Of a stretch of 64,000 bases of DNA, positions 1 through 64,000 are shown piece by piece. Source of the DNA: Prionailurus viverrinus (Eukaryota). Under the pieces are notes generated by a model. The model was not told the origin of the DNA. It worked only from the letters and a program-made list of their open reading frames with translations, and ran no database searches. How positions within the stretch are numbered: the first letter of the stretch is position 1; each line of letters starts with the position of its first letter. The position numbers and the translations under genes were made by a program. The stretch spans positions 680,715 to 744,714 of the forward strand of contig NC_062561.1 in the NCBI RefSeq assembly GCF_022837055.1. The letters are read 5' to 3'.

Positions 1-120
1 CAGGCTCCAGGTTCTGAGCTGTCAGCACAGAGCCCGACGCGGGGCTCGAACCCACGAACTGCGAGATCGTGACCTGAGCCAAAGTCGGACACTTAGCCGA
101 CTGAGCCACCCAGGCGCCCC
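1..120 (-). mobile_element. CAN-SINE (tRNA-Lys-derived carnivore SINE, SINEC_Fc-like), 5' half, truncated by the window edge
   Basis: Reverse complement reads GGGGCGCCTGGGTGGCTCAGTCGGCTAAG...GTTCGAGCCCCGCGTCGGGCTCTGTGCTGACAGCTCAGAACCTGGAGCC, with pol III A and B boxes. Confidence 0.9.
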
Positions 121-597
121 ATGGCCAGGCAGTTCTAATGGTCTGCACTGGCTTGGCTGGGACAAGATGGTCTAGAATGGTCTTATTCTAATACCTGGCT
201 GTTGGCCTGGTGTCATTTGGGGTGACGACCACATGTCTCTCTTCATCAGGTTAGCTCAGCTTCATGCGTATGGTAGTGGGAGAGTTCTCAACAGCAACAG
301 GGGAAGGCAAAACTCACTGCACAAACATTTTCCAAGCCTCTTGCATCACATCTGCCAATATCCCATTGACCAAAGCAAGTCACACTGGCCAACTTTGGAT
401 TCAAAGGCAGACAAAGGCCACTTCCTGACAGGAAGAGCTGCAAAGTTGCATTGCAAAGGGGCCAGCACACAGGAATGGAAAACCCTTGAGGCCATTTCAC
501 AGTCTATCACATTGCCTTTATTGTTTAAAGCATATAATTCACATTTCCAAAAGTGATTCTGTTTATGAAAACGTAATTTAAGAATTAGTCATAATTG

Positions 598-1245
598 GGG
601 ATGCAAGCTGGTGCAGCCACTCTGGAAAACAGTATGGAGGTTCCTCAAAAAAACTAAAAATAGAACTACCCTACAACCTAGCAATTGCACTAATAGGCAT
701 TTATCCACAGGATACAGGTGTGCTGTTTCTAAGGGACACATGCATCCCCATGTTTATAGCAGCACTATCAACAGTAGCCAAAGTATGGAAAGAGCCCAAA
801 TGTCCATCGATGGATGAATAGATAAAGAAGATGTGGTATATATATACATTGGAGTATTACTCAGCAATCAAAAAGAATGAAATCTTGCCATTTGCAACTA
901 CATAGATGGAACTGGAGGGTATTAGGCTAAGTGAAATTAGTCAGAGAAAGACAAAAATCATATGACTTCACTCATATGAGGACTTTAAGAGACAAAACAG
1001 ATTAACATAAGGGAAGGGAAACAAAAATAATATAAAAACAGGGAGGGGGACAAAACAGAAGAGACTCATAAATATGAAGAACAAACTGAGGGTATTGGAG
1101 GGGTTTTGGGAGGGGGGATGGGCTAAATGGGTAAGGGACACTAAGGAATCTACTCCTGAAATCATTGTTGCAGTATATGCTAACTAATTTGGATGTAAAT
1201 TTTAAAAAAATAAAAAATAAAACAAGTTAAAATTAAAAAAAAAAA
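598..1245 (+). mobile_element. LINE-1 3' fragment (ORF2 C-terminus plus 3' UTR and A-rich tail), carnivore L1 type
   Basis: Translates as ...[69 protein letters not shown], which is the L1 ORF2 C-terminal region. The same sequence recurs at 36091-36354 and 51476-51923. Confidence 0.85.
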
Positions 1246-3748
1246 AACAATGTACAGGGATATATGGGAAAAAACCAACATATTTAAGTATTTGTTTATT
1301 TATGTGAAAGGACCCAAAGATTATTATAAGCTTGAAAGATGGAGTAATTTGCATATATGATATGTAATTTTAAAATTTTTTTTGGTGGATGAGAGTGGTT
1401 GAACAAAGTAAAGCCTCCATTTAGTTGATCATTCAGTATTTCATATGTGTTGCTTGCTACATAATATTTTAACATTTGTCTGAATTTGAAACAATATGGC
1501 ACATTAATTTATCAGAATACTGTATAATAAATACTATATAATATTATTATAAATACAGAATAAATATCCAGAATAATGGATATTTCTTTTGTTAGATGCA
1601 TATTATTCAGGATCACTTATTATGTTTATATAATTTTGATATGAAGTAGAAGACTGTATTACAACTTGGAGTTTGTTTTAGAAGATGATAGAAAATTCTG
1701 TGGAACCATAATTTTAGAGTTGCGCCTAGGGCTAACAGCCAATGCTTAAATAGTTTAACAATTTATTATTAGGGTTTTACTATATGTAGTTGTTATGCTT
1801 CTAGACATTTTTTCTGCAGTATTTCTGGGATAATTTGCACTAAAATTAGTTTTTTAAAAGGCCATAAAATATGAGAGTTAACTATAAATCCAGGGAATCA
1901 CTCAATTCTAATTTGCTTCACCAACGCCTGGTACATATCAAGAAATTCATCTTTCCTACAGAATAAAGGATGTCTGTATATATGGGACATAATTTTTTTT
2001 TTTTTTACTAAACACCTTGTCATATTAAATGAGGTAGTTTGTAGGGCATACTAAGGAGTTCAGAACACATGGGAAAGCTATTTTCTATCTCTTAATAAAG
2101 TGATTAAAAATCATTCGTTGGACCAATGGAAGTCACATAGTGACAACCTAAATAATTATAAATATTAATCTTCATGCAAGTCATATCATCTTCCAAATTT
2201 AGCAAGTAAGAGAAGGCATTCCTAACAAGAGATATAGCACACACATTTTTTTCATAGCAAAACATTATGGAATCCACCAACAAAATAATAAAAGATAACA
2301 TTAATTTTAAAAAATTAATCTGTCGGAATCACAATCTACGTTATATTTCTGATCCTCTACAAATTATAGTCATCATTTTGTCACTCTATTTCAGGTACAA
2401 TTAATTCCTCAATCTGGTTCCATAAGCTTCAAAAACATCCTTGGTTCTGTTACGGACAAATTTTCTTCTATTCATACCTTCCTTCTTATCTTTCAATTTA
2501 TCTTCCACTTGACAAATTTATTATACATCTTGAATCATCTACCTATAGTTCTCTATATAGTCTCAGTGCTATATGAGAAGTCAAATGACTTAATTTTCTC
2601 ATTGATAAGGATTGTCATTTGGAGGCAAATTGTATCTCCTTTCCCCCTTTTGTTAATCAAACACTTTATTCTACATGTATTCATGTTAAAGAATAAAAGA
2701 AAATCTTTAAGGAAAAGAAAACCCACAATATAACATCATAAAAGCCAATCGATTTATGTAGAAGAAATTTAGGTAACAGAAACCCAGATTCTTAGAATGG
2801 AAAAAAGTTTTTTGCCTTAATGCAGAAAGTCCCTGTATAATATCCCAGAAACATGGTTAATTGTCTTTGCTTAAACAATTCTAACAGTGGGGAATGCACT
2901 ACTTTATTAAGGAGTTCATTTTATTGATGGACAGCTTTAAAATTTGAAAGTTCCACCTGATACTTGTTCATTTTTCATAGAGAGCATGAGCAAAGTGCAC
3001 ATCTAATGTAGCTGACCTCATCTAGGCTCTGAACAGGGGCATGTTACCTGCACTTGTGTGTTTTGTATTCCAGATGATTTGACAGCAAATAGCTGTGTAA
3101 GAATATCTACATAGATTCTTTTATTTAAAATTTTATGAAGATAATAAAATACTTTCTTGATAACTGAACTCATACTCTGAAATGAGAACCTGAACACACA
3201 GTGAATTACAAATCTCTTTTTCCTTCTCACTAAGGATAGGATGAAACTCTTCACCCATGTGCCTGAAATAACTCCAGTCTAATCTGGATCCTGCATGATG
3301 TGCCCTCTATAGGTTTTGCCCTATTCAACATGACCTACAAATACATTTGCTTTAAAAAAAAAAAAGAATTAGTCATAATTATAAGATTTCTATTGAAGTT
3401 TCTATTTATACTATTCTAAGTTATGATTATCTATTATACTTTCTGCTATATCCAGATAGTTCTAACTGAATACATAGACCTATAACCTTAGGATCCAGGA
3501 CTTGAGACTGTCTTAAACGTATCTAAATTTGACTGTGTACATCAACCTTAGCATTTCAGGAGGGTAACTGATATAATAATGGTCACACTTCTCAAAACAT
3601 CATAATTTTAGAATTTATGACTACAATGTTGATTGCTAATGGAGTTATATAAATTATGCAAGGGTTTGCTACTTGAAAGACAACTTCAAATTGATACTAT
3701 GGTATTATTCCATTATTTACTTTGTTGTCATTGTTGTTTGTTTTGTAG

Positions 3749-3886
3749 AGTACAGACTGCAAAGCTGTAATTAGCACCATGGACGGTAGCTCCTTAGACA
3801 GCAATGGATTCTCCCTTCATGTCGGTTTATCTGATGCACATCTCCCAAGAATGTGGGTCGAAAAACATCCAGAAAAAGAAAGTGAG
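3749..3886 (+). CDS. PARP4: PARP4 coding exon (end of VIT domain region); phase 0-0. Translates STDCKAVISTMDGSSLDSNGFSLHVGLSDAHLPRMWVEKHPEKESE
   Basis: Acceptor ttttgtag|AG and donor GAG|gtatgg. The peptide matches remembered human PARP4 (...TDCKAVIRTMDGSSLDSSGFSLH...PRMWVEKHPEKESE). An alternative acceptor 7 nt downstream (tacag|ACTGC) cannot be excluded. Confidence 0.75.
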
Positions 3887-4289
3887 GTATGGTCCTTCTT
3901 ACTTAAAAATGAGGGACACTATTAAAAAAATATTTCAAATACATTAATTAAATTTGGAAGTTACTGATAGTCCTGGAAAACTAGCATTGCAAAATGAACT
4001 CTCACCATTCCAAGATTTTACAACTAAAAATACTTATGGGATCTGGCATGATAAACTTCTGAGGTTTCAACCAAGTTCCTCATGTGGCATGTTTCTCTAT
4101 AATGACTTTATTTTTTACCTTAATCCCCACTGAAAACAAAAAATGCCTTCAGACATTACATTGTTAGTCTGTGTATTTTTATAGTTTTTAAATATTGATA
4201 CTGTAAAAACAGATACAAAATTATTTATGGCCATAAGACCATTTGTGTCCCTATGACAAAGAATCTCTTCTTATTAGAATAAAAATCGA

Positions 4290-5825
4290 GAATGACATCA
4301 GCCAGATGGCCCAACAAGATGTCCTTCACATGTATCCCCCCCGCCAACAACAATTTGGCATCTATCCATGGACAAAGTGCCATTTGGGAACTTTGGGATC
4401 CAGTTAGGAGATTTGGAAATGCCAATAAAGCTCAAAAGTGAGGAGAACTGTTTTGAAAAGGCAGGCTTGCACCCAGGAGGCTGACTTGCTGACCATGGTC
4501 CTGGCTGCAGGCACCGTCTGTGCCCCCAGATATCCTGAAAGTACCCTATACTTGGCTCCAGCCTCCTCACAGTCACAATCTTCAAGCAAGCCTGTGAGTC
4601 CAGGGACACTTCCATCTACAACCTTGAAGATTCTGAAAAGGCTGTCAGAAGATTCTGAAAATTCTCAGCTCTAACCCCCTCCTAGCTGCAGTCCACAAGC
4701 AGTCCTGTTGGCATAGACCTATTGGATACTCATGTCTGCACCTCGGGAGATCCGGAAAGGGCCTTATACTCTGCTTCAGCCCTCCAGCTATGGAGGGTCG
4801 GTCCACCCAGAGACCCCATGGAACACATCTATCTTTACCTTCAGAGCCAAGTCTGCAGATCCCAGTCATGGCTGTGGAACCTGAAACAGTTGTGGTGCTT
4901 GGTTCCAGCCCCTCTCAACTGTAGTCCAGGGCCAATCTTGTCCACTAGAGACTTATCCAGCAACTAGGCAGGAGTATTTCCAGGGACCTAGTGGAAGCTA
5001 CACCCATCCATGTACCTGGTAATAGGTCTGATGACTGAGAACCTATGGACTCTGAAGTGGATTCTCATCCCAGGTGACTCTACCGAACAGGTTCCGAGGC
5101 AGACCCACCCACCCAGGGACCAGACGTGCTCAACCCTCTGGTAACAAGAATATCAGCTGCAGACCACACCATAGACTTAGGAACAGCCTCAAAATTGACT
5201 CCAATTCTGCACAATTGTGATTCCAGAGGTAAACCCACCAACCAGGGAACCAACAGGAAAAGGTCTTTACCTGCCAAACTAGTGCAAGGTTATGCACAGA
5301 TACCAGTGCAAGGTTATGTAGATCATGAAGAATCAGGCAAACAGGGGCGCCTGGGTGGCTCAGTCGGTTAAGCATCCGACTTTGGCTCAGGTCATGATCA
5401 TTGTTCGTGAGTTCAAGCCCCGTGTTGGGCTCTGTGCTGACAGCTCAGAGCCTGAAGCCTGCTTCAGATTCTGTGTCTCCCTCTCTCTCTGCCTTCCTCT
5501 GCTCATGCTCTGTCTCTCTCTCTTAAAAATATATAATAAACATTAAAAAATTAGGAAAAAAAAAAGAATTAGGCAAACATGACACCGCCAAAGGAAACTA
5601 ACAAAGCTCCTGTAATTGACCCCAAAGAAATGTAGATCTTTGATTTGCTGACAACAAACTCAAAATAATCACCTTAAGAAAACTCCATACAATACAAGGG
5701 AAGACAGATAAACAACTAAACGAAATCAGGGAAACAACATGTGAACAAAATGAGAAGTTTAATAGAAATAGAAACCATAAAAAAGAACCAAACAGAAAGT
5801 CTGGAGCTTAAGAATATAATGACAG
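4290..5825 (+). mobile_element. Older L1 5' UTR and ORF1 start, interrupted by the SINE at 5344-5565 and split by insertion of the younger L1. The left boundary is uncertain.
   Basis: Sequence at 5566-5825 translates MTPPKETNKAPVIDPKEM...NQTESLELKNIMTGG, an L1 ORF1 N-terminus. ORF1 resumes at about 12129 after the TSD of the nested L1. Confidence 0.6.
5344..5565 (+). mobile_element. CAN-SINE (SINEC_Fc-like) inserted in an older L1 5' region. TSD gaat(c/t)aggcaaaca
   Basis: GGGGCGCCTGGGTGGCTCAGTCGGTTAAGCATCCGAC head, CT-rich region, AATAAACATTAAAAAA tail, flanked by direct repeats at about 5330-5343 and 5565-5578. Confidence 0.9.
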
Positions 5826-7553
5826 GAGGATCCTGGGAAGATGGCGGCTTAGGAGGACACTGGGCTCACCGCGCGTCCTGCTGATCACTTAGATTCCACC
5901 TACACCTGCCTAAATAACCCAGAAAACCGCCAGAAGACTAGCAGAAAGGAGTCTCCGGAGCCAAGCACAGACAAGAGGCCCACGGAAGAAGGTAGGAAGG
6001 GCAGAGAGGCGGTGCACGCTCCACGGACTGGCGGGAGGGAGCTGGGGCAGAGGGGCAGCAGCTGGCCAAGCAGAGCCCCCAAGTCTGGCTTGCAAAAGGG
6101 AAGGGGCCAGATGGAGTGTGTTCTGACAGCAAGCAGGATTTGACATCTGGAAGGTTATAAGCTAACAGCTCTGCTCGGAGAACGGGAGGGCTGGAGGACA
6201 ACGGGAGGGAGAGTTGTTGAGCCCTGGACGACAGAGCTCAGCTTGGCGGGGAACAAAGGCGCTCGCCAGTGCCATGTCCCTCGCCCATCCCCCAGCCAAA
6301 ATCCCAAAGGGAACCAGTTCCTGCCAGGGAACTTGCTTGCACCATGCAAACACCCAACGCTGTGCTTCTGCTGCAGATCCATCCCTCCCGTGGGTCTGAC
6401 TCCCTCCCGGTGCCGTAGGGCACCTCCCGAAGCGGATCGCCGAAGGAAAAGCGAGCTGAGCCTGCTCCTCCCACCCCTGTGCACCTTCCCGATCCAGCTA
6501 ATACGCCAGATCCCCAGCGCCACAAGCCTAACAGTGTGCAAGTAGCCCAGATGGGCCATGCCACCCCACAGTGAATCCCGCCCATAGGAGAGGGGAAGAG
6601 AACGCACACACCAGTCTGACTGTGGCCCCAGCGGTAGGCTGGGGGCAGACATCAGGTCTGACTGCGGCCCCACCCACCAACGCAAGTTATTCAAGACAGT
6701 ACAGAGGAAGTGCCCGGCAGTCCCACACCACTCCAGGGACTATCCAAAATGATGAAACGGAAGAATTCCCCTCAGAAAAACGTCCAGGAAATAACAACAG
6801 CTAACGAACTGATCAAAAATGATTTAAAAGATATAACAGAAAGTGAATTTAGAATAATAGTCATAAAATTAATCGCTGGCTTAAAAACAGTATAAAGGAC
6901 AGCAGAGAATCTCTTGCTATAGAGATCAAGGGACTAAGGAACAGCCAGGAGGAGCTAAAAGATGCTATCAATGAGTTGCAAAATAAAATGGCGACAACTA
7001 CGGCTCAGATTGAAGAGGCAGAGGAGAGAATAGGTGAACTAGAAGATAAAATTATGGAAAAAGAAGAAGCTGAGAAAAAGAGAGATAAAAAACCCAGGAG
7101 TATGAGGGGAAAATTAGAGAACTAAGTGATGCACTAAAGAGAAATAATCTACGCATAATTGGTCTTCCAGAGGAGGAAGAGAGAGGGAAAGGTGCTGAAG
7201 GTGTACTTGAAGAAATAATAGCTGAGAACTTCCCGCATCTGGGGAAGGAAAAAGGCATTGAAATCCAAGAGGCACAGAGAACTCCCTTCAGACGTAACTT
7301 GAATCGATCTTTTGCATGACGTACCATAGTGAAACTGGCAAAATACAAGGATAAAGAGAAAATTCTGAAAGCAGCTAGAGATAAACGTGCTCTAACATAT
7401 AAAGGGAGACCTATAAGACTCGTGACCCATCTCTCTACTGAAACTTGGAAGGCCAGAAAGGAATGGCAGGAAATCTTCAATGTGATGAACAGAAAAAATA
7501 TGCAGCCGAGAATCCTTTATCCAGCAAGTCTGTCATTTAGAATATAAGGAGAG

Positions 7554-7762
7554 GGGCGCCTGGGTGGCGCAGTCGGTTAAGCGTCCGACTTCAGCCAGGT
7601 CGCGATCTCGCGGTCTGTGAGTTCGAGCCCTGCGTCAGGCTCTGGGCTGATGGCTCGGAGCCTGGAGCCTGTTTCTGATTCTGTGTCTCCCTCTCTCTCT
7701 GCCCCTCCCCCGTTCATGCTCTGTTTCTCTCTGTCCCAAAAAAAAAAAAAAAAAAAAAAAAA
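7554..7762 (+). mobile_element. Young CAN-SINE subfamily copy (GGCGCAGTCGG...CAGCCAGGTC(A/G)CGATCTCGCGGTC...GGCTGATGGCTC variant) inserted in ORF1 of the full-length L1. 22-nt poly(A). Perfect 16-bp TSD tagaatataaggagag.
   Basis: The TSD is present at 7538-7553 and 7764-7779. The copy is CpG-rich and near-identical to copies at 39976, 42696, 47219, 49743 and 57695, and to the minus copy at 41067. Confidence 0.93.
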
Positions 7763-10700
7763 GTAGAATATAAGGAGAGATAAAGGTCTTCCCAAACAAA
7801 CAAAAACTGAAGGAATTCGTCACCACTAAACCAGCCCTACAAGAGATCCTAAGGGGGATCCTGTGAGACAAAGTACCAGAGACATCGCTACAAGCATGAA
7901 ACCTACAGACATCACAACAACTCTAAACCCATATCTTTCTATAATAACACTGAATGTAAATGGACTAAATGTGCCAACCAAAAGACATTTATTATCAGAA
8001 TGGATAAAAAAAACAAGACCCATCTATTTGTTGTCCACAAGAGACTCATTTTAGACCTGAGGACACCTTCAGATTGAGAGTGAGGGGATGGAGAACTATT
8101 TATCATGCCACTGGAAGTCAAAAGAAAGCTGGAGTAGCCATACTTATATCAGACAAACTAGCGTTTATATTAAAGGCTGTAACAAGAGATGAAGAAGGGC
8201 ATTATATAATAATCACAGGGTCTATCCATCAGGAAGAGCTAACAATTATAAATGTCTATGTGCCGAATACAGGAGCCCCCAAATATATACAACAATTACT
8301 CACAAACATAAGCAACCTTATGGATAAGAATGTGGTAATTGCAGGGGACTTTAACACTCCACTTACAGAAATGGATAGATCATCTAGACACACGGTCAAT
8401 AAAGAAACAAGGTCCCTGAATGATACATTGAATCAGATGGACTTGACAGATAGATTTAGAACTCTGCATCCCAAAGCAGCAGAATATACTTTCTTCTCGA
8501 GTGCACATGGAACATTCTCCAAGATAGATCACATACTGGGTCACATAACAGCCCTTCATAAGTATACAAGAATTGAAATCATACCATGCATACTTTCAGA
8601 CCACAATGCTATGAAGCTTGAAATCAACCATAGGAAAAAGTCTGGAAAACCTCCAAAAGCATGGAGGTTAAAGAACACCCTACTAAAGAATGAATGGGTC
8701 AACCAGGCAATTAGAGAAGAAATTTAAAAATATATGGAAACAAATGAAAATGAAAATACAACAATCCAAACGCTTTGGGATGCAGCAAAGGCAGTCCTGA
8801 GAGGAAAATACATTGCAATCCAGGCCTATCTCAAGAAACAAGCAAAATCCCAAGTACAAAAATTAACAGCACACCTAAAGGAAATAGAAGCAGAACAGCA
8901 AAGACAGCCTAAATCCAGCAGAAGAAGAGAAATAATAAAGATCAGAGCAGAAATAAACAATATAGAATCTAAAAAAACTGTAGAGCAGATCAACGAAACC
9001 AAGAGTTGGTTTTTTGAAACAATAAACAAAATTGATAAACCTCTAGCTAGGCTTCTCAAAAAGAAAATGGAGATGACCCAAATAGATAAAATAATGAATG
9101 AAAATGGAATTATTACACCCAATCCCTCAGAGATACAAGCAATTATCAGGGAATACTATGAAAAATTATATGCCAACAAACTGGACAACCTGGAAGAAAT
9201 GGACAAATTCCTAAACACCCACACGCTTCCAAAACTCAATCAGGAGGAAATAGAAAGCTTGAACAGACCCATAACCAGCGAAGAAATTGAATCAGTCATC
9301 AAAAATCTCCCAACAAATAAGAGTCCGGGACCAGATGGCTTCCCAGGGGAGTTCTACCAGAAGTTTAAAGCAGAGATAATACCTATCCTTCTCAAGCTAT
9401 TCCAAAAAATAGAAAGGGAGGGAAAACTTCCAGACTCATTCTATGAAGCCAGTATTACTTTGATTCCTAAACCAGACAGAGACCCAGTAAAAAAAGAGAA
9501 CTACAGGCCAATATCCCTGATGAATATGGATGCAAAAATTCTCAACAAGATACTATCAACTCGAATTCAACAGCATATAAAAAGAATTATTCACCACAAT
9601 CAAGTGGGATTCATTCCTGGGATGCAGGGCTGGTTCAACATTGGCAAATCAATGTGATACATCACATTAATAAAAGAAAAGATAAGAACCATATGATCCT
9701 GTCAATCGATGCAGAAAAGGCCTTTGACAAAATTCAGCAACCTTTCTTAATAAAAACCCTCGAGTAAGTCTGGATAGAAGGAACATACTTAAAGATTATA
9801 AAAGCCATTTATGAAAAGCCCACAGCTAACATCATCCTCAACAGGGAAAAACTGAGAGCTTTTTCCCTGAGATCAGGAACACGACAGGGATGCCCACTCT
9901 CACCGCTGTTGTTTAACATAGTGCTGGAAGTTCTAGCATCAGCAATCAGACAACAAAAGGAAATCAAAGGCATCAAAATTGGCAAAGATGAAGTTAAGCT
10001 TTCACTTTTTGCAGATGACATGATATTATACATGGAAAATCCGATAGACTCCACCAGAAGTCTGCTAGAACTGATACATGAATTTAACAAAGTTGTAGGA
10101 TACAAAATCAATGTACAGAAATCAGTTGCATTCTCATACACTAATAATGAAGCAACAGAAAGACAAATAAAGAAACTGATCCCATTCACAATTGCAGCAA
10201 GAAGCATAAAATACCTAGGGATAAATCTAACCAAAGATGTAAAAGATCTGAATGCTGAAAACTATAGAAAGCTTATGAAGGAAATTGAAGAAGATATAAA
10301 GAAATGGAAAAACATTCCGTGCTCATGGATTGGAAGAATAAATATTGTCAAAATGTCAATACTACCCAAAGCTATCTACACATTCAATGCAATCCCAATC
10401 AAAATTGCACCAACATTCTTCTTGAAACTAGAACAAGCAATCCTAAAATTCATATGGAACCACAAAAGGCCCCAAATAGCCAAAGTAATTTTGAAGAAGA
10501 CCAAAGCAGGAGGCATCACAATCCCAGACTTTAGCCTTGACTACAAAGCTTTAATCATCAAGACAGCATGGTATTGGCACAAAAACAGACACATAGACCA
10601 CTGGAATAGAAAAGAAACCCTAGAACTAGACCCACAAAAGTATGGCCAACTCATCTTTGACAAAGCAGGAAAGAACATCCAATGAAAAAAGACAGTCTCT

Positions 10701-11950
10701 TTAACAAATGGTGCTGGGAGAACTGGACAGCAACATGCAGAAGGTTGAAACTAGACCACTTTCTCACACCATTCACAAAAATAAACTCAAAATGGATAAA
10801 GGACCTGAATGTGAGACAGGAAACCATCAAAACCCTAGAGGAGAAAGGAGGAAAAGACCTCTCTGACCTCAGCCGTAGCAATCTCTTACTCGACACATCC
10901 CCAAAGGCAAGGGAATTAAAAGCAAAAATGAACTACTGGGACCTTATGAAGATAAAAAGCTTCTGCACCGCAAAGGAAACAACAAAACTAAAAGGCAACC
11001 AATGGAATGGGAAAAGATATTTGCAAATGACATATCAGACAAAGGCTAGTATCCAAAATCTATAAAGAGCTCACCAAACTCCACACCTGAAAAACAAATA
11101 ATCCAGTGAAGAAATGGGCAGAAAACATGAATAGACACTTCTCTAAAGAAGACATCTGGATGGCCAACAGGCACATAAAAAGATGCTCAATGTTGCTCCT
11201 CATCAGGGAAATACAAATCAAAACCACACTCAGATATCACCTCATGCCAGTCAGAGTGACCAAAATGAACAAATCAGGAGACTATAGATGCTGGAGAGGA
11301 TGTGGAGAAACGGGAACCCTCTTGCACTGTTGGTGGGAATGCAAATTGGTGCAGCCGCTCTGGAAAGCAGTGTGGAGGTTCCTCAGAAAATTAAAAATAG
11401 ACCTACCCTATGACCCAACAATAGCACTGCTAGGAATTTACCCAAGGGATATAGGAGTACTGATGCATAGGGGCACTTGTACCCCAATGTTTATAGCAGC
11501 ACTCTCAACAATAGCCAAATTATGGAAAGAGCCTAAGTGTCCATCAACTGATGAATGGATAAAGAAATTGTGGTTTATATACACAATGGAGTACTACATA
11601 GCAGTGAGAAAGAACGAAATATGGCCCTTTGTAGCAACGTGGATGGAACTGGAGAGTGTGATGCTAAGTGAAATAAGCCATACAGAGAAAGACAGATACC
11701 ATATGTTTTCACTCTTATGTGGATCCTGAGAAACTTAACAGAAACCCATGGAGGAGGGGAAGAAAAAAAAAAAAAAGAGGTTAGAGTGGGAGAGAGCCAA
11801 AGCATAAGAGACTCTTAAAAACTGAGAACAAACTGAGGGTTGATGGGGGGTGGGAGGGAGGGGAGGGTGGGTGATGGGTGTTGAGGAGGGCACCTTTTGG
11901 GATGAGCACTGGGTGTTGTATGGAAACCAATTTGACAATAAACTTCATAT

Positions 11951-12000
11951 ATTGAAAAAGAAAGAAAGAAAAAGAAAGAAAGAAAGAAGAGAAAGAAGGA

Positions 12001-12044
<44 letters not shown>

Positions 12045-12052
12045 AATATTCA
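11951..12052 (+). repeat. (GAAA)n microsatellite of about 100 bp at the 3' end of the full-length L1
   Basis: aagaaagaaagaaaaagaaagaaagaaagaaga...gaaagaaagaaagaaagaaagaaag read directly. Confidence 0.95.
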
Positions 12053-12657
12053 GTAGAAAAAAAACAAATCACAGTGACTGCTGCTTACCAAAAAAAAAAA
12101 AAAAAAAAAAAAAAGAATACAATGACAGACTGAAAAATTCAAGACAGAGCTTCACCAACTCCCTTAATCATGCAGAAGAAAGAATCACCTTGAAGACGGA
12201 TCATTTGAAATTAAAGGAATAAAAAGAAAAGGAATGAAAATGAGTGAAAAAAGCCTACATGAATTATGGAACACTATCAAGCAAAAGAATGTTTGCATCA
12301 TGGGCATCCCAGGAAAGGAGAGAAAGGGGTGGAAATATTATTCAAAGAAATAATAGCTAAAATCTTCCTAAATCTTGAGGGAGAGATGAATAACCAGGTT
12401 CAGGCAGCTCAGAGGACCCCAAGCAAGATCCATTGAAAGAAGATTACTCTAAAACACATTATAATTAAAATATTAAAAATCAAGGACAGGGAGAGACTTT
12501 TGAAAGCAGCAAGAGAAAAATGGCTCATCACATACAATGGAACTCCCATAGGGCTATCAGCAGATTTTTCTGCAGAAACCATGAGGTCAGGAGGGAGTGC
12601 GATGATGTATTCAAAGCGTTGAGAGGAAAAACTGCCAACCAAGAATACTGTCTTTTG

Positions 12658-13270
12658 GGTTCCTGGACCCAGTTCCAAAGGCAGGTAGGGGGCTTCCCAA
12701 CATACCACTATACTATGTACGTCCAGGTTGTTACCTGTACTTTGACCAACTAGCTATAAATCAGAGATTCCCACAATCCTTTCCTCAGTTTTTATTAGCT
12801 TGCTAGAGCAACTCACAGAACTCAGAGAGGAATTTTACTCCCTAGGCCACCAGTTGATTACAAAGGCATGTAACTCAGGCACAGCCAGATGGCAGATATG
12901 CATCAGCAAGGTCTGGGGAAAGGGTACAGACCCTCCATTCCCTCCAGGCACGCCACTCTTCCACATCTCCATGTGTTCACCAATGTGAAAGCTCTCCGAA
13001 GCCCATCTTTTGGGTTTTTATGGTGGCTTCATCACATAGGCATGATTGGCAAGAATTATTGGCCATTGGAGATTGATTCAGTCTCCAGTCTCACTGCCCT
13101 TCCAGGAGTCTATGGACAGGACTAAAGGTTCTAACTCTCTGATCATATAGTTGATTCTCCTAGCAACCAGCCCCCCTCCTTAGGTGGGGATCCAAAACTC
13201 ACCTCATTAACATAACAAAAGACACCTTTATCACTCTCATCACTTAGGAAATTCCAAGGGTTTTGGATTA
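12658..13270. repeat. Unclassified interspersed-repeat-like insert of about 600 bp inside the older L1 ORF1, possibly a solo LTR or another retroelement fragment
   Basis: It interrupts a collinear L1 ORF1 reading (ORF1 is at 12129-12657 and resumes at 13599) and has no L1, SINE or coding similarity that I can recognise. Confidence 0.3.
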
Positions 13271-13274
13271 AAAA

Positions 13275-13490
13275 TTTTTTTTTAATGTTTATTTATTTTT
13301 GAGAGACAGAGAAACAGAGCGTGAGCAGGGAGAGGCAGAGACAGAGGGAGACACAGAATCCAAAGCAGGCTCCAGGCTCTGAGCTGTCAGCACAGAGCCC
13401 AACATTGAGCTCAAACTCACAAACCATGAGATCATGACCTGAGCTGAAGTCGAAGTCAATATTTAATGGACTGAGCCACCCAGGCACCCG
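13275..13490 (-). mobile_element. CAN-SINE
   Basis: Reverse complement carries the GGTGCCTGGGTGGCTCAGTCC head, and the + strand starts with a T-run plus TAATGTTTATTTATTTTTGAGAGACAGAG. Confidence 0.85.
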
Positions 13491-13931
13491 GAAATCCCAG
13501 GGGGTTTGGGAGATGTGTGTGAGGAACAGTGGACAAAGACAAAATATATATGAGTTGACCAAATATATATGTCTTATAAATCACAATATAGCATAAACCC
13601 AGCAAAACTGTCCTTCAGAAATTAAGGAGAGATACATTCCCAAACAAAAGCTAAGGGAATTCATCACCACTGGACCTGACTTATGAAAAATGGTAAAAAG
13701 AGTTCTTGAAATGAAAGAATGCTAGAAAAATACAAGCTTCCACTTGTGGAATGAATAAATCATGGGAATAAAAGGAACAGCATAGAGAATATAGTCAATG
13801 CCATTATAATAGGTGGTAGCTATGCTTGTGATAAGCATAGCATAATGTATGAACTTGTCAAATTACTATTTGTACACTGGAAACTAATGTAACATTGTGT
13901 GTCAAGTACACATCAATAAAAAATTTAAAAA

Positions 13932-14104
13932 TGGGGTGCCTGAATGGCTCAATCAGTTAAGTGTCCGAAATCTCTTGATTTCAGCTCAAGTCATGATCTC
14001 ATGGTCATGAGATTGAGCCCTGTGTCAGGCTCTGCACTGGGCCTGAGGCCTTCATGGAATTATCTTTCTCCCTCTCCCTCTGCCCCTTCCCATGTCAAAA
14101 AAAA
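13932..14104 (+). mobile_element. CAN-SINE (older, divergent subfamily)
   Basis: GGGGTGCCTGAATGGCTCAATCAGTTAAGTGTCCGA...GATTGAGCCCTGTGTCAGGCTCTG, CpG-depleted. Confidence 0.8.
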
Positions 14105-14143
14105 TTGTCCTTTTTAAAAAGTAATTTAAAAATTGGGGTGCCT

Positions 14144-14355
14144 GGGTGGCTCAATGGGTTAAGCGTCCAACTCTTGCTTTTGGCTCAGGTCATGATCTCA
14201 TAGTTCATGGGATTGAGCCCTGTGTCGGGCTCCATGCTGCCAGCACAGAGCCTACTTAGGATTCTCTCTCTCTCTCTGCCCCTCCCCTGCTTGCTTGCTC
14301 TCCCTCTCTCAAAATAAACATTTAAAAACTAAAAATAAATAAAAATAAAATAAAT
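14144..14355 (+). mobile_element. CAN-SINE (older subfamily), in tandem with the previous copy
   Basis: GGGGTGCCTGGGTGGCTCAATGGGTTAAGCGTCCAAC...GATTGAGCCCTGTGTCGGGCTCC, (TC)n and AATAAA-rich tail. Confidence 0.85.
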
Positions 14356-15242
14356 TATATGATCCTGTCAATAGATGCAGAAGAAGGGTTTGAAAAAATT
14401 CAACACCCTTTCATGATGAAAGCTCGGAACAAACTGAGTATAGAAGGTTACCTCAACATAATAAAGACCATGTATTACAAACACAGCTAACATCAGACTC
14501 GATGAAAAACTAAGAGCTTTTTCTCTAAAATCAGAAATAAGAGTGCCTACTCTAGCCATTCCTATCCAGTGTAGTACTGGAAATCCTAGCTAGAACAATT
14601 AGGCAAGAAAAAGAAATGAAAAGCATACAAATAGGAAAGGAAAAAGTAAAATTGTCTGTGTTTGCAGATAACTTGATCTCATGTATAAAAAAACCCTAAA
14701 AATTCCACTAAAGCACTGTTAGAACAAATAAATTCAGAAAAGTTGTAGGATACTATAAGAAAAGTATAGACCATGGGACACCTGGGGGAAATACTTAGGA
14801 ATAAATTTAACCAAAGGAAGTAAAAGACACGTACATTGAAAACCTTAAGACACTGATGAAAGAAATTGAAGAAGGCACAAACAAATGGTAAGATATTTCA
14901 TGATGGAACCACAAAATACCCTGAATAGCCCAGGCAATCTTAAGGAAGAATAATAAAGCTAGAGGCATCACACTTCCTGATTTCCAACTATACTGCAAGG
15001 CTGTAGCAATCAAAACAGTGTGATGCTGTTGTAAAAACAGACACATAGACCTATGGAACATAATTAAGAGCCCAGAAATAAACCCATGCATTTTTGTCAA
15101 CTAATATTTGACAAGGGAGCTAAGAATATTCAACGGGGAAAGGATGGCCCTTTCAATAATTGGTGCTGGGAAAACTGGATATCTACATGCAAATGAATGA
15201 AATTAGGCCGCTATCTTACACCACTCAAAAATTAACTCAGAA
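14356..15242 (+). mobile_element. Degraded L1 ORF2 (reverse-transcriptase region) fragment
   Basis: Reads as diverged L1 RT: ...[166 protein letters not shown]... (compare L1 ORF2 ...[20 protein letters not shown]...[53 protein letters not shown]...). It also shows the ...[24 protein letters not shown] motif. Confidence 0.75.
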
Positions 15243-15245
15243 TTA

Positions 15246-15345
15246 GGGCACCTGGGTTGCTCAGTCAGTTGAGCATCTCTGACTCTTGATTTTGACTCAG
15301 CTCATGACCCCGGGGTCATGGTATCGAGCCCTGCCATCAGGCTAC
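15246..15345 (+). mobile_element. CAN-SINE 5' fragment (divergent)
   Basis: GGGCACCTGGGTTGCTCAGTCAGTTGAGCATCTCTGACTCTTGATTTTGACTCAGCTCATGACCCC...ATCGAGCCCTGCCATCAGGCT. Confidence 0.6.
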
Positions 15346-15551
15346 ACATTACATCTACACAGCTACACATCTGGAGCATCACATGCTACAGAGAAATCAT
15401 TCATGGAAGGGAGAGTCAATAGATGCGGAAACTTCATTGTTAATCTTATTTTAAGAAATTGCCACAGCCACTCCAGCCTTCAGCTGCCACCATCCTGGTC
15501 AGTCAGCAGCCATTGACATCGAGGCAGGACCCTTGGCAGCAAAAAAATAAC

Positions 15552-15680
15552 TTTTTTTTAAATGTTTATTTCTGAGAGAGAGAGAGAGATTGAGAGAGAA
15601 AGAGATTGTGAGTGGGACAGAGAGAGAGAGAGAAAATCCCAAGCAGGCTCCCTGCTGTCAGTGAGCCCAACACGGGGCAA
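15552..15680 (-). mobile_element. CAN-SINE 3' fragment (minus orientation), about 215 bp upstream of the vWA exon
   Basis: On the + strand: T-run, AAATGTTTATTTCTGAGAGAGAGAGAG...CCCAAGCAGGCTCCCTGCTGTCAGTGAGCCCAACACGGGG. Confidence 0.7.
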
Positions 15681-15893
15681 TTGCACATTTAATAGACTAC
15701 ACTGTAGTGTAAACATAACTTTATATGCGCTAGGAACCAAAACCTTTATTTACCTCACTTTATTGTGATACTTGCTTTATGGTGGTATTCCGGAACCGAA
15801 CCCACAATATCTCCAAGGCATGCCTATACCAATGTAAACAAGCCAGACCAGTTTAAGATAAACACCAGTCCAGCACCTTTTTTCTTTTTTTAG

Positions 15894-16089
15894 GCCTGCA
15901 TGCTTGTTTTTCAACCAGACCTCGATATCGCACTCCCTGACCTAGCTGAGAACAATGAAGTGATTATTTGTCTTGATTGCTCCGCTTCCATGGAGGGTGC
16001 GACATTCTTGCAAGCCAAGCAAATTGCCTTATATGCACTGTCCTTGGTGGGAAAGAAGCAAAAGATAAACATTGTCAAGTTTGGCACAG
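15894..16089 (+). CDS. PARP4: PARP4 coding exon, start of the vWA domain, containing the MIDAS motif DCSAS. Translates ACMLVFQPDLDIALPDLAENNEVIICLDCSASMEGATFLQAKQIALYALSLVGKKQKINIVKFGTG
   Basis: Polypyrimidine tract followed by AG|GCC, donor ACAG|gtgagt, and the reading frame continues from the previous exon. Strong match to human PARP4 (ACMLVFQPDLDVDLPDLASESEVIICLDCSSSMEGVTFLQAKQIALHALSLVGEKQKVNIIQFGTG). Confidence 0.9.
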
Positions 16090-16189
16090 GTGAGTGCTCT
16101 TTGGCCCCAGTCCAAAGCGTGCTTCCTCCTTAATATGAACATGCTCATGAGTAGAGCTGATGGCTGTTAGTACCCTGACCTCACCTATG

Positions 16190-16460
16190 GAGTAAGAGGT
16201 AGCATAGCATGGAGTTCAAGAACCAGAACACCGGAGCCAGATCCCTGGCTTCACATTCCAACTCTATCACTTACTAGCCCTGGCTGTCACCTTGGGCAAA
16301 TTACTTGAACTTTTTATACCTCAGTTTCCTCATCTGTAATATAAGGGTGATAGTTCCTACCTCACAGTGTTGTTGTAAGGATTGAGCTAATGCCTGTAAA
16401 GGATTTAAAACAGTGCCTATCACATATCAAGTGCTTTATAAATACTACTGGTATTCCTAG
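16190..16460 (+). mobile_element. MIR (mammalian-wide interspersed repeat, ancient tRNA-SINE)
   Basis: ...CTTGGGCAAATTACTTGAACTTTTTATACCTCAGTTTCCTCATCTGTAATATAAGGGTGATAGTTCCTACCTCACAGTGTTGTTGTAAGGATTGAGCTAATGCCTGTAAAGGATTTAAAACAGTGCCTATCACATATCAAGTGCTTTATAAATAC matches the MIR core consensus. Confidence 0.85.
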
Positions 16461-17091
16461 CAGCTGAACCAAATGCAAGACCCTTGGTTGAGATGTATGA
16501 GGGTCCCAAGCATATGGGCAGAACATGTGAAATCAGCACAATGTAGAAAATCTATAAGGGTTCAGCAAGCATCAGATCAGCCCTTTTAGAGGAAAAGCAA
16601 TACCATCCTCCAGGTGGGGGTCCAGGGACATGTCAGCCACCAGAAGAAGGTATTTCAAGAATGAGAGAAAGAACCAGAGTAGAGTGAGGGGGCAGTCCGG
16701 TCCTGATGATTCTTACTTTCCATCCCATTGAGCAGAAGACCTACCCTTTTATGAAGGAGCTAGGGTCTGCTGCTGCTGGGCAGAGGTCAGATAAGCCTGG
16801 GAAAACCAAGGCCCTGGAAGGAGAACGTGTCCCTGCCGTGGCCAGGCTGCCTGTGCTGTTGTGACACCCCACATCTTACTTTGCATGAGCAATCTGCTAC
16901 AGAACAGAAGTCTACATGTAATTTTATTCAGGACACTTTGCATTGTAAAGTGCATAGTTTCAGTGCACTAGAGTTTATTAGTTAAAGGAATAGTGTGGTG
17001 AATTTTTTGTATGTTAAAACTATCAAACATTGTTAATGGTCAGTAAAGTGAATATTTCGTAGCTACACCTCACGCCAATCTTATCACACAG

Positions 17092-17159
17092 GTTACAAGG
17101 AATTATTTTCATATCCTAAGTACATCACAAGCAACAATGTGCCAACAGAGTTCATTATG
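17092..17159 (+). CDS. PARP4: PARP4 coding exon (vWA). Translates (G)YKELFSYPKYITSNNVPTEFIM
   Basis: Acceptor cacag|GT completes the split Gly codon. Donor ATG|gtgagt. Matches human YKELFSYPKHITSNTMAAEFIM. Confidence 0.88.
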
Positions 17160-17737
17160 GTGAGTAAAAGGACCTTCCTTCATCTCTTGGGTCTTTTCCT
17201 ATCAAGGTTTAACAGTACTGTCCAGACTTATTTCCCCCACGAGCTCTATTGGAACACCCCCAGTCCTTCAGTTTTTGTATGTTGGTGGGCTCTTTTATTT
17301 TATTAATAAAAGCCATATGAACTCATTAAAGAAAAACTGGAAATTAAAAAGGGTAGAAAGAAAAAAATCGCCCACATTCCTACCACCTAAATGCAACAGC
17401 GTTGGAATGTTTTCTTCTGTTCCTTTTTTTCTATTTCTGAAGACAGAGCAAGCTGAGAATGACTAATTGCTTCCTCAGTCCATGCCTGCAAACCCTGGGG
17501 AAGCATAAAAAAAGTCAAATAAGTGTCCACTGATAATATTATAGTGACTGTGTGACATAAAATAAACTAAGAGGATATAAGTGTAGTTGTTGCACAAATG
17601 TATAATTGAGAAAAAAATATATCTTTTCAGTGACGATGTCTCTAAACCCTCACTGAGACGTGCTTCAGTAAATGATGACAGTTAATGGTGAATAGACCCC
17701 AAAAGTAGTAAATAACCTTTCACTTCATTTCCTCTAG

Positions 17738-17925
17738 TCTGCTACACCTACCATGGGAAATACAGACTTCTGGAAAACACTCCGGTATTTAAATTTACTG
17801 TACCCTTCTCAAGGGTTACGGAACATTCTCCTTATATCTGATGGGCACCTCCAGAATGAGAGTCTGACATTGCAGCTTGTGAAAAGAAATGTCCAACACA
17901 CCAGGCTGTTCTCCTGTGGTATTGG
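17738..17925 (+). CDS. PARP4: PARP4 coding exon (vWA). Translates SATPTMGNTDFWKTLRYLNLLYPSQGLRNILLISDGHLQNESLTLQLVKRNVQHTRLFSCGIG
   Basis: Acceptor cctctag|TCT and donor TGG|gtaagt. Matches human SATPTMGNTDFWKTLRYLSLLYPARGSRNILLVSDGHLQDESLTLQLVKRSRPHTRLFACGIG. Confidence 0.9.
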
Positions 17926-18249
17926 GTAAGTGTGGGAGGTCTAGTGACACAGTGAACACTGTGGGTGAAGAAGGCAGCCTGTGGGCAGGGTTTTTTTTGT
18001 TGGCCTACACAGGATTTCTAGAAGTTTTGAAGTTGATAACGGTGTATAGAAACTGTTTAGCATATAGTTGTAGAGCTCTGGGCTCTGAGACTGCCTGGGT
18101 CTCAATACCTGAATTGGCCATTTGTTAGCTCTGACCTTGGGCATGTTGTTAAATCTCTTGTGTATAAAATGAAGATGATAGTGAAAAAGTCATAGATTTA
18201 ATAGATTTACTCTGAGGATTCAATGAGCTCATATATAAAAAGTACTTAC

Positions 18250-18375
18250 GGGGCACCTGGGTGGCTCAGTCAGTTAAGCGTCTGACTCTTGATTTTGGTT
18301 CAGGTCATGATCTCACTGTTTGTGAGTTCCAGCCCCGTGTAGGGCTCTACACTGACAGTATGGAGCCTACTTGGG

Positions 18376-18415
<40 letters not shown>

Positions 18416-18525
18416 CCTCCCTCTCTCTCTCTCTCTTTCCCTGCCAAGCTTACAATCTCTCTGTCTCTCTCTGTCTCTGTCTCTCTCTCAAAAATAAATA
18501 AACATTAAAAAAATAAACATAAAAA
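18250..18525 (+). mobile_element. CAN-SINE with an expanded (TC)n tract
   Basis: GGGGCACCTGGGTGGCTCAGTCAGTTAAGCGTCTGACTCTTGATTTTGG...GTTCCAGCCCCGTGTAGGGCTC, (TC)n of about 110 bp, AAATAAATAAACATTAAAAAAA tail. Confidence 0.9.
18369..18480 (+). repeat. (TC)n microsatellite inside a SINE tail
   Basis: ctctctctct... run interrupted by ccccctcc and tgtctctg. Confidence 0.9.
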
Positions 18526-20221
18526 GTACTTAAGAATAGTCTTAAGAACAGAGATGGCACACGGCAAACACCAAGTCAACGTTAGATATTATTATGTTAC
18601 ATAAAAATCCCGATTTCCAGCCTATCCTGAGAAGCCTGAAGTGCCGGGCGCACCCCCACCCCTGGCGGTTTGTGACCAGGGCTGAGGGTCCCACCCAGGC
18701 TCTTGCTCCTTCACACCTTTGTGGTGGCTGCTACATTTGCATTTTCAAACCCTATAATGGACTTAAGATCTCTCTCTCTGGAGGCTAGACCCTCTTCATT
18801 GTTGGAATGAACCCCCACCCCAATTATAGTTAGCTGTTTTGGACGAAACCGAGGTGTACGGTGTAAACATAACGAAAACACCAAGGGCCAGACTGGTGTT
18901 TGCACAGAGCATGCCTGCACCCTCGTCTCCTGGGACTCTCCCCCACATAGTCACCATCCTGGGAAATGATCACCAGGCCTCCCTATTCTGAGGCAGTGCA
19001 TGGAGCGGGAGAGCTCCTCAACACAGGGATAGGGGTGGAGGTGGGTGTTGCTGTTCTCTGGGGCCACTCTGCTGTCCTGGACCGGGGTCCTCCTCAGGCC
19101 TCGGCCATGACTTTCAGGAGCTGGAGCCCTAGACACCCTTTGAGGGCCCTGTACCCAAGCCAGACCTGCCTGCCCACAGGGCTCTTCTCCTCTGTCTGCC
19201 CTGCCTCAGTCACAGCTCCAGTCCTGTTCCCTAATGTGAGAGCTGGGCACCACAGACCAACCAAGAAATTATCCAGCCCCCCGTGGACTTCCCCAGCAAG
19301 TGCTCCTAAATGGACTTCACCTGAGTAACTTGTGCCTGTACACACAGGGGGCTGGCCGCAACACGCTGCAGGGACCTGCCTCCTCCCTGCTCCCCTGACC
19401 GTGTGGCAGAGGCAGTGCCAGGGTCGTGGCTCAGACATCAGTGCAGAAGACACCAGGCCCCGTTGATTCCTTTTTTGCTGAGGGCCTGTCATGAGACAGA
19501 TGCGCCTTGGTGCAGGACCACAGTGCCGGGTATGGGGAGCCAGACAGCAAACAACCCAGTAAGCTCAAAGGGAGATGGGTTTTCCTAAGTGCCACGACGG
19601 CAGTAGGGGAGGACGCCGTGATGGGGGTGGGTGGGCACAAACCTCCTTCGGGAGGTGACTTTGTGCTCTCACACAACCCAGCCTGAGGGAGCTGGAAGTT
19701 TTACTGATTTTCTGTCAGGTTTTTAGGATCTTTCTACAGGTTTCTCATACTCATTTGTGTTCACAAACTCTAGCAAGATGTGAGTTCTCCAGGAGTAGAG
19801 ACTGAACTATTGCCTATTGTAACAAGCTGTCCCCTGAGGTCCGCACAGCAGGAGCAAAAACAGATTCCAAGCAGCCTTACTAGCTGATGAAATTGGTAAA
19901 AGAGAAATAAACTCCAGCTTAGGGGGATTCTCTAACTGGTGTAGTCACCACCAATTAATTTTGAAGACTAAAGACAAATCCAATCTTTAATAAATAGGTT
20001 AAGACATATTTCAGAAATAAATAACTTTCTTAAGTTCTTTTCCTGAAAAATAATTGTTTCTTTATTATTTTAGGAGGAACGTCTCTAAGAAAAGCTTTCT
20101 TAATAGTTACAGAATTATTATCAAGAGAAATTTAATACGACATTGTCATTCAAATAGCAAAGCTTATTTTTGCTAGAAAGACACTTCCCTATCCTTTTTG
20201 CTATCTAGTTGTGCATCATAA

Positions 20222-20440
20222 TTTTTTAATGTTTGTTTGTTTGTTTGTTTGTTTGTTTTGAGAGACAGAGAGAGAGAGAGCAGGGAGGATCAGAAAGAGA
20301 GGGAGAGAGGGAATCCCAAGCAGGCCCTGCACAGTCAGCGCAGAGCCCGATGCGAGGCTTGATCTCACAAACCATGAGATCATGACCTGAGCCAAAATCA
20401 AGAGTGGGACGTTTTATCTGCTGAGCCACCCATGTGCCCC
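20222..20440 (-). mobile_element. CAN-SINE with a (CAAA)n/(TTTG)n tail
   Basis: On the + strand: TTTTTTAATGTTTGTTTGTTTG...CTGCACAGTCAGCGCAGAGCCCGATGCGAGGCTTGATCTCACAAACCATGAGATCATGACCTGAGCC...GAGCCACCCATGTGCCCCC. Confidence 0.88.
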
Positions 20441-20882
20441 CAGATGTGCATTATATTTGAAGATGTAGACTTTATTAACTCTTTGCCAGTTCTTGGCCTT
20501 TGGGATCAAATTTGGGTAACTGACATTCATTGAAAGCAGGTTGATATTTTTACCAGTATTCTGATAACTTTTCAGAGGTTTTTCAGAATCATCTATTCTC
20601 TCTTTTGGTAAATCAGGAGTCAAGAATTTCTGCTTTTTTTTTTCTATTGTGAAAGAGAAATAGGTTTTCTGATATATGGGAGCCTAAATTACCCAAAGCT
20701 TCAGATGTTTCATACTGTCTGTCCTGAGTTTTGTCTCTCTAACCTCAACTACAGAAAAGCAATTCTTCTGCATATAATGTTTCCTCTATTGAGTTCTGAA
20801 CTATATCAACACTGTTAACTACATGTACTTCAAAAACATTTCTAAAATTTCTTGAAGATTATAACATGTGAAATGTGATCAG

Positions 20883-20982
20883 TTCTACAGCAAATCGTCA
20901 TATCTTAAGGACTTTGTCCCAGTACGGTGCTGGAGTATTTGAGTATTTTAACTCAAAATCCAAACACAGTTGGAAAAAACAG
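20883..20982 (+). CDS. PARP4: PARP4 coding exon. Translates (G)STANRHILRTLSQYGAGVFEYFNSKSKHSWKKQ
   Basis: Acceptor gtgatcag|T completes the GG|T codon, and the donor is CAG|gtacgt. Matches human STANRHVLRILSQCGAGVFEYFNAKSKHSWRKQ. Confidence 0.88.
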
Positions 20983-22246
20983 GTACGTTTCTCAAACATC
21001 TTATTTCCAGTTTTATGCTTATATGTGGAAATAATATCTGCTTACAAATCCATTGACAGTAACTTCTGTGTTTTCGTTAATAGAAAGGGGCCCTACAAAA
21101 AGGCCACAGGCCTGAAGGTATTGCACCCCTCAGTTATTGTCTAACATCTAGCAGAAAGATTCTCCTTAATTAGGTCATTCTCTTAGCTTGTAGTTTGATT
21201 TCTTCTTTATAAAGTATCATGGGGGATTTTTAAAGGTAAAGTAGTATCCATGTTTTGTTAGCATTATCTGTCATTGTGGCAAAATATACATAAAATTTAC
21301 CATTTAACCATTTTTAGTGGCATTCAGTGGCATTAAGGCACATTCGTAATGTTGTGCAGCCATCACCTCCATCCATCTCCAGAATTTTTCATCATCCGAA
21401 ACAGAAACTCAACTCATTAAAGAGCTGCTCCCATTGTACCTACACCCCAGCCCCTGCCAACTACCATTCTACTTTCTTTCTGTGAATTTGACTACTTTAG
21501 ATACTTCATGTAAGCGGAATCCTATAGTGTTTGTCCTTTTGTGCCTGGCTTATTTCACTTGGTATAATATTTTCAAGATCTATGCACATTGTAGACTATG
21601 TCAGAATTTTCTTCCTTTTTAAAGGCTAAGTGATATTTCATTGTGTGCACACACCACATTTCGTTTATGGGTTCATTTGTTGATAGACATTTGTGTTGTT
21701 TCCACCTTTTAGTTGTTATGAGTTATGCTGCTCTGAGTATTGACACACAAGCATGTGTTCAGGACTCTGATTTCAGTTATTTTGGGTGTATACCCAGAGG
21801 TGGAATTTCTGGGTCATATGGTAATTCTGTGTTTAGCTTTTTGGAACTGCCATACTGTTGTTCATAGCAGCTGCACCATTTTATATTCCCATCAGCAATG
21901 TACTAGGGTTCTAGTTTTTCTACATAATCAATAGCACTTGTTGTTTTGGGGGTTTTTGTTTTGTTTTGTTTCATAATAACCATTGTAGAGTGTGAAGTTG
22001 TATTTCATTGGGGTTTTGATTCGCATTTTGCTAATTACTAGTGATGTTGAACAACTTCTCATGTGCTCCTTGGCCATCTGTACACCTTCTTTGGAAAACA
22101 TCTATTCAAGCCCTTTGTAGGATTAATTTGTATAATTGGAATCTACTCCCTGCAAAAGTTGTGTATTAGTAATTAACTGATGGAATGATTTAGGGATGTT
22201 TTGCACGTTTAAATTATGTGCTAATGCTGTTAAGAACTCTATTTAA

Positions 22247-22460
22247 GGGGCGCCTGGGTGGCTCAGTCGGTTGAGCGTCCAACTTCAGCTCAGGTCGTGA
22301 TCTCACGGTCCGTGAGTTTGAGCCCCACGTCGGGCTCAGTACTGACAGCTCAGAGCCTGGAGCCTGTTTCAGATTCTGTGTCTCCCTCTCTCTCTGCCCC
22401 TCCCCCATTCATGCTCTGTCTCTCTCTGTCTCAAAAATAAATAAAAATTAGAAAAAAAAT
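22247..22460 (+). mobile_element. CAN-SINE (SINEC_Fc-like)
   Basis: GGGGCGCCTGGGTGGCTCAGTCGGTTGAGCGTCCAACTTCAGCTCAGGTCGTGATCTCACGGTCCGTGAGTTTGAGCCCCACGTCGGGCTC... followed by an A-rich tail. Confidence 0.92.
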
Positions 22461-22646
22461 TTTTTTAAAAAGAATTCTATTTAAAATCTTTTTGAAAAAG
22501 TACCCTGAGCAGGAAGGAGGAAAAGAAAAAAAAAAAAGCAGAGAGCTACAAATCCTGAAAGATAGAATGTAAAATTATTCTCAGTGTTAAGTCACTATTT
22601 TCTGGGTGTAACATTGAAAGAGAAATAATTCCTTTCTTATAAATAG

Positions 22647-22817
22647 ATAGAAGACCAGATGACCCGGTTGCATTCTCCAAGTTGTCACTCTGTCTCCGTC
22701 AAGTGGCAGCAGCTAAGTGCAGATGCACCTGAACCCCTCCAGGCCCCAGCCCAGGTGCAGTCCTTGTTCCTCAACCATCGACTCCTTGTCTACGGATTTA
22801 TTCCTCATTGCACACAG
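22647..22817 (+). CDS. PARP4: PARP4 coding exon. Translates IEDQMTRLHSPSCHSVSVKWQQLSADAPEPLQAPAQVQSLFLNHRLLVYGFIPHCTQ
   Basis: Acceptor ataaatag|ATA and donor CAG|gtgagg. Matches human IEDQMTRLCSPSCHSVSVKWQQLNPDAPEALQAPAQVPSLF...LLVYGFIPHCTQ. It overlaps the 22659..22961 ORF in the track. Confidence 0.9.
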
Positions 22818-23099
22818 GTGAGGAAGCACATGGCTGGTTTTAGTGTGGGAAGAACAATGTATGTTGCCAAGAGTTCTGTTTTTCTTTTCTTTCTCTTTTC
22901 TTTCCTCTCCTCCCCCCAGATCATAATATGCTGGCAAATTTTTCTGCTTCTGCAAACATAATGGGTAGTTTCCTAGGGACATCAGGGAGCCTTTTACCTT
23001 CCATTGAAAGGAGAGAGAAAATCACTGTGAAACTAACCAAGACACTGTGGAGTGAAAAAGCTAATAAGGGATTTCCTTCCCACCCCCACCCCGTTTCAG

Positions 23100-23180
23100 G
23101 CAACTCTGTGTGCGTTAATTCAGGAGAAAGAATTTTCTACAATGGTATCAACTACTGAACTTCAGAAGACAACTGGAACT
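23100..23180 (+). CDS. PARP4: PARP4 coding exon. Translates ATLCALIQEKEFSTMVSTTELQKTTGT
   Basis: Acceptor ccccgtttcag|GCA and donor ACT|gtaaga. Matches human ATLCALIQEKEFCTMVSTTELQKTTGT. Confidence 0.9.
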
Positions 23181-24556
23181 GTAAGATTCAAAACTTGAAC
23201 TATGAACTCACTGTTTGAAAGTTGTCATCATTTAATATTTTCTTGTGTAATGCTCCCTGTACTTCCTTTGTTGCTCCTGTTTCTCTGTGTTGACACTTCA
23301 GTACACAATATGATGTGGAGGATTGTTATCCGTACAAATGAGGACACTTGCATTCAGTTTCTAACACAATACTTCTTCTTCTGGGGTTCTTGAGTCTCGT
23401 GTATCCCCATGAGCATCAGTGGCTATGAATAACTGCAATGAAACTTGGTATTTTATACGTGAACAGTTTTTAGGGGAGGTTCTCGAATGTGTCCATGACT
23501 CAATAAAAGTTAAGTGCCACGATCCACCCATGTTATCTCGTATTACTCAGTATAATAGTCCTAGGCCAAGAGTAAACATATATTGAGAGTGTGTTTGTTT
23601 TTTCTACTTTCGGATTAAAAGCAAATGAATTATCACTGAAAAGTTTGTAGTATTTGCATTAGTACTTGATCTACTATAGTCAGACCTGGAAAATCCCTCA
23701 CCTATGTATATTATATGTGCAGTTTGCTATTCATAGAAGTATTTGCATAAGCAGATAAACTATTTCCCAGACATTGCAGATTTTTGTTTTTTGTTTTTCA
23801 AATAAAATGTGACTTGCTTTTTTACCCCAAATCAATAATTATAACTTATTATTTGCCCGTGATGTGTGTATAGAAGTTTAGGGAATCTCCATATTGGTTT
23901 AAAAATTGAATCTAAGGAGGAAATTAAGTCAAACGATTTTGCCTGGGAAGAGGTCATTCTCCATGAAATTGCAGTTTTTATAGTGGTACTTTCTCTGTGA
24001 GCTGTGGCCCTACTGATAACAAAATTACAAGAGTTGGAATTATTATGGAAATGAGACATTGCCACTTAAGATCAGTTGTGTTTCTTCGTTGGAGAGAAAG
24101 GGAGGCGATCCTTTACCCCACACTTCCCAGGGCACATTTTGCTGCCCCTGCCCTTCCGAGTGGAGGTCACATTCACGGTGGGGCATCGCAGCACTAGGCT
24201 GACTCTTCCTACAGAAGAACAGCTTACGGTTTTTGAGATAAACTGAAGTGGCAAAATACCCCTTTACAGAAAAGGCAGAACTGTAGGGACAGAAAACAGA
24301 TGAGTGGGTGCCAGGGGCTAGAGGTGACAGCCAGGGGCATGAGGAACTTTTGAAAGTGAAGAACTGTTCTGAATCTTTATTTCAGTGTGGTCATCACAAC
24401 TGTATACATTCGTTACAGCTCACCAAACTGGACACTTTTAAAAGGGGTGAATTTTTTGTATGCACTGTTATACCTTAAGTTAGAAGTGGTTTTCTAAGTA
24501 AGACTTCAGTTAGAAGCCATTTGAATCTTTTTTTCCCCTTTGCTGCTTCAACACAG

Positions 24557-24637
24557 ATGATACACAAGCTGACGGCGCGAGCTCTGATCCGAGATTATGA
24601 AGATGGCATTCTCCATGAAAACGAAACGAATCATGAG
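24557..24637 (+). CDS. PARP4: PARP4 coding exon. Translates MIHKLTARALIRDYEDGILHENETNHE
   Basis: Acceptor cttcaacacag|ATG. The donor is GAG|gttcgc, a weak non-consensus GT donor. Matches human MIHKLAARALIRDYEDGILHENETSHE. Confidence 0.85.
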
Positions 24638-25364
24638 GTTCGCTCTTTCCCTTGTTCTTGATGCTTCTTAAATTGATTTTATCCATGGAAAAATAAAGTG
24701 AGGATAGCTGGGTGGAGAAGCATGTGGGGGGGGGTGGGAATTCATTGTTGTGTCTGTGTTTTCTGCACCTACGGTGCTCAGTACATGTTCGTTAAATGGA
24801 TCAATGAAAGAGCAGATGTCATTGGTTTCCTGAGAATTCTATGACCATTTTACTCACCAGAAAGAGACCAGAAGAGGGCTCAGAGGACAGTCACTGAGTG
24901 CCTGTCATAAATATCACCTTAGATTTCATACATCGTAGGCGCTGGTAGTCTCATCGTAGTGATGAAGCAGCCCAGGTGCAGGGCAGGTAGGTGAGCAGCC
25001 TAAAGACAGACGGTGGAGCCGGAGCCTCCCCTGCTCCTTCTTCACTGAGCCGATGCGGCCCTTGGCAGGGGGTCCCACTCAGCCAGCCCACCGATGGCCT
25101 GGTGCCTCTGGAGCTGTGAACTTAAATGAGCTTAGGAGCAGTCATACCCAGTGCCCTCCCAGAAAGAAGGCAACAGAGTGCCATGCCTGGCTGTGAATGC
25201 AGTTACAGCCAGTGATAGAGGGCCTTGTGTTTTCACTGTTCTCCCCTGCTGCCCTTGGATTAGCAGCCTGTGTTCTGCTTTACTTTAGGCCTTCTTTCCT
25301 CTAGGGGCAGCTGACCGGCCCTGCCACCAAACACTCCTGAACAGGTCCCTCCACCTCTCCACAC

Positions 25365-25480
25365 CTTGGACTCCCCATCTTTAAAATGGGAGGCGTGGAC
25401 TGTCTGTAAAAGAATGCAGAAGCTCACCACACTTGAGGATGAGAGTTCTTTGTTAACCGTAAAGAGCTATGTAAATATGA
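25365..25480 (+). mobile_element. Possible MIR-family fragment
   Basis: CTCCCCATCTTTAAAATGGGAGGCGTGGACTGTCTGTAAAAGAATGCAG resembles the MIR core (CCTCATCTGTAAAATGGGGATAA...). The match is weak. Confidence 0.4.
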
Positions 25481-25713
25481 ATTATTTTTTCTATGACTTA
25501 GCCAGTCACTTGATCCTATTTTGCAGAGTCCCCTACTCAAGATATTCACACAGGGCCATTGACTCAATTTAACTTGAAATGCTAATTGTAAAATGCTTTA
25601 TTTTATAGAAAAATGCCTTGTTAGATTATTTAACACTTGTTTTATTGGTCATACATGGCTAACTAGTGAAAAATAAAGTGAAATGTGACTACATTTGTTT
25701 GATTCTATCCTAG

Positions 25714-25809
25714 ATGAAGAAGCAAATGTTAAAATCTCTGATTATTAAACTCAGTAAAGAAAACTCTCTCATAACACAATTTACAAGCTTTGTGGCAGTT
25801 GAGAAAAGG
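25714..25809 (+). CDS. PARP4: PARP4 coding exon. Translates MKKQMLKSLIIKLSKENSLITQFTSFVAVEKR
   Basis: Acceptor ctatcctag|ATG and donor AGG|gtatgt. Matches human MKKQTLKSLIIKLSKENSLITQFTSFVAVEKR. It overlaps the 25714..25980 ORF in the track. Confidence 0.9.
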
Positions 25810-26397
25810 GTATGTATTGTTGTTAATTCATGGCTATTTCATTTGTATTTGCATATTAAGAAAATTTCTCTTGCTCTGTCACTGACAGTATCCACATTCA
25901 TGACTCACAAAGAGCAGGGGAAGAGGGCAGGGAGGACCATCAAAGCAGGGCCTTGCATTCATGAAGGGCCTCACAGTTAGCGTTTGTGATAATCTCTCTA
26001 AATGAGTCACATGTACTATTATTTTTAATGTTATAATTATTTGTTATGTGTGTACTTCTGAGATATACTACAATTTTGTTACATTTTGGTATTTCTCATC
26101 TTTTATTAATGTGAGACCCTCAAAAAGTAGAAAGGGCTTGAGCTTCCCCTCCCGTGAGAGGCCCTTTCTCTTTCATAAATTTAAGAGGAGAACCCACAGA
26201 AGGCACTGTGTACACGGCACCCAGCTCAATAAAGAGGAAAGCTAAGCGTGTGCCTCTCTCTCTCTCTCCCTCTTGTGGCCCAAGACACCCAATCTGACAC
26301 CCAAATGTACTAAGGATTCACCAGGCTTTAGAATATATAGTAATCATTTGATTTGATAATGTCTGTTTTATTTCTACCTAATTGTGATTCAATATAG

Positions 26398-26520
26398 GAT
26401 GGTAAGGAGGCACCTTCTCCTAATATTCCAAATATTATGGAACTTATTGCCAAAGAGGATGTAGATTTCCTGCCATACATGAGCTGGCAGGAGGAGCAAC
26501 CAGATGCCAGTGTGGTACAG
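26398..26520 (+). CDS. PARP4: PARP4 coding exon. Translates DGKEAPSPNIPNIMELIAKEDVDFLPYMSWQEEQPDASVVQ
   Basis: Acceptor caatatag|GAT and donor CAG|gtaaat. Matches human DENESPFPDIPKVSELIAKEDVDFLPYMSWQGEPQEAVRNQ. Confidence 0.88.
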
Positions 26521-27789
26521 GTAAATGTTAATTACCAAATAAGTCGATATTGTGTTTTCATATTTTAATGATGGTGAGGGGAACCCTTTGCTAAAATAGC
26601 ACCCTATTGCTTGTATATGCAGAAACTGTTGTCTCCCTCATAATGGAAAATATTTGCGCATTTATAAAAAAGCTGTTATGTGACTGAGAAAGCCACCATA
26701 TATAAATGTATTTATAGAGTCCCAAAGGAGAACAACTGTGATTTGGCTTCATTCATAGACAAACAAACTGCCATACAGGAAACTAAAGTTATTTATTCTA
26801 AGTAATTGATAGGTTCATCATGAAAGTAGTGATAAAAGTCCTATATAGTAATCTAAATCCACCACGAATAATTCTTAAAGCTAATAGTGCTTTATACTGT
26901 GGCCTTTGTAGCCAGAAACAGAAGCTGAGAAATGTGACTTGCATAGAAAGTGGAAGGCATATGCAAAACCAAAGGAACATAACAGTGCTATTAGACCCTT
27001 AGGTGTCTAGGTTGGTTAAAAAAAAAAAAAAGCCAAAATTTTGGAATTCAGAATCTAACGAAAAAATTTGAGAGGAATTTTGGGAAAATATGCAACATTC
27101 ATTTTCCTCGATCCATTTTGAAGTTATTATGTCAGTTAAGAATATAAAAACACATCAGATATCATTTGCTTGCTTTGCTCATAAAACCATGTTTTGAGAT
27201 GGTAAATGACAACAGAGCAACAACAAAACCACAGATGTTTCCTCAAATCCTGCATGCAGAATTTTTGTTTTGTTTCATCTTCTAGTTGTCTTTAAAGAAA
27301 GGAAAGGGGAAGAATAACTTCTGAAAATCCTGTTTCCACGTTTTTTCTGAGTTTACTTCTCTGGTCACATAGTTCCTCCTAGATCAAAGAGAAATTGTAG
27401 CTGCCACAGAAGAGATGGGCAGTGGCAGGGTTGGGGGGTGACTGCAGCCCGCCTCGCAGACACAGAGGTAGGTGGCCTCTGAGGCAGCTCTCCGGTTGTT
27501 GCAAGCCCGCTGCCCTCTGGCTGAAGTGACTTCCAGGGGATTTAAAGAGCCTGCAGCTTTACTCCCCCTGCTCATTTTTTGCTCTTCCCCTTTTGGGAGC
27601 CAGACACTGAACACCAGGACATTCAAAAACAACTGCATATATGGGAATAATTAAAAAGTGTCTGCACAAAACCAACGAAAAGCTCAGAAAAGACCTACGA
27701 AGGCATTAAGTTTACTTCAGGCTGATTCTCAGCACAGAGACAGCCTACAACAATTAAAAAAGGAAAAAAAAATAACAAGAAGCTTTTAG

Positions 27790-29530
27790 GCTACTAGGAA
27801 AGGGAAATCCCTCGTTTGATGAAGGGCACAAATGAAGAACTTAAAGTTAATGTCATATTTAATGGTAAAATACTGAATGGTTTTCCCCTCAGGGTGGGTA
27901 CAAGGCAAGGATGTCTGACCTTACCACTTCTGTTCAACATTGTACAGAATATTCTAGCTGGTACATAAGGCAAGAAAAAATATATAAAAAGCATACAGGT
28001 TGGAAAGAATCAAAACTTTCTTTACTCATAAGCAACCTAATTGTATATGTAGAACCTCTTAAAGACTCTATAGAAAGATTAGTGGCACTAATAAGTGAGT
28101 TTGGCAAAGTTACAGGATGCAAGGTCAATGTAAGAAACCAACTGGATTTCTGTATACTAGTAATAATCAGAAACTGAAATTTAAAAAACAATAGCACTTA
28201 TAATACCATAGAAAATACAAAATACATAGAATCAAATTTGACAAAATATAAGCAGGACCTATACATTGAAAGTTAAAAAATTGCTGAGAAAATTGCAGTT
28301 GAAGAAGACCTAAATAGATGTTCTTGAATCAGATGATTCCATATTGTTAAGATATTGATTCTCCTCAGATTGATATATAGATTCAATTCAATACAAATCA
28401 AAGTCCCAGCAAGTTTTTTTGTTTAGAAATTGACACACTCCATAACCAGTAAAAAAAAAATTGACTCCATAATCAAAAATCTCCCAGCAAACAAGAGTAC
28501 AGGGCTGTGTGTGTGTATACATACATTTATATATATATATTTATATATTATATATATTAGATATATAATGTAATAGTACTCAGTGATTGAAAAGAATGAA
28601 ATCTTGCCATTTGCAACAGTGGATGGAACTAGAGTGTATTATGCTAAGTGAAATAAGTCAGAGAAAGACAAATATATGATTTCACTCATATGTGGAATTT
28701 AAGATACAAAACAGATGAATATAATGGAAGAGAAGCAAAAATAAGATAAAAACAGAGACGGAGACAAACCATAAGAGACTCTTAAATACAGAGAACAAAC
28801 TGAGGGTTGCTGGCGGGTGTTGGGTTGGAGGGAAGGGCTAAATGGGCAAGGGGCATTAGGGAGGACACTTGTTGGGATGAGCACTGGGTGTTATATGTAA
28901 GTGACAAATTACTAAATTCTATTCTTGAAGTTATTGTTACATTATAGGTTTACTAACTTGGATTTAAAATAAAAGAAAAAACACGAATTTCAAAAGATAA
29001 AAAATAAATAAAGTTAATGGCACTGAAAAAAAAAATAAACTGACACACTAATTTCAAACGTTTTATGTAAGGGTAACAGATCTTGGCTAGCCAAAACAAC
29101 TTTGAAAAGGAAGAAAATGCTGGAGGCCTTACACTATCTGATTTCAAGACTACTATTTTATAAGGCTACAGTAATTAGGAGAGTGTGATATTGGTGTAAA
29201 ATAGACATCTGTACCATGGGAACATCACTGGAACATGTAACAGTTGGAACAGAGTAGAGAGTCTAGAAATATACCCACATATATAAGGTCAATTGATTTT
29301 CTACGAAGGTGTCAAGGTAATTCAATGGGAAAGGGTGATTTTTCCAACAAATGTTTCTGGAACAATTGGATAGCCATATATGAGACAAAAATGAACCTCT
29401 GCCCTCAGCTCACACTGTGTGCAAAAACTGATTGGATTGCAGACTTGAATGTAACAACTGAACAGTGCTAGAATATCTGGAAGAAAAAGTAGGAAAAAAT
29501 GTTAGTGAATTTGGGTTGGACAAAGGCTTC
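27790..29530 (+). mobile_element. Cluster of L1 ORF2 and 3' UTR fragments, rearranged and internally deleted, containing a (TG)n/(TA)n tract at about 28508-28570
   Basis: RT motif ...GTRQGCLTLPLLFNIVQNILA... at 27880-27960. L1 3' end at 28575-28975 (...HMFSLICGI-like sequence, ...GATGAGCACTGGGTGTTATATGTAAGTGAC). ORF2 segment at 29000-29530 (...ILKKKNKAGG...[14 protein letters not shown]...[13 protein letters not shown]...). Confidence 0.75.
28508..28570 (+). repeat. (TG)n followed by (TA)n-rich simple repeat
   Basis: gtgtgtgtgtatacatacatttatatatatatatttatatattatatatatt. Confidence 0.85.
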
Positions 29531-29534
29531 TTAA

Positions 29535-29755
29535 TTTTTTTAGGGTTTTTTGTTTGTTTGTTTGTTTGTTTGCTTTGAGAGAGAGGGAGCATGACCGGGG
29601 TGGGGGCAGATAGAGAGGGAGAGAGACAGTCCCAAGCAGGCTCCATGCCGTCAGCACAGAGCCTGATGCAGGGCTTGATCCCACGAACTGTGAGATTATG
29701 ACCTGAGTCAAAACCAAGAGTCAGACACTTAGCCAACTGAGCCACCCAGGCACCC
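29535..29755 (-). mobile_element. CAN-SINE with a (CAAA)n tail
   Basis: On the + strand: T-run, AGGGTTTTTTGTTTGTTTGTTTG...CAGCACAGAGCCTGATGCAGGGCTTGATCCCACGAACTGTGAGATTATGACCTGAGTC...GAGCCACCCAGGCACCCC. Confidence 0.88.
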
Positions 29756-29832
29756 CAAGTTTTCTTAAATTAAAAAAAATATGTAAAAAATTGGTGAATT
29801 GGACTTCACTAGAATCAAAACTTTTGCTCTTT

Positions 29833-29957
29833 GGGTTGCCTGGGTGACTCTATCAGTTGAATGTCTAACTCTTGATTTCTGTCCAGGTCATGATCCCAGG
29901 GTTACGGGATCAAGCCCCACATTGGAGTCTGTGCTGAGCATGTAGCCTGCTTAAGAT

Positions 29958-30010
<53 letters not shown>

Positions 30011-30080
30011 TGCCTCTCTCCCTGGCTCGCATGCACACACACACTCTCTCTCAAGTAAATAAAAAACAAAACAAAAAAAC
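29833..30080 (+). mobile_element. CAN-SINE (older, divergent) with an expanded (TC)n tract
   Basis: GGGTTGCCTGGGTGACTCTATCAGTTGAATGTCTAACTC...GATCAAGCCCCACATTGGAGTCTGTGCTGAGCATGTAGCC, then (TC)n. Confidence 0.8.
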
Positions 30081-30129
30081 CACACAAACTTTTACTCTTC
30101 AGAAGACCCCCTTTAAGCAAATGAAAGGG

Positions 30130-30500
30130 GAAACCACACAGACAGTGAGAAAATAGTTGTAAAACATACCTAGCAAAGACTTATCTAAAATATAGAAAGA
30201 AATCTTAAAATTCAATAATAAGAAAATCCAATAAAATAATGAACGGATTTGAACAGACACTTCACCAGAGAAGGTATACAGATGGCAAACAAGCATATGA
30301 AAAAATGCTGTACATCAGAATATGCAAGTTGGAGCCACAGGGAAATACCTTTACATACCCACCAGCATGGCCTAAAAGGGACTGACAGTACTAGATGTGG
30401 TGAGGATGTGGAACAACCGTAACTCCCACACACTGCTGGTGGGAGTACAAAATTGCACAACCATTGTGGAAATTCTTTGGGAAAGGACTACTCTTTTTTA
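30130..30500 (+). mobile_element. Ancient L1 (L1M-type) ORF2 C-terminal fragment
   Basis: Translates ...KIQ*NNERI*TDTSPEKVYRWQTSI*KNAVHQNMQVGATGKYLYIPTSMA*KGLTVLDVVRMWNNRNSHTLLVGVQNCTTIVEILWE. This is a diverged copy of the L1 ORF2 3' region (...[42 protein letters not shown]...[15 protein letters not shown]). Confidence 0.6.
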
Positions 30501-30625
30501 AAAATAGCTCTTTTACATTGGTAAAATGACAAGCTAATTATTTTTTTTTAATTTTATTTTTAAGTAATCTCCAAACCCAATATGGGGCTCAAATTTACAT
30601 CCCCGAGATCAAAAGGCACATGCTT

Positions 30626-30750
30626 GGGGTACCTGAGTGGCTCAGTCAGTTAAGGTCCAGCTCTTGACTTCAGCTCAGATCATGAGCTCACAGTTCATGG
30701 GTTCAAGCCCGGCATAGGACTCTGTGCTGACAGTGCAGAGCCTGCTTGGG

Positions 30751-30794
<44 letters not shown>

Positions 30795-30946
30795 TCCCTC
30801 TCCCTCTCCCTCTCCCTCTCCCTCTCCCTCTCCCTTTCCCTCTCCCTCTCCCTTTCTCCCTCCCTCTCTCCCTCCCCTGCTCTCTCTCTCTCCCTGTCTC
30901 CCTCTCTCTCTCAAAATAAATAAATACACTTAAAAAAAAAAAAAGA
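30626..30946 (+). mobile_element. CAN-SINE carrying about 155 bp of expanded (TC)n and (CCCTCT)n microsatellite
   Basis: GGGGTACCTGAGTGGCTCAGTCAGTTAAGGTCCAGCTC...GTTCAAGCCCGGCATAGGACTCTGTGCTGACAGTGCAGAGCC, (TC)n, (CCCTCT)n, AAATAAATAAATACACTTAAAAAAAAAAAAA. Confidence 0.9.
30751..30905 (+). repeat. (TC)n of about 50 bp followed by (CCCTCT)n of about 12 units, then (TC)n. This is a polypyrimidine mirror-repeat tract.
   Basis: tctctctc...ccctctccctctccctctccctctccctctccctctccctttccctctccctctccc... Confidence 0.95.
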
Positions 30947-31605
30947 GTCACATGCTCTACACCTGAGCCAGCCAGGTGCTGCCAGGCTAATTATTTCCAA
31001 AATATCTCAAACTTGTAATTCATATAAAACTAGATTTTATTTACATGCAACTTTTTAGGAATGACTCTTTAACATTCAAATAATAGTAGTAACATAGCAT
31101 CCTTAATTCCCTTTTGTTTTCCATGTTATTCAAAGTCTAGTGTAAAAATATATTCATTTAGTTACTTTAAAGCTTTCGAAATTTTTGTCAGTTTTCTCAG
31201 TTTCCTAATATTGCTGTAAAGCAGTATAAAAGACTAGAATAATTTATTTCAAATTATCAGCTTATTTTAGGGCTAATTTACACATTATGATACTGCTATT
31301 ATAAAATCTTGTACAAGACACTTCTTTGGTCCTCAGTTTCCTCTTGTATAAAATGAGAGATATTGAAATTCCAAGATGCTAAGAACAAAGAGAAACTAAG
31401 ATATTTGATGTATTTATTGTTGCTGTTCTCTCCAGATCCCAGACTCTGTATCTATAAAACAAGGACATTGTACTTAAATTATCTTGAATATCTCCTCTTT
31501 TCAATGCTCTGGGATAAGCAGCTGCTTGTCTGCTTGGAAGTCAACTACTAGGAAGGATGTTCATTTTATTCTGTGTTTTCCCTTACATTTTTCCCTTTCG
31601 GGCAG

Positions 31606-32601
31606 CCTCTTTCAGCATTCTCTACACGGAATGAAGAGCTGCGACATCATTTGACTAACAGAAAACTTGGATCACCTAAGCTGGAAGTTTTTGAAGATTT
31701 TGAAAAGGGTTCCCCACTATCAGAAAAAATTTTAACACTCAATTTCGCATGTGAAGATGTGGAAATGCCATTGGATATAAGTCAGATGGATTCATTTCAG
31801 CAAACAGGAACTGAACCATTATATAGAAGTGACCCTTTCCTAAAACAGGGTGCTTGCAGTATTTCTGCTGCCCATAGGTTAGCCTGTTTGGAAGTTGAGC
31901 CCGTAATTGGTTCTCGTTTCCACTGTCCTTCCCACTTACATCGTTCAAAGGTTTGTCTTGCTTCTCCTGCTAGTTCTGAACAGTCTGGTCCATCTGAGAA
32001 TGACCAAGACCTTCAAACTGACAGTTGTAGTGATTCTTCCCTTGAGTCACCTGCCGCTTTCAGACTGTCTCTCCTGCCTTTGAGCTCCTTTGCTTGTGTT
32101 CCTTATTCAGGTGACTCATATAACTTTGGACAGGTTGATCTACCTGACAGTTATCAAGGTCATAAGACTGACAATTGTGCTAGCAATTCTCTTGGGTTGG
32201 ACTCTCCCCCACAGCCGAATACTTTTTTCTCCCCTCCTAGAGTTCCTTCCTCTGGTCTATCCAGAGAGTTTGACTTTCATTACCCTTCTGGTTCTCCTCT
32301 TTATTTTCAAAATTCCTCAGTTCATTCGAGCACCGCTTACAAGCCACAGATAGATCTGTTTGCTAACACAGAATTGGAGGCTTCTTCAGCAAATATTTGT
32401 GCCGTAATTTCATCATCTACTTCAAGTAATGGGCATTTTTCTGAAACAAAAAATGTTGAAACACCAAGATTTCAGAAACGTCGTTTGGCAAAATCTGCTC
32501 TAACAGGAAGTGCCTTTACTGCAAGCTTTCAAGCACAAAAAGATGAACAAAGCTGGATGAATTTTGTGCCTTGGACCAAACTCTTCAGTCTACAAACTGA
32601 G
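31606..32601 (+). CDS. PARP4: PARP4 large internal coding exon (996 nt, 332 codons). It encodes an S/P-rich low-complexity linker between the vWA domain and the C-terminal MVP-binding region (PLSAFSTRNEELRHHLTNRKLGSPKLEVFEDFEKG...NFVPWTKLFSLQTE).
   Basis: Acceptor ccctttcgggcag|CCT and donor GAG|gtatta. The single open frame corresponds to the 31573..32640 ORF in the track. Both ends align to human (SLLASSEWPELRLSKRKHRK...SEDFEEDG at the start, ...AVPWTELLSLQTE at the end), while the middle is diverged and low-complexity. Confidence 0.85.
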
Positions 32602-33224
32602 GTATTAGTCTTATTTCTCCTTAAGTCTGTGGTTAATTAGCTTCATAGTTTAGAGCAGAGCTATTCAAAGTACCTGGTCGTTTATCAGTACAATAGTGAG
32701 GTAAGTGACTTGTGGCAGAATGTAAATCAATACACTGCTTCTTCCATTGAGAAAAATTTTCCAAAAAAAAGTCAACAATAAATACAGCGTGCTTGATAAT
32801 GGTATTTATCTATCTAGTTTTAACTGTTAGGCTAGAATATCATGCAAGTGAATGTTAATATTCCTCAGTTGAAAGTTAATCATCCCTGAACGGGTCATGG
32901 GGTAAGACCTTGATTTCCTAGGTTCTAGAACAGGTGAATTGCAATTATGTAAATTTCCCACTTTGACGTAGAGGATGAGAGCTGTAAGTATACTCTAATT
33001 GTTTTCACATATGGTCTTAGGAATATCACTCAACATGTAAGACTGTGTTAGATCTTATCATTCCATTTGTGAAGCTAATAAACACTAAGTGAACTTAGTT
33101 CCTGCGCTGGTACTAAGACCCAGCCTCATATCTGTAATTATTTGTTTTAATGTAAAGTAGTTTAGTAAAGTGGAAACGCAACTTGATTTAGTGTAAGACT
33201 AAATTTGAGCCTCGGTTAGTACTT

Positions 33225-33335
33225 TGTGATTTGAGGCAAGTCAGATAACCTTTCTGAGTCTCAGTTTCTTCATCCATTTACTGGGGATAATAATAGTGTC
33301 TGCCTCATAGAGTAGTTTTGAGGTTTAAACATGAT
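33225..33335 (+). mobile_element. MIR 3' fragment
   Basis: CTGAGTCTCAGTTTCTTCATCCATTTACTGGGGATAATAATAGTGTCTGCCTCATAGAGTAGTTTTGAGGTTTAAACATGATCATAACAG. Confidence 0.75.
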
Positions 33336-33389
33336 CATAACAGCTGTCCAGCTTTTTTTTTTTTTACCTGGAAGAGTGTCCATGAAAGC

Positions 33390-33580
33390 AGTGTAGGAAG
33401 CAGTACAGCAGATGCTGCCGTCTCTGGGCCCTGGAGCCAGACTAGTAGAGCTTACATGGTGCCTCTGCTGCTTGTTAGTTGTCTGACTGTGGACAAGTTG
33501 CTTAACCTCTCTGTACCTCAGTGATCTCATCTGCAAGGTGGGTATAGTAATAGTCTCTCCATAGGAAGTGGCTAAAAAGA
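33390..33580 (+). mobile_element. MIR (5' and core part)
   Basis: ...GGGCCCTGGAGCCAGACTAGTAGAGCTTACATGGTGCCTCTGCTGCTTGTTAGTTGTCTGACTGTGGACAAGTTGCTTAACCTCTCTGTACCTCAGTGATCTCATCTGCAAGGTGGGTATAGTAATAG. Confidence 0.8.
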
Positions 33581-33827
33581 TTGTTTTTCTTAAATCTAAG
33601 CACCTAGGACTAGTTTAATACTAGTTGGCACATACCACTGCTGTTATTTTTCAAATTATTGCCATAGAGTCTGTGTACCTGCCTATGACCTCATCCACCT
33701 TTCTGCTTTCTGTATTAGCTCCTCTGGGATCTGAAGTTGATAGACTTTAAGGTCAAGATCCCCATGTTCAGGCTTACGACCACCTCGTAATAATGTAATA
33801 AACATCAGCCTTAAAAGTAGAGACTTA

Positions 33828-34046
33828 GGGATGTTTGGGTGGCTCAGTTGGTTAAGCGTCTGACTTCAGCCGAGTTCGTGATCTCATGGCTCATGAGTTC
33901 GAGCCCTGCGTCAGGCTCTGTGCTGACAGCTCAGAGCCTAGAGCCTGTTTTAGATTTTGTGTCACCCTCTCTCTCTGCCCCTTCCCTGCTCATGGTCTAT
34001 CTGGCTCTCTCAAAAATGAATAAACATTAAAAAAATTTTTTTTTCA
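33828..34046 (+). mobile_element. CAN-SINE. TSD agtagagacttag
   Basis: GGGATGTTTGGGTGGCTCAGTTGGTTAAGCGTCTGACTTCAGCCGAGTTCGTGATCTCATGGCTCATGAGTTCGAGCCCTGCGTCAGGC..., direct repeats at 33815-33828 and 34047-34060. Confidence 0.9.
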
Positions 34047-34393
34047 AGTAGAGACTTAGCTGGGGTGGGCAGGGGACAGTAAGGTCATTTTAAAGAGCAT
34101 ATTCACCATAACAATTTTATATTTAGTAAAAATTTGTCATTTTCATATTTTGGACTTCATAAAGGCACATTTTTAATATTGAACAAAAGGAATCATGCTA
34201 CTTAAAAGTTTGGGAAACATTGGTTCAAAGCATTACTAGAAGAAAAAATTCATAACACCATTTTTTAAAATGCCTGCACATGAATCTCTTTCCAGACTTT
34301 TTATAAGTGCCATCTGATACATACTGTCCATAGTGTTTTTGAGATTCCTAACAATACTATGTCACTACTATATGAAGAACTTTGACTTAAACT

Positions 34394-34597
34394 TTTTTTT
34401 CATTTTTTAATATTTTATTTATTGTTGAGAGACAAGGACAGACAGAGCAGGGAAGGGGCAGAGAGAGAGGGAGACACAGAATCCAAAGCAGTCTCCCTTC
34501 TTGGAGCTGTCAGCACAGGGCTCAACCCCATGAACTGTGAGATTATGACCTGAGCCAAAGTCAGACGCTTAACTGACTGAGCCACCCAGACACCCCT
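34394..34597 (-). mobile_element. CAN-SINE about 180 bp upstream of a PARP4 exon. TSD gaagaactttga
   Basis: On the + strand: T-run, AATATTTTATTTATTGTTGAGAGACAAGG...GAGCCACCCAGACACCCC, with flanking repeats at about 34372-34385 and 34599-34611. Confidence 0.88.
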
Positions 34598-34775
34598 GAA
34601 GAACTTTGATTTTAAAAATAATAAAAATGATAATAAAAATTTTTTACAATACAAATTTTAGAAATGTCTTAATAAACTGAATTTAAATAATTGGAAACAT
34701 TATTTATTACATAAATTCTTATGTATGTGATTAAATTTCAAAAATGTGGCTTAAATTTGCTTTTTTATTTCATAG

Positions 34776-34875
34776 GATGGCTTCTGGAAACTTACATCAG
34801 AACTGGGATTTATTTTAAACCTTAATACAAATATTTTAAACAGCTTTCTTGAACAAAAAGGCATTAGATCTCTAG
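34776..34875 (+). CDS. PARP4: PARP4 coding exon. Translates DGFWKLTSELGFILNLNTNILNSFLEQKGIRSL(G)
   Basis: Acceptor ttatttcatag|GAT and donor CTAG|gtaagt. Matches human DGFWKLTPELGLILNLNTNGLHSFLKQKGIQSLG. Confidence 0.9.
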
Positions 34876-35810
34876 GTAAGTCACCATTTTTCTATTAATT
34901 AAATGGCATGCTCTTAACTGTTGTAAATTTTGTTGTAAATTAGTATACTAATATGATAATTATGTAAGTTACATATGAGTGGAATTATATTTGTTAACCA
35001 TCAAATGAAACAAGAGGACCAGTTTCTAGTCATATCTTTACCACTAATTAGGGTATTACCTGTGTAAGTTAATTAGCATAAGTAACAATAACTTCTGTTT
35101 TAAAAATCCAAAATTTCAGTAGCTTAACACAAAGATTATTTTCTTGCACATATCACAGTCAAATAGTAGTCAGCAGGAAAATTCCACTCCAAGTTTTCAT
35201 TTACAGACCCAGGCTCCGTCCATATTGTGGCTCCACCATTATCAAAAGTGTCTTTAAAATTACTCTAGTGAAAAGGAAAGAAGAAAATACTGCTCTGGCA
35301 TTACCTACCTGGTAGATAGTAAGAGAAAGACAAACTGGGCAGGAACTAGTCACAGAGCCCCTCCCAGATACAAGAGGGCTGGAAAATACACTTTAGCTTG
35401 GTGTCCAGGAAGAGAAAACAGCTTTGATTAGTGTCTAGGCAGTCTTTGCCAGAGCAGGTTCAATCTCTGTGGACCTGTTTCTTGTCATGATAATGAAGGG
35501 GATGGTTAAGCAAGTGGTTTGAAGGTCAAATGCTAGTCTTAGGTTAAGACATTTTTTTTAATAAAAACACATTATTAAACAGTAGTCAGTATTCATTGAA
35601 CAGCAGTGTCTAACTACCCTGCCATCCCCTCAAAAAAGTCAGGGTTTTCATACTCCAGGCTTATTCCAGAGTTAGCAGGTCTTTGTTTGTTTGACTTGCA
35701 CTACACCAAAAAGGAAAGGTGAAAATTTGCATGAGGAGAATTCTACTTCCTGGAATGATAAAGGAGCTTGAATCTGACTAAATCTCTCACCAGTAAGATT
35801 TAGTAAGCTC

Positions 35811-36762
35811 ATTGGGACCTCATCAAAATAAAATCAGATAAAGGGTTAGTATCCAAAATCTACAAAGAACTTATCAAACTCAACACCCAAAAAACAAATA
35901 ATCTAGTGAAGAAATGGGCAAAAGACATGAATAGACACTTCTCCAAACAAGGCATCTAGATGGCAAACCAACACATGAAAAAATGCTCAACATCACTCAT
36001 CATCAGGGAAATACAAATCGAAACCACAATGAGATACCACCTTACCCCTCTCAGAATGGCTAACATGGACAACTCAGGCAACAACATATATTGGCGAGGA
36101 TGCAGAGAAAGAGGATCTCTTTTGCACTGTTGGTGGCAATGCAAGCTGGTGCAGCCACTCTGGAAAACAGTATGGAGGTTCCTCAAAAAACTAAAAATAG
36201 AACTACCCTACAACCTAGCAATTCCACTACTAGGCATTTATCCACAGGATACAGGTGTGCTGTTTCTAAGGGACACATGCACCCCCATGTTTATAGCAGC
36301 ACTATCAACAATAGCCAAAGTATGGAAAGAGCCCAAATGTCCATCAATGGATGAATGGATAAAGAAGATGTGGTATATATATACAATGGAATATTACTCG
36401 GCAATCAAAAAGAATGAAATCTTGTCATTTGCAACTACGTGGAAGGAACTGGAGGGTATTACACTAAGTGAAATTAGTCAGTCAGAGAAAGACAAAAATC
36501 ATATGACTTCACTCATATGAGGACTTTAAGAGACAAAACAGATGAACATAAGGGAAGGGAAAGAAAAGTAATATAAAAACAGGGAGGGGGACAAAACAGA
36601 AGAGACTCATAAATATGGAGAACAAACTGAGGGTTATTGGAGGGGTTGTGGGAGAGGGGATGGGCTAAATGGGTAAGGGGCATTAAGGAATTTAGTAAAG
36701 AAAATAAGTAAATTAACGAATTTAGTAAGGAAGTAAATTAAGGAATTTAGTAAGCTCAGATA
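35811..36762 (+). mobile_element. 5'-truncated carnivore L1 3' end (ORF2 C-terminus plus 3' UTR) with a short minisatellite-like tail. TSD tttagtaagctca.
   Basis: Track ORF 35960..36520 ([48 protein letters not shown]...[40 protein letters not shown]...). The TSD is at 35797-35810 and 36749-36761. The tail carries three spaced copies of GAATTTAGTAA(A/G)G. Confidence 0.88.
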
Positions 36763-37246
36763 AAGTATTTTAAAACCACTCTTTTAAGGCCTGGAATGCA
36801 ATAAAAAAAAAAAAAAAACAGGCAGAAACTAGAAGGATCAAAATCCCTGAAAAAAGGAAGAAAATGAGGTGAGTTCTACATTTACTCAACTATTCACCCA
36901 AAGGTACTTCTCAGTTCATGAGGCACATGAGAGGTTAGAACTGAAATGGAAAGTCTTAATGGGATAATGACATAGGAGTTAGAGTTCAAGGCTGCCAGAG
37001 TGGCCGGAAAGTAAGGGTGAAACTCCTAAAAAGGAAGGAGCCACAGAGCCCAGAGCTCTGAAATCTGCATACAGATTCCCTCAGATTGTTGGCTCTCCCC
37101 TAACCTGTACATACACGTGACTTCAAGGAGTCCAGAAAAAAAGCAACAGCTGGAGAGAAAAAGAGCAGAGATTCCAGCTGCTGCCAGGTGTTGGGGAGAC
37201 AGAGTTTGGTGTTTGAATTATACCAAATTAGAATTGACAAACATCT

Positions 37247-37470
37247 TGGGGTGCCTGCGTGGCTCAGTCGGTTAAGCATCCCACTTTGGCTCAGGTCATG
37301 ATCTTGTGGTTCCTGAGTTCAAGCCTTGTGTCGGGCTCTGTGCTGACAGCTCAGAGCCTGGAGCCTGCTTTGGATTCTGTGTCTCCTCTCTCTGCCCCTC
37401 CCCGACTCGCGTGTGTGCGCTCTCTCTCAAAAATAAATAAGCATTAAAAAATTTTTTTAACAACAAAAAA
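37247..37470 (+). mobile_element. CAN-SINE
   Basis: GGGGTGCCTGCGTGGCTCAGTCGGTTAAGCATCCCACTTTGGCTCAGGTCATGATCTTGTGGTTCCTGAGTTCAAGCCTTGTGTCGGGC...AAATAAATAAGCATTAAAAAA. Confidence 0.9.
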
Positions 37471-38419
37471 ATAACTTGTAAACATCTCAAGTTTTCTACT
37501 AAAACCCAAAAAGGGTAAAAGGGACCATAAACCAGGGAAAAAACAAAATTGGCCCCTTAACAAAGCCTAAAACAAAGCTTTTACAGGATACACCAGAACA
37601 TAACTCAACACTCTTTTGAAGAAGATAACATACTTCAGGGGCTCCACAACCTTCGATGTACAGTGTAGAATGAAAATTTAATAACATACAAAGAAGCAGG
37701 AAAATATGACTTATAATCTAGGGGGAAATGGCCTATAGATGCTGACCTCCAGGTGCCCCAGATGTTGGAATTAGCAGATAAGGATTTTAAAACTGCTATT
37801 ATAAATACAGTAAAGGTTTACCAGAAAATAATGGGTGAAAAAATGGGGGAATCTCAGCAAATAGATGGAAACTCTAAGAATCAAATGAAAATTCTAGAAC
37901 TGGAAAATAAAATTATCTTCAATGGAAAGGTCATTGGATGGGCTTAACTGCAGAATGAACAAAACAGAAAAAAGTATCAGGTAACTTAAATTATAATAAT
38001 ATAATGTGGTAATAAAAATTATCCAAACTGAAGCATAGAAAAAAAAATAGAATGAGGTAAAGAAGAGAATCCAGGACATGTGAAATGGTATCAAAAGGTT
38101 TTACACTTGTGTCATTGGGATCTCAGAAGGAATGAAAGTAGATAGAAAAATGTTTGAATAAATAATAACTGAATTTTTTCTAAAATTGTTGAAAGACATC
38201 AACTTATAGATCCAAGAAATTCAGTATAACTTCAGGCAGAATAAATACAATTAGAACCGCATTTGAGTAGACCAGAATCAAACTGCTGAAAACCACAGAT
38301 AAATCTTAAAGCAGACAGGAAAAAAGACACATTAGAGTCCAGAGAATATCAATAAGAATTTTATATTCACATCAGAAATAATGGAAGCTACAAGAAAATG
38401 GAACTGTATCTTTACATTT

Positions 38420-38618
38420 ATTCATTTTTTGAGATAGAGACAGAGTGCAAGTGGGGAAAGGGCAGAGAGAGAGACACACACACACAGAATCCGAAGGAGG
38501 CTCCAGGCTCTGAATTGTCAGCACAGAGCCTGATATGGGGCTTGAACTCATGGACCATGAGAACTCATGACCTGAGCCAAAGTCAGACACTTAACCGACT
38601 GAGCCACCCAGGTGCCCC
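38420..38618 (-). mobile_element. CAN-SINE inserted in older L1 ORF1. Approximately 22-bp TSD agaaaatggaa(c/t)t(g/a)tatcttta
   Basis: On the + strand: TTCATTTTTTGAGATAGAGACAGAG...GAGCCACCCAGGTGCCCC, with flanking repeats at about 38393-38416 and 38619-38642. Confidence 0.88.
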
Positions 38619-38871
38619 AGAAAATGGAATTATATCTTTAAAGTGCTAAAAGAAAAAACCTATAGACTGAGAACTCTATATCCAGCAGAAAAGATCCTTT
38701 AAAAATAAAGGAAACTTTGTTTCCATAATCATAAAGACAGAGAACAAACTGGCAGTTGCTAGAGGGAAAAGAGTTGGGGGAGGGCAGATGGGCAAAATGG
38801 GTGAAGAGAATTAAGAGGTACAAACTTCTAGTTATACGTAAATAGTGATGGAGATGAACAGTACAACATAG

Positions 38872-39016
38872 GGGGCGCCTGGCTGACTCAGTTAAGCATC
38901 CATCTCTTGATTTTGGCTCAGGTCAGGATCTCACGGTTCCTAAGATGGAGTGCTGCATCACAGAGCCTGCTTGAGGTTCTCTCTCTCCCTCTCTCTGCCC
39001 CTCCCCTGCTTGTGCA

Positions 39017-39069
<53 letters not shown>

Positions 39070-39098
39070 AATAAGTAGACATTTTTAAAAAAAGAAAA
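38872..39098 (+). mobile_element. CAN-SINE inserted in an L1 3' end. TSD agtaca(a/g)catagg. (TC)n of about 60 bp.
   Basis: GGGGCGCCTGGCTGACTCAGTTAAGCATCCATCTCTTGATTTTGGCTCAGGTCAGGATCTCACGGTTCC..., (TC)n, ATCAAAATAAGTAGACATTTTTAAAAAAAG. Confidence 0.85.
39030..39065 (+). repeat. (TC)n microsatellite in a SINE tail
   Basis: ctctctctctctctctctctctctctctctctctct. Confidence 0.9.
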
Positions 39099-39507
39099 GT
39101 ACAGCATAGGGAATATAGTCAATAACACTGTAATAACAGTGTATAATGACAGATGGTAACTACATCTGAATGACTGTGAGTGTAGTATAATGTGTACAAT
39201 TACTGAGTCACTGTTATTCACCTGAAACTAACATAACATTGTATGTCAACTATACATCAGTTAAAAGAAAAGAACACTAAGCACAAGGAAATACAATGTA
39301 TGCATATATATGTATGTATTCAGATTAACAAATAAAAATCCGGAAAAAGAAAAAAATGAAATTAAGGAAATAAGGAAATTAACAAAAGACAAACAAAAGC
39401 TGATTCAGGGTCAAAGGATAGAAGATCAAAATACAAAAATCAATTTTAATTCCATTATTCCATTTGCCAGCCACAAATCATGGGAAAATGCAATTAAAAA
39501 AATTTTT

Positions 39508-39715
39508 AATGTTTATTTATTTTTGAGAAAGAGACAGAGACAGAGCATGAGCAGGGGTGGGGCAAAGAGAGAGGGAGATACAGAATTTGAAGCAGGCTCC
39601 AGGCTCCGAGCTGTTAGCACAGAGCCTGATGCGGGGCTCAAACCCATGTGAACTGCAAGATCATGACCTGACCCAAAGTTGGACGCTTAACCAACTGAGC
39701 CACCCAAGGTCTCCA
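39508..39715 (-). mobile_element. CAN-SINE. TSD about gaaaa(t)gcaatt
   Basis: On the + strand: TTTTTAATGTTTATTTATTTTTGAGAAAGAGACAGAG...CAGGCTCCAGGCTCCGAGCTGTTAGCACAGAGCCTGATGCGGGGCTCAAACCC...GAGCCACCCAAGGTCTCC. Confidence 0.88.
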
Positions 39716-39975
39716 GAAAAGCAATTTTAAAATACTATTTATAGTGGTATTAAAAATATCAAATACCTAACAATAAATTTTTTAAAAGATATGCAAGATT
39801 TCTCAAGTGAAAACTACAAAACATTATTGAGAGAATTCTTAAAAGATCTAACTAAGTGGAAAAAATTTCTCTCAAAACAAGAAGATGTCAATTCTCCCCA
39901 AAGTGATCTATATATTCAATGCTGTGAATAACCATGCCTACAAATTTGATAATCTAGATAAAATGGACTTATTCC

Positions 39976-40188
39976 GGGGCGCCTGGGTGGCGCAGTCGGT
40001 TAAGCGTCCGACTTCAGCCAGGTCACGATCTCGCGGTCCGTGAGTTCGAGCCCCGCGTCAGGCTCTGGGCTGATGGCTCAGAGCCTGGAGCCTGCTTCCG
40101 ATTCTGTGTCTCCCTCTCTCTCTGCCCCTCCCCCGTTCATGCTCTCTCTCTCTCTGTCCCAAAAATAAATAAAAGTTGAAAAAAAAAA
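39976..40188 (+). mobile_element. Young CAN-SINE subfamily copy inserted in L1 ORF2 sequence. Perfect 15-bp TSD aaatggacttattcc.
   Basis: GGGGCGCCTGGGTGGCGCAGTCGGTTAAGCGTCCGACTTCAGCCAGGTCACGATCTCGCGGTCCGTGAGTTCGAGCCCCGCGTCAGGCTCTGGGCTGATGGCTC...CCCCCGTTCATGCTCTCTCTCTCTCTGTCCCAAAAATAAATAAAAGTTGAAAAAAAAA. The TSD is at 39961-39975 and 40187-40200. Confidence 0.93.
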
Positions 40189-41066
40189 TGGACTTATTCC
40201 TTGAAAGACAGTATCTGCCAAAGTCACTCAAGAAGAAATGGAAAATAGGAATAGACCTATATCTATAAAATAAATTGAATCAATAATTAATAACCTTCAA
40301 AACAGAAAGCACCAGGCCCAGATGAGTTCACTGGTGAATTCTACCAACATTTAAGGAACTAATTATAGCAAGTCTTTATGGTGTCTTTCAGAGTATAGAA
40401 GCAGAGGGAATAATTCCTAATTCATTCTATTCATTCTAATTCATTCTAAGGGCAGCATTACGCTAATGCCAAAACTAGACAAAGACATTACTAGAGAAGA
40501 AAACTACAAACCAATATCTCTCAGGAACATAGATGCAAAAATCCTCAATAAAATATTAGCAAGTTGAATCCAAAAAAGTGTAAAAAGAGCAATATACATG
40601 ACCAAGTGGGATTTATCACAAGTACACATGGCTGGTTCAACATTAGAAAATCTATCAATGTGATCCATTACATCAACAAACTAAAAACAAAAAAATTACA
40701 TGATTATACCAATAGATTCAGAAAAAGCATTTGAGAAGATCCAATACTCATTCATGCTATAAAATCTCAGTAAACAAAGTATTGAAAGAGCCCAAATGTC
40801 CATCAACTGATGAATGGATAAAGAAGATGTGGTATACATGTACAATGGAATATCACTTGGAAATCAGAAAGAATAAAATCTTACCATTTGCAACAATGCA
40901 GATGCAACTAGAGTGTGTGTTATGCTAAGCAAAATAAGTCAGTCAGAGAAACACAAATATCGTATGATTTCACTCATATGTGGAATTTAAGATACAAAAC
41001 AGATGAACTTAGAGGAAGGGAAGCAAAAATAAAATAAAAACAGAGAGGGAGGCAACCATAAGAGAC

Positions 41067-41284
41067 TTTTTTTTTATTTTTTTTTAACACTTATTTTTGA
41101 GACAGAGAGAGACAGAGCATGAACGGGGGAGGGGCAGAGAGAGAGGGAGACACAGAATCGGAAGCAGGCTCCAGGCTCTGAGCCATCAGCCCAGAGCCCG
41201 ACGCAGGGCTCGAACTCAGGGACCGTGAGATCGTGACCTGAGCCAAAGTCGGACGCTCAACCGACTGAGCCACCCAGGCACCCC
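41067..41284 (-). mobile_element. Young CAN-SINE subfamily copy (minus) inserted in an L1 3' UTR. TSD (cc)ataagagact.
   Basis: Reverse complement reads GGGGTGCCTGGGTGGCTCAGTCGGTTGAGCGTCCGACTTTGGCTCAGGTCACGATCTCACGGTCCCTGAGTTCGAGCCCTGCGTCGGGCTCTGGGCTGATGGCTC...CCCCCGTTCATGCTCTGTCTCTCTCTGTCTCAAAAATAAGTGTTAAAAAAAAA. The TSD is at 41057-41066 and 41285-41294. Confidence 0.92.
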
Positions 41285-42695
41285 ATAAGAGACTCTTAAA
41301 TACAAAAAACAAACAGGGTTGCTGGTGGGGTATTGTGGGGAGATGGGCAAAATGGGAGGTGAGCATTAAGGAGGGCACCGGGTGTTATATGTAAGTGATG
41401 AATCATTAAATTCTATCCCTGAAATCATTATTACACTATGTGTTAACTAAAACGTGGATCTAAATAAAAATAAATTAAATAAATAAATAGATAAATAAAA
41501 TCTCAGTAAACAATGAATAGAGGAGAACCTCTTCAACTAAAGACTATCTATAAAAAACTTACAGCTAATACTATGCAAAATGGTGACAATATAGAAGGTT
41601 TTCCATCAAGATCAGGTACAAGACAAAGATTTCCCCTCTCTCCACTCCTTTTTAATATTGTACTAGAAGTCCTTGCTAATGCAATAAGGCAGGAACAGAA
41701 AGTAAAAGATCTACAGATCAGGAAGGAAGAAATTAAAATTTTCTTTGTTTACAGATGATATGATTGTTGACAATTCAAAATAATCAACAAAAAACTCGTG
41801 GAACTTAACTGGAATTAAAATTAAAACTTAAAAAAAAAGAAGTCTTAATCAGATTTGCAGCATGACCCTGATACCAAAACCAGACAAGGACACTACAAGA
41901 AAAGAAAATTACAGGCCAATATTCCTGATGATTACAGATGCAAAAATGCTCAACAAAATATTAGAAACTCAAGTTCAACAATTCGCTAAAAGTATCATGA
42001 TCAAGTGGGATTTGTTCCAGGGATGCAAGGATGATTCAACATCTGCAAATTAATCAACATTATATACCACATTAACAAAATGAAGGATAAGAAAAATCAT
42101 TTGATCATCTCAGTGGATACAAAAAAAGCATTTGACAAGTCTTTTTTATCACTTATGTTAAAAAGTATTCTCAACAAAGTGGGTATAGAGGGAATGTTTC
42201 TCAGCCTAATAAAAGCCATGTTTGACAGGCCCACAGCTAACATAATATTCAGTAGTGAAAAGCAGAAAGCTTTTCCTCTAAGATCAGGAGCCCAATGATC
42301 TTAGGCAAGGATGCCCACTATCCCCATTTTTATTCAACATAGTATTGGAGGTCCTAGTCAGAAAGAGGTCCAATGCAAGAAAGAGAAATAAAAGGCATCA
42401 AATCAGAAAGGAAGAAGTACAACTATCACTATTTGCAAACTGACATGATAGTATATATAGAAAATCCTAAAGACTCCACCACAGAACTATTAGAACTAAT
42501 ACACAAATTAAGGAAAATTGCAGGATACAAAATCAATACACAAAATCAGTTGTGTTTCTATGCGGTAATAATGAACTATCAGAAAAAGAAATTAAGAAAA
42601 TAATCCGATTTACATGTTTCAAAAAGAATAAAATACCTATGAATAAATTTAACAAAGGAGGTGAAAGACTAATACATAAAAAGTATAAGATACAC

Positions 42696-42930
42696 GGGGC
42701 GCCTGGGTGGCGCAGTCGGTTAAGCGTCCGACTTCAGCCAGGTCACGATCTCACGATCTCGCGGTCCGGGAGTTCGAGCCCCGCATCAGGCTCTGGGCTG
42801 ATGGCTCGGAGCCTGGAGCCTGTTTCCGATTCTGTGTCTCCCTCTCTCTCTGCCCCTCGCCCATTCATGCTCTGTCTCTCTCTGTCCCAAAAATAAATAA
42901 ACGTTGAAAAAAAAATTAAAAAAAAAAAAA
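42696..42930 (+). mobile_element. Young CAN-SINE subfamily copy inserted in L1M ORF2. TSD aaaagtataagatac. Contains an internal 9-bp duplication (CACGATCTCACGATCTCG).
   Basis: GGGGCGCCTGGGTGGCGCAGTCGGTTAAGCGTCCGACTTCAGCCAGGTCACGATCTCACGATCTCGCGGTCCGGGAGTTCGAGCCCCGCATCAGGC... The TSD is at about 42679-42695 and 42926-42942. Confidence 0.93.
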
Positions 42931-44677
42931 GTATAAGATACTGATGAAAGAAATTAAAGTAGACACAAATAAATAGAAAGCTATTCCATGCTCATGGATT
43001 GGAATATTGCTTAAATGTTCATACTACCCAAAGCAATCTACAGACTCAATGCAATCCTTATCAAAACTCCAATGGCATTCTTCACAGAAATAAACAATCC
43101 TAAAATTTGTACAGAACCACACATACCCTCTCTCTCTCTCAAAAGAAACCAAAAAAATCCCAAAAGAAGTCAAGTTTTTAAAAAGATTGATAATAATCAC
43201 AAAGTTCTTGCATGAGTGAACAAAAAGAGAAAGAAGGCATTATAAAGAATATTAAGAATAAAAGAGGGTAGTTAATGAAAAGTGGTAGAGAGATTTAAAG
43301 AATAATAAGATCTTATGAACAGCCTTATGCCAATAAAGCTTAAAACTTAGGTGAATTTTCAGAAAATATTAAATTTACCACACCCAACTAAAGAAAAAAT
43401 AGAAAGCTTGAATAATTCTGTAGTGATTAAAGAAATTAGTTTAAAACCTTCTCACAAAGAAAACAACACTAGGTTGAGATTATTTTACCCCATTCTTCTA
43501 CCAAATATTCAAAGAACAGATAATTCCAACCTAATACAAAGTATTGTAGATCTTAGGAAAAATATGAGAATACTTTTCAGCTTATTTTACTAACATAATT
43601 TAATTTAAAAATATGACAAAGATTGCAATAGCATCAAAAACAATAAAATACCTAGGAATAAATTGAGCAAAAGATATGCAAGACTTGTACACTGAAAACT
43701 ATAAGATATTAATGAAAGAAATTTTAAAAGATCTAAATAATGGAAGAATGTCACATGTTCATGGATTGGAAGCCTTAATATTGTTAAGATAGCAATACTC
43801 CCCCAAATGATCTACAGATTCAATCCACGCCCTATCAAAATCTCAGATTACTTTCTTGCCGAAATTGACAAGCTGATCCTAAAATTCATATGGAAGACCT
43901 GGAATGGCCAAAACAATCTTGAAAAAAACAAAAAACAGGAGGAGTAACACTTCTCAATTTCAAAATTTAAGGAAAAACTGCATTAATCAAGACAATGTGG
44001 TAATGGCATAAGGGTAGATGGAATGGAATCAATGGAATAGAATTGACAGTCCAGAAATAAGCCTCTTCATTATGGTCAGTTGTTGTGTGACAAGGATGTC
44101 AAGACAATCCAACGGGGAAAGAACAGCCTTTTTCACAAACACCTGGCACTGGAACAACTGGATATCTAAGAGGCAAAAGTGTGAAATTGGATCTCTTTCT
44201 TCCAAATATAAGTTAAAACTATTCATCTCCTAGAAGAAAACAGAAGTAAATCTTCATGACCTTTGATTAGGCAATGGTCTCTTGACACTGAAAGCACAAA
44301 AGAAAAATAGACAAACTAAACTTGATCAAATTTAAAATTGTATATGTAAGGTATGCCTCAATTAAAATTTTTTGAAATTTTGTGTGCAACTGAAAAATTA
44401 AAAGACAACACAAAGAATGGGAGAAAATGTTTGTGAATCATGTATCTGATAAGGGACTGGTATCCAGAATATATGAAGAACACTTATAATTCAGTAATAA
44501 AAAGCTAAATGGTACAATTAAAAAGTAGGCAAAGGATTTGAATAGATATTTCTCCAGAGAAGACATACAAATGGCTAATACAGACCTGAAAAGATGCTTA
44601 ACCTCATTAGTCATCAGGGAAATGGAAATAAAAACTATAGTGATGTACTACTTCATACCCACTAGGGTGACTATAAT

Positions 44678-44700
44678 TAAAAAAAAAAAAAAAAAAAAAA
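44678..44700 (+). repeat. Poly(A) tract of 23 nt inside L1M sequence
   Basis: aaaaaaaaaaaaaaaaaaaaaaa. Confidence 0.9.
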
Positions 44701-46195
44701 GAACACCCATCAAGGGTGAAAAGATGGAGTTTTCAATTGATGGTGATGGGACAACCAAACAATAAGAAAAAAGTACAGTTTGGCCCTTTACCTCATACCA
44801 TACTCAAAAATTCCAAATAGATTGAAAACCTAAGTATTAAAATACAAAAAATAAAAATTTTGGAAGAAAATACTGGAAAGAATCTTTTTGATTTTAGGAC
44901 AGGTAAAATTTTTTTTAACTTTTTATTTTTAAGTGATTTTAGCCTTGCAGAAAAGTTGCAAATATAGTACAAAGAATTCTCATATACCCTTCACCTAAAT
45001 TCTCCAGATGTTAACATTTGGAAGTATTTAATTTATCATTCAGAGAGGAATTTTCAATGCAAAGAAAGGCACAAGCCATAAAGGAAAAGATTAATAAAGT
45101 AGACTACATACATCAGCCATGCCTTTTCACCAAAAATAAATAAAATTTAAACTGTGAGAAAGGCATACTATAAACTAGCCTAAAGACACATATAAACAGC
45201 ATATAAACAAGGTACAAACCTTGTGATAGAACTGAGTGATAAACACAAACATTAGCATAGTGGTAGCTTCTAAGAGGGAGAACAAGAGAATATGATTGGG
45301 ACATAACTCACAGACACTTTCAAGGTAATGATTATATTCTGTTTCTTAAAATGGGTAGTTGGGTGACTGCTATAAAAAACAAACAAACAGAAAATAACAA
45401 GTATTGGTAAGGATGTAGAGAAATCGGAACCCTGTGCACTGTTGGTGGCAATGTAAAATGGTACAGCTGCTATGGGAAAACAATAGAGTGGTTCTTCAAA
45501 AAATTAAAAATAGAATTACCATATGACTCAGCAAATTCCATTTCTGGGTATATAACCAAAAGAGTTGAAAGAAGGGACTCAGAAATGTTTGTACACACAT
45601 ATTCATAACAGGATTATTTGCAATAGCCAAAAAGTGGAAGCAACCAAATGTTCATTAATGGGTGAATGAATAAAGAAAATGTGATATATACATACAATGG
45701 AATATCATTCAGCCTTAAAAAGGAAGGAATTCTAATCCATGCCATAACATGGATGAGCCTCAAAAACATGATGCTAAGTGAAACAAGCCAGTCACAAAAG
45801 GACAAATACTGTATGATTCCACTTGATTCCATATGATTCCATACGAGATACCAAGAATAGTCAATTTCACAGAAACAGAAAGTAGAATGGTCGTTACTAG
45901 GGGCTGAGAGGAATAGGGGATGGGGGAGTTAGGGTTCCAGAGATAGATGGTGGTGACCGTAACACAACAATGTGAATGTAGTTAGTAACACTGAACTATA
46001 TACTTTAAAATGGTTAAGATGGTAAGTTTTATGTTATGTATATTTTACTAGTCTTTTAAAACAAAAATAATACATAAATGGGCAATTCATACTTGAGTGT
46101 TTGTTATTTATACCCTATAAATACATTTAATTTTTTAAAAATTTAAGTGTATACTTGAGAAGATATGAAATTCATTCTCAAGAAACATCAGGCTT

Positions 46196-46410
46196 AAGGC
46201 TCCTGGGTGGCTCAGTTGGTTAAGCATCCAGCTTTGGCTCAGGTCATGATCTCATGGTTCGTGAGTTTAAGCCCTGCATTAGGCTCTGTGCTGACAGTGC
46301 AGAGCCTGCTTGAGATTCTGTCTCTCTCTCTCTCTCTGCCTTTCCCCCACTTGCTCTCTCTCTCTCTCAAAAGTAAATAATAAACAAAAAGAAAAATTAA
46401 AAAGAAAAAG
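46196..46410 (+). mobile_element. CAN-SINE. TSD gaaacatcaggctt
   Basis: GGCTCCTGGGTGGCTCAGTTGGTTAAGCATCCAGCTTTGGCTCAGGTCATGATCTCATGGTTCGTGAGTTTAAGCCCTGCATTAGGC... with flanking repeats at about 46180-46194 and 46412-46425. Confidence 0.88.
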
Positions 46411-47218
46411 AAACATCAGGCTTTGGTGATGAATTAGATGTGGACAGGTGAAAGAGTTTTCAGGCATGAGCATGGGAAGGGAAAACAACTTTAGATTGAG
46501 CCTACAAACACACTAATAGAGTTATGTTTTGGACATTTAAAATTTGAGATTCCTGGCAGACATTAGAAAGAAATACCTAGTTGGTTCTATGAGGCTAGAG
46601 CTCAGAAAGAGGTAAGAATTGAAAAAGACTTTGGGAGAACCATCAGTACTTAAAGCTATGGACCATGGGCATGTATGACATCACCTAAAGAAAGAGGGTT
46701 GCTAGAACAGAGAAGAGGGCTTAAGGCTGTCCTTGGGCATGCCAATAGTTAGTAGTCAGACAGAATAGGAACCAGCAAAGACATTGAGCAGAAATGGAGA
46801 CACTGAGAAGAAATGGCCACAGAAATAAGAAGAAAGCTAGGGCATCTGGCATCACAGATGGCAGTGGGTAAGCTTTCTTTATGGATATACCCTTCCTATG
46901 GGTTTTCTCTATACTAATTTTTATATCTCCATATTACTCATGTTATTTTTCTGTATGTGTGTTTTTCAGCCTTTTTTCCTCTGGTATAGTTGCGAGATGT
47001 TTGGTTTTTTCTCTGATTTGGCTTTATATCTCTCTACCAAACTTTCCCTTTTATCCTCTTCTTTGTTTCTCTTTTATCTTTCCTTCCCCCTCTTAATTTA
47101 TTTTCTAAGTGATTCTGATAATACTATTTAGGCATTTTATAACTTTATTATTTATGATGTTTTTAATAGAGATACATGTTGCTTGTTATTAATGTCATTT
47201 AAAAATTAGTCTATTTTT

Positions 47219-47446
47219 GGGGCGCCTGGGTGGCGCGGTCGGTTAAGCGTCCGACTTCAGCCAGGTCATGATCTCGCGGTCCGTGAGTTCGAGCCCCGCG
47301 TCGGGCTCTGGGCTGACGGCTCAGAGCCTGGAGCCTGCTTCCGATTCTGTGTCTCCCTCTCTCTCTGCCCCTCCCCCATTCATGCTCTGTCTCTCTCTGT
47401 CCCAAAAATAAATAAACGTTGAAAAAAAAAAATTAAAAAAAAAAAA
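47219..47446 (+). mobile_element. Young CAN-SINE subfamily copy. 18-bp TSD aaaaattagtctattttt.
   Basis: GGGGCGCCTGGGTGGCGCGGTCGGTTAAGCGTCCGACTTCAGCCAGGTCATGATCTCGCGGTCCGTGAGTTCGAGCCCCGCGTCGGGCTCTGGGCTGACGGCTC... The TSD is at 47200-47218 and 47441-47459. Confidence 0.93.
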
Positions 47447-49062
47447 TTAGTCTATTTTTATATGTAATGCTTAAGATTTTATATGTAATGCTTAAAAAAA
47501 AGAACACACTAAATTAAACAGTCCCCGTATTTTCTTTTGTCTCTGCTGATTTTCTTTGTGAAATAATGGATTGGTTTTGTTGTTTTATTTTAAAATTTTA
47601 TTTAATTCTTTTTTCCTGTATTAAGAAGATGAGGTCTGGCAAAATCAACAGCAGAGTGCACACAACAAACACTTACCTACTGAAGTGCCAGGCCTTGGGC
47701 AGTGTATGACCCGTTTTAGTATAGTAGTACTCTCAGCTGCAAGACATGCTTTTCAAACACGCAAAAGACAGAAACTTAGCCAACATGACAAGATGGAACA
47801 ATTCTCCCCAAAAGAAGAGTCAAGAAGAAATCACAGCCAAAGACTTGCTCAGAACAGATATAAACAATATATCTGAACAAGAATTTAAAACAACAGTCAT
47901 AAGACTAATACCTGGACTTGAAAAAAAACATAAAGCATAGAAGATACCAGAGAAAGCCTTGCTGCAGAGATCAAAGACCTAAGAACTAGTCAGGATGAAT
48001 TTAAAAACGCTATAGCTGAGATGCAAAATAAACTAGATACAGTGACAGCAAGGATTGAAGAAGCAGAGGAGAGAATAGGTGAAATAGAAGATAAACTTGT
48101 GGAAAATAATGAAGCTGGAAAAAAAAGGGAAAGGAAATTACTAGATCACAAGGGGAGAATTAGAGAACTGAGTCCATGAAATGAAACAATATCCATATCA
48201 TAGGAGTTCAAGAAGAAGGAGAGAGAAAAGGGGGAACAAGGTTTATTTGAACAAATTACAGCTGAGAACTGTCCTAATCTGGGGAAGGAAACAGGCATCT
48301 AAGTCCAACAGGCACAGAGAACTCCCTTCAAAATCAACAGTAACAGGTCAACACCATGACATATCATAGTGAAACTTGCAAAATACAAAGATAAAGAGAA
48401 AATTCTGAAAGCAGCTAGAGATACAAGGTCCTTAACCTACAAGATTATACATATAAGGTTAGTAGCAGACCTGTCCACTGAACCTTGGCAGGCCAGAAGG
48501 GAGTGGCAGGAAATATTCAATATGCTGAATAGGAAAAATATGCAGCCAAGAAGCCTTTATCCAGCAAGGCTGTCATTCAGAATAGGAGAGATAAAGACTT
48601 TCCCAGACAAACAAAAACTGAAGGATTTCATGACCACTAAACCAGCCCTGCAAGAAATTCTAAGGGAGACTGTCAGAGTGGAAAGCAGCAACGACTATAA
48701 AGGACCAGAAAACATCACCAGAAACACGCAATCTACAGATAACGCAATGGCACTAAATTCATATCTTTCAGTAATCACTCTGAATGTAAATGGACTAAAT
48801 GCCACAAACAAAAGACAAAGGAGTCAGAATGGATAAAAAACAAGATACATCTATATGCTGCCTACAAGAGACTCATTTTAGACCTGAGGACACCTACATT
48901 GAAAATGAGGGGATGGAGAATCATCTATCATGCTTCTGGATGGCAAAAGAAAGCTAGAGTGGCCATGCTTATATCAGACAAACTAGATTTGAAAACAGAG
49001 ATGAAGAAGAGCATTATATTATAATTAAGGGCTCTATCCATCAAGAAGAGCTAACAATTGTA

Positions 49063-49230
49063 GGGACACCTGGGTGGCTCAGTCGGTTAAGCATCCAACT
49101 TCGTTTGGCTCAGGTCATGATCTCACGGCTCGTGGTTTCGAGCCCCACGTTGGGTTCTGTGCTGACAGCTCAGAGCCTGGAGCCTGCTTCGGATTCTGTG
49201 TCCCCCTCTCTCTGCCCCTGTCCCACTCAT

Positions 49231-49277
<47 letters not shown>

Positions 49278-49308
49278 AACAAATAAACATCAAAAAAAAA
49301 TTTTTTTA
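49063..49308 (+). mobile_element. CAN-SINE inserted in L1 ORF2. 19-bp TSD agaagagctaacaattgta. (TC)n of about 45 bp.
   Basis: GGGACACCTGGGTGGCTCAGTCGGTTAAGCATCCAACTTCGTTTGGCTCAGGTCATGATCTCACGGCTCGTGGTTTCGAGCCCCACGTTGGG... The TSD is at 49044-49062 and 49309-49327. Confidence 0.92.
49238..49276 (+). repeat. (TC)n microsatellite in a SINE tail
   Basis: ctctctctctctctctctctctctctctctctctctctc. Confidence 0.9.
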
Positions 49309-49602
49309 AAGAAGAGCTAACAATTGTAAATATTTATGCCCCTGACTTGGAATAACCCAGATATATAAATCAATTAATCACAAACATAAACCCATTGATA
49401 ATAATACCATTATTGTAGGAGACTTTAATACTCCACTTACAACAATGGACAGATCATCTAGACAGAAAATCAACATGGTAACAAAGCCTCTGAATGACAT
49501 ACTGGACCAGATGGACTTAACAGATATATTCAGAACGTTTCCTCCTAAAGCAACAGAATACATATTCTTCTAAAGTGCACATGGAACATTCTCCAGAATA
49601 GA

Positions 49603-49742
49603 TCACGGTCTGTGAGTTCAAGCCCCGCATTAGGCTCTCTGCTGATAACTCAGAGCCTGGAGACTGCTTCAGATTCTGTGTCTTCCTCTCTCTCTGCCCC
49701 TCCCCAACTTGTGCTCTGTCTCTCTCTCAAAAATAAACATTA
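49603..49742 (+). mobile_element. CAN-SINE 3' half (5'-truncated) abutting L1 ORF2 sequence
   Basis: Starts mid-element at CACGGTCTGTGAGTTCAAGCCCCGCATTAGGCTCTCTGCTGATAACTCAGAGCCTGGAGACTGCTTC...CTCAAAAATAAACATTA. Confidence 0.75.
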
Positions 49743-49953
49743 GGGGCGCCTGGGTGGCGCAGTCCGTTAAGCGTCCGACTTCAGCCAGGTCACGATCTCG
49801 CGGTCCCTGAGTTCGAGCCCCGCGTCGGGCTCTGGGCTGATGGCTCAGAGCCTGGAGCCTGTTTCCGATTCTGTGTCTCCCTCTCTCTCTGCCCCTCCCC
49901 CGTTCATGCTCTGTCTCTCTCTGTCCCAAAAATAAATAAACGTTGAAAAAAAA
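49743..49953 (+). mobile_element. Young CAN-SINE subfamily copy inserted into the A-rich tail of the preceding SINE fragment. TSD aaataaacatta.
   Basis: GGGGCGCCTGGGTGGCGCAGTCCGTTAAGCGTCCGACTTCAGCCAGGTCACGATCTCGCGGTCCCTGAGTTCGAGCCCCGCGTCGGGCTCTGGGCTGATGGCTC... The TSD is at about 49731-49742 and 49953-49964. Confidence 0.92.
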
Positions 49954-52335
49954 ATAAACATTAAAAAAATTGTCCTGGGCCAGATGGCTTCCCAGGGGAT
50001 ATCTACCAGACATTTAAAGAAGAGTTAATACCTGTTCTCCTCAAACTGTTCCAAAAAATAGAAATGGAAGGGAAGCTTCCAAACTCATTCTATGAAGTCA
50101 GCATTACCTGATTCCAAAGCAGATGAAGACCCAACAAAAAAGGAGAACTACAGGCCAATATCCCTGTTAAACCTGGATGCAAAAATTGTCAACAAGATAC
50201 TAGCAAATTGAATCCAACAGTATATCAAAAGAACCTTCCACCATGATCTAGTGGAATTTATTCCTGGGCTGTAGGGCTGGTCCAATATTTACAAATCAAT
50301 CAATGTGATACACCACATTAATAAAAGAAAGGATAAGAAATACATAATCCTTTCAATAGTTGCAGAAAAAGCATTTGACAAAATACACCATCCTTTATTA
50401 ATAAAAACCCTCAAGAAAGTAGGGACAGAAGGAACATGGCTTTATATCATAAAAGGCACATATGAATGGCCCATAGCTAATATCATCCTCAGTGGGGAAA
50501 ACCTGAGGACTTTCCCCCTAGGGTCAGGAAAATGAAGCAATGTCCACTCTCATGCCTGTTGTTCAATATAGTGTTGGAAGTCCTAGCCTCAGCAATCACT
50601 CACCAAAAAGAAATAAAAGGCATACAAATTGGCAGATGACATGATACTACATGGAAAACCCTAAAGACTCACTAAAAAACTGCTAGAGCTGATACATGAA
50701 TTCAGCAACATCGTAGGATATAAAATCAATGTACAGAAATAGGTTGCATTTCTCTACATCAGTAATGAGGCAGCATAAAAAGATATCAAGGAATCAATCC
50801 CATTTACAATTGTACCAAAAAACCATAAGATACCTAGAAATAAACCTAATCAAAGAGGTAAATGATCTGTATGCTGAAAACTGTAGAAAGCTTATGAAAA
50901 AAATCAAAGAATATTGCACTTCAAGCTGCATTACAAAGCTGTAATCATCAAGACATTATGGTACTGGCATAAAAACAGACACTCAGATCAGTGAAACAGA
51001 ATAGAAAACCCAGAAATGGACCCACAAACATAGGGCCAACTAATCTTTGATAAAGCAGGAAAAAATATCCAATGGAATAAAGACAGTCTCTTCAGCAAGT
51101 GATGCTGGGAAAACTGAACAGCGACATGCAGAAGAATGAAACTGGAACATTTTCTTACACCATACACAAAAATAAACTCAAAATGGATGAAAGACCTAAA
51201 TGTAAGACAGGAAGCCATCAAAATCCTTGAGGAGAAAGCAGGTAAAAACCTCTTTGGCCTGCGCTGCAGCAACTTCTTACTCAACACGTCTCCAGAGGCA
51301 AGGGAAACAAAAGCAAAAATGAGCTATTGGGACCTCATTAAAATAAAAAGCTTCTGCACAGCGAAGGAAACAATCAGCAAAACTATAAGGCAACTGGCGG
51401 AATGGGAGAAGATATTTGCAATCGACATATCAGATAAAGGGTTAGTATCCAAAATCTATAAAGAACCTATCAAACTCAAAACACCCCCAAAACAAATAAT
51501 CCAGTGAAGAAATGGGCAAAAGAGGTGAATAGACACTTCTCCAAAGAAGACATCCAGATGGCAAACCAACACATGAAAAAATGCTCAACATCACTCATCA
51601 TCAGGGAAATATAAATCGAAACCACAATGAGATACCACCTCACCCCTCTCAGAATGGCTAACATTAACAACTCTGGCAACAACAGATGTTGGCGAGGATG
51701 CGGAGAAAGAGGATCTCTTTTGCACTGCTGGTGGGAATGCAAACTGGTGCAGCCACTCTGGAAAACAGGATGGAGGTTCCTCAAAAAATTAAAAATAGAA
51801 CTACCCTATGACCCAGCATTTGCACTACCAGGTATTTATACAAGGGATACAGGTATGCTGTTTAGAAGGAACACATGCACCCCAGTGTTTATAGCAGCAC
51901 TATCAGCAATAGCCAAAGTATGAAAAGAACCCAAATGTCCATTGATGGATGAATGGCTAAAGAAGATGTGGTATATATACAATGGAGTATTACTTGGGAA
52001 TCAAAAAGAATGAAATCTTGCCATTTGCAACTAGGTGGATGGAACTAGAGGGCATTATGCTAAGCAAAATTAGTCAGTCAGAGAAAGACAAATATCATAT
52101 GACTTCACTCATATGAGGACTTTAAGAGACAAAACAGATGAACATAAGGAAAGGGAAGCAAAACTAATATAAAAACAACGAGGGAGACAAAACATAAGAG
52201 ACTCTTAAGTATAGAGAACAGAGGGTTACTGGAAGGATTGTGGGAGTGGGGATGGGCTAAGTGGGCAAGGGGCATTAAGGAATCTACTTCTGAAATCATT
52301 GTTGCACTATATGATAACTAACTTGAATGTAAATC

Positions 52336-53495
52336 AAAAAAATAAATTAAGAAAAAAATTGAAGACAAAAAGAAATGGAAAAGCATTCCATTCTCATGGA
52401 TTGGAAGAACAAATATTGTTAAAATGTCAATACTACCCAAAGCAATCTACACATTCAGTGCAATCCCAATCAAAATTGCACAGGCATTCTCCTCAAAGCT
52501 AGAACAAACAATCCTAAAATTTTTATGGAACCACAAAAGACCCTGAATACCCCAAGTTATGTTGAAAAAGAAAACCAAAGTGGGAAGCATAACAATTCTG
52601 GGCTTTAAGCTATATTATAAAGCTGTAATTATCAAGATAGTATTGTACTGGCACAAAAACAGATACATAGAATACTGGAATAGAATAGAGAACCCAGAAA
52701 TGGACCAACAAATATATGGCCAACTAATCTTTGACAAAGCAGGAAAGAGTACCCAATGGAAAAGAGACAGTCTCTCCAGCAAATGGTGCTGGGAAAATGG
52801 GACAGTGACATGTAGAGGAATGAAACTGGAATGCTTTCTTACACCATACACAGATATAAACTCAAAATGGATGAAAGACTTAAGTGTGAGACAGGAAACC
52901 ATCAAAATCATACAGGAGAAAACAGGCAGCACATCTTTGACCTTGGGTACAGCAATTTTCTACTTGATATGTCTCTGGAAGCAAGGGAAATAAAAGCAAA
53001 GATGAACTATTGGGACCTCATCAAAATAAAAACCTAATGCACAGCGAAGGAAACAATCAACAAAACTAACAACAAAACGGGAGAAGGCAACCAACAGCGA
53101 ACGGGAGAAGATATTTGCAAATGATATATTGGATAAAGGGTTAGTGTCCAAAATTATAAAGAACTTAACCAAACTCAGCACCCAGAAAACAAATAATCCA
53201 GTGAAGAAATGGGAAGAAGACATGAAGAGACACTTTTTCAAAGAAGACATCCAGATGGCTAACAGACACATGAAAAGATGTTCAACATCACTCATCATCG
53301 GGGAAATACAAATCAAAACCACAATGAGATACCACCTCACACCTGTCAGAATGCCTAAAATTTAACAACCCAAGAAACAATAGATGTTGGTAAGGATGCA
53401 GAGAAAGGGGAACCCTTTTGCACTGTTGTTGGGAATGCAAACTGGTGCAGCCCCTCTGGAAAACAGTATGGAGGTTCCTCTAAAAATTCAAAATA
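52336..53495 (+). mobile_element. L1 ORF2 fragment (RT C-terminal half through the [11 protein letters not shown] region), 3'-truncated where the tandem SINE pair begins
   Basis: Track ORFs 52559..52993 and 53129..53365 (...[33 protein letters not shown]...). Confidence 0.8.
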
Positions 53496-53675
53496 GGGGA
53501 GCCTGAGTGGCTCAATCAGTTAAACGTCTGACTTCAGCTCAGGTCACGATCTCAGGGTTCGATCCCCATGTCTGGCTCTGTGCTGACAGCTCTGAGCCTG
53601 GAGCCTGCTTCGGATTCTGTGTCTCCCTCTCTCTGCCCCTCCCCTGCTCACTCTTCTTCTCTCTCAAAAATAAAC
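53496..53675 (+). mobile_element. CAN-SINE (first of a tandem pair), truncating L1 ORF2
   Basis: GGGGAGCCTGAGTGGCTCAATCAGTTAAACGTCTGACTTCAGCTCAGGTCACGATCTCAGGGTTCGATCCCCATGTCTGGCTC... Confidence 0.85.
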
Positions 53676-53676
53676 A

Positions 53677-53905
53677 GGGACTGGGTGGCTCAGTTGGTTA
53701 AGCAGCTGACTTTGGCTCAGGTCATGATCTCATGGTTCATGAGTTTGAGCCCCGCATCAGGCTTTGTGCTGACAGCTCAGAACCTGGAGCCTGCTTCGGA
53801 TTCTGTGTCTCCCTCGCTCTCTCTGCCCCTCCCCCACTCACACTCACTCCGTGTCTCAAAACTGAATAAACATTTAAAAAATTCAAAAATAAACATTAAA
53901 ATTTT
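53677..53905 (+). mobile_element. CAN-SINE (second of the tandem pair)
   Basis: GGGACTGGGTGGCTCAGTTGGTTAAGCAGCTGACTTTGGCTCAGGTCATGATCTCATGGTTCATGAGTTTGAGCCCCGCATCAGGC...AAACTGAATAAACATTTAAAAAA. Confidence 0.85.
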
Positions 53906-53937
53906 TTGTAAATGTGTAGACAGAAGAAAAGACAACA

Positions 53938-54032
53938 TATGCATAGGTAAGGTATATACAAAGTATACATATATATATATACACGTATATATATATACAT
54001 ACACACAACATATGCATATGTAAGGTATATAC
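53938..54032 (+). repeat. (TA)n/(CA)n-rich simple repeat
   Basis: aaggtatatacaaagtatacatatatatatatacacgtatatatatatacatacacacaacatatgcatatgtaaggtatatacaa. Confidence 0.85.
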
Positions 54033-54982
54033 AAAAGAAGAAAAGTGCATTTAATTGATTAAGCAAGGACTTGGAAGGAAGAACACACGATATGTAGAAA
54101 CTAACTTTGCAAAACAACCACCACAACCAAAGGAGCGTACATCATGAGAATGTAAATTGAAAGATCCAAATAGTGTTTACGTCTGAAAATCTGGGGAGCT
54201 GAGGAACAGGGAGTTGGAGGACATATATAAGATGGCTTCAATTTTATAATATGTTATTTCTTCTAAAGAAAAGAGAGGAATTTGAAGCAGATGTGGGAAA
54301 ATGATAAAAGTTGACAAGCTACACAGTTCTCTTTTCTGTATGCTTAAAAGATTTCATAATAAAAAAACATTAAGTGGCTATGTTGTAGTGATGCTAACAG
54401 GGCTACGTATCAAAATCTAAGATGGAAACACAGATAATTTACCTGGGAAACTCGCACACAACTCACTGTGAACTCTAATGATGATGAAGATTGCAGGGGA
54501 GGAAAATAACTCTTCTTACCCCCTTCTAGGTTCTTGGCTGAGACACCCTATGATAAAAAATTAACAAGAGAAAAACCAACCATTTTAATTATGTACACAC
54601 ACATATATACCTGTACAAAAGGGAGTCCCACAAAGATGGGAGACTCGCAGGCATCCAGGCACTGAGCTGAGGAAATGGAGAGGGGTCTGGGCAAGTGGGG
54701 GAGGGGCAGGGATGATTCACAGGAAGGTGCTTGATAAACAAATGTTGACTTACCATGTAGGTTAGTCTCTTATGTGAAAAACTAGTCTCTGGTAATAGCT
54801 CTCTTCCTGATATAAGCCTCCTTTCTAATTTCTTTAGGCCGTTAGGTGGGAGGTAAAAAGCTTTTTGTGAGTTCGCTGGATCTTGATTGCCTTCAGCTCA
54901 AGATTATCCACATCCAAAAGTAGCATGTTCTGGGGTGGCTTGTTCTGAACCCACTCAAGATAGATGTTAAAAGTTTAGTTTC

Positions 54983-55229
54983 GGGGCACCTGGGTGGCTC
55001 AGTCAGTTGAGCATCCGACTTCGGCTCAGGTCATGATCTCAGTTTGTGAGTTCAAGCCCCACGTCAGACTCTCACAGTCCGTGAGTTCAAGCCCCACGTC
55101 AGGCTCTGTGCTGACAGCTCAGAGCCTGGAGCCTGCTTCGGATTCTGTGTCTCCCTCTCTCTCTGCCCCTCCACCACTCATGCTCTGTCTCTCTCTGTGT
55201 CAAAAATAAATAAAGATTAAAAAAAAAAG
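54983..55229 (+). mobile_element. CAN-SINE with an internal tandem duplication of about 33 bp covering the B-box region. TSD aaagtttagtttc.
   Basis: ...GTTTGTGAGTTCAAGCCCCACGTCAGACTCTCACAGTCCGTGAGTTCAAGCCCCACGTCAGGCTCTGTGCTGAC... The TSD is at 54970-54982 and 55227-55239. Confidence 0.9.
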
Positions 55230-56220
55230 TTTAGTTTCATGAAATGTGAGATTGAAAAAATAACAATACTTGAAGTCTAATTTTTGTATCAAGTGATTTC
55301 AAATACATGATTTGCATTTAGAAAATTAAAATGGGTTCTTATTTTCTGGCTCACTATATAAAAACATTCATTTTCAATTGTATTTTATAGTAAAATTTCT
55401 TGGTTTGGGTAAATAACACTCGTTACCTCTAGTAGTGTTAAAATAATCAGAATAATTTGGATGATCCAAAAAATGTTTATTTTACATTTCCTGAAGCTGG
55501 TACTCTCTACCCTCAAGAGTCCAGAGAACTACAAAGTAAGGGGACTGGGCTGCAAGCTTTTATAGAAAGAGGCAAGTGGGAAGAAGGAAGGAAGAAGTAC
55601 TCGGCTTATATTGATTGACTAGGGTTGCCTTTCTGGCCTTATTCAGAAACGTCAAGGAACAGGGTAGTGAGTATCGCATCCAGGTTGGCTTGGTGTTGGG
55701 GGATTGGCTGACTGGATATACCTTTTTTGTTTCTGATCAAGGCGAGTTTTTACAGGGACACAAAAGCTTTGGTTCACTGTCATGACACCCCGGGCAGTAG
55801 TGGCTCCATCTTAGGCCTAGAAATTTATTTCAGTGGTACTAATCACTAGAAATAATTTGATATACCGACTTAGCCAGCCATATCAATTGTTCATCTGTTG
55901 TATATTTAGTTTACTCCTCTGAGGTATTTGTAGCAGGAGCCTAAGAACTGAATTTCTTTCACCAACTTCATGCGTCTCTGGTTATTAAAGATGGCAAAGG
56001 ATCGGAGCTGTGGCTCTAACTGCTTCCTAACAATGGTCAGGGTGCTATGGTGCTTGTTTCATTCATCCTCTTTTGTTATTTACATAGCAGGCTAATTTAT
56101 GATCTGCTAATGTACCATGGTTTATGGTTTGCTAATGTATTATTTCATAGCGCTTTCATAAATGGGCACGGTTTGAGATGCAGAATTTACAACAGATACA
56201 AAAGAGTTTTCCACTTTCAG

Positions 56221-56353
56221 GTATAAAAGGAAGCGAGCGTCTCCTGGACCTGATCGCCACATTTCTGGTACTGCAGTTTCTTCGTACCAAGTTGGAACAA
56301 AAGGGAATAGTCTTCAAATCACTGATGAAGTTGGATGATGCTTCCATTTCCAG
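56221..56353 (+). CDS. PARP4: PARP4 coding exon. Translates (G)IKGSERLLDLIATFLVLQFLRTKLEQKGIVFKSLMKLDDASIS(R)
   Basis: Acceptor ccactttcag|GT and donor CCAG|gtgact. Matches human VKGRECLLDLIATMLVLQFIRTRLEKEGIVFKSLMKMDDPSISR. The preceding intron is about 21.3 kb. Confidence 0.88.
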
Positions 56354-56795
56354 GTGACTTTAATTATTGCACTAAGTAACTCATTTATATTTCTAACCAT
56401 TTCTTGACTAAATTTTACAAGAAGCTACATGGAATTGTAAGAACAAAGAGAATTTATTCACAGGGAGTATCTTGCCTGCACTATTCTGTCATTGGCAGGG
56501 CAGACACAGTGTTTTTGCCTCTTGGGTTCCAGGAAAAACCAGGGCTCAGGGAGTTAAGTGTAGCTTATACTGGAGCTCAGATCTATGGCTCCTGGTTTAG
56601 TGTTCTTTTCACTATGGTATATTGATTAAATGTGCTTTTGGAAAATCTGCAATACGATTGTTAGGACCAGTCCTGTTCCCAACAGTTTCGGGCCTGGCAC
56701 AAGAATATAGGTGGAAACCCACATACTATCTGTCTAAGTATTTAAAAATTATAAATGAAACTAGCAAACTGTCAAATAAAATATGTTTGTTGTTT

Positions 56796-57018
56796 TTTTT
56801 TTAATTTTTTTTTAACGTTTATTTATTTTTTGAGACAGAGAGAGACAGAGCACGAACAGGGGAGGGGCAGAGAGAGAGGGAGACACAGAATCTGAAACAG
56901 GCTCCAGGCTCTGAGCTGTCAGCACAGAGCCCGACGTGGGGCTTGAACTCACGGACCGTGAGATCATGGCCTGGGCTGAAGTCGGACGCATAACTGACCA
57001 AGCCACCCAGGCGCCCCT
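56796..57018 (-). mobile_element. CAN-SINE (SINEC_Fc-like). TSD taaaatatgttt.
   Basis: On the + strand: T-run, AACGTTTATTTATTTTTTGAGACAGAGAGAGACAGAGCACGAACAGGGGAGGGGCAGAG...GAGCCCGACGTGGGGCTTGAACTCACGGACCGTGAGATCATGGCC...AAGCCACCCAGGCGCCCC. Flanking repeats at about 56776-56789 and 57019-57030. Confidence 0.9.
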
Positions 57019-57694
57019 AAAATATGTTTTAAAGTCCTGCCTTGGCAAATACAACTTCATGAAGACTGGGTTTAAATTTAGAATTCTGTGACCACTTGGA
57101 AGTTTTATGCCATAATGTGACAGAGTGGAGAGAGACAGTTCTGGGACCCTGGCTTCTAGCCCTTGGGCTGACCTCAGGCCCCACAAGAGGCCTTGAGCCT
57201 CCGTGTGAATACTTTCCTTACTTCCCAAAACTTCGTCCATACCCCATGCAAATGGTCACCCCGTATGTGTGTGTATATACACAGAATATACATACATGCA
57301 CATAACACACATACATACATATGTAATTTGCTTATGCCTTTTTAAAAAGGCAAGATAAGTGGGAAAACTAGCAAAATTTATAAAAATACTATCTATAAGG
57401 AAAGGGGGAGGAGACAAGCTACGTTCTTCCTACTATATCTTGTTTTACCTTTTTGACTTTGAAACTATGTAGATATTTTGCATCATAAAGTCCATGTACC
57501 AGGGAAGAGGTATTAAACATGTTAAATTATACCATGGACTGCAATCAGCAGCATCTGGAGTGTGAGGAAATAAATGGCAAAAGACAAAAGGCAAGGGGTG
57601 GAAGCTATAAGTTACAGGACACATGCCCCAAAGGCAATGTGAGACCTTGTTTGGATCCTGATTTGAACAAAACCCGTATTATTTTAAAAAGAGA

Positions 57695-57945
57695 GGGGCG
57701 CCTGGGTGGCGCAGTCGGTTAAGCGTCCGACTTCAGCCAGGTCACGATCTCGCGCTCTGTGAGTTCGAGCCCGGCGTCAGGCTCTGGGCTGATGGCTCAG
57801 AGCCTGGAGCCTGTTTCCGATTCTGTGTCTCCCTCTGTCTCTGCCCCTCCCCCGTTCATGCTCTGTCTCTCTCTATCCCAAAAATAAATAAACGTTGAAA
57901 AAAAAAAATTTTTTTTAAATAAAAAAAATTTAAAAAAATTTAAAA
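57695..57945 (+). mobile_element. Young CAN-SINE subfamily copy with a long, complex A/T tail. TSD aaaaagagag.
   Basis: GGGGCGCCTGGGTGGCGCAGTCGGTTAAGCGTCCGACTTCAGCCAGGTCACGATCTCGCGCTCTGTGAGTTCGAGCCCGGCGTCAGGCTCTGGGCTGATGGCTC... The TSD is at about 57685-57694 and 57946-57956. Confidence 0.9.
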
Positions 57946-57962
57946 AAAAAAAGAGAGAAAAA

Positions 57963-58182
57963 GGGGTGCCTGGGTGATGCAGTCAGTTAAGCATCTGACT
58001 TCGGCTCAGGTCATGATCTTGTAGTTCCTGAGTTCAAGCCTTGTGTTGGGCTCTGTGTTGCCAGCTCAGACCTGGAGCCTGCTTTAGATTCTGTGTCTCC
58101 CTCTCACTTTGCCCTTCCCCTGCTAGCACTCTGTCTCTCTCTGTCTCTCAAAAATGAATAAATGTTAAAAAAAAAAAATAAC
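57963..58182 (+). mobile_element. CAN-SINE (older), immediately 3' of the previous copy
   Basis: GGGGTGCCTGGGTGATGCAGTCAGTTAAGCATCTGACTTCGGCTCAGGTCATGATCTTGTAGTTCCTGAGTTCAAGCCTTGTGTTGGGC... Confidence 0.88.
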
Positions 58183-58475
58183 ACACCTTTTTTTAAAAGA
58201 GAGACAATTAAGGAGATTTAAACAGTACCTGAATGTTTTGTGATATTAAAGAATTATTTATAGCTATTTTAATGTCATGTGTAAGAAAAAGTTCTTGTCT
58301 CTTAGAGATACATATTTACAGATGAAATTAAAATAAATAATCAAACCTGTTTTTTGGGAGTTTTTATAATGTTTATTTAACACCCATGCTAGCGGGATGG
58401 TCAGTCAAAAGTTTACAGGCCAGCTGGATTAAAGGAAGGCCACTTGAATTAGTGAGAATATTTAAAACTAGTTTT

Positions 58476-58699
58476 GGAGCACCTGGGTGACTCAGTTGGC
58501 TAAACATTTGACTTTGGCTCAGGTTTCTTGAGTTTGAGCCCTGTGTTGGGCTCTGTGCTGACAGCTCAGAGCGTGGAGCCTGCTTCAGATTCTGTGTCTC
58601 CCCCTCTCTCTGCTCCTCCCCCACTCGTGCTCTGTGTGTGTGTGTGTCTCTCTCTCTCAAAAAAATGAATAAACATTAAAAAAAATTTTTTAATAAATA
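58476..58699 (+). mobile_element. CAN-SINE (divergent, B-box region partly deleted). TSD aaaactagttttg.
   Basis: GGAGCACCTGGGTGACTCAGTTGGCTAAACATTTGACTTTGGCTCAGGTTTCTTGAGTTTGAGCCCTGTGTTGGGC..., (TG)n, AATGAATAAACATTAAAAAAAA. Flanking repeats at about 58463-58475 and 58700-58712. Confidence 0.85.
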
Positions 58700-59647
58700 A
58701 AACTAGTTTTGTTGCTTTCAGTAGTTAGTAACTATAAGTAGACTAATGATTACTGGCAAACAAATCTGTTTGATCGTGCTTGCCATTTATATGTTCATGT
58801 CATCATGATATTCAGCTAACATTTATTGATTACCTACTCTGGGCCAGGGACTATTGAGCCATGTGTTTTGTTAATCCCCACAACAAACCTCCTAGGATCT
58901 CATATTATTATCATAATTGAGGAAACTGAGGCTTTCAGTGTTGAATGAAAGCTGCACCATATCACATAGCCAATATTGTGTGATTTCAGAGTCAGGCTTT
59001 GAAACTAGCTCTTAGCCACCCACTATACTAATGGCTCTTTCCCAGTTCACAGGGAAAAAAATCAGGAAGATGGAGAATTTTCCAAATTTTTAGTCCCCCT
59101 GCCCATAGAATTTTTTTTTAACTTTCGTATATGTTACGACTTGTTTGCTAATGAATTCTAGCAGGTGACAAAACAAATGAGGAAGTAGCTAATACCAATG
59201 AAAAAATCTCAGAATTTTTCTGAGTCTTGAATAGACTTGAATATTTGACATTCTTGAATATTCGACAGCATTTTATGGACACAAACTTGAAGTTTTTGTG
59301 TAATGCACAATTTAGTAGTACGTTGTTTCTGGTTTGTATGGTAATTAAATATGACAGTTTCATGGGTCTTAGGGAAATACCTAGGAAAATGGCTAACTAA
59401 TCAAATTGAGAATTCCTGGTACAGTAAAAAGGAGAGAGAAATAGAAGCCTGGTTTGTAAAATAGTATTGAGTTTCTGCTTGAAGAATGGATGGATTTAGA
59501 TCAAGAAAAATGAAAAGGGACATAAAAAGACAAATACACATAGGCTGGAGGAAGCTTGAATTGTCCTGGAGGCAGCCAGGAAGTCTGTGAAGCATTTGGA
59601 AGCTGGAAAGTGATGGGTATAATATACTTAAAAATGTATTGAATAAG

Positions 59648-59863
59648 GAGCACCTGGGTGGCTCAGTCGGTTAAGGTCCGACTTCAGCTCAGGTCATGAT
59701 CTCACGGTTTGTGAGTTCGGGCCTCAGTTTGGGCCTTGTGCTGACAGCTCAGAGCCTGGAGCCTGCTTTGGATTCTGTGTCTCCCTCTCTCTCTGTCCCA
59801 CCCCTGCTTGCTCTCTGTCTCTCAAAAATGAATAAACATTAAAAAAAAAAAGAATAAACATTA
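59648..59863 (+). mobile_element. CAN-SINE about 200 bp upstream of the terminal PARP4 exon. 18-bp TSD aaaaatgtattgaataag.
   Basis: GGAGCACCTGGGTGGCTCAGTCGGTTAAGGTCCGACTTCAGCTCAGGTCATGATCTCACGGTTTGTGAGTTCGGGCCTCAG... The TSD is at 59629-59647 and 59864-59881. Confidence 0.9.
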
Positions 59864-60063
59864 AAAAATGTATTGAATAAGTTAAAAGCACCATGTCAGT
59901 CTGGTAGGTAGAACTTTCATAAAATGTTAGAATTGCTTTGATTAAATATCTTAATTTTTGACAGAATTATTTTGTCAGATCTAATGTGCTACATTTCGTA
60001 CCACGTTATATTTCGTATGTAATTATATTCTGAAATTGATGGAAACATTTATTTTTAATCTAG

Positions 60064-60259
60064 AAATATTCCCTGGGCTTTTGAAGAAATAAAGAAAGCA
60101 AGTGAGTGGGTAAGAAGAACCGAAGGACAATATCCATCTATCTGCCAACGGCTTGAATTGGGTCAAGACTGGGACTCTGCAACTAAGCAGCTATTGGGGA
60201 TCCAAACCATAGACACCACTTCTCCTCTTCACAGAGTTCTTAATTACAATCAAGGCTGA
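60064..60259 (+). CDS. PARP4: PARP4 terminal coding exon, including the TGA stop at 60257-60259. Translates (R)NIPWAFEEIKKASEWVRRTEGQYPSICQRLELGQDWDSATKQLLGIQTIDTTSPLHRVLNYNQG*
   Basis: Acceptor tttaatctag|A completes the AG|A Arg codon. Matches the human C-terminus NIPWAFEAIKQASEWVRRTEGQYPSICPRLELGNDWDSATKQLLGLQPISTVSPLHRVLHYSQG*. Confidence 0.9.
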
Positions 60260-60480
60260 ATCAACTGAAGTTGTATTTTAAACATTATTCATGCTTCTAT
60301 GTGTAAAATAATCAGATATCAATAGATACCTATAATGAAGTTTAATTCAGATTTTATTCAATGTAGCACTCACTTTAAACAGAAACAGAATTGATTATTT
60401 TAATGAACTAACAAGTGATGACCAATTACAATATTACAGATTTTTTGTGTTTAAATGCTTAAAGTAATAAGAGATACACC
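60260..60480 (+). other. PARP4: Probable PARP4 3' UTR. No canonical AATAAA or ATTAAA occurs within about 450 nt of the stop, only variant hexamers (TTTAAA at about 60285 and 60375, AATAGA at about 60321, AATGAA at about 60334). The first AATAAA lies near 61582.
   Basis: Position directly after the stop codon. The expected short UTR length is based only on my memory of the human transcript, so the extent is uncertain. Confidence 0.35.
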
Positions 60481-61690
60481 TGGCTAGTCCTGGAGCCTAT
60501 TTCCTTCTCCCCTTTAAGGAGTCTGGTATAGAATCTGGCCAGCTAGGCTGAGAAAGCTGGGGAGAAACAAGGCCTTTGGCTGATGTCAGTGTTGCTGACA
60601 TGCCAGCCTGTTTCCAGGCCCTGAGTATCTAGACCTTTGCCCTCGGTATGCATACTCCCTGCATCCTAGTCTGTGGATCTCTTGATACATTTTTGTCACT
60701 CAGAGAAACTAGGTGTCTCATGCAATTCTTTCATGGATCTTGCTTTTGGTATTGCATCTAAAATCCTACAGTCATGTAGATTTCTTCCTATGTTATCTTG
60801 TAGAAGTTTTATAAACTTTGCATTTTATGTTATGGTCTATGATCCATTCTGAGTTATTTTTTATGAAGGTTGTAAGGTCTTTCCATCTTCCCCTACACTA
60901 CCATTTCCAGGCCGTTACCTCTCTACCTTTATGCAAAAACTTTGGTTTCTTTGAGGTTCAGGCTTTGGCTGTCCTCCAACCTGTCCTCCTTGCTGTCATT
61001 CACCAAATGTTCAGTACCTCAACACATTTACATATGGTTCGGGATTTCCCTTTCTATTGGCAGTCCTGCCTTCATCTTGAGTGACTCCCCAAATCCTAAT
61101 GTATGACCCCTCCTAATTCCCTGGACTCGAACCACAGCTATAATTGAGTCTTGGCAGAACTCTTGGATACCCAACAGGTAGCAAGTTAGCTTGTGAGGTG
61201 CTACCATGAGGCCTTCTCCCACCTGCCTATCTCTCTGGGAGGCAGACATGAGACCGTTTTTTATCCTCCCAGTCCTGACAAGGCATAAGGCTCAGATACA
61301 GCTACAGACTAAAAATCCTTATAGCTGCATCTAGACTTGGCTCCTCAGCATTGATTTGTCCCACAACTCACTTTGCAGTTATCTAGCTCCTTTTCGGGTG
61401 TGGGACAAGAACCAAGGGGAGCTGGCATCTTTGACTATCTTCCTCTTGCTGTTTATATAAGTAACAAATCATCTAAATCTAAAGTGGCTTGTTATATCTT
61501 TACTGGCTATATCAATCAGATCTTGCCGTTGGCCTTGCTGCTTGACATAATCATAGAAGATAAACTCTTTTGTTTTATTAGATTAAGGAATAAAAGAATG
61601 ATACCTGGTAGCAGAGTGTATGAAGGTTAACAGACTTCCTTATGTTGTTAATGAAACATGTACTTGGTAAAACAAAATTTTGCAATATTT

Positions 61691-61896
61691 AAAAAAAAAT
61701 TTTTAATGTTTATTTTTGAGAGAGAGAGAGAGAGAATGAGCGGGGGAGGGGCTGAGAGAGAGGAAGACACAGAATCCAAAGCGGCCTCCAAGCTCTGAGC
61801 TGTCAGCACAGAGCCTGATGCGGGGATCAAACCCATGAACCGTGAGATCATGACCTGAGCTGAAGTCAGAGCTTAACTAAGCCACCCAGGCACCCC
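61691..61896 (-). mobile_element. CAN-SINE downstream of PARP4. 16-bp TSD aaaattttgcaatatt.
   Basis: On the + strand: T-run, AATGTTTATTTTTGAGAGAGAGAGAG...CAGCACAGAGCCTGATGCGGGGATCAAACCCATGAACCGTGAGATCATGACC...AAGCCACCCAGGCACCCC. The TSD is at about 61675-61690 and 61897-61912. Confidence 0.9.
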
Positions 61897-62639
61897 TAAA
61901 ATTTTGCAATATTAATCCAAATTTATTTTTTGCCTTAATTTGGATCTCCCAAAGTGCTCTCTGGATCACCAATTAGCTCTGGGATCCTTCAAATTAGTGA
62001 GACCACCTGAACATTTAGATAATTAGTTAATGTTTACATATGGTGACTGCTGTTGAAACTCCTCATTCATTCATTCAATATTTATTGGGTACTCACTCTG
62101 TGACAGACCCTGTGCTAGGTGTGGGGGATACAACAGAGAGAAGAATCAGGTATGGCTTCTGCCCCCTGGAGCTTAGACTACAGTGGGAGCAGACAATATA
62201 AAAAATCAATCGTCTAATGCATGCACAATTACAGCTGTAGTGAGTGATCAGGGAAGACTTGAGGAAGTGATAAATGGGAGTGGATATGTCAGGTAAGAGG
62301 GGAGAGAAAAGCATTCTAGGCAAAAGGAACAGCATGTACAAAGATCCTGGGGGATGAGCAGGTTAGCCTGACCAGGAGGCAAGTGTGGCTGGAGCAGATA
62401 AAGGGAGGGGAGTGGGGTGAGCTGTGGTTGGAGCAAGGTTGGGTCCAGGCCAGGGAGGGCCTTGTCAGCCATGTTGAGAAGTTCTGTCTCTCCAGTCAGG
62501 GCTGCAGTTCTCTTTCAACATATTCCTTTTTAAACAAATGTGCTTATCATTGTGTACAATGACTACTTGGTATTGTTTCCTAATGATATACATATACTGA
62601 AGGATTTACTACTTAGGTAAACTTGAATAATCTACTTAA

Positions 62640-62760
62640 ACTTTTTTTTTAATATAATTTATTGTCAAGTTGGCTAACAGCGTATACAGTGTGCCCTTGG
62701 TTTTGGGGGTAGATTCCCGTGATTCATCGCTTACATGCAACACCCAGTGCTCACAATATT
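62640..62760 (-). mobile_element. Extreme 3' end (about 115 bp plus poly-A) of a carnivore L1 on the minus strand. This is the only antisense L1 piece in the window, and it lies outside PARP4.
   Basis: Reverse complement reads GTGAGCACTGGGTGTTGCATGTAAGCGATGAATCACGGGAATCTACCCCCAAAACCAAGGGCACACTGTATACGCTGTTAGCCAACTTGACAATAAATTATATTAAAAAAAAAG. This matches the termini of the + strand L1s at 11880-11945 and 28860-28960. Confidence 0.85.
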
Positions 62761-64000
62761 AATCCAAATTTCAATCAGTACCCTCCTTGACCTATAACTT
62801 TTATTAATAGGAATTCTACATCTGGAAATTCGTCTTACATATGGACGCACACACATGCATATGTTATATATGCATATACATATTACAGTTGCGGAACAAT
62901 GTGGAAGAGAGCACATTTCAAAATTATATAAATGGGTGTTTATACATGTATGAGATAAAAATCTGTCGTATTCTAAACTGGTTACATCTGAGGAATAGGA
63001 ACTTTATTTCTGTTACATACTTTTGAATTAAAAATTTTTTACAGTGAACATAAATTTTTATTTCAAAAATATATAAAAGCAGAAAAATAGTATAATCAAT
63101 ATAAATCCCATCATTTAAAATATTTTGCCAAATTTTTATATATTTAGAACAGTCTTCTCTTGCCTCTTCTTTTGCTATTGACTTGTTGAAGAAACAAGGT
63201 CAGTCGTCCTAAAGGATGTCCCACATTCTGGATTTGATTGTTTCCACTTTTTCTTTCCCCATATTTCTTGTAAACTGGAAATTTGATCTAAGGTCCTGAA
63301 TAGATTAAGGATCAATCTTTTTGTCAACAGGAGCCATATGGTTTGGTTCTTTTACTTTTAGTAATGCTAATATGGATCAGTGGGTTTTCCAATGTGAAGT
63401 TGTGTTTCCCCTACAACCAACAAATGATCTGTGAAGAGATACTTTGGCAGCCAGTTCGTCATCAATCTTTCACCTCATGGTTTTGTTGCCTGAATCATTT
63501 TCATGAAATATTGTGATCCTCTATCTTTTCTTCTATGCGTATTAACTGAAATTCTGAAAAAATGAGCTTTCTCTCATCAACAGATGTTGTTTACAGTATT
63601 TTTCTAAAAACTTATTTTAAAAAAGATATCCAATTATTAGAATTGTTGCGTCTTCCTTTTTAGACTGAGTCTGTGGCAGGCAGAGAGACCGTTAAGAATG
63701 AGATGACAGGCCCAAAACACAGTTATCTGTGCCAAGCCCCACATCAGCAAACCAAGAGTCTACACCCAACCTAACTGCAGTCTCAGCCTCTTCTAGGAAT
63801 ATAATCTTAACCAGGAGTCTGGAATTTCCTAGCTGTACTAGTGAGGTAGTCTGAAAGACCCCAGCCTTCCCCCAAAGGACAGCGAATTTTTCTGAAATAA
63901 TCCTTTCGTTTATGACTTCATGCCCCACCTCCTTTCTGCCTTGCGAAGCTTGTTTCTTTCTGCATTTCTTCGGACCTCCTTTCTATTTGCCAAATGGAAT

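Follow-up and report, generated by a model that had tools for sequence, protein, structure and literature searches.

Six CAN-SINE copies matching felid subtype IIB and one older copy in L1-rich PARP4 introns of Prionailurus viverrinus

The PARP4 locus and its SINE insertions

The window, a 64-kb stretch of Prionailurus viverrinus DNA that was analysed as a whole, holds the 3' half of the PARP4 ortholog. The exons were placed by tblastn, database matches are named PARP4, and the encoded peptide is 85% identical to a Pongo PARP4 isoform in an alignment reaching both peptide ends. A search with nhmmer gave 38 CAN-SINE matches in the window, and SINE copies are present at all seven coordinates flagged in the original prediction. 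The features needed below, with divergence from the IIB consensus, intact consensus CpGs and target-site duplications (TSDs), are as follows.

3755..60256, + strand: PARP4 ortholog, 3' half, about 14 exons (first exon in the window 3755-3907, last coding exon 60059-60256)
5560..12000 (end approximate), + strand: apparently full-length sense L1 by Pfam, host of the 7554 insertion
7554..7763, + strand: CAN-SINE matching subtype IIB; 3.2%, 11/14 CpGs; TSD TAGAATATAAGGAGAG at 7538-7553 and 7764-7779
39976..40184, + strand: CAN-SINE matching subtype IIB, least diverged of the six; 1.1% (2/189 positions), 14/14 CpGs; TSD AAAATGGACTTATTCC at 39960-39975 and 40185-40200
41068..41284, - strand: CAN-SINE outside IIB, from an earlier subtype that is IIA-like or intermediate; 5.9%, 9/14 CpGs; TSD ATAAGAGACT at 41058-41067 and 41285-41294
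42694..42925 (copy 42696), + strand: CAN-SINE matching subtype IIB, with an internal 8-bp tandem duplication (TCACGATC); 2.6%, 12/14 CpGs; TSD AAAAAGTATAAGATAC at 42678-42693 and 42926-42941, two additional bases (AC) separating the 5' TSD from the SINE head
47219..47441, + strand: CAN-SINE matching subtype IIB, with an A>G change in the A box (GGCGCGGTCGG); 3.2%, 12/14 CpGs; TSD AAAAATTAGTCTATTTTT at 47201-47218 and 47442-47459
49743..49949, + strand: CAN-SINE matching subtype IIB; 1.6% (3 positions), 12/14 CpGs; TSD AAAAATAAACATTA at 49729-49742 and 49950-49963
57696..57947 (copy 57695), + strand: CAN-SINE matching subtype IIB; 2.6%, 12/14 CpGs; short, low-complexity TSD AAAAAGAGAG at 57686-57695 and 57948-57957

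By the tblastn exon map, the PARP4-named matches and the Pongo identity, all seven copies lie in PARP4 introns, where five had been counted before: copy 7554 in intron 3908-15893, five copies (39976, 41068-41284, 42696, 47219 and 49743) in the 21-kb intron 34878-56219, and copy 57695 in the last intron. Several adjoin or interrupt other repeats. Copy 7554 interrupts ORF1 of the + strand L1, whose ORF1 dsRBD Pfam match ends at 7544. An L1 ORF2-like segment starts at 40183, directly 3' of copy 39976, and + strand L1 ORF2 sequence lies on either side of copy 42696. The A-rich tail into which copy 49743 inserted belongs to an older SINE on the + strand (49600-49738), and another older + strand SINE (57963-58165) follows directly downstream of copy 57695.

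The copies are genuine CAN-SINEs, the tRNA-derived SINEs of carnivores. The six + strand copies carry an A box, TGGCGCAGTCGG, and a B box, GAGTTCGAGCCC, and all seven copies have the latter without a mismatch. According to ARAGORN, the heads of two young copies (7558-7642 and 39981-40065) and of three older ones form tRNA-like folds; no SINE head reaches the gathering score of the Rfam tRNA model, as expected because the tRNA-like head is degenerate. In the alignment, a CT-rich (polypyrimidine) body, CTCCCTCTCTCTCTGCCCCTCCCCC...CTCTGTCTCTCTCTGTCCC, leads into AAAAATAAATAAACGTTG-A(n). Sense-strand AATAAA occurs two to three times in five of the six young copies; copy 7554 has none.

The tails fit their earlier description as 10-22 nt of pure poly(A) in copy 7554 only, where the AATAAATAAACGTTG segment is missing and the tail is an uninterrupted A25. 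In the remaining five young copies the tails are composite, interrupted A/T stretches starting AAAAATAAATAAA(C/A)GTTG-A(n), with a T run followed by more A in three of them, and their terminal pure-A runs measure 4-13 nt; the tail of copy 57695 comprises about 60 nt of A/T including T8. The perfect TSDs of 10-18 bp, on the other hand, are borne out, being exact in all seven copies, and each copy has its own, different TSD and unrelated flanks. In five of the six young copies the TSD starts with A4-5 after T or C, the pattern expected of the L1 endonuclease; the nick site of copy 7554 is non-canonical (TT/TAGA). Perfect TSDs had also been read as a signature of youth, which fails here, since six copies that are 16-21% diverged keep perfect TSDs of 14-20 bp. 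The methodological lesson is that intact TSDs do not mark youth.

A tight group of six copies and an outlier

Copies 7554, 39976, 42696, 47219, 49743 and 57695, all on the + strand, are the youngest SINE subfamily of the window. Their nhmmer scores are 177-187 bits, against 158 for the next best match, and they differ from their own consensus by 1.1-3.2%. The mean pairwise distance is 4.6% (range 3.0-7.1%, or 6-14 substitutions), compared with about 21% among the older copies of the window. Each young copy has 2-6 substitutions relative to the consensus, and none is below 1% divergence; in four of them there are 5-6, private non-CpG changes included. The six retain 73 of 84 CpGs. Non-CpG divergence is low as well, about 1.2-2.5% versus 11-22% in old copies, and the older SINEs scattered among the six are 12-25% diverged with 0-5 CpGs left. 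The four motifs proposed as diagnostic are each far commoner in the window than in shuffled sequence, and the derived diagnostic bases are common to the six and absent from old copies.

The seven copies had been described as nearly identical members of one subfamily with almost all CpGs retained. Six do group tightly and keep 11-14 of 14 CpGs, although pairwise distances of up to 7.1% and an 8-bp duplication in one copy make "nearly identical" too strong. The minus-strand copy 41068-41284, with 9 of 14 CpGs, falls outside the group: it belongs to an earlier subtype and was wrongly placed with the six. It carries GGCTCAGTCGG in place of GGCGCAGTCGG, the ancestral A-box T, and TTTGGCTCAGG...TCTCACGG in place of CAGCCAGG...TCTCGCGG, keeping an extra T. 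It is without two of the four diagnostic motifs, and the 25-mer has no match in it with up to 3 mismatches allowed.

Assignment to published subtypes

The diagnostic bases can be compared with the felid SINE subtypes of Walters-Conte et al. (2014; PMC4084570). In that work, an A-box T>G change is specific to subtype IIB, a T indel (alignment position 51) separates IIA from IIB, and subfamily II has a B box with T instead of A, together with a GGCTCGG motif. IIB, described as active, groups with Repbase SINEC_Fc1, and its copies have a mean mutual distance of 0.068 +/- 0.052 substitutions per site. It occurs in Felidae only, and each of the 49 IIB loci was limited to one felid clade or species and dated to less than about 5 My (PMC4084570).

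The six copies resemble IIB in the A box, the T indel, the B box and their mutual distance. GGCGCAGTCGG, or a one-mismatch variant keeping the G, is found in all six, and the window's other SINEs lack it. At the T indel they read TTCAGC-CAGG, whereas copy 41068-41284 reads TTTGGCTCAGG; this indel state was given to IIB because it is linked with the A-box G. They share the GATGGCTC(G/A)G motif and the TTCGAGCCC B box, and their mutual distance is low (0.046 here, 0.068 +/- 0.052 published). GGCTCGG itself is exact in two of the six (7554 and 42696) and in one copy from outside the window (L002), while the other four and copy 41068-41284 have GGCTCAG, which would reflect either CpG mutating to CpA or variation in the source gene. 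Insertion beside or into existing SINE tails, reported in the paper as tandem arrays, and AT-rich, TTAAAA-like target sites are further points of agreement, and we see no substantive difference from published IIB. Judged by motifs quoted in the text of PMC4084570 rather than by alignment to a Repbase or Dfam voucher consensus, the six copies thus match the already described youngest felid SINE subfamily, the IIB / SINEC_Fc1 group. The seven loci are apparently outside the 93 loci of that study.

Copy 41068-41284 resembles subtype IIA, which groups with Repbase SINEC_Fc2, in its ancestral A-box T, extra T and higher divergence, and it has the subfamily II features GATGGCTC and TTCGAGCCC. Unlike IIA, it already has CCCCCGTTCATGC and GGCTGATGGCTC in common with IIB, and for this reason it may represent a late IIA or transitional lineage.

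Scanning for the subfamily with a 36-mer gave no match in viral or metagenome contigs; with a 24-mer it gave two, a metagenome contig and a low-coverage contig of a bacterial assembly. Both are stray (contaminant) felid-type IIB copies; lying in unrelated public contigs, they fit the same IIB consensus. For the large PARP4 exon, an exact protein look-up of its ORF returned no record and a homolog search one protein only, at 39% identity, which indicates that the protein and contig collection searched contains no felid genomic contigs. The PARP4 homologs considered as a source of orthologous introns (below 1000 aa, and non-carnivore or on contigs of about 1-3 kb) included none that was usable.

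Origin and age of the copies

We consider it very probable that the six copies arose by independent L1-mediated, substrate-biased retrotranspositions of IIB into PARP4 introns some 2-9 My ago, with an older IIA-like insertion among them. Master copies of the tRNA-derived lineage would have been transcribed by Pol III, and L1 ORF2p would have been used for integration. Target-primed reverse transcription at a nick in a T-rich/AAAA site would then have produced each copy, leaving an A/T-rich tail and a TSD of 10-18 bp. The seventh insertion would come from the precursor subtype. An age of roughly 2-9 My is a pooled, crude estimate with wide confidence limits, because there are only 2-6 substitutions per copy and the substitution rate is an assumed one. 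Such ages fit felid-specific insertions, and the earlier inference of probable felid specificity is reasonable, given that the diagnostics match Felidae-exclusive IIB with its clade- or species-confined loci (PMC4084570). In this species the copies are probably passengers that have become fixed; outside Felidae, and in some of the other felid lineages, they are plausibly missing.

The original prediction had gone further and called the insertions very recent. Ages below about 1 My, with several copies still polymorphic in domestic cat populations, would be in line with the 2 differences and 14 of 14 CpGs of copy 39976 and the 3 differences of copy 49743. They would also suit a lineage termed active in PMC4084570 and belonging to a cat family, SINEC_Fc, with 2,312 copies below 1% divergence (PMC3183009). 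However, none of the six is within 1% of the consensus, at an expectation of 0.09 such copies per 64 kb; four have 5-6 substitutions, one has the 8-bp duplication, and five of the six have short, interrupted A runs at the end of the tail. Together with the dating, these substitutions and tails mean that polymorphism within cats is not the expected state, and we regard so recent an origin as unlikely. Copies 39976 and 49743 are perhaps exceptions.

Copying at the DNA level, whether through segmental or tandem duplication or through gene conversion between neighbouring SINEs, was considered since five copies, counted as being in the same orientation, lie within 10 kb of one intron and SINEC_Fc clusters have been discussed as substrates of non-allelic recombination in cat (PMC6952417). 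It is essentially refuted by the distinct TSDs; the flanks are unrelated, the tail structures differ, the interspersed older SINEs are not homogenised, and the same consensus is seen in unrelated contigs elsewhere. Equally hard to credit are ordinary old SINEs kept young in appearance by regional CpG protection, such as germline hypomethylation: CpG retention is the most striking feature of the six, but their low non-CpG divergence refutes this, old SINEs of the same introns have lost nearly all CpGs, and the derived diagnostic bases are lacking in old copies.

Target substrate and orientation

Independent retrotransposition leaves clustering and orientation to be explained. From published cat counts, 2.3 transposable element copies below 5% divergence are expected per 64 kb (PMC3183009, Table 2), and six were observed (P=0.03). 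The two introns with six of the seven copies are full of sense L1 and older sense SINE tails. In a blastn L1 map the + strand carries 19 of the 20 segments, Pfam places L1 ORF1, endonuclease and RVT_1 on this strand around the insertions, and more + strand L1 pieces at 35.8-53.5 kb (blastn) host or flank the cluster in the 21-kb intron. As a result of this sense L1 and SINE content, the + strand is A-rich, with AT skews of +0.28 and +0.22 in the two host introns, and L1-endonuclease target hexamers are 2-4 times commoner in the orientation yielding + strand inserts (in the 21-kb intron, 43 TTAAAA versus 19 TTTTAA). This A-rich sense-L1 substrate offers the best account of both the local excess and the uniform sense orientation, and the lesson is that clustering and orientation of young SINEs can stem from such a substrate.

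We see a small chance of a less ordinary situation, in which one or more of the least diverged copies (39976, 49743) are lineage-specific or segregating, or the block of sense AATAAA-bearing SINEs in the 21-kb intron is a source of cryptic polyadenylation or exonisation altering felid PARP4 transcripts, or the sense bias of L1 and SINEs exceeds target-site availability.

Comparison with known systems

The elements are of a known kind, and six IIB insertions in L1-rich introns are nothing unusual in the genome of a felid. Earlier publications cover the subfamily and its diagnostic bases, as well as its confinement to Felidae and its insertion beside older SINEs, and these loci would be annotated whenever RepeatMasker is run on a felid genome. 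They can serve in practice as presence/absence markers in felid phylogeny, and possibly in work on cat populations, and for the seven loci the TSD coordinates define the assays.

The dog SINEC_Cf belongs to the same superfamily. It is likewise an L1-mobilised, tRNA-derived SINE of the T+ class, has a tail with AATAAA signals and is the youngest lineage-specific subfamily of its host. It differs in being a separate lineage-specific subfamily with thousands of polymorphic loci, and its intronic copies are antisense-biased (PMC11699766), unlike the mostly sense-oriented PARP4 copies. Human AluY (Ya5, Yb8) has a different origin, from 7SL RNA rather than a tRNA, and polymorphic Alus are typically less than 1% diverged, lower than the copies described here. 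What AluY shares with them is a succession of master-gene subfamilies that differ at a few diagnostic positions, a high CpG content in young copies, and L1-mediated target-primed reverse transcription that leaves TSDs at TT/AAAA sites.

Young SINE copies in the introns of PARP4

At all seven sites flagged in the original prediction, direct reading of the sequence revealed a SINE body of about 190 nt with a tRNA-like head (GGGGCGCCTGGGTGGCGCAGTCGGTTAAGCG...GAGTTCGAGCCCC), a CT-rich segment and an A/T-rich tail (AAAAATAAATAAACGTTG-A(n)). The four motifs proposed as diagnostic are each far commoner in the window than in shuffled sequence. A profile search with a consensus built from the six plus-strand copies (the young consensus) returned 38 matches to CAN-SINE, the carnivore tRNA-derived SINE, in 64 kb. 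Those six gave the top scores, three matches followed, and all remaining ones scored 123 bits or less.

Best CAN-SINE profile matches, with PARP4 intron and length of the exact target-site duplication (TSD) for the seven flagged copies
7554 (+), young copy, 177-187 bits; intron 3908-15893; TSD 16 bp
39976 (+), young copy, 177-187 bits; 21-kb intron 34878-56219; TSD 16 bp
41068-41284 (minus), seventh flagged copy, profile match 41089-41284, 151-158 bits; 21-kb intron; TSD 10 bp
42696 (+), young copy, 177-187 bits; 21-kb intron; TSD 16 bp
47219 (+), young copy, 177-187 bits; 21-kb intron; TSD 18 bp
49743 (+), young copy, 177-187 bits; 21-kb intron; TSD 14 bp
57695 (+), young copy, 177-187 bits; last intron; TSD 10 bp
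22247-22448 (+), intermediate-age SINE, 151-158 bits
56814-57017 (minus), intermediate-age SINE, 151-158 bits

The host gene was located with a PARP4 probe and confirmed by database matches carrying the PARP4 name and by a Pongo PARP4 isoform, to which the window-encoded peptide is 85% identical with the C-terminal residues aligned. The plus-strand exons, of which the first in the window is 3755-3907 and the last 60059-60256, can be aligned with PARP4 from one end to the other. Its introns contain all seven SINEs, not five as first proposed, and six of the seven lie in sense orientation to the gene. The large PARP4 exon at 31654-32601 (+) is poorly conserved, being about 27% identical to the human sequence, and gave a single match, at 39% identity, in a database of 5.8 billion proteins.

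The view that all seven copies belong to one young subfamily held for six, the only ones with the full set of four motifs. The flagged copy on the minus strand, at 41068-41284, has the ancestral GGCTCAGTCGG, an extra T (TTTGGCTCAGG) and the reading TCTCACGG; its divergence from the young consensus is 5.9%, and 9 of 14 CpGs are intact. Since the states that it has in common with the six are limited to GGCTGATGGCTC and CCCCCGTTCATGC, its sequence assigns it to an apparently earlier or transitional subtype.

The intermediate-age SINEs at 22247-22448 and 56814-57017 are about 9% from the young consensus with 6-7 of 15 CpGs intact, and combine old (GACAGCTC, A-box T) with young (CCCCCATTCATGC-like) states, which illustrates a stepwise subfamily succession. 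Two abutting matches at 54983-55216 (model positions 1-91 and 54-200) represent either the fusion of two truncated copies or a single older SINE in which about 38 internal nt have been duplicated.

Divergence and age

The six young copies differ from their own consensus by 1.1-3.2%, i.e., 2-6 substitutions per copy over the 189-nt body, and from each other by 3.0-7.1% (mean 4.6%); the mean pairwise difference among 19 older near-full-length copies is 21%. Three variable positions are each common to two copies, which suggests that the six did not all come from a single source gene. The 42696 copy also contains an 8-bp tandem duplication (TCACGATC TCACGATC) at window positions 42744-42759. Of 84 CpG sites in the six, 73 are retained. 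Regional protection from CpG decay was rejected as an explanation because older SINEs in the same introns keep just 0-5 of 15 CpGs, so the region is not shielded.

Dating of the six is crude, since it rests on an assumed substitution rate of 2.2e-9 per site per year. Pooled non-CpG-type differences give about 9 My (95% range 5-14) as an upper bound. A hand count restricted to private non-CpG changes (13 over 966 sites) gives about 6 My, and CpG loss about 1.5-4 My. The six are thus millions of years old, though young beside the rest of the window, and neither the proposed very recent insertion nor the suggested insertion polymorphism is supported.

Insertion sites and L1 context

As predicted, perfect TSDs flank all seven copies. 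All TSDs are different and the flanks unrelated, which excludes an origin by duplication and argues for seven independent insertions. TSD integrity is itself no sign of youth, since perfect TSDs of 14-20 bp also flank six copies with 16-21% divergence. In five of the six young copies the TSD starts with A4-5 after T or C, which is the signature of an L1-endonuclease nick site; the nick site of 7554 is less canonical. The pure poly(A) tails described earlier were found only in 7554 (A25, lacking the AATAAATAAACGTTG block). The tails of the other five are composite: they end in GTTG-A(n), the final run of A is 4-13 nt long, and in three of them a TT or a T8 interrupts the sequence.

By the established route of SINE and L1 retrotransposition, a few source copies would be transcribed by Pol III from their internal A and B boxes, after which the A-rich 3' end would be captured by L1 ORF2p. 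The target would be nicked at TT/AAAA, with reverse transcription primed at the nick, and a second-strand cut 10-18 bp away would produce the TSD.

Plus-strand L1 sequence (19 of 20 blastn segments) fills the two introns in which six of the seven copies lie, and in it Pfam confirmed ORF1, endonuclease and reverse transcriptase. One of these L1s is apparently full-length and has long ORF fragments and a 5' region rich in CpG; it looks relatively young, and its ORF1 is split by the SINE at 7554.

Pfam domains of the L1 at 5560-~12000 (+)
7320-7544 (+), ORF1 dsRBD
8008-8724 (+), endonuclease
8728-10682 (+), reverse transcriptase

L1 ORF2 sequence flanks 42696 on both sides and lies directly 3' of 39976 and 49743. 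With SINEs masked, plus-strand AT skew is +0.28 and +0.22 in introns 3908-15893 and 34878-56219 and about 0 elsewhere, and TTAAAA outnumbers TTTTAA by 9 to 2 and 43 to 19, respectively. About 71% of target hexamers are plus-oriented, so that six of six plus-strand insertions (0.71^6, about 0.13) are unremarkable. Clustering and co-orientation may therefore be explained by A-rich sense-strand L1 target sequence. Across the window, 27 CAN-SINE matches are on the plus and 11 on the minus strand (n=38, P=0.014).

Comparison with known carnivore SINEs

SINEC_Fc is the young family of the cat, with 2,312 copies less than 1% diverged, and 59,515 TE copies less than 5% diverged are reported in 1.64 Gb (Jurka et al., 2011, PMC3183009). 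These counts predict 2.3 copies less than 5% diverged per 64 kb; the six observed (P=0.03) represent a modest local excess.

CAN-SINEs belong to the T+ class, with AATAAA in the tail, and sense-oriented copies are under-represented in dog introns (PMC11699766). Five of the six young copies carry 2-3 AATAAA motifs each in sense to PARP4. In contrast to the antisense bias in the dog, SINEs and L1s in PARP4 are mostly sense, for which target availability would be one account.

Among feliform CanSINEs, subfamily I is old and pan-feliform, and subfamily II is marked by an A>T substitution in the B box together with the motif GGCTCGG; a T indel distinguishes IIA from IIB, and an A-box T>G change is IIB-specific (Walters-Conte et al., 2014, PMC4084570). 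In that study IIB grouped with Repbase SINEC_Fc1 and IIA with SINEC_Fc2, and all 49 IIB loci were each limited to one felid clade or species, with an estimated age of less than about 5 My. The six share the A-box G, the linked indel state and the TTCGAGCCC B box; two of them have GGCTCGG exactly, and the other four have GGCTCAG at this place. Their mean distance is 0.046, compared to 0.068 for IIB (PMC4084570). On these sequence features the six appear to fit the published IIB description, and a young, felid-specific subfamily is supported for them.

The consensus derived here agrees with two stray copies of this subfamily from unrelated contigs in public collections: one in a metagenome contig (AACY023260721.1, about positions 1-140, minus) and one in a Ciceribacter ferrooxidans assembly (NZ_SDVB01000344.1, 379 bp, coverage 0.54x). 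Both are felid-type IIB SINEs and probably reflect contamination of public records with cat-family DNA.

Insertion into pre-existing CanSINE loci is known to create tandem arrays (PMC4084570), and similarly 49743 lies within the tail of an older SINE and 57696 abuts one. The six are an already known kind of element.
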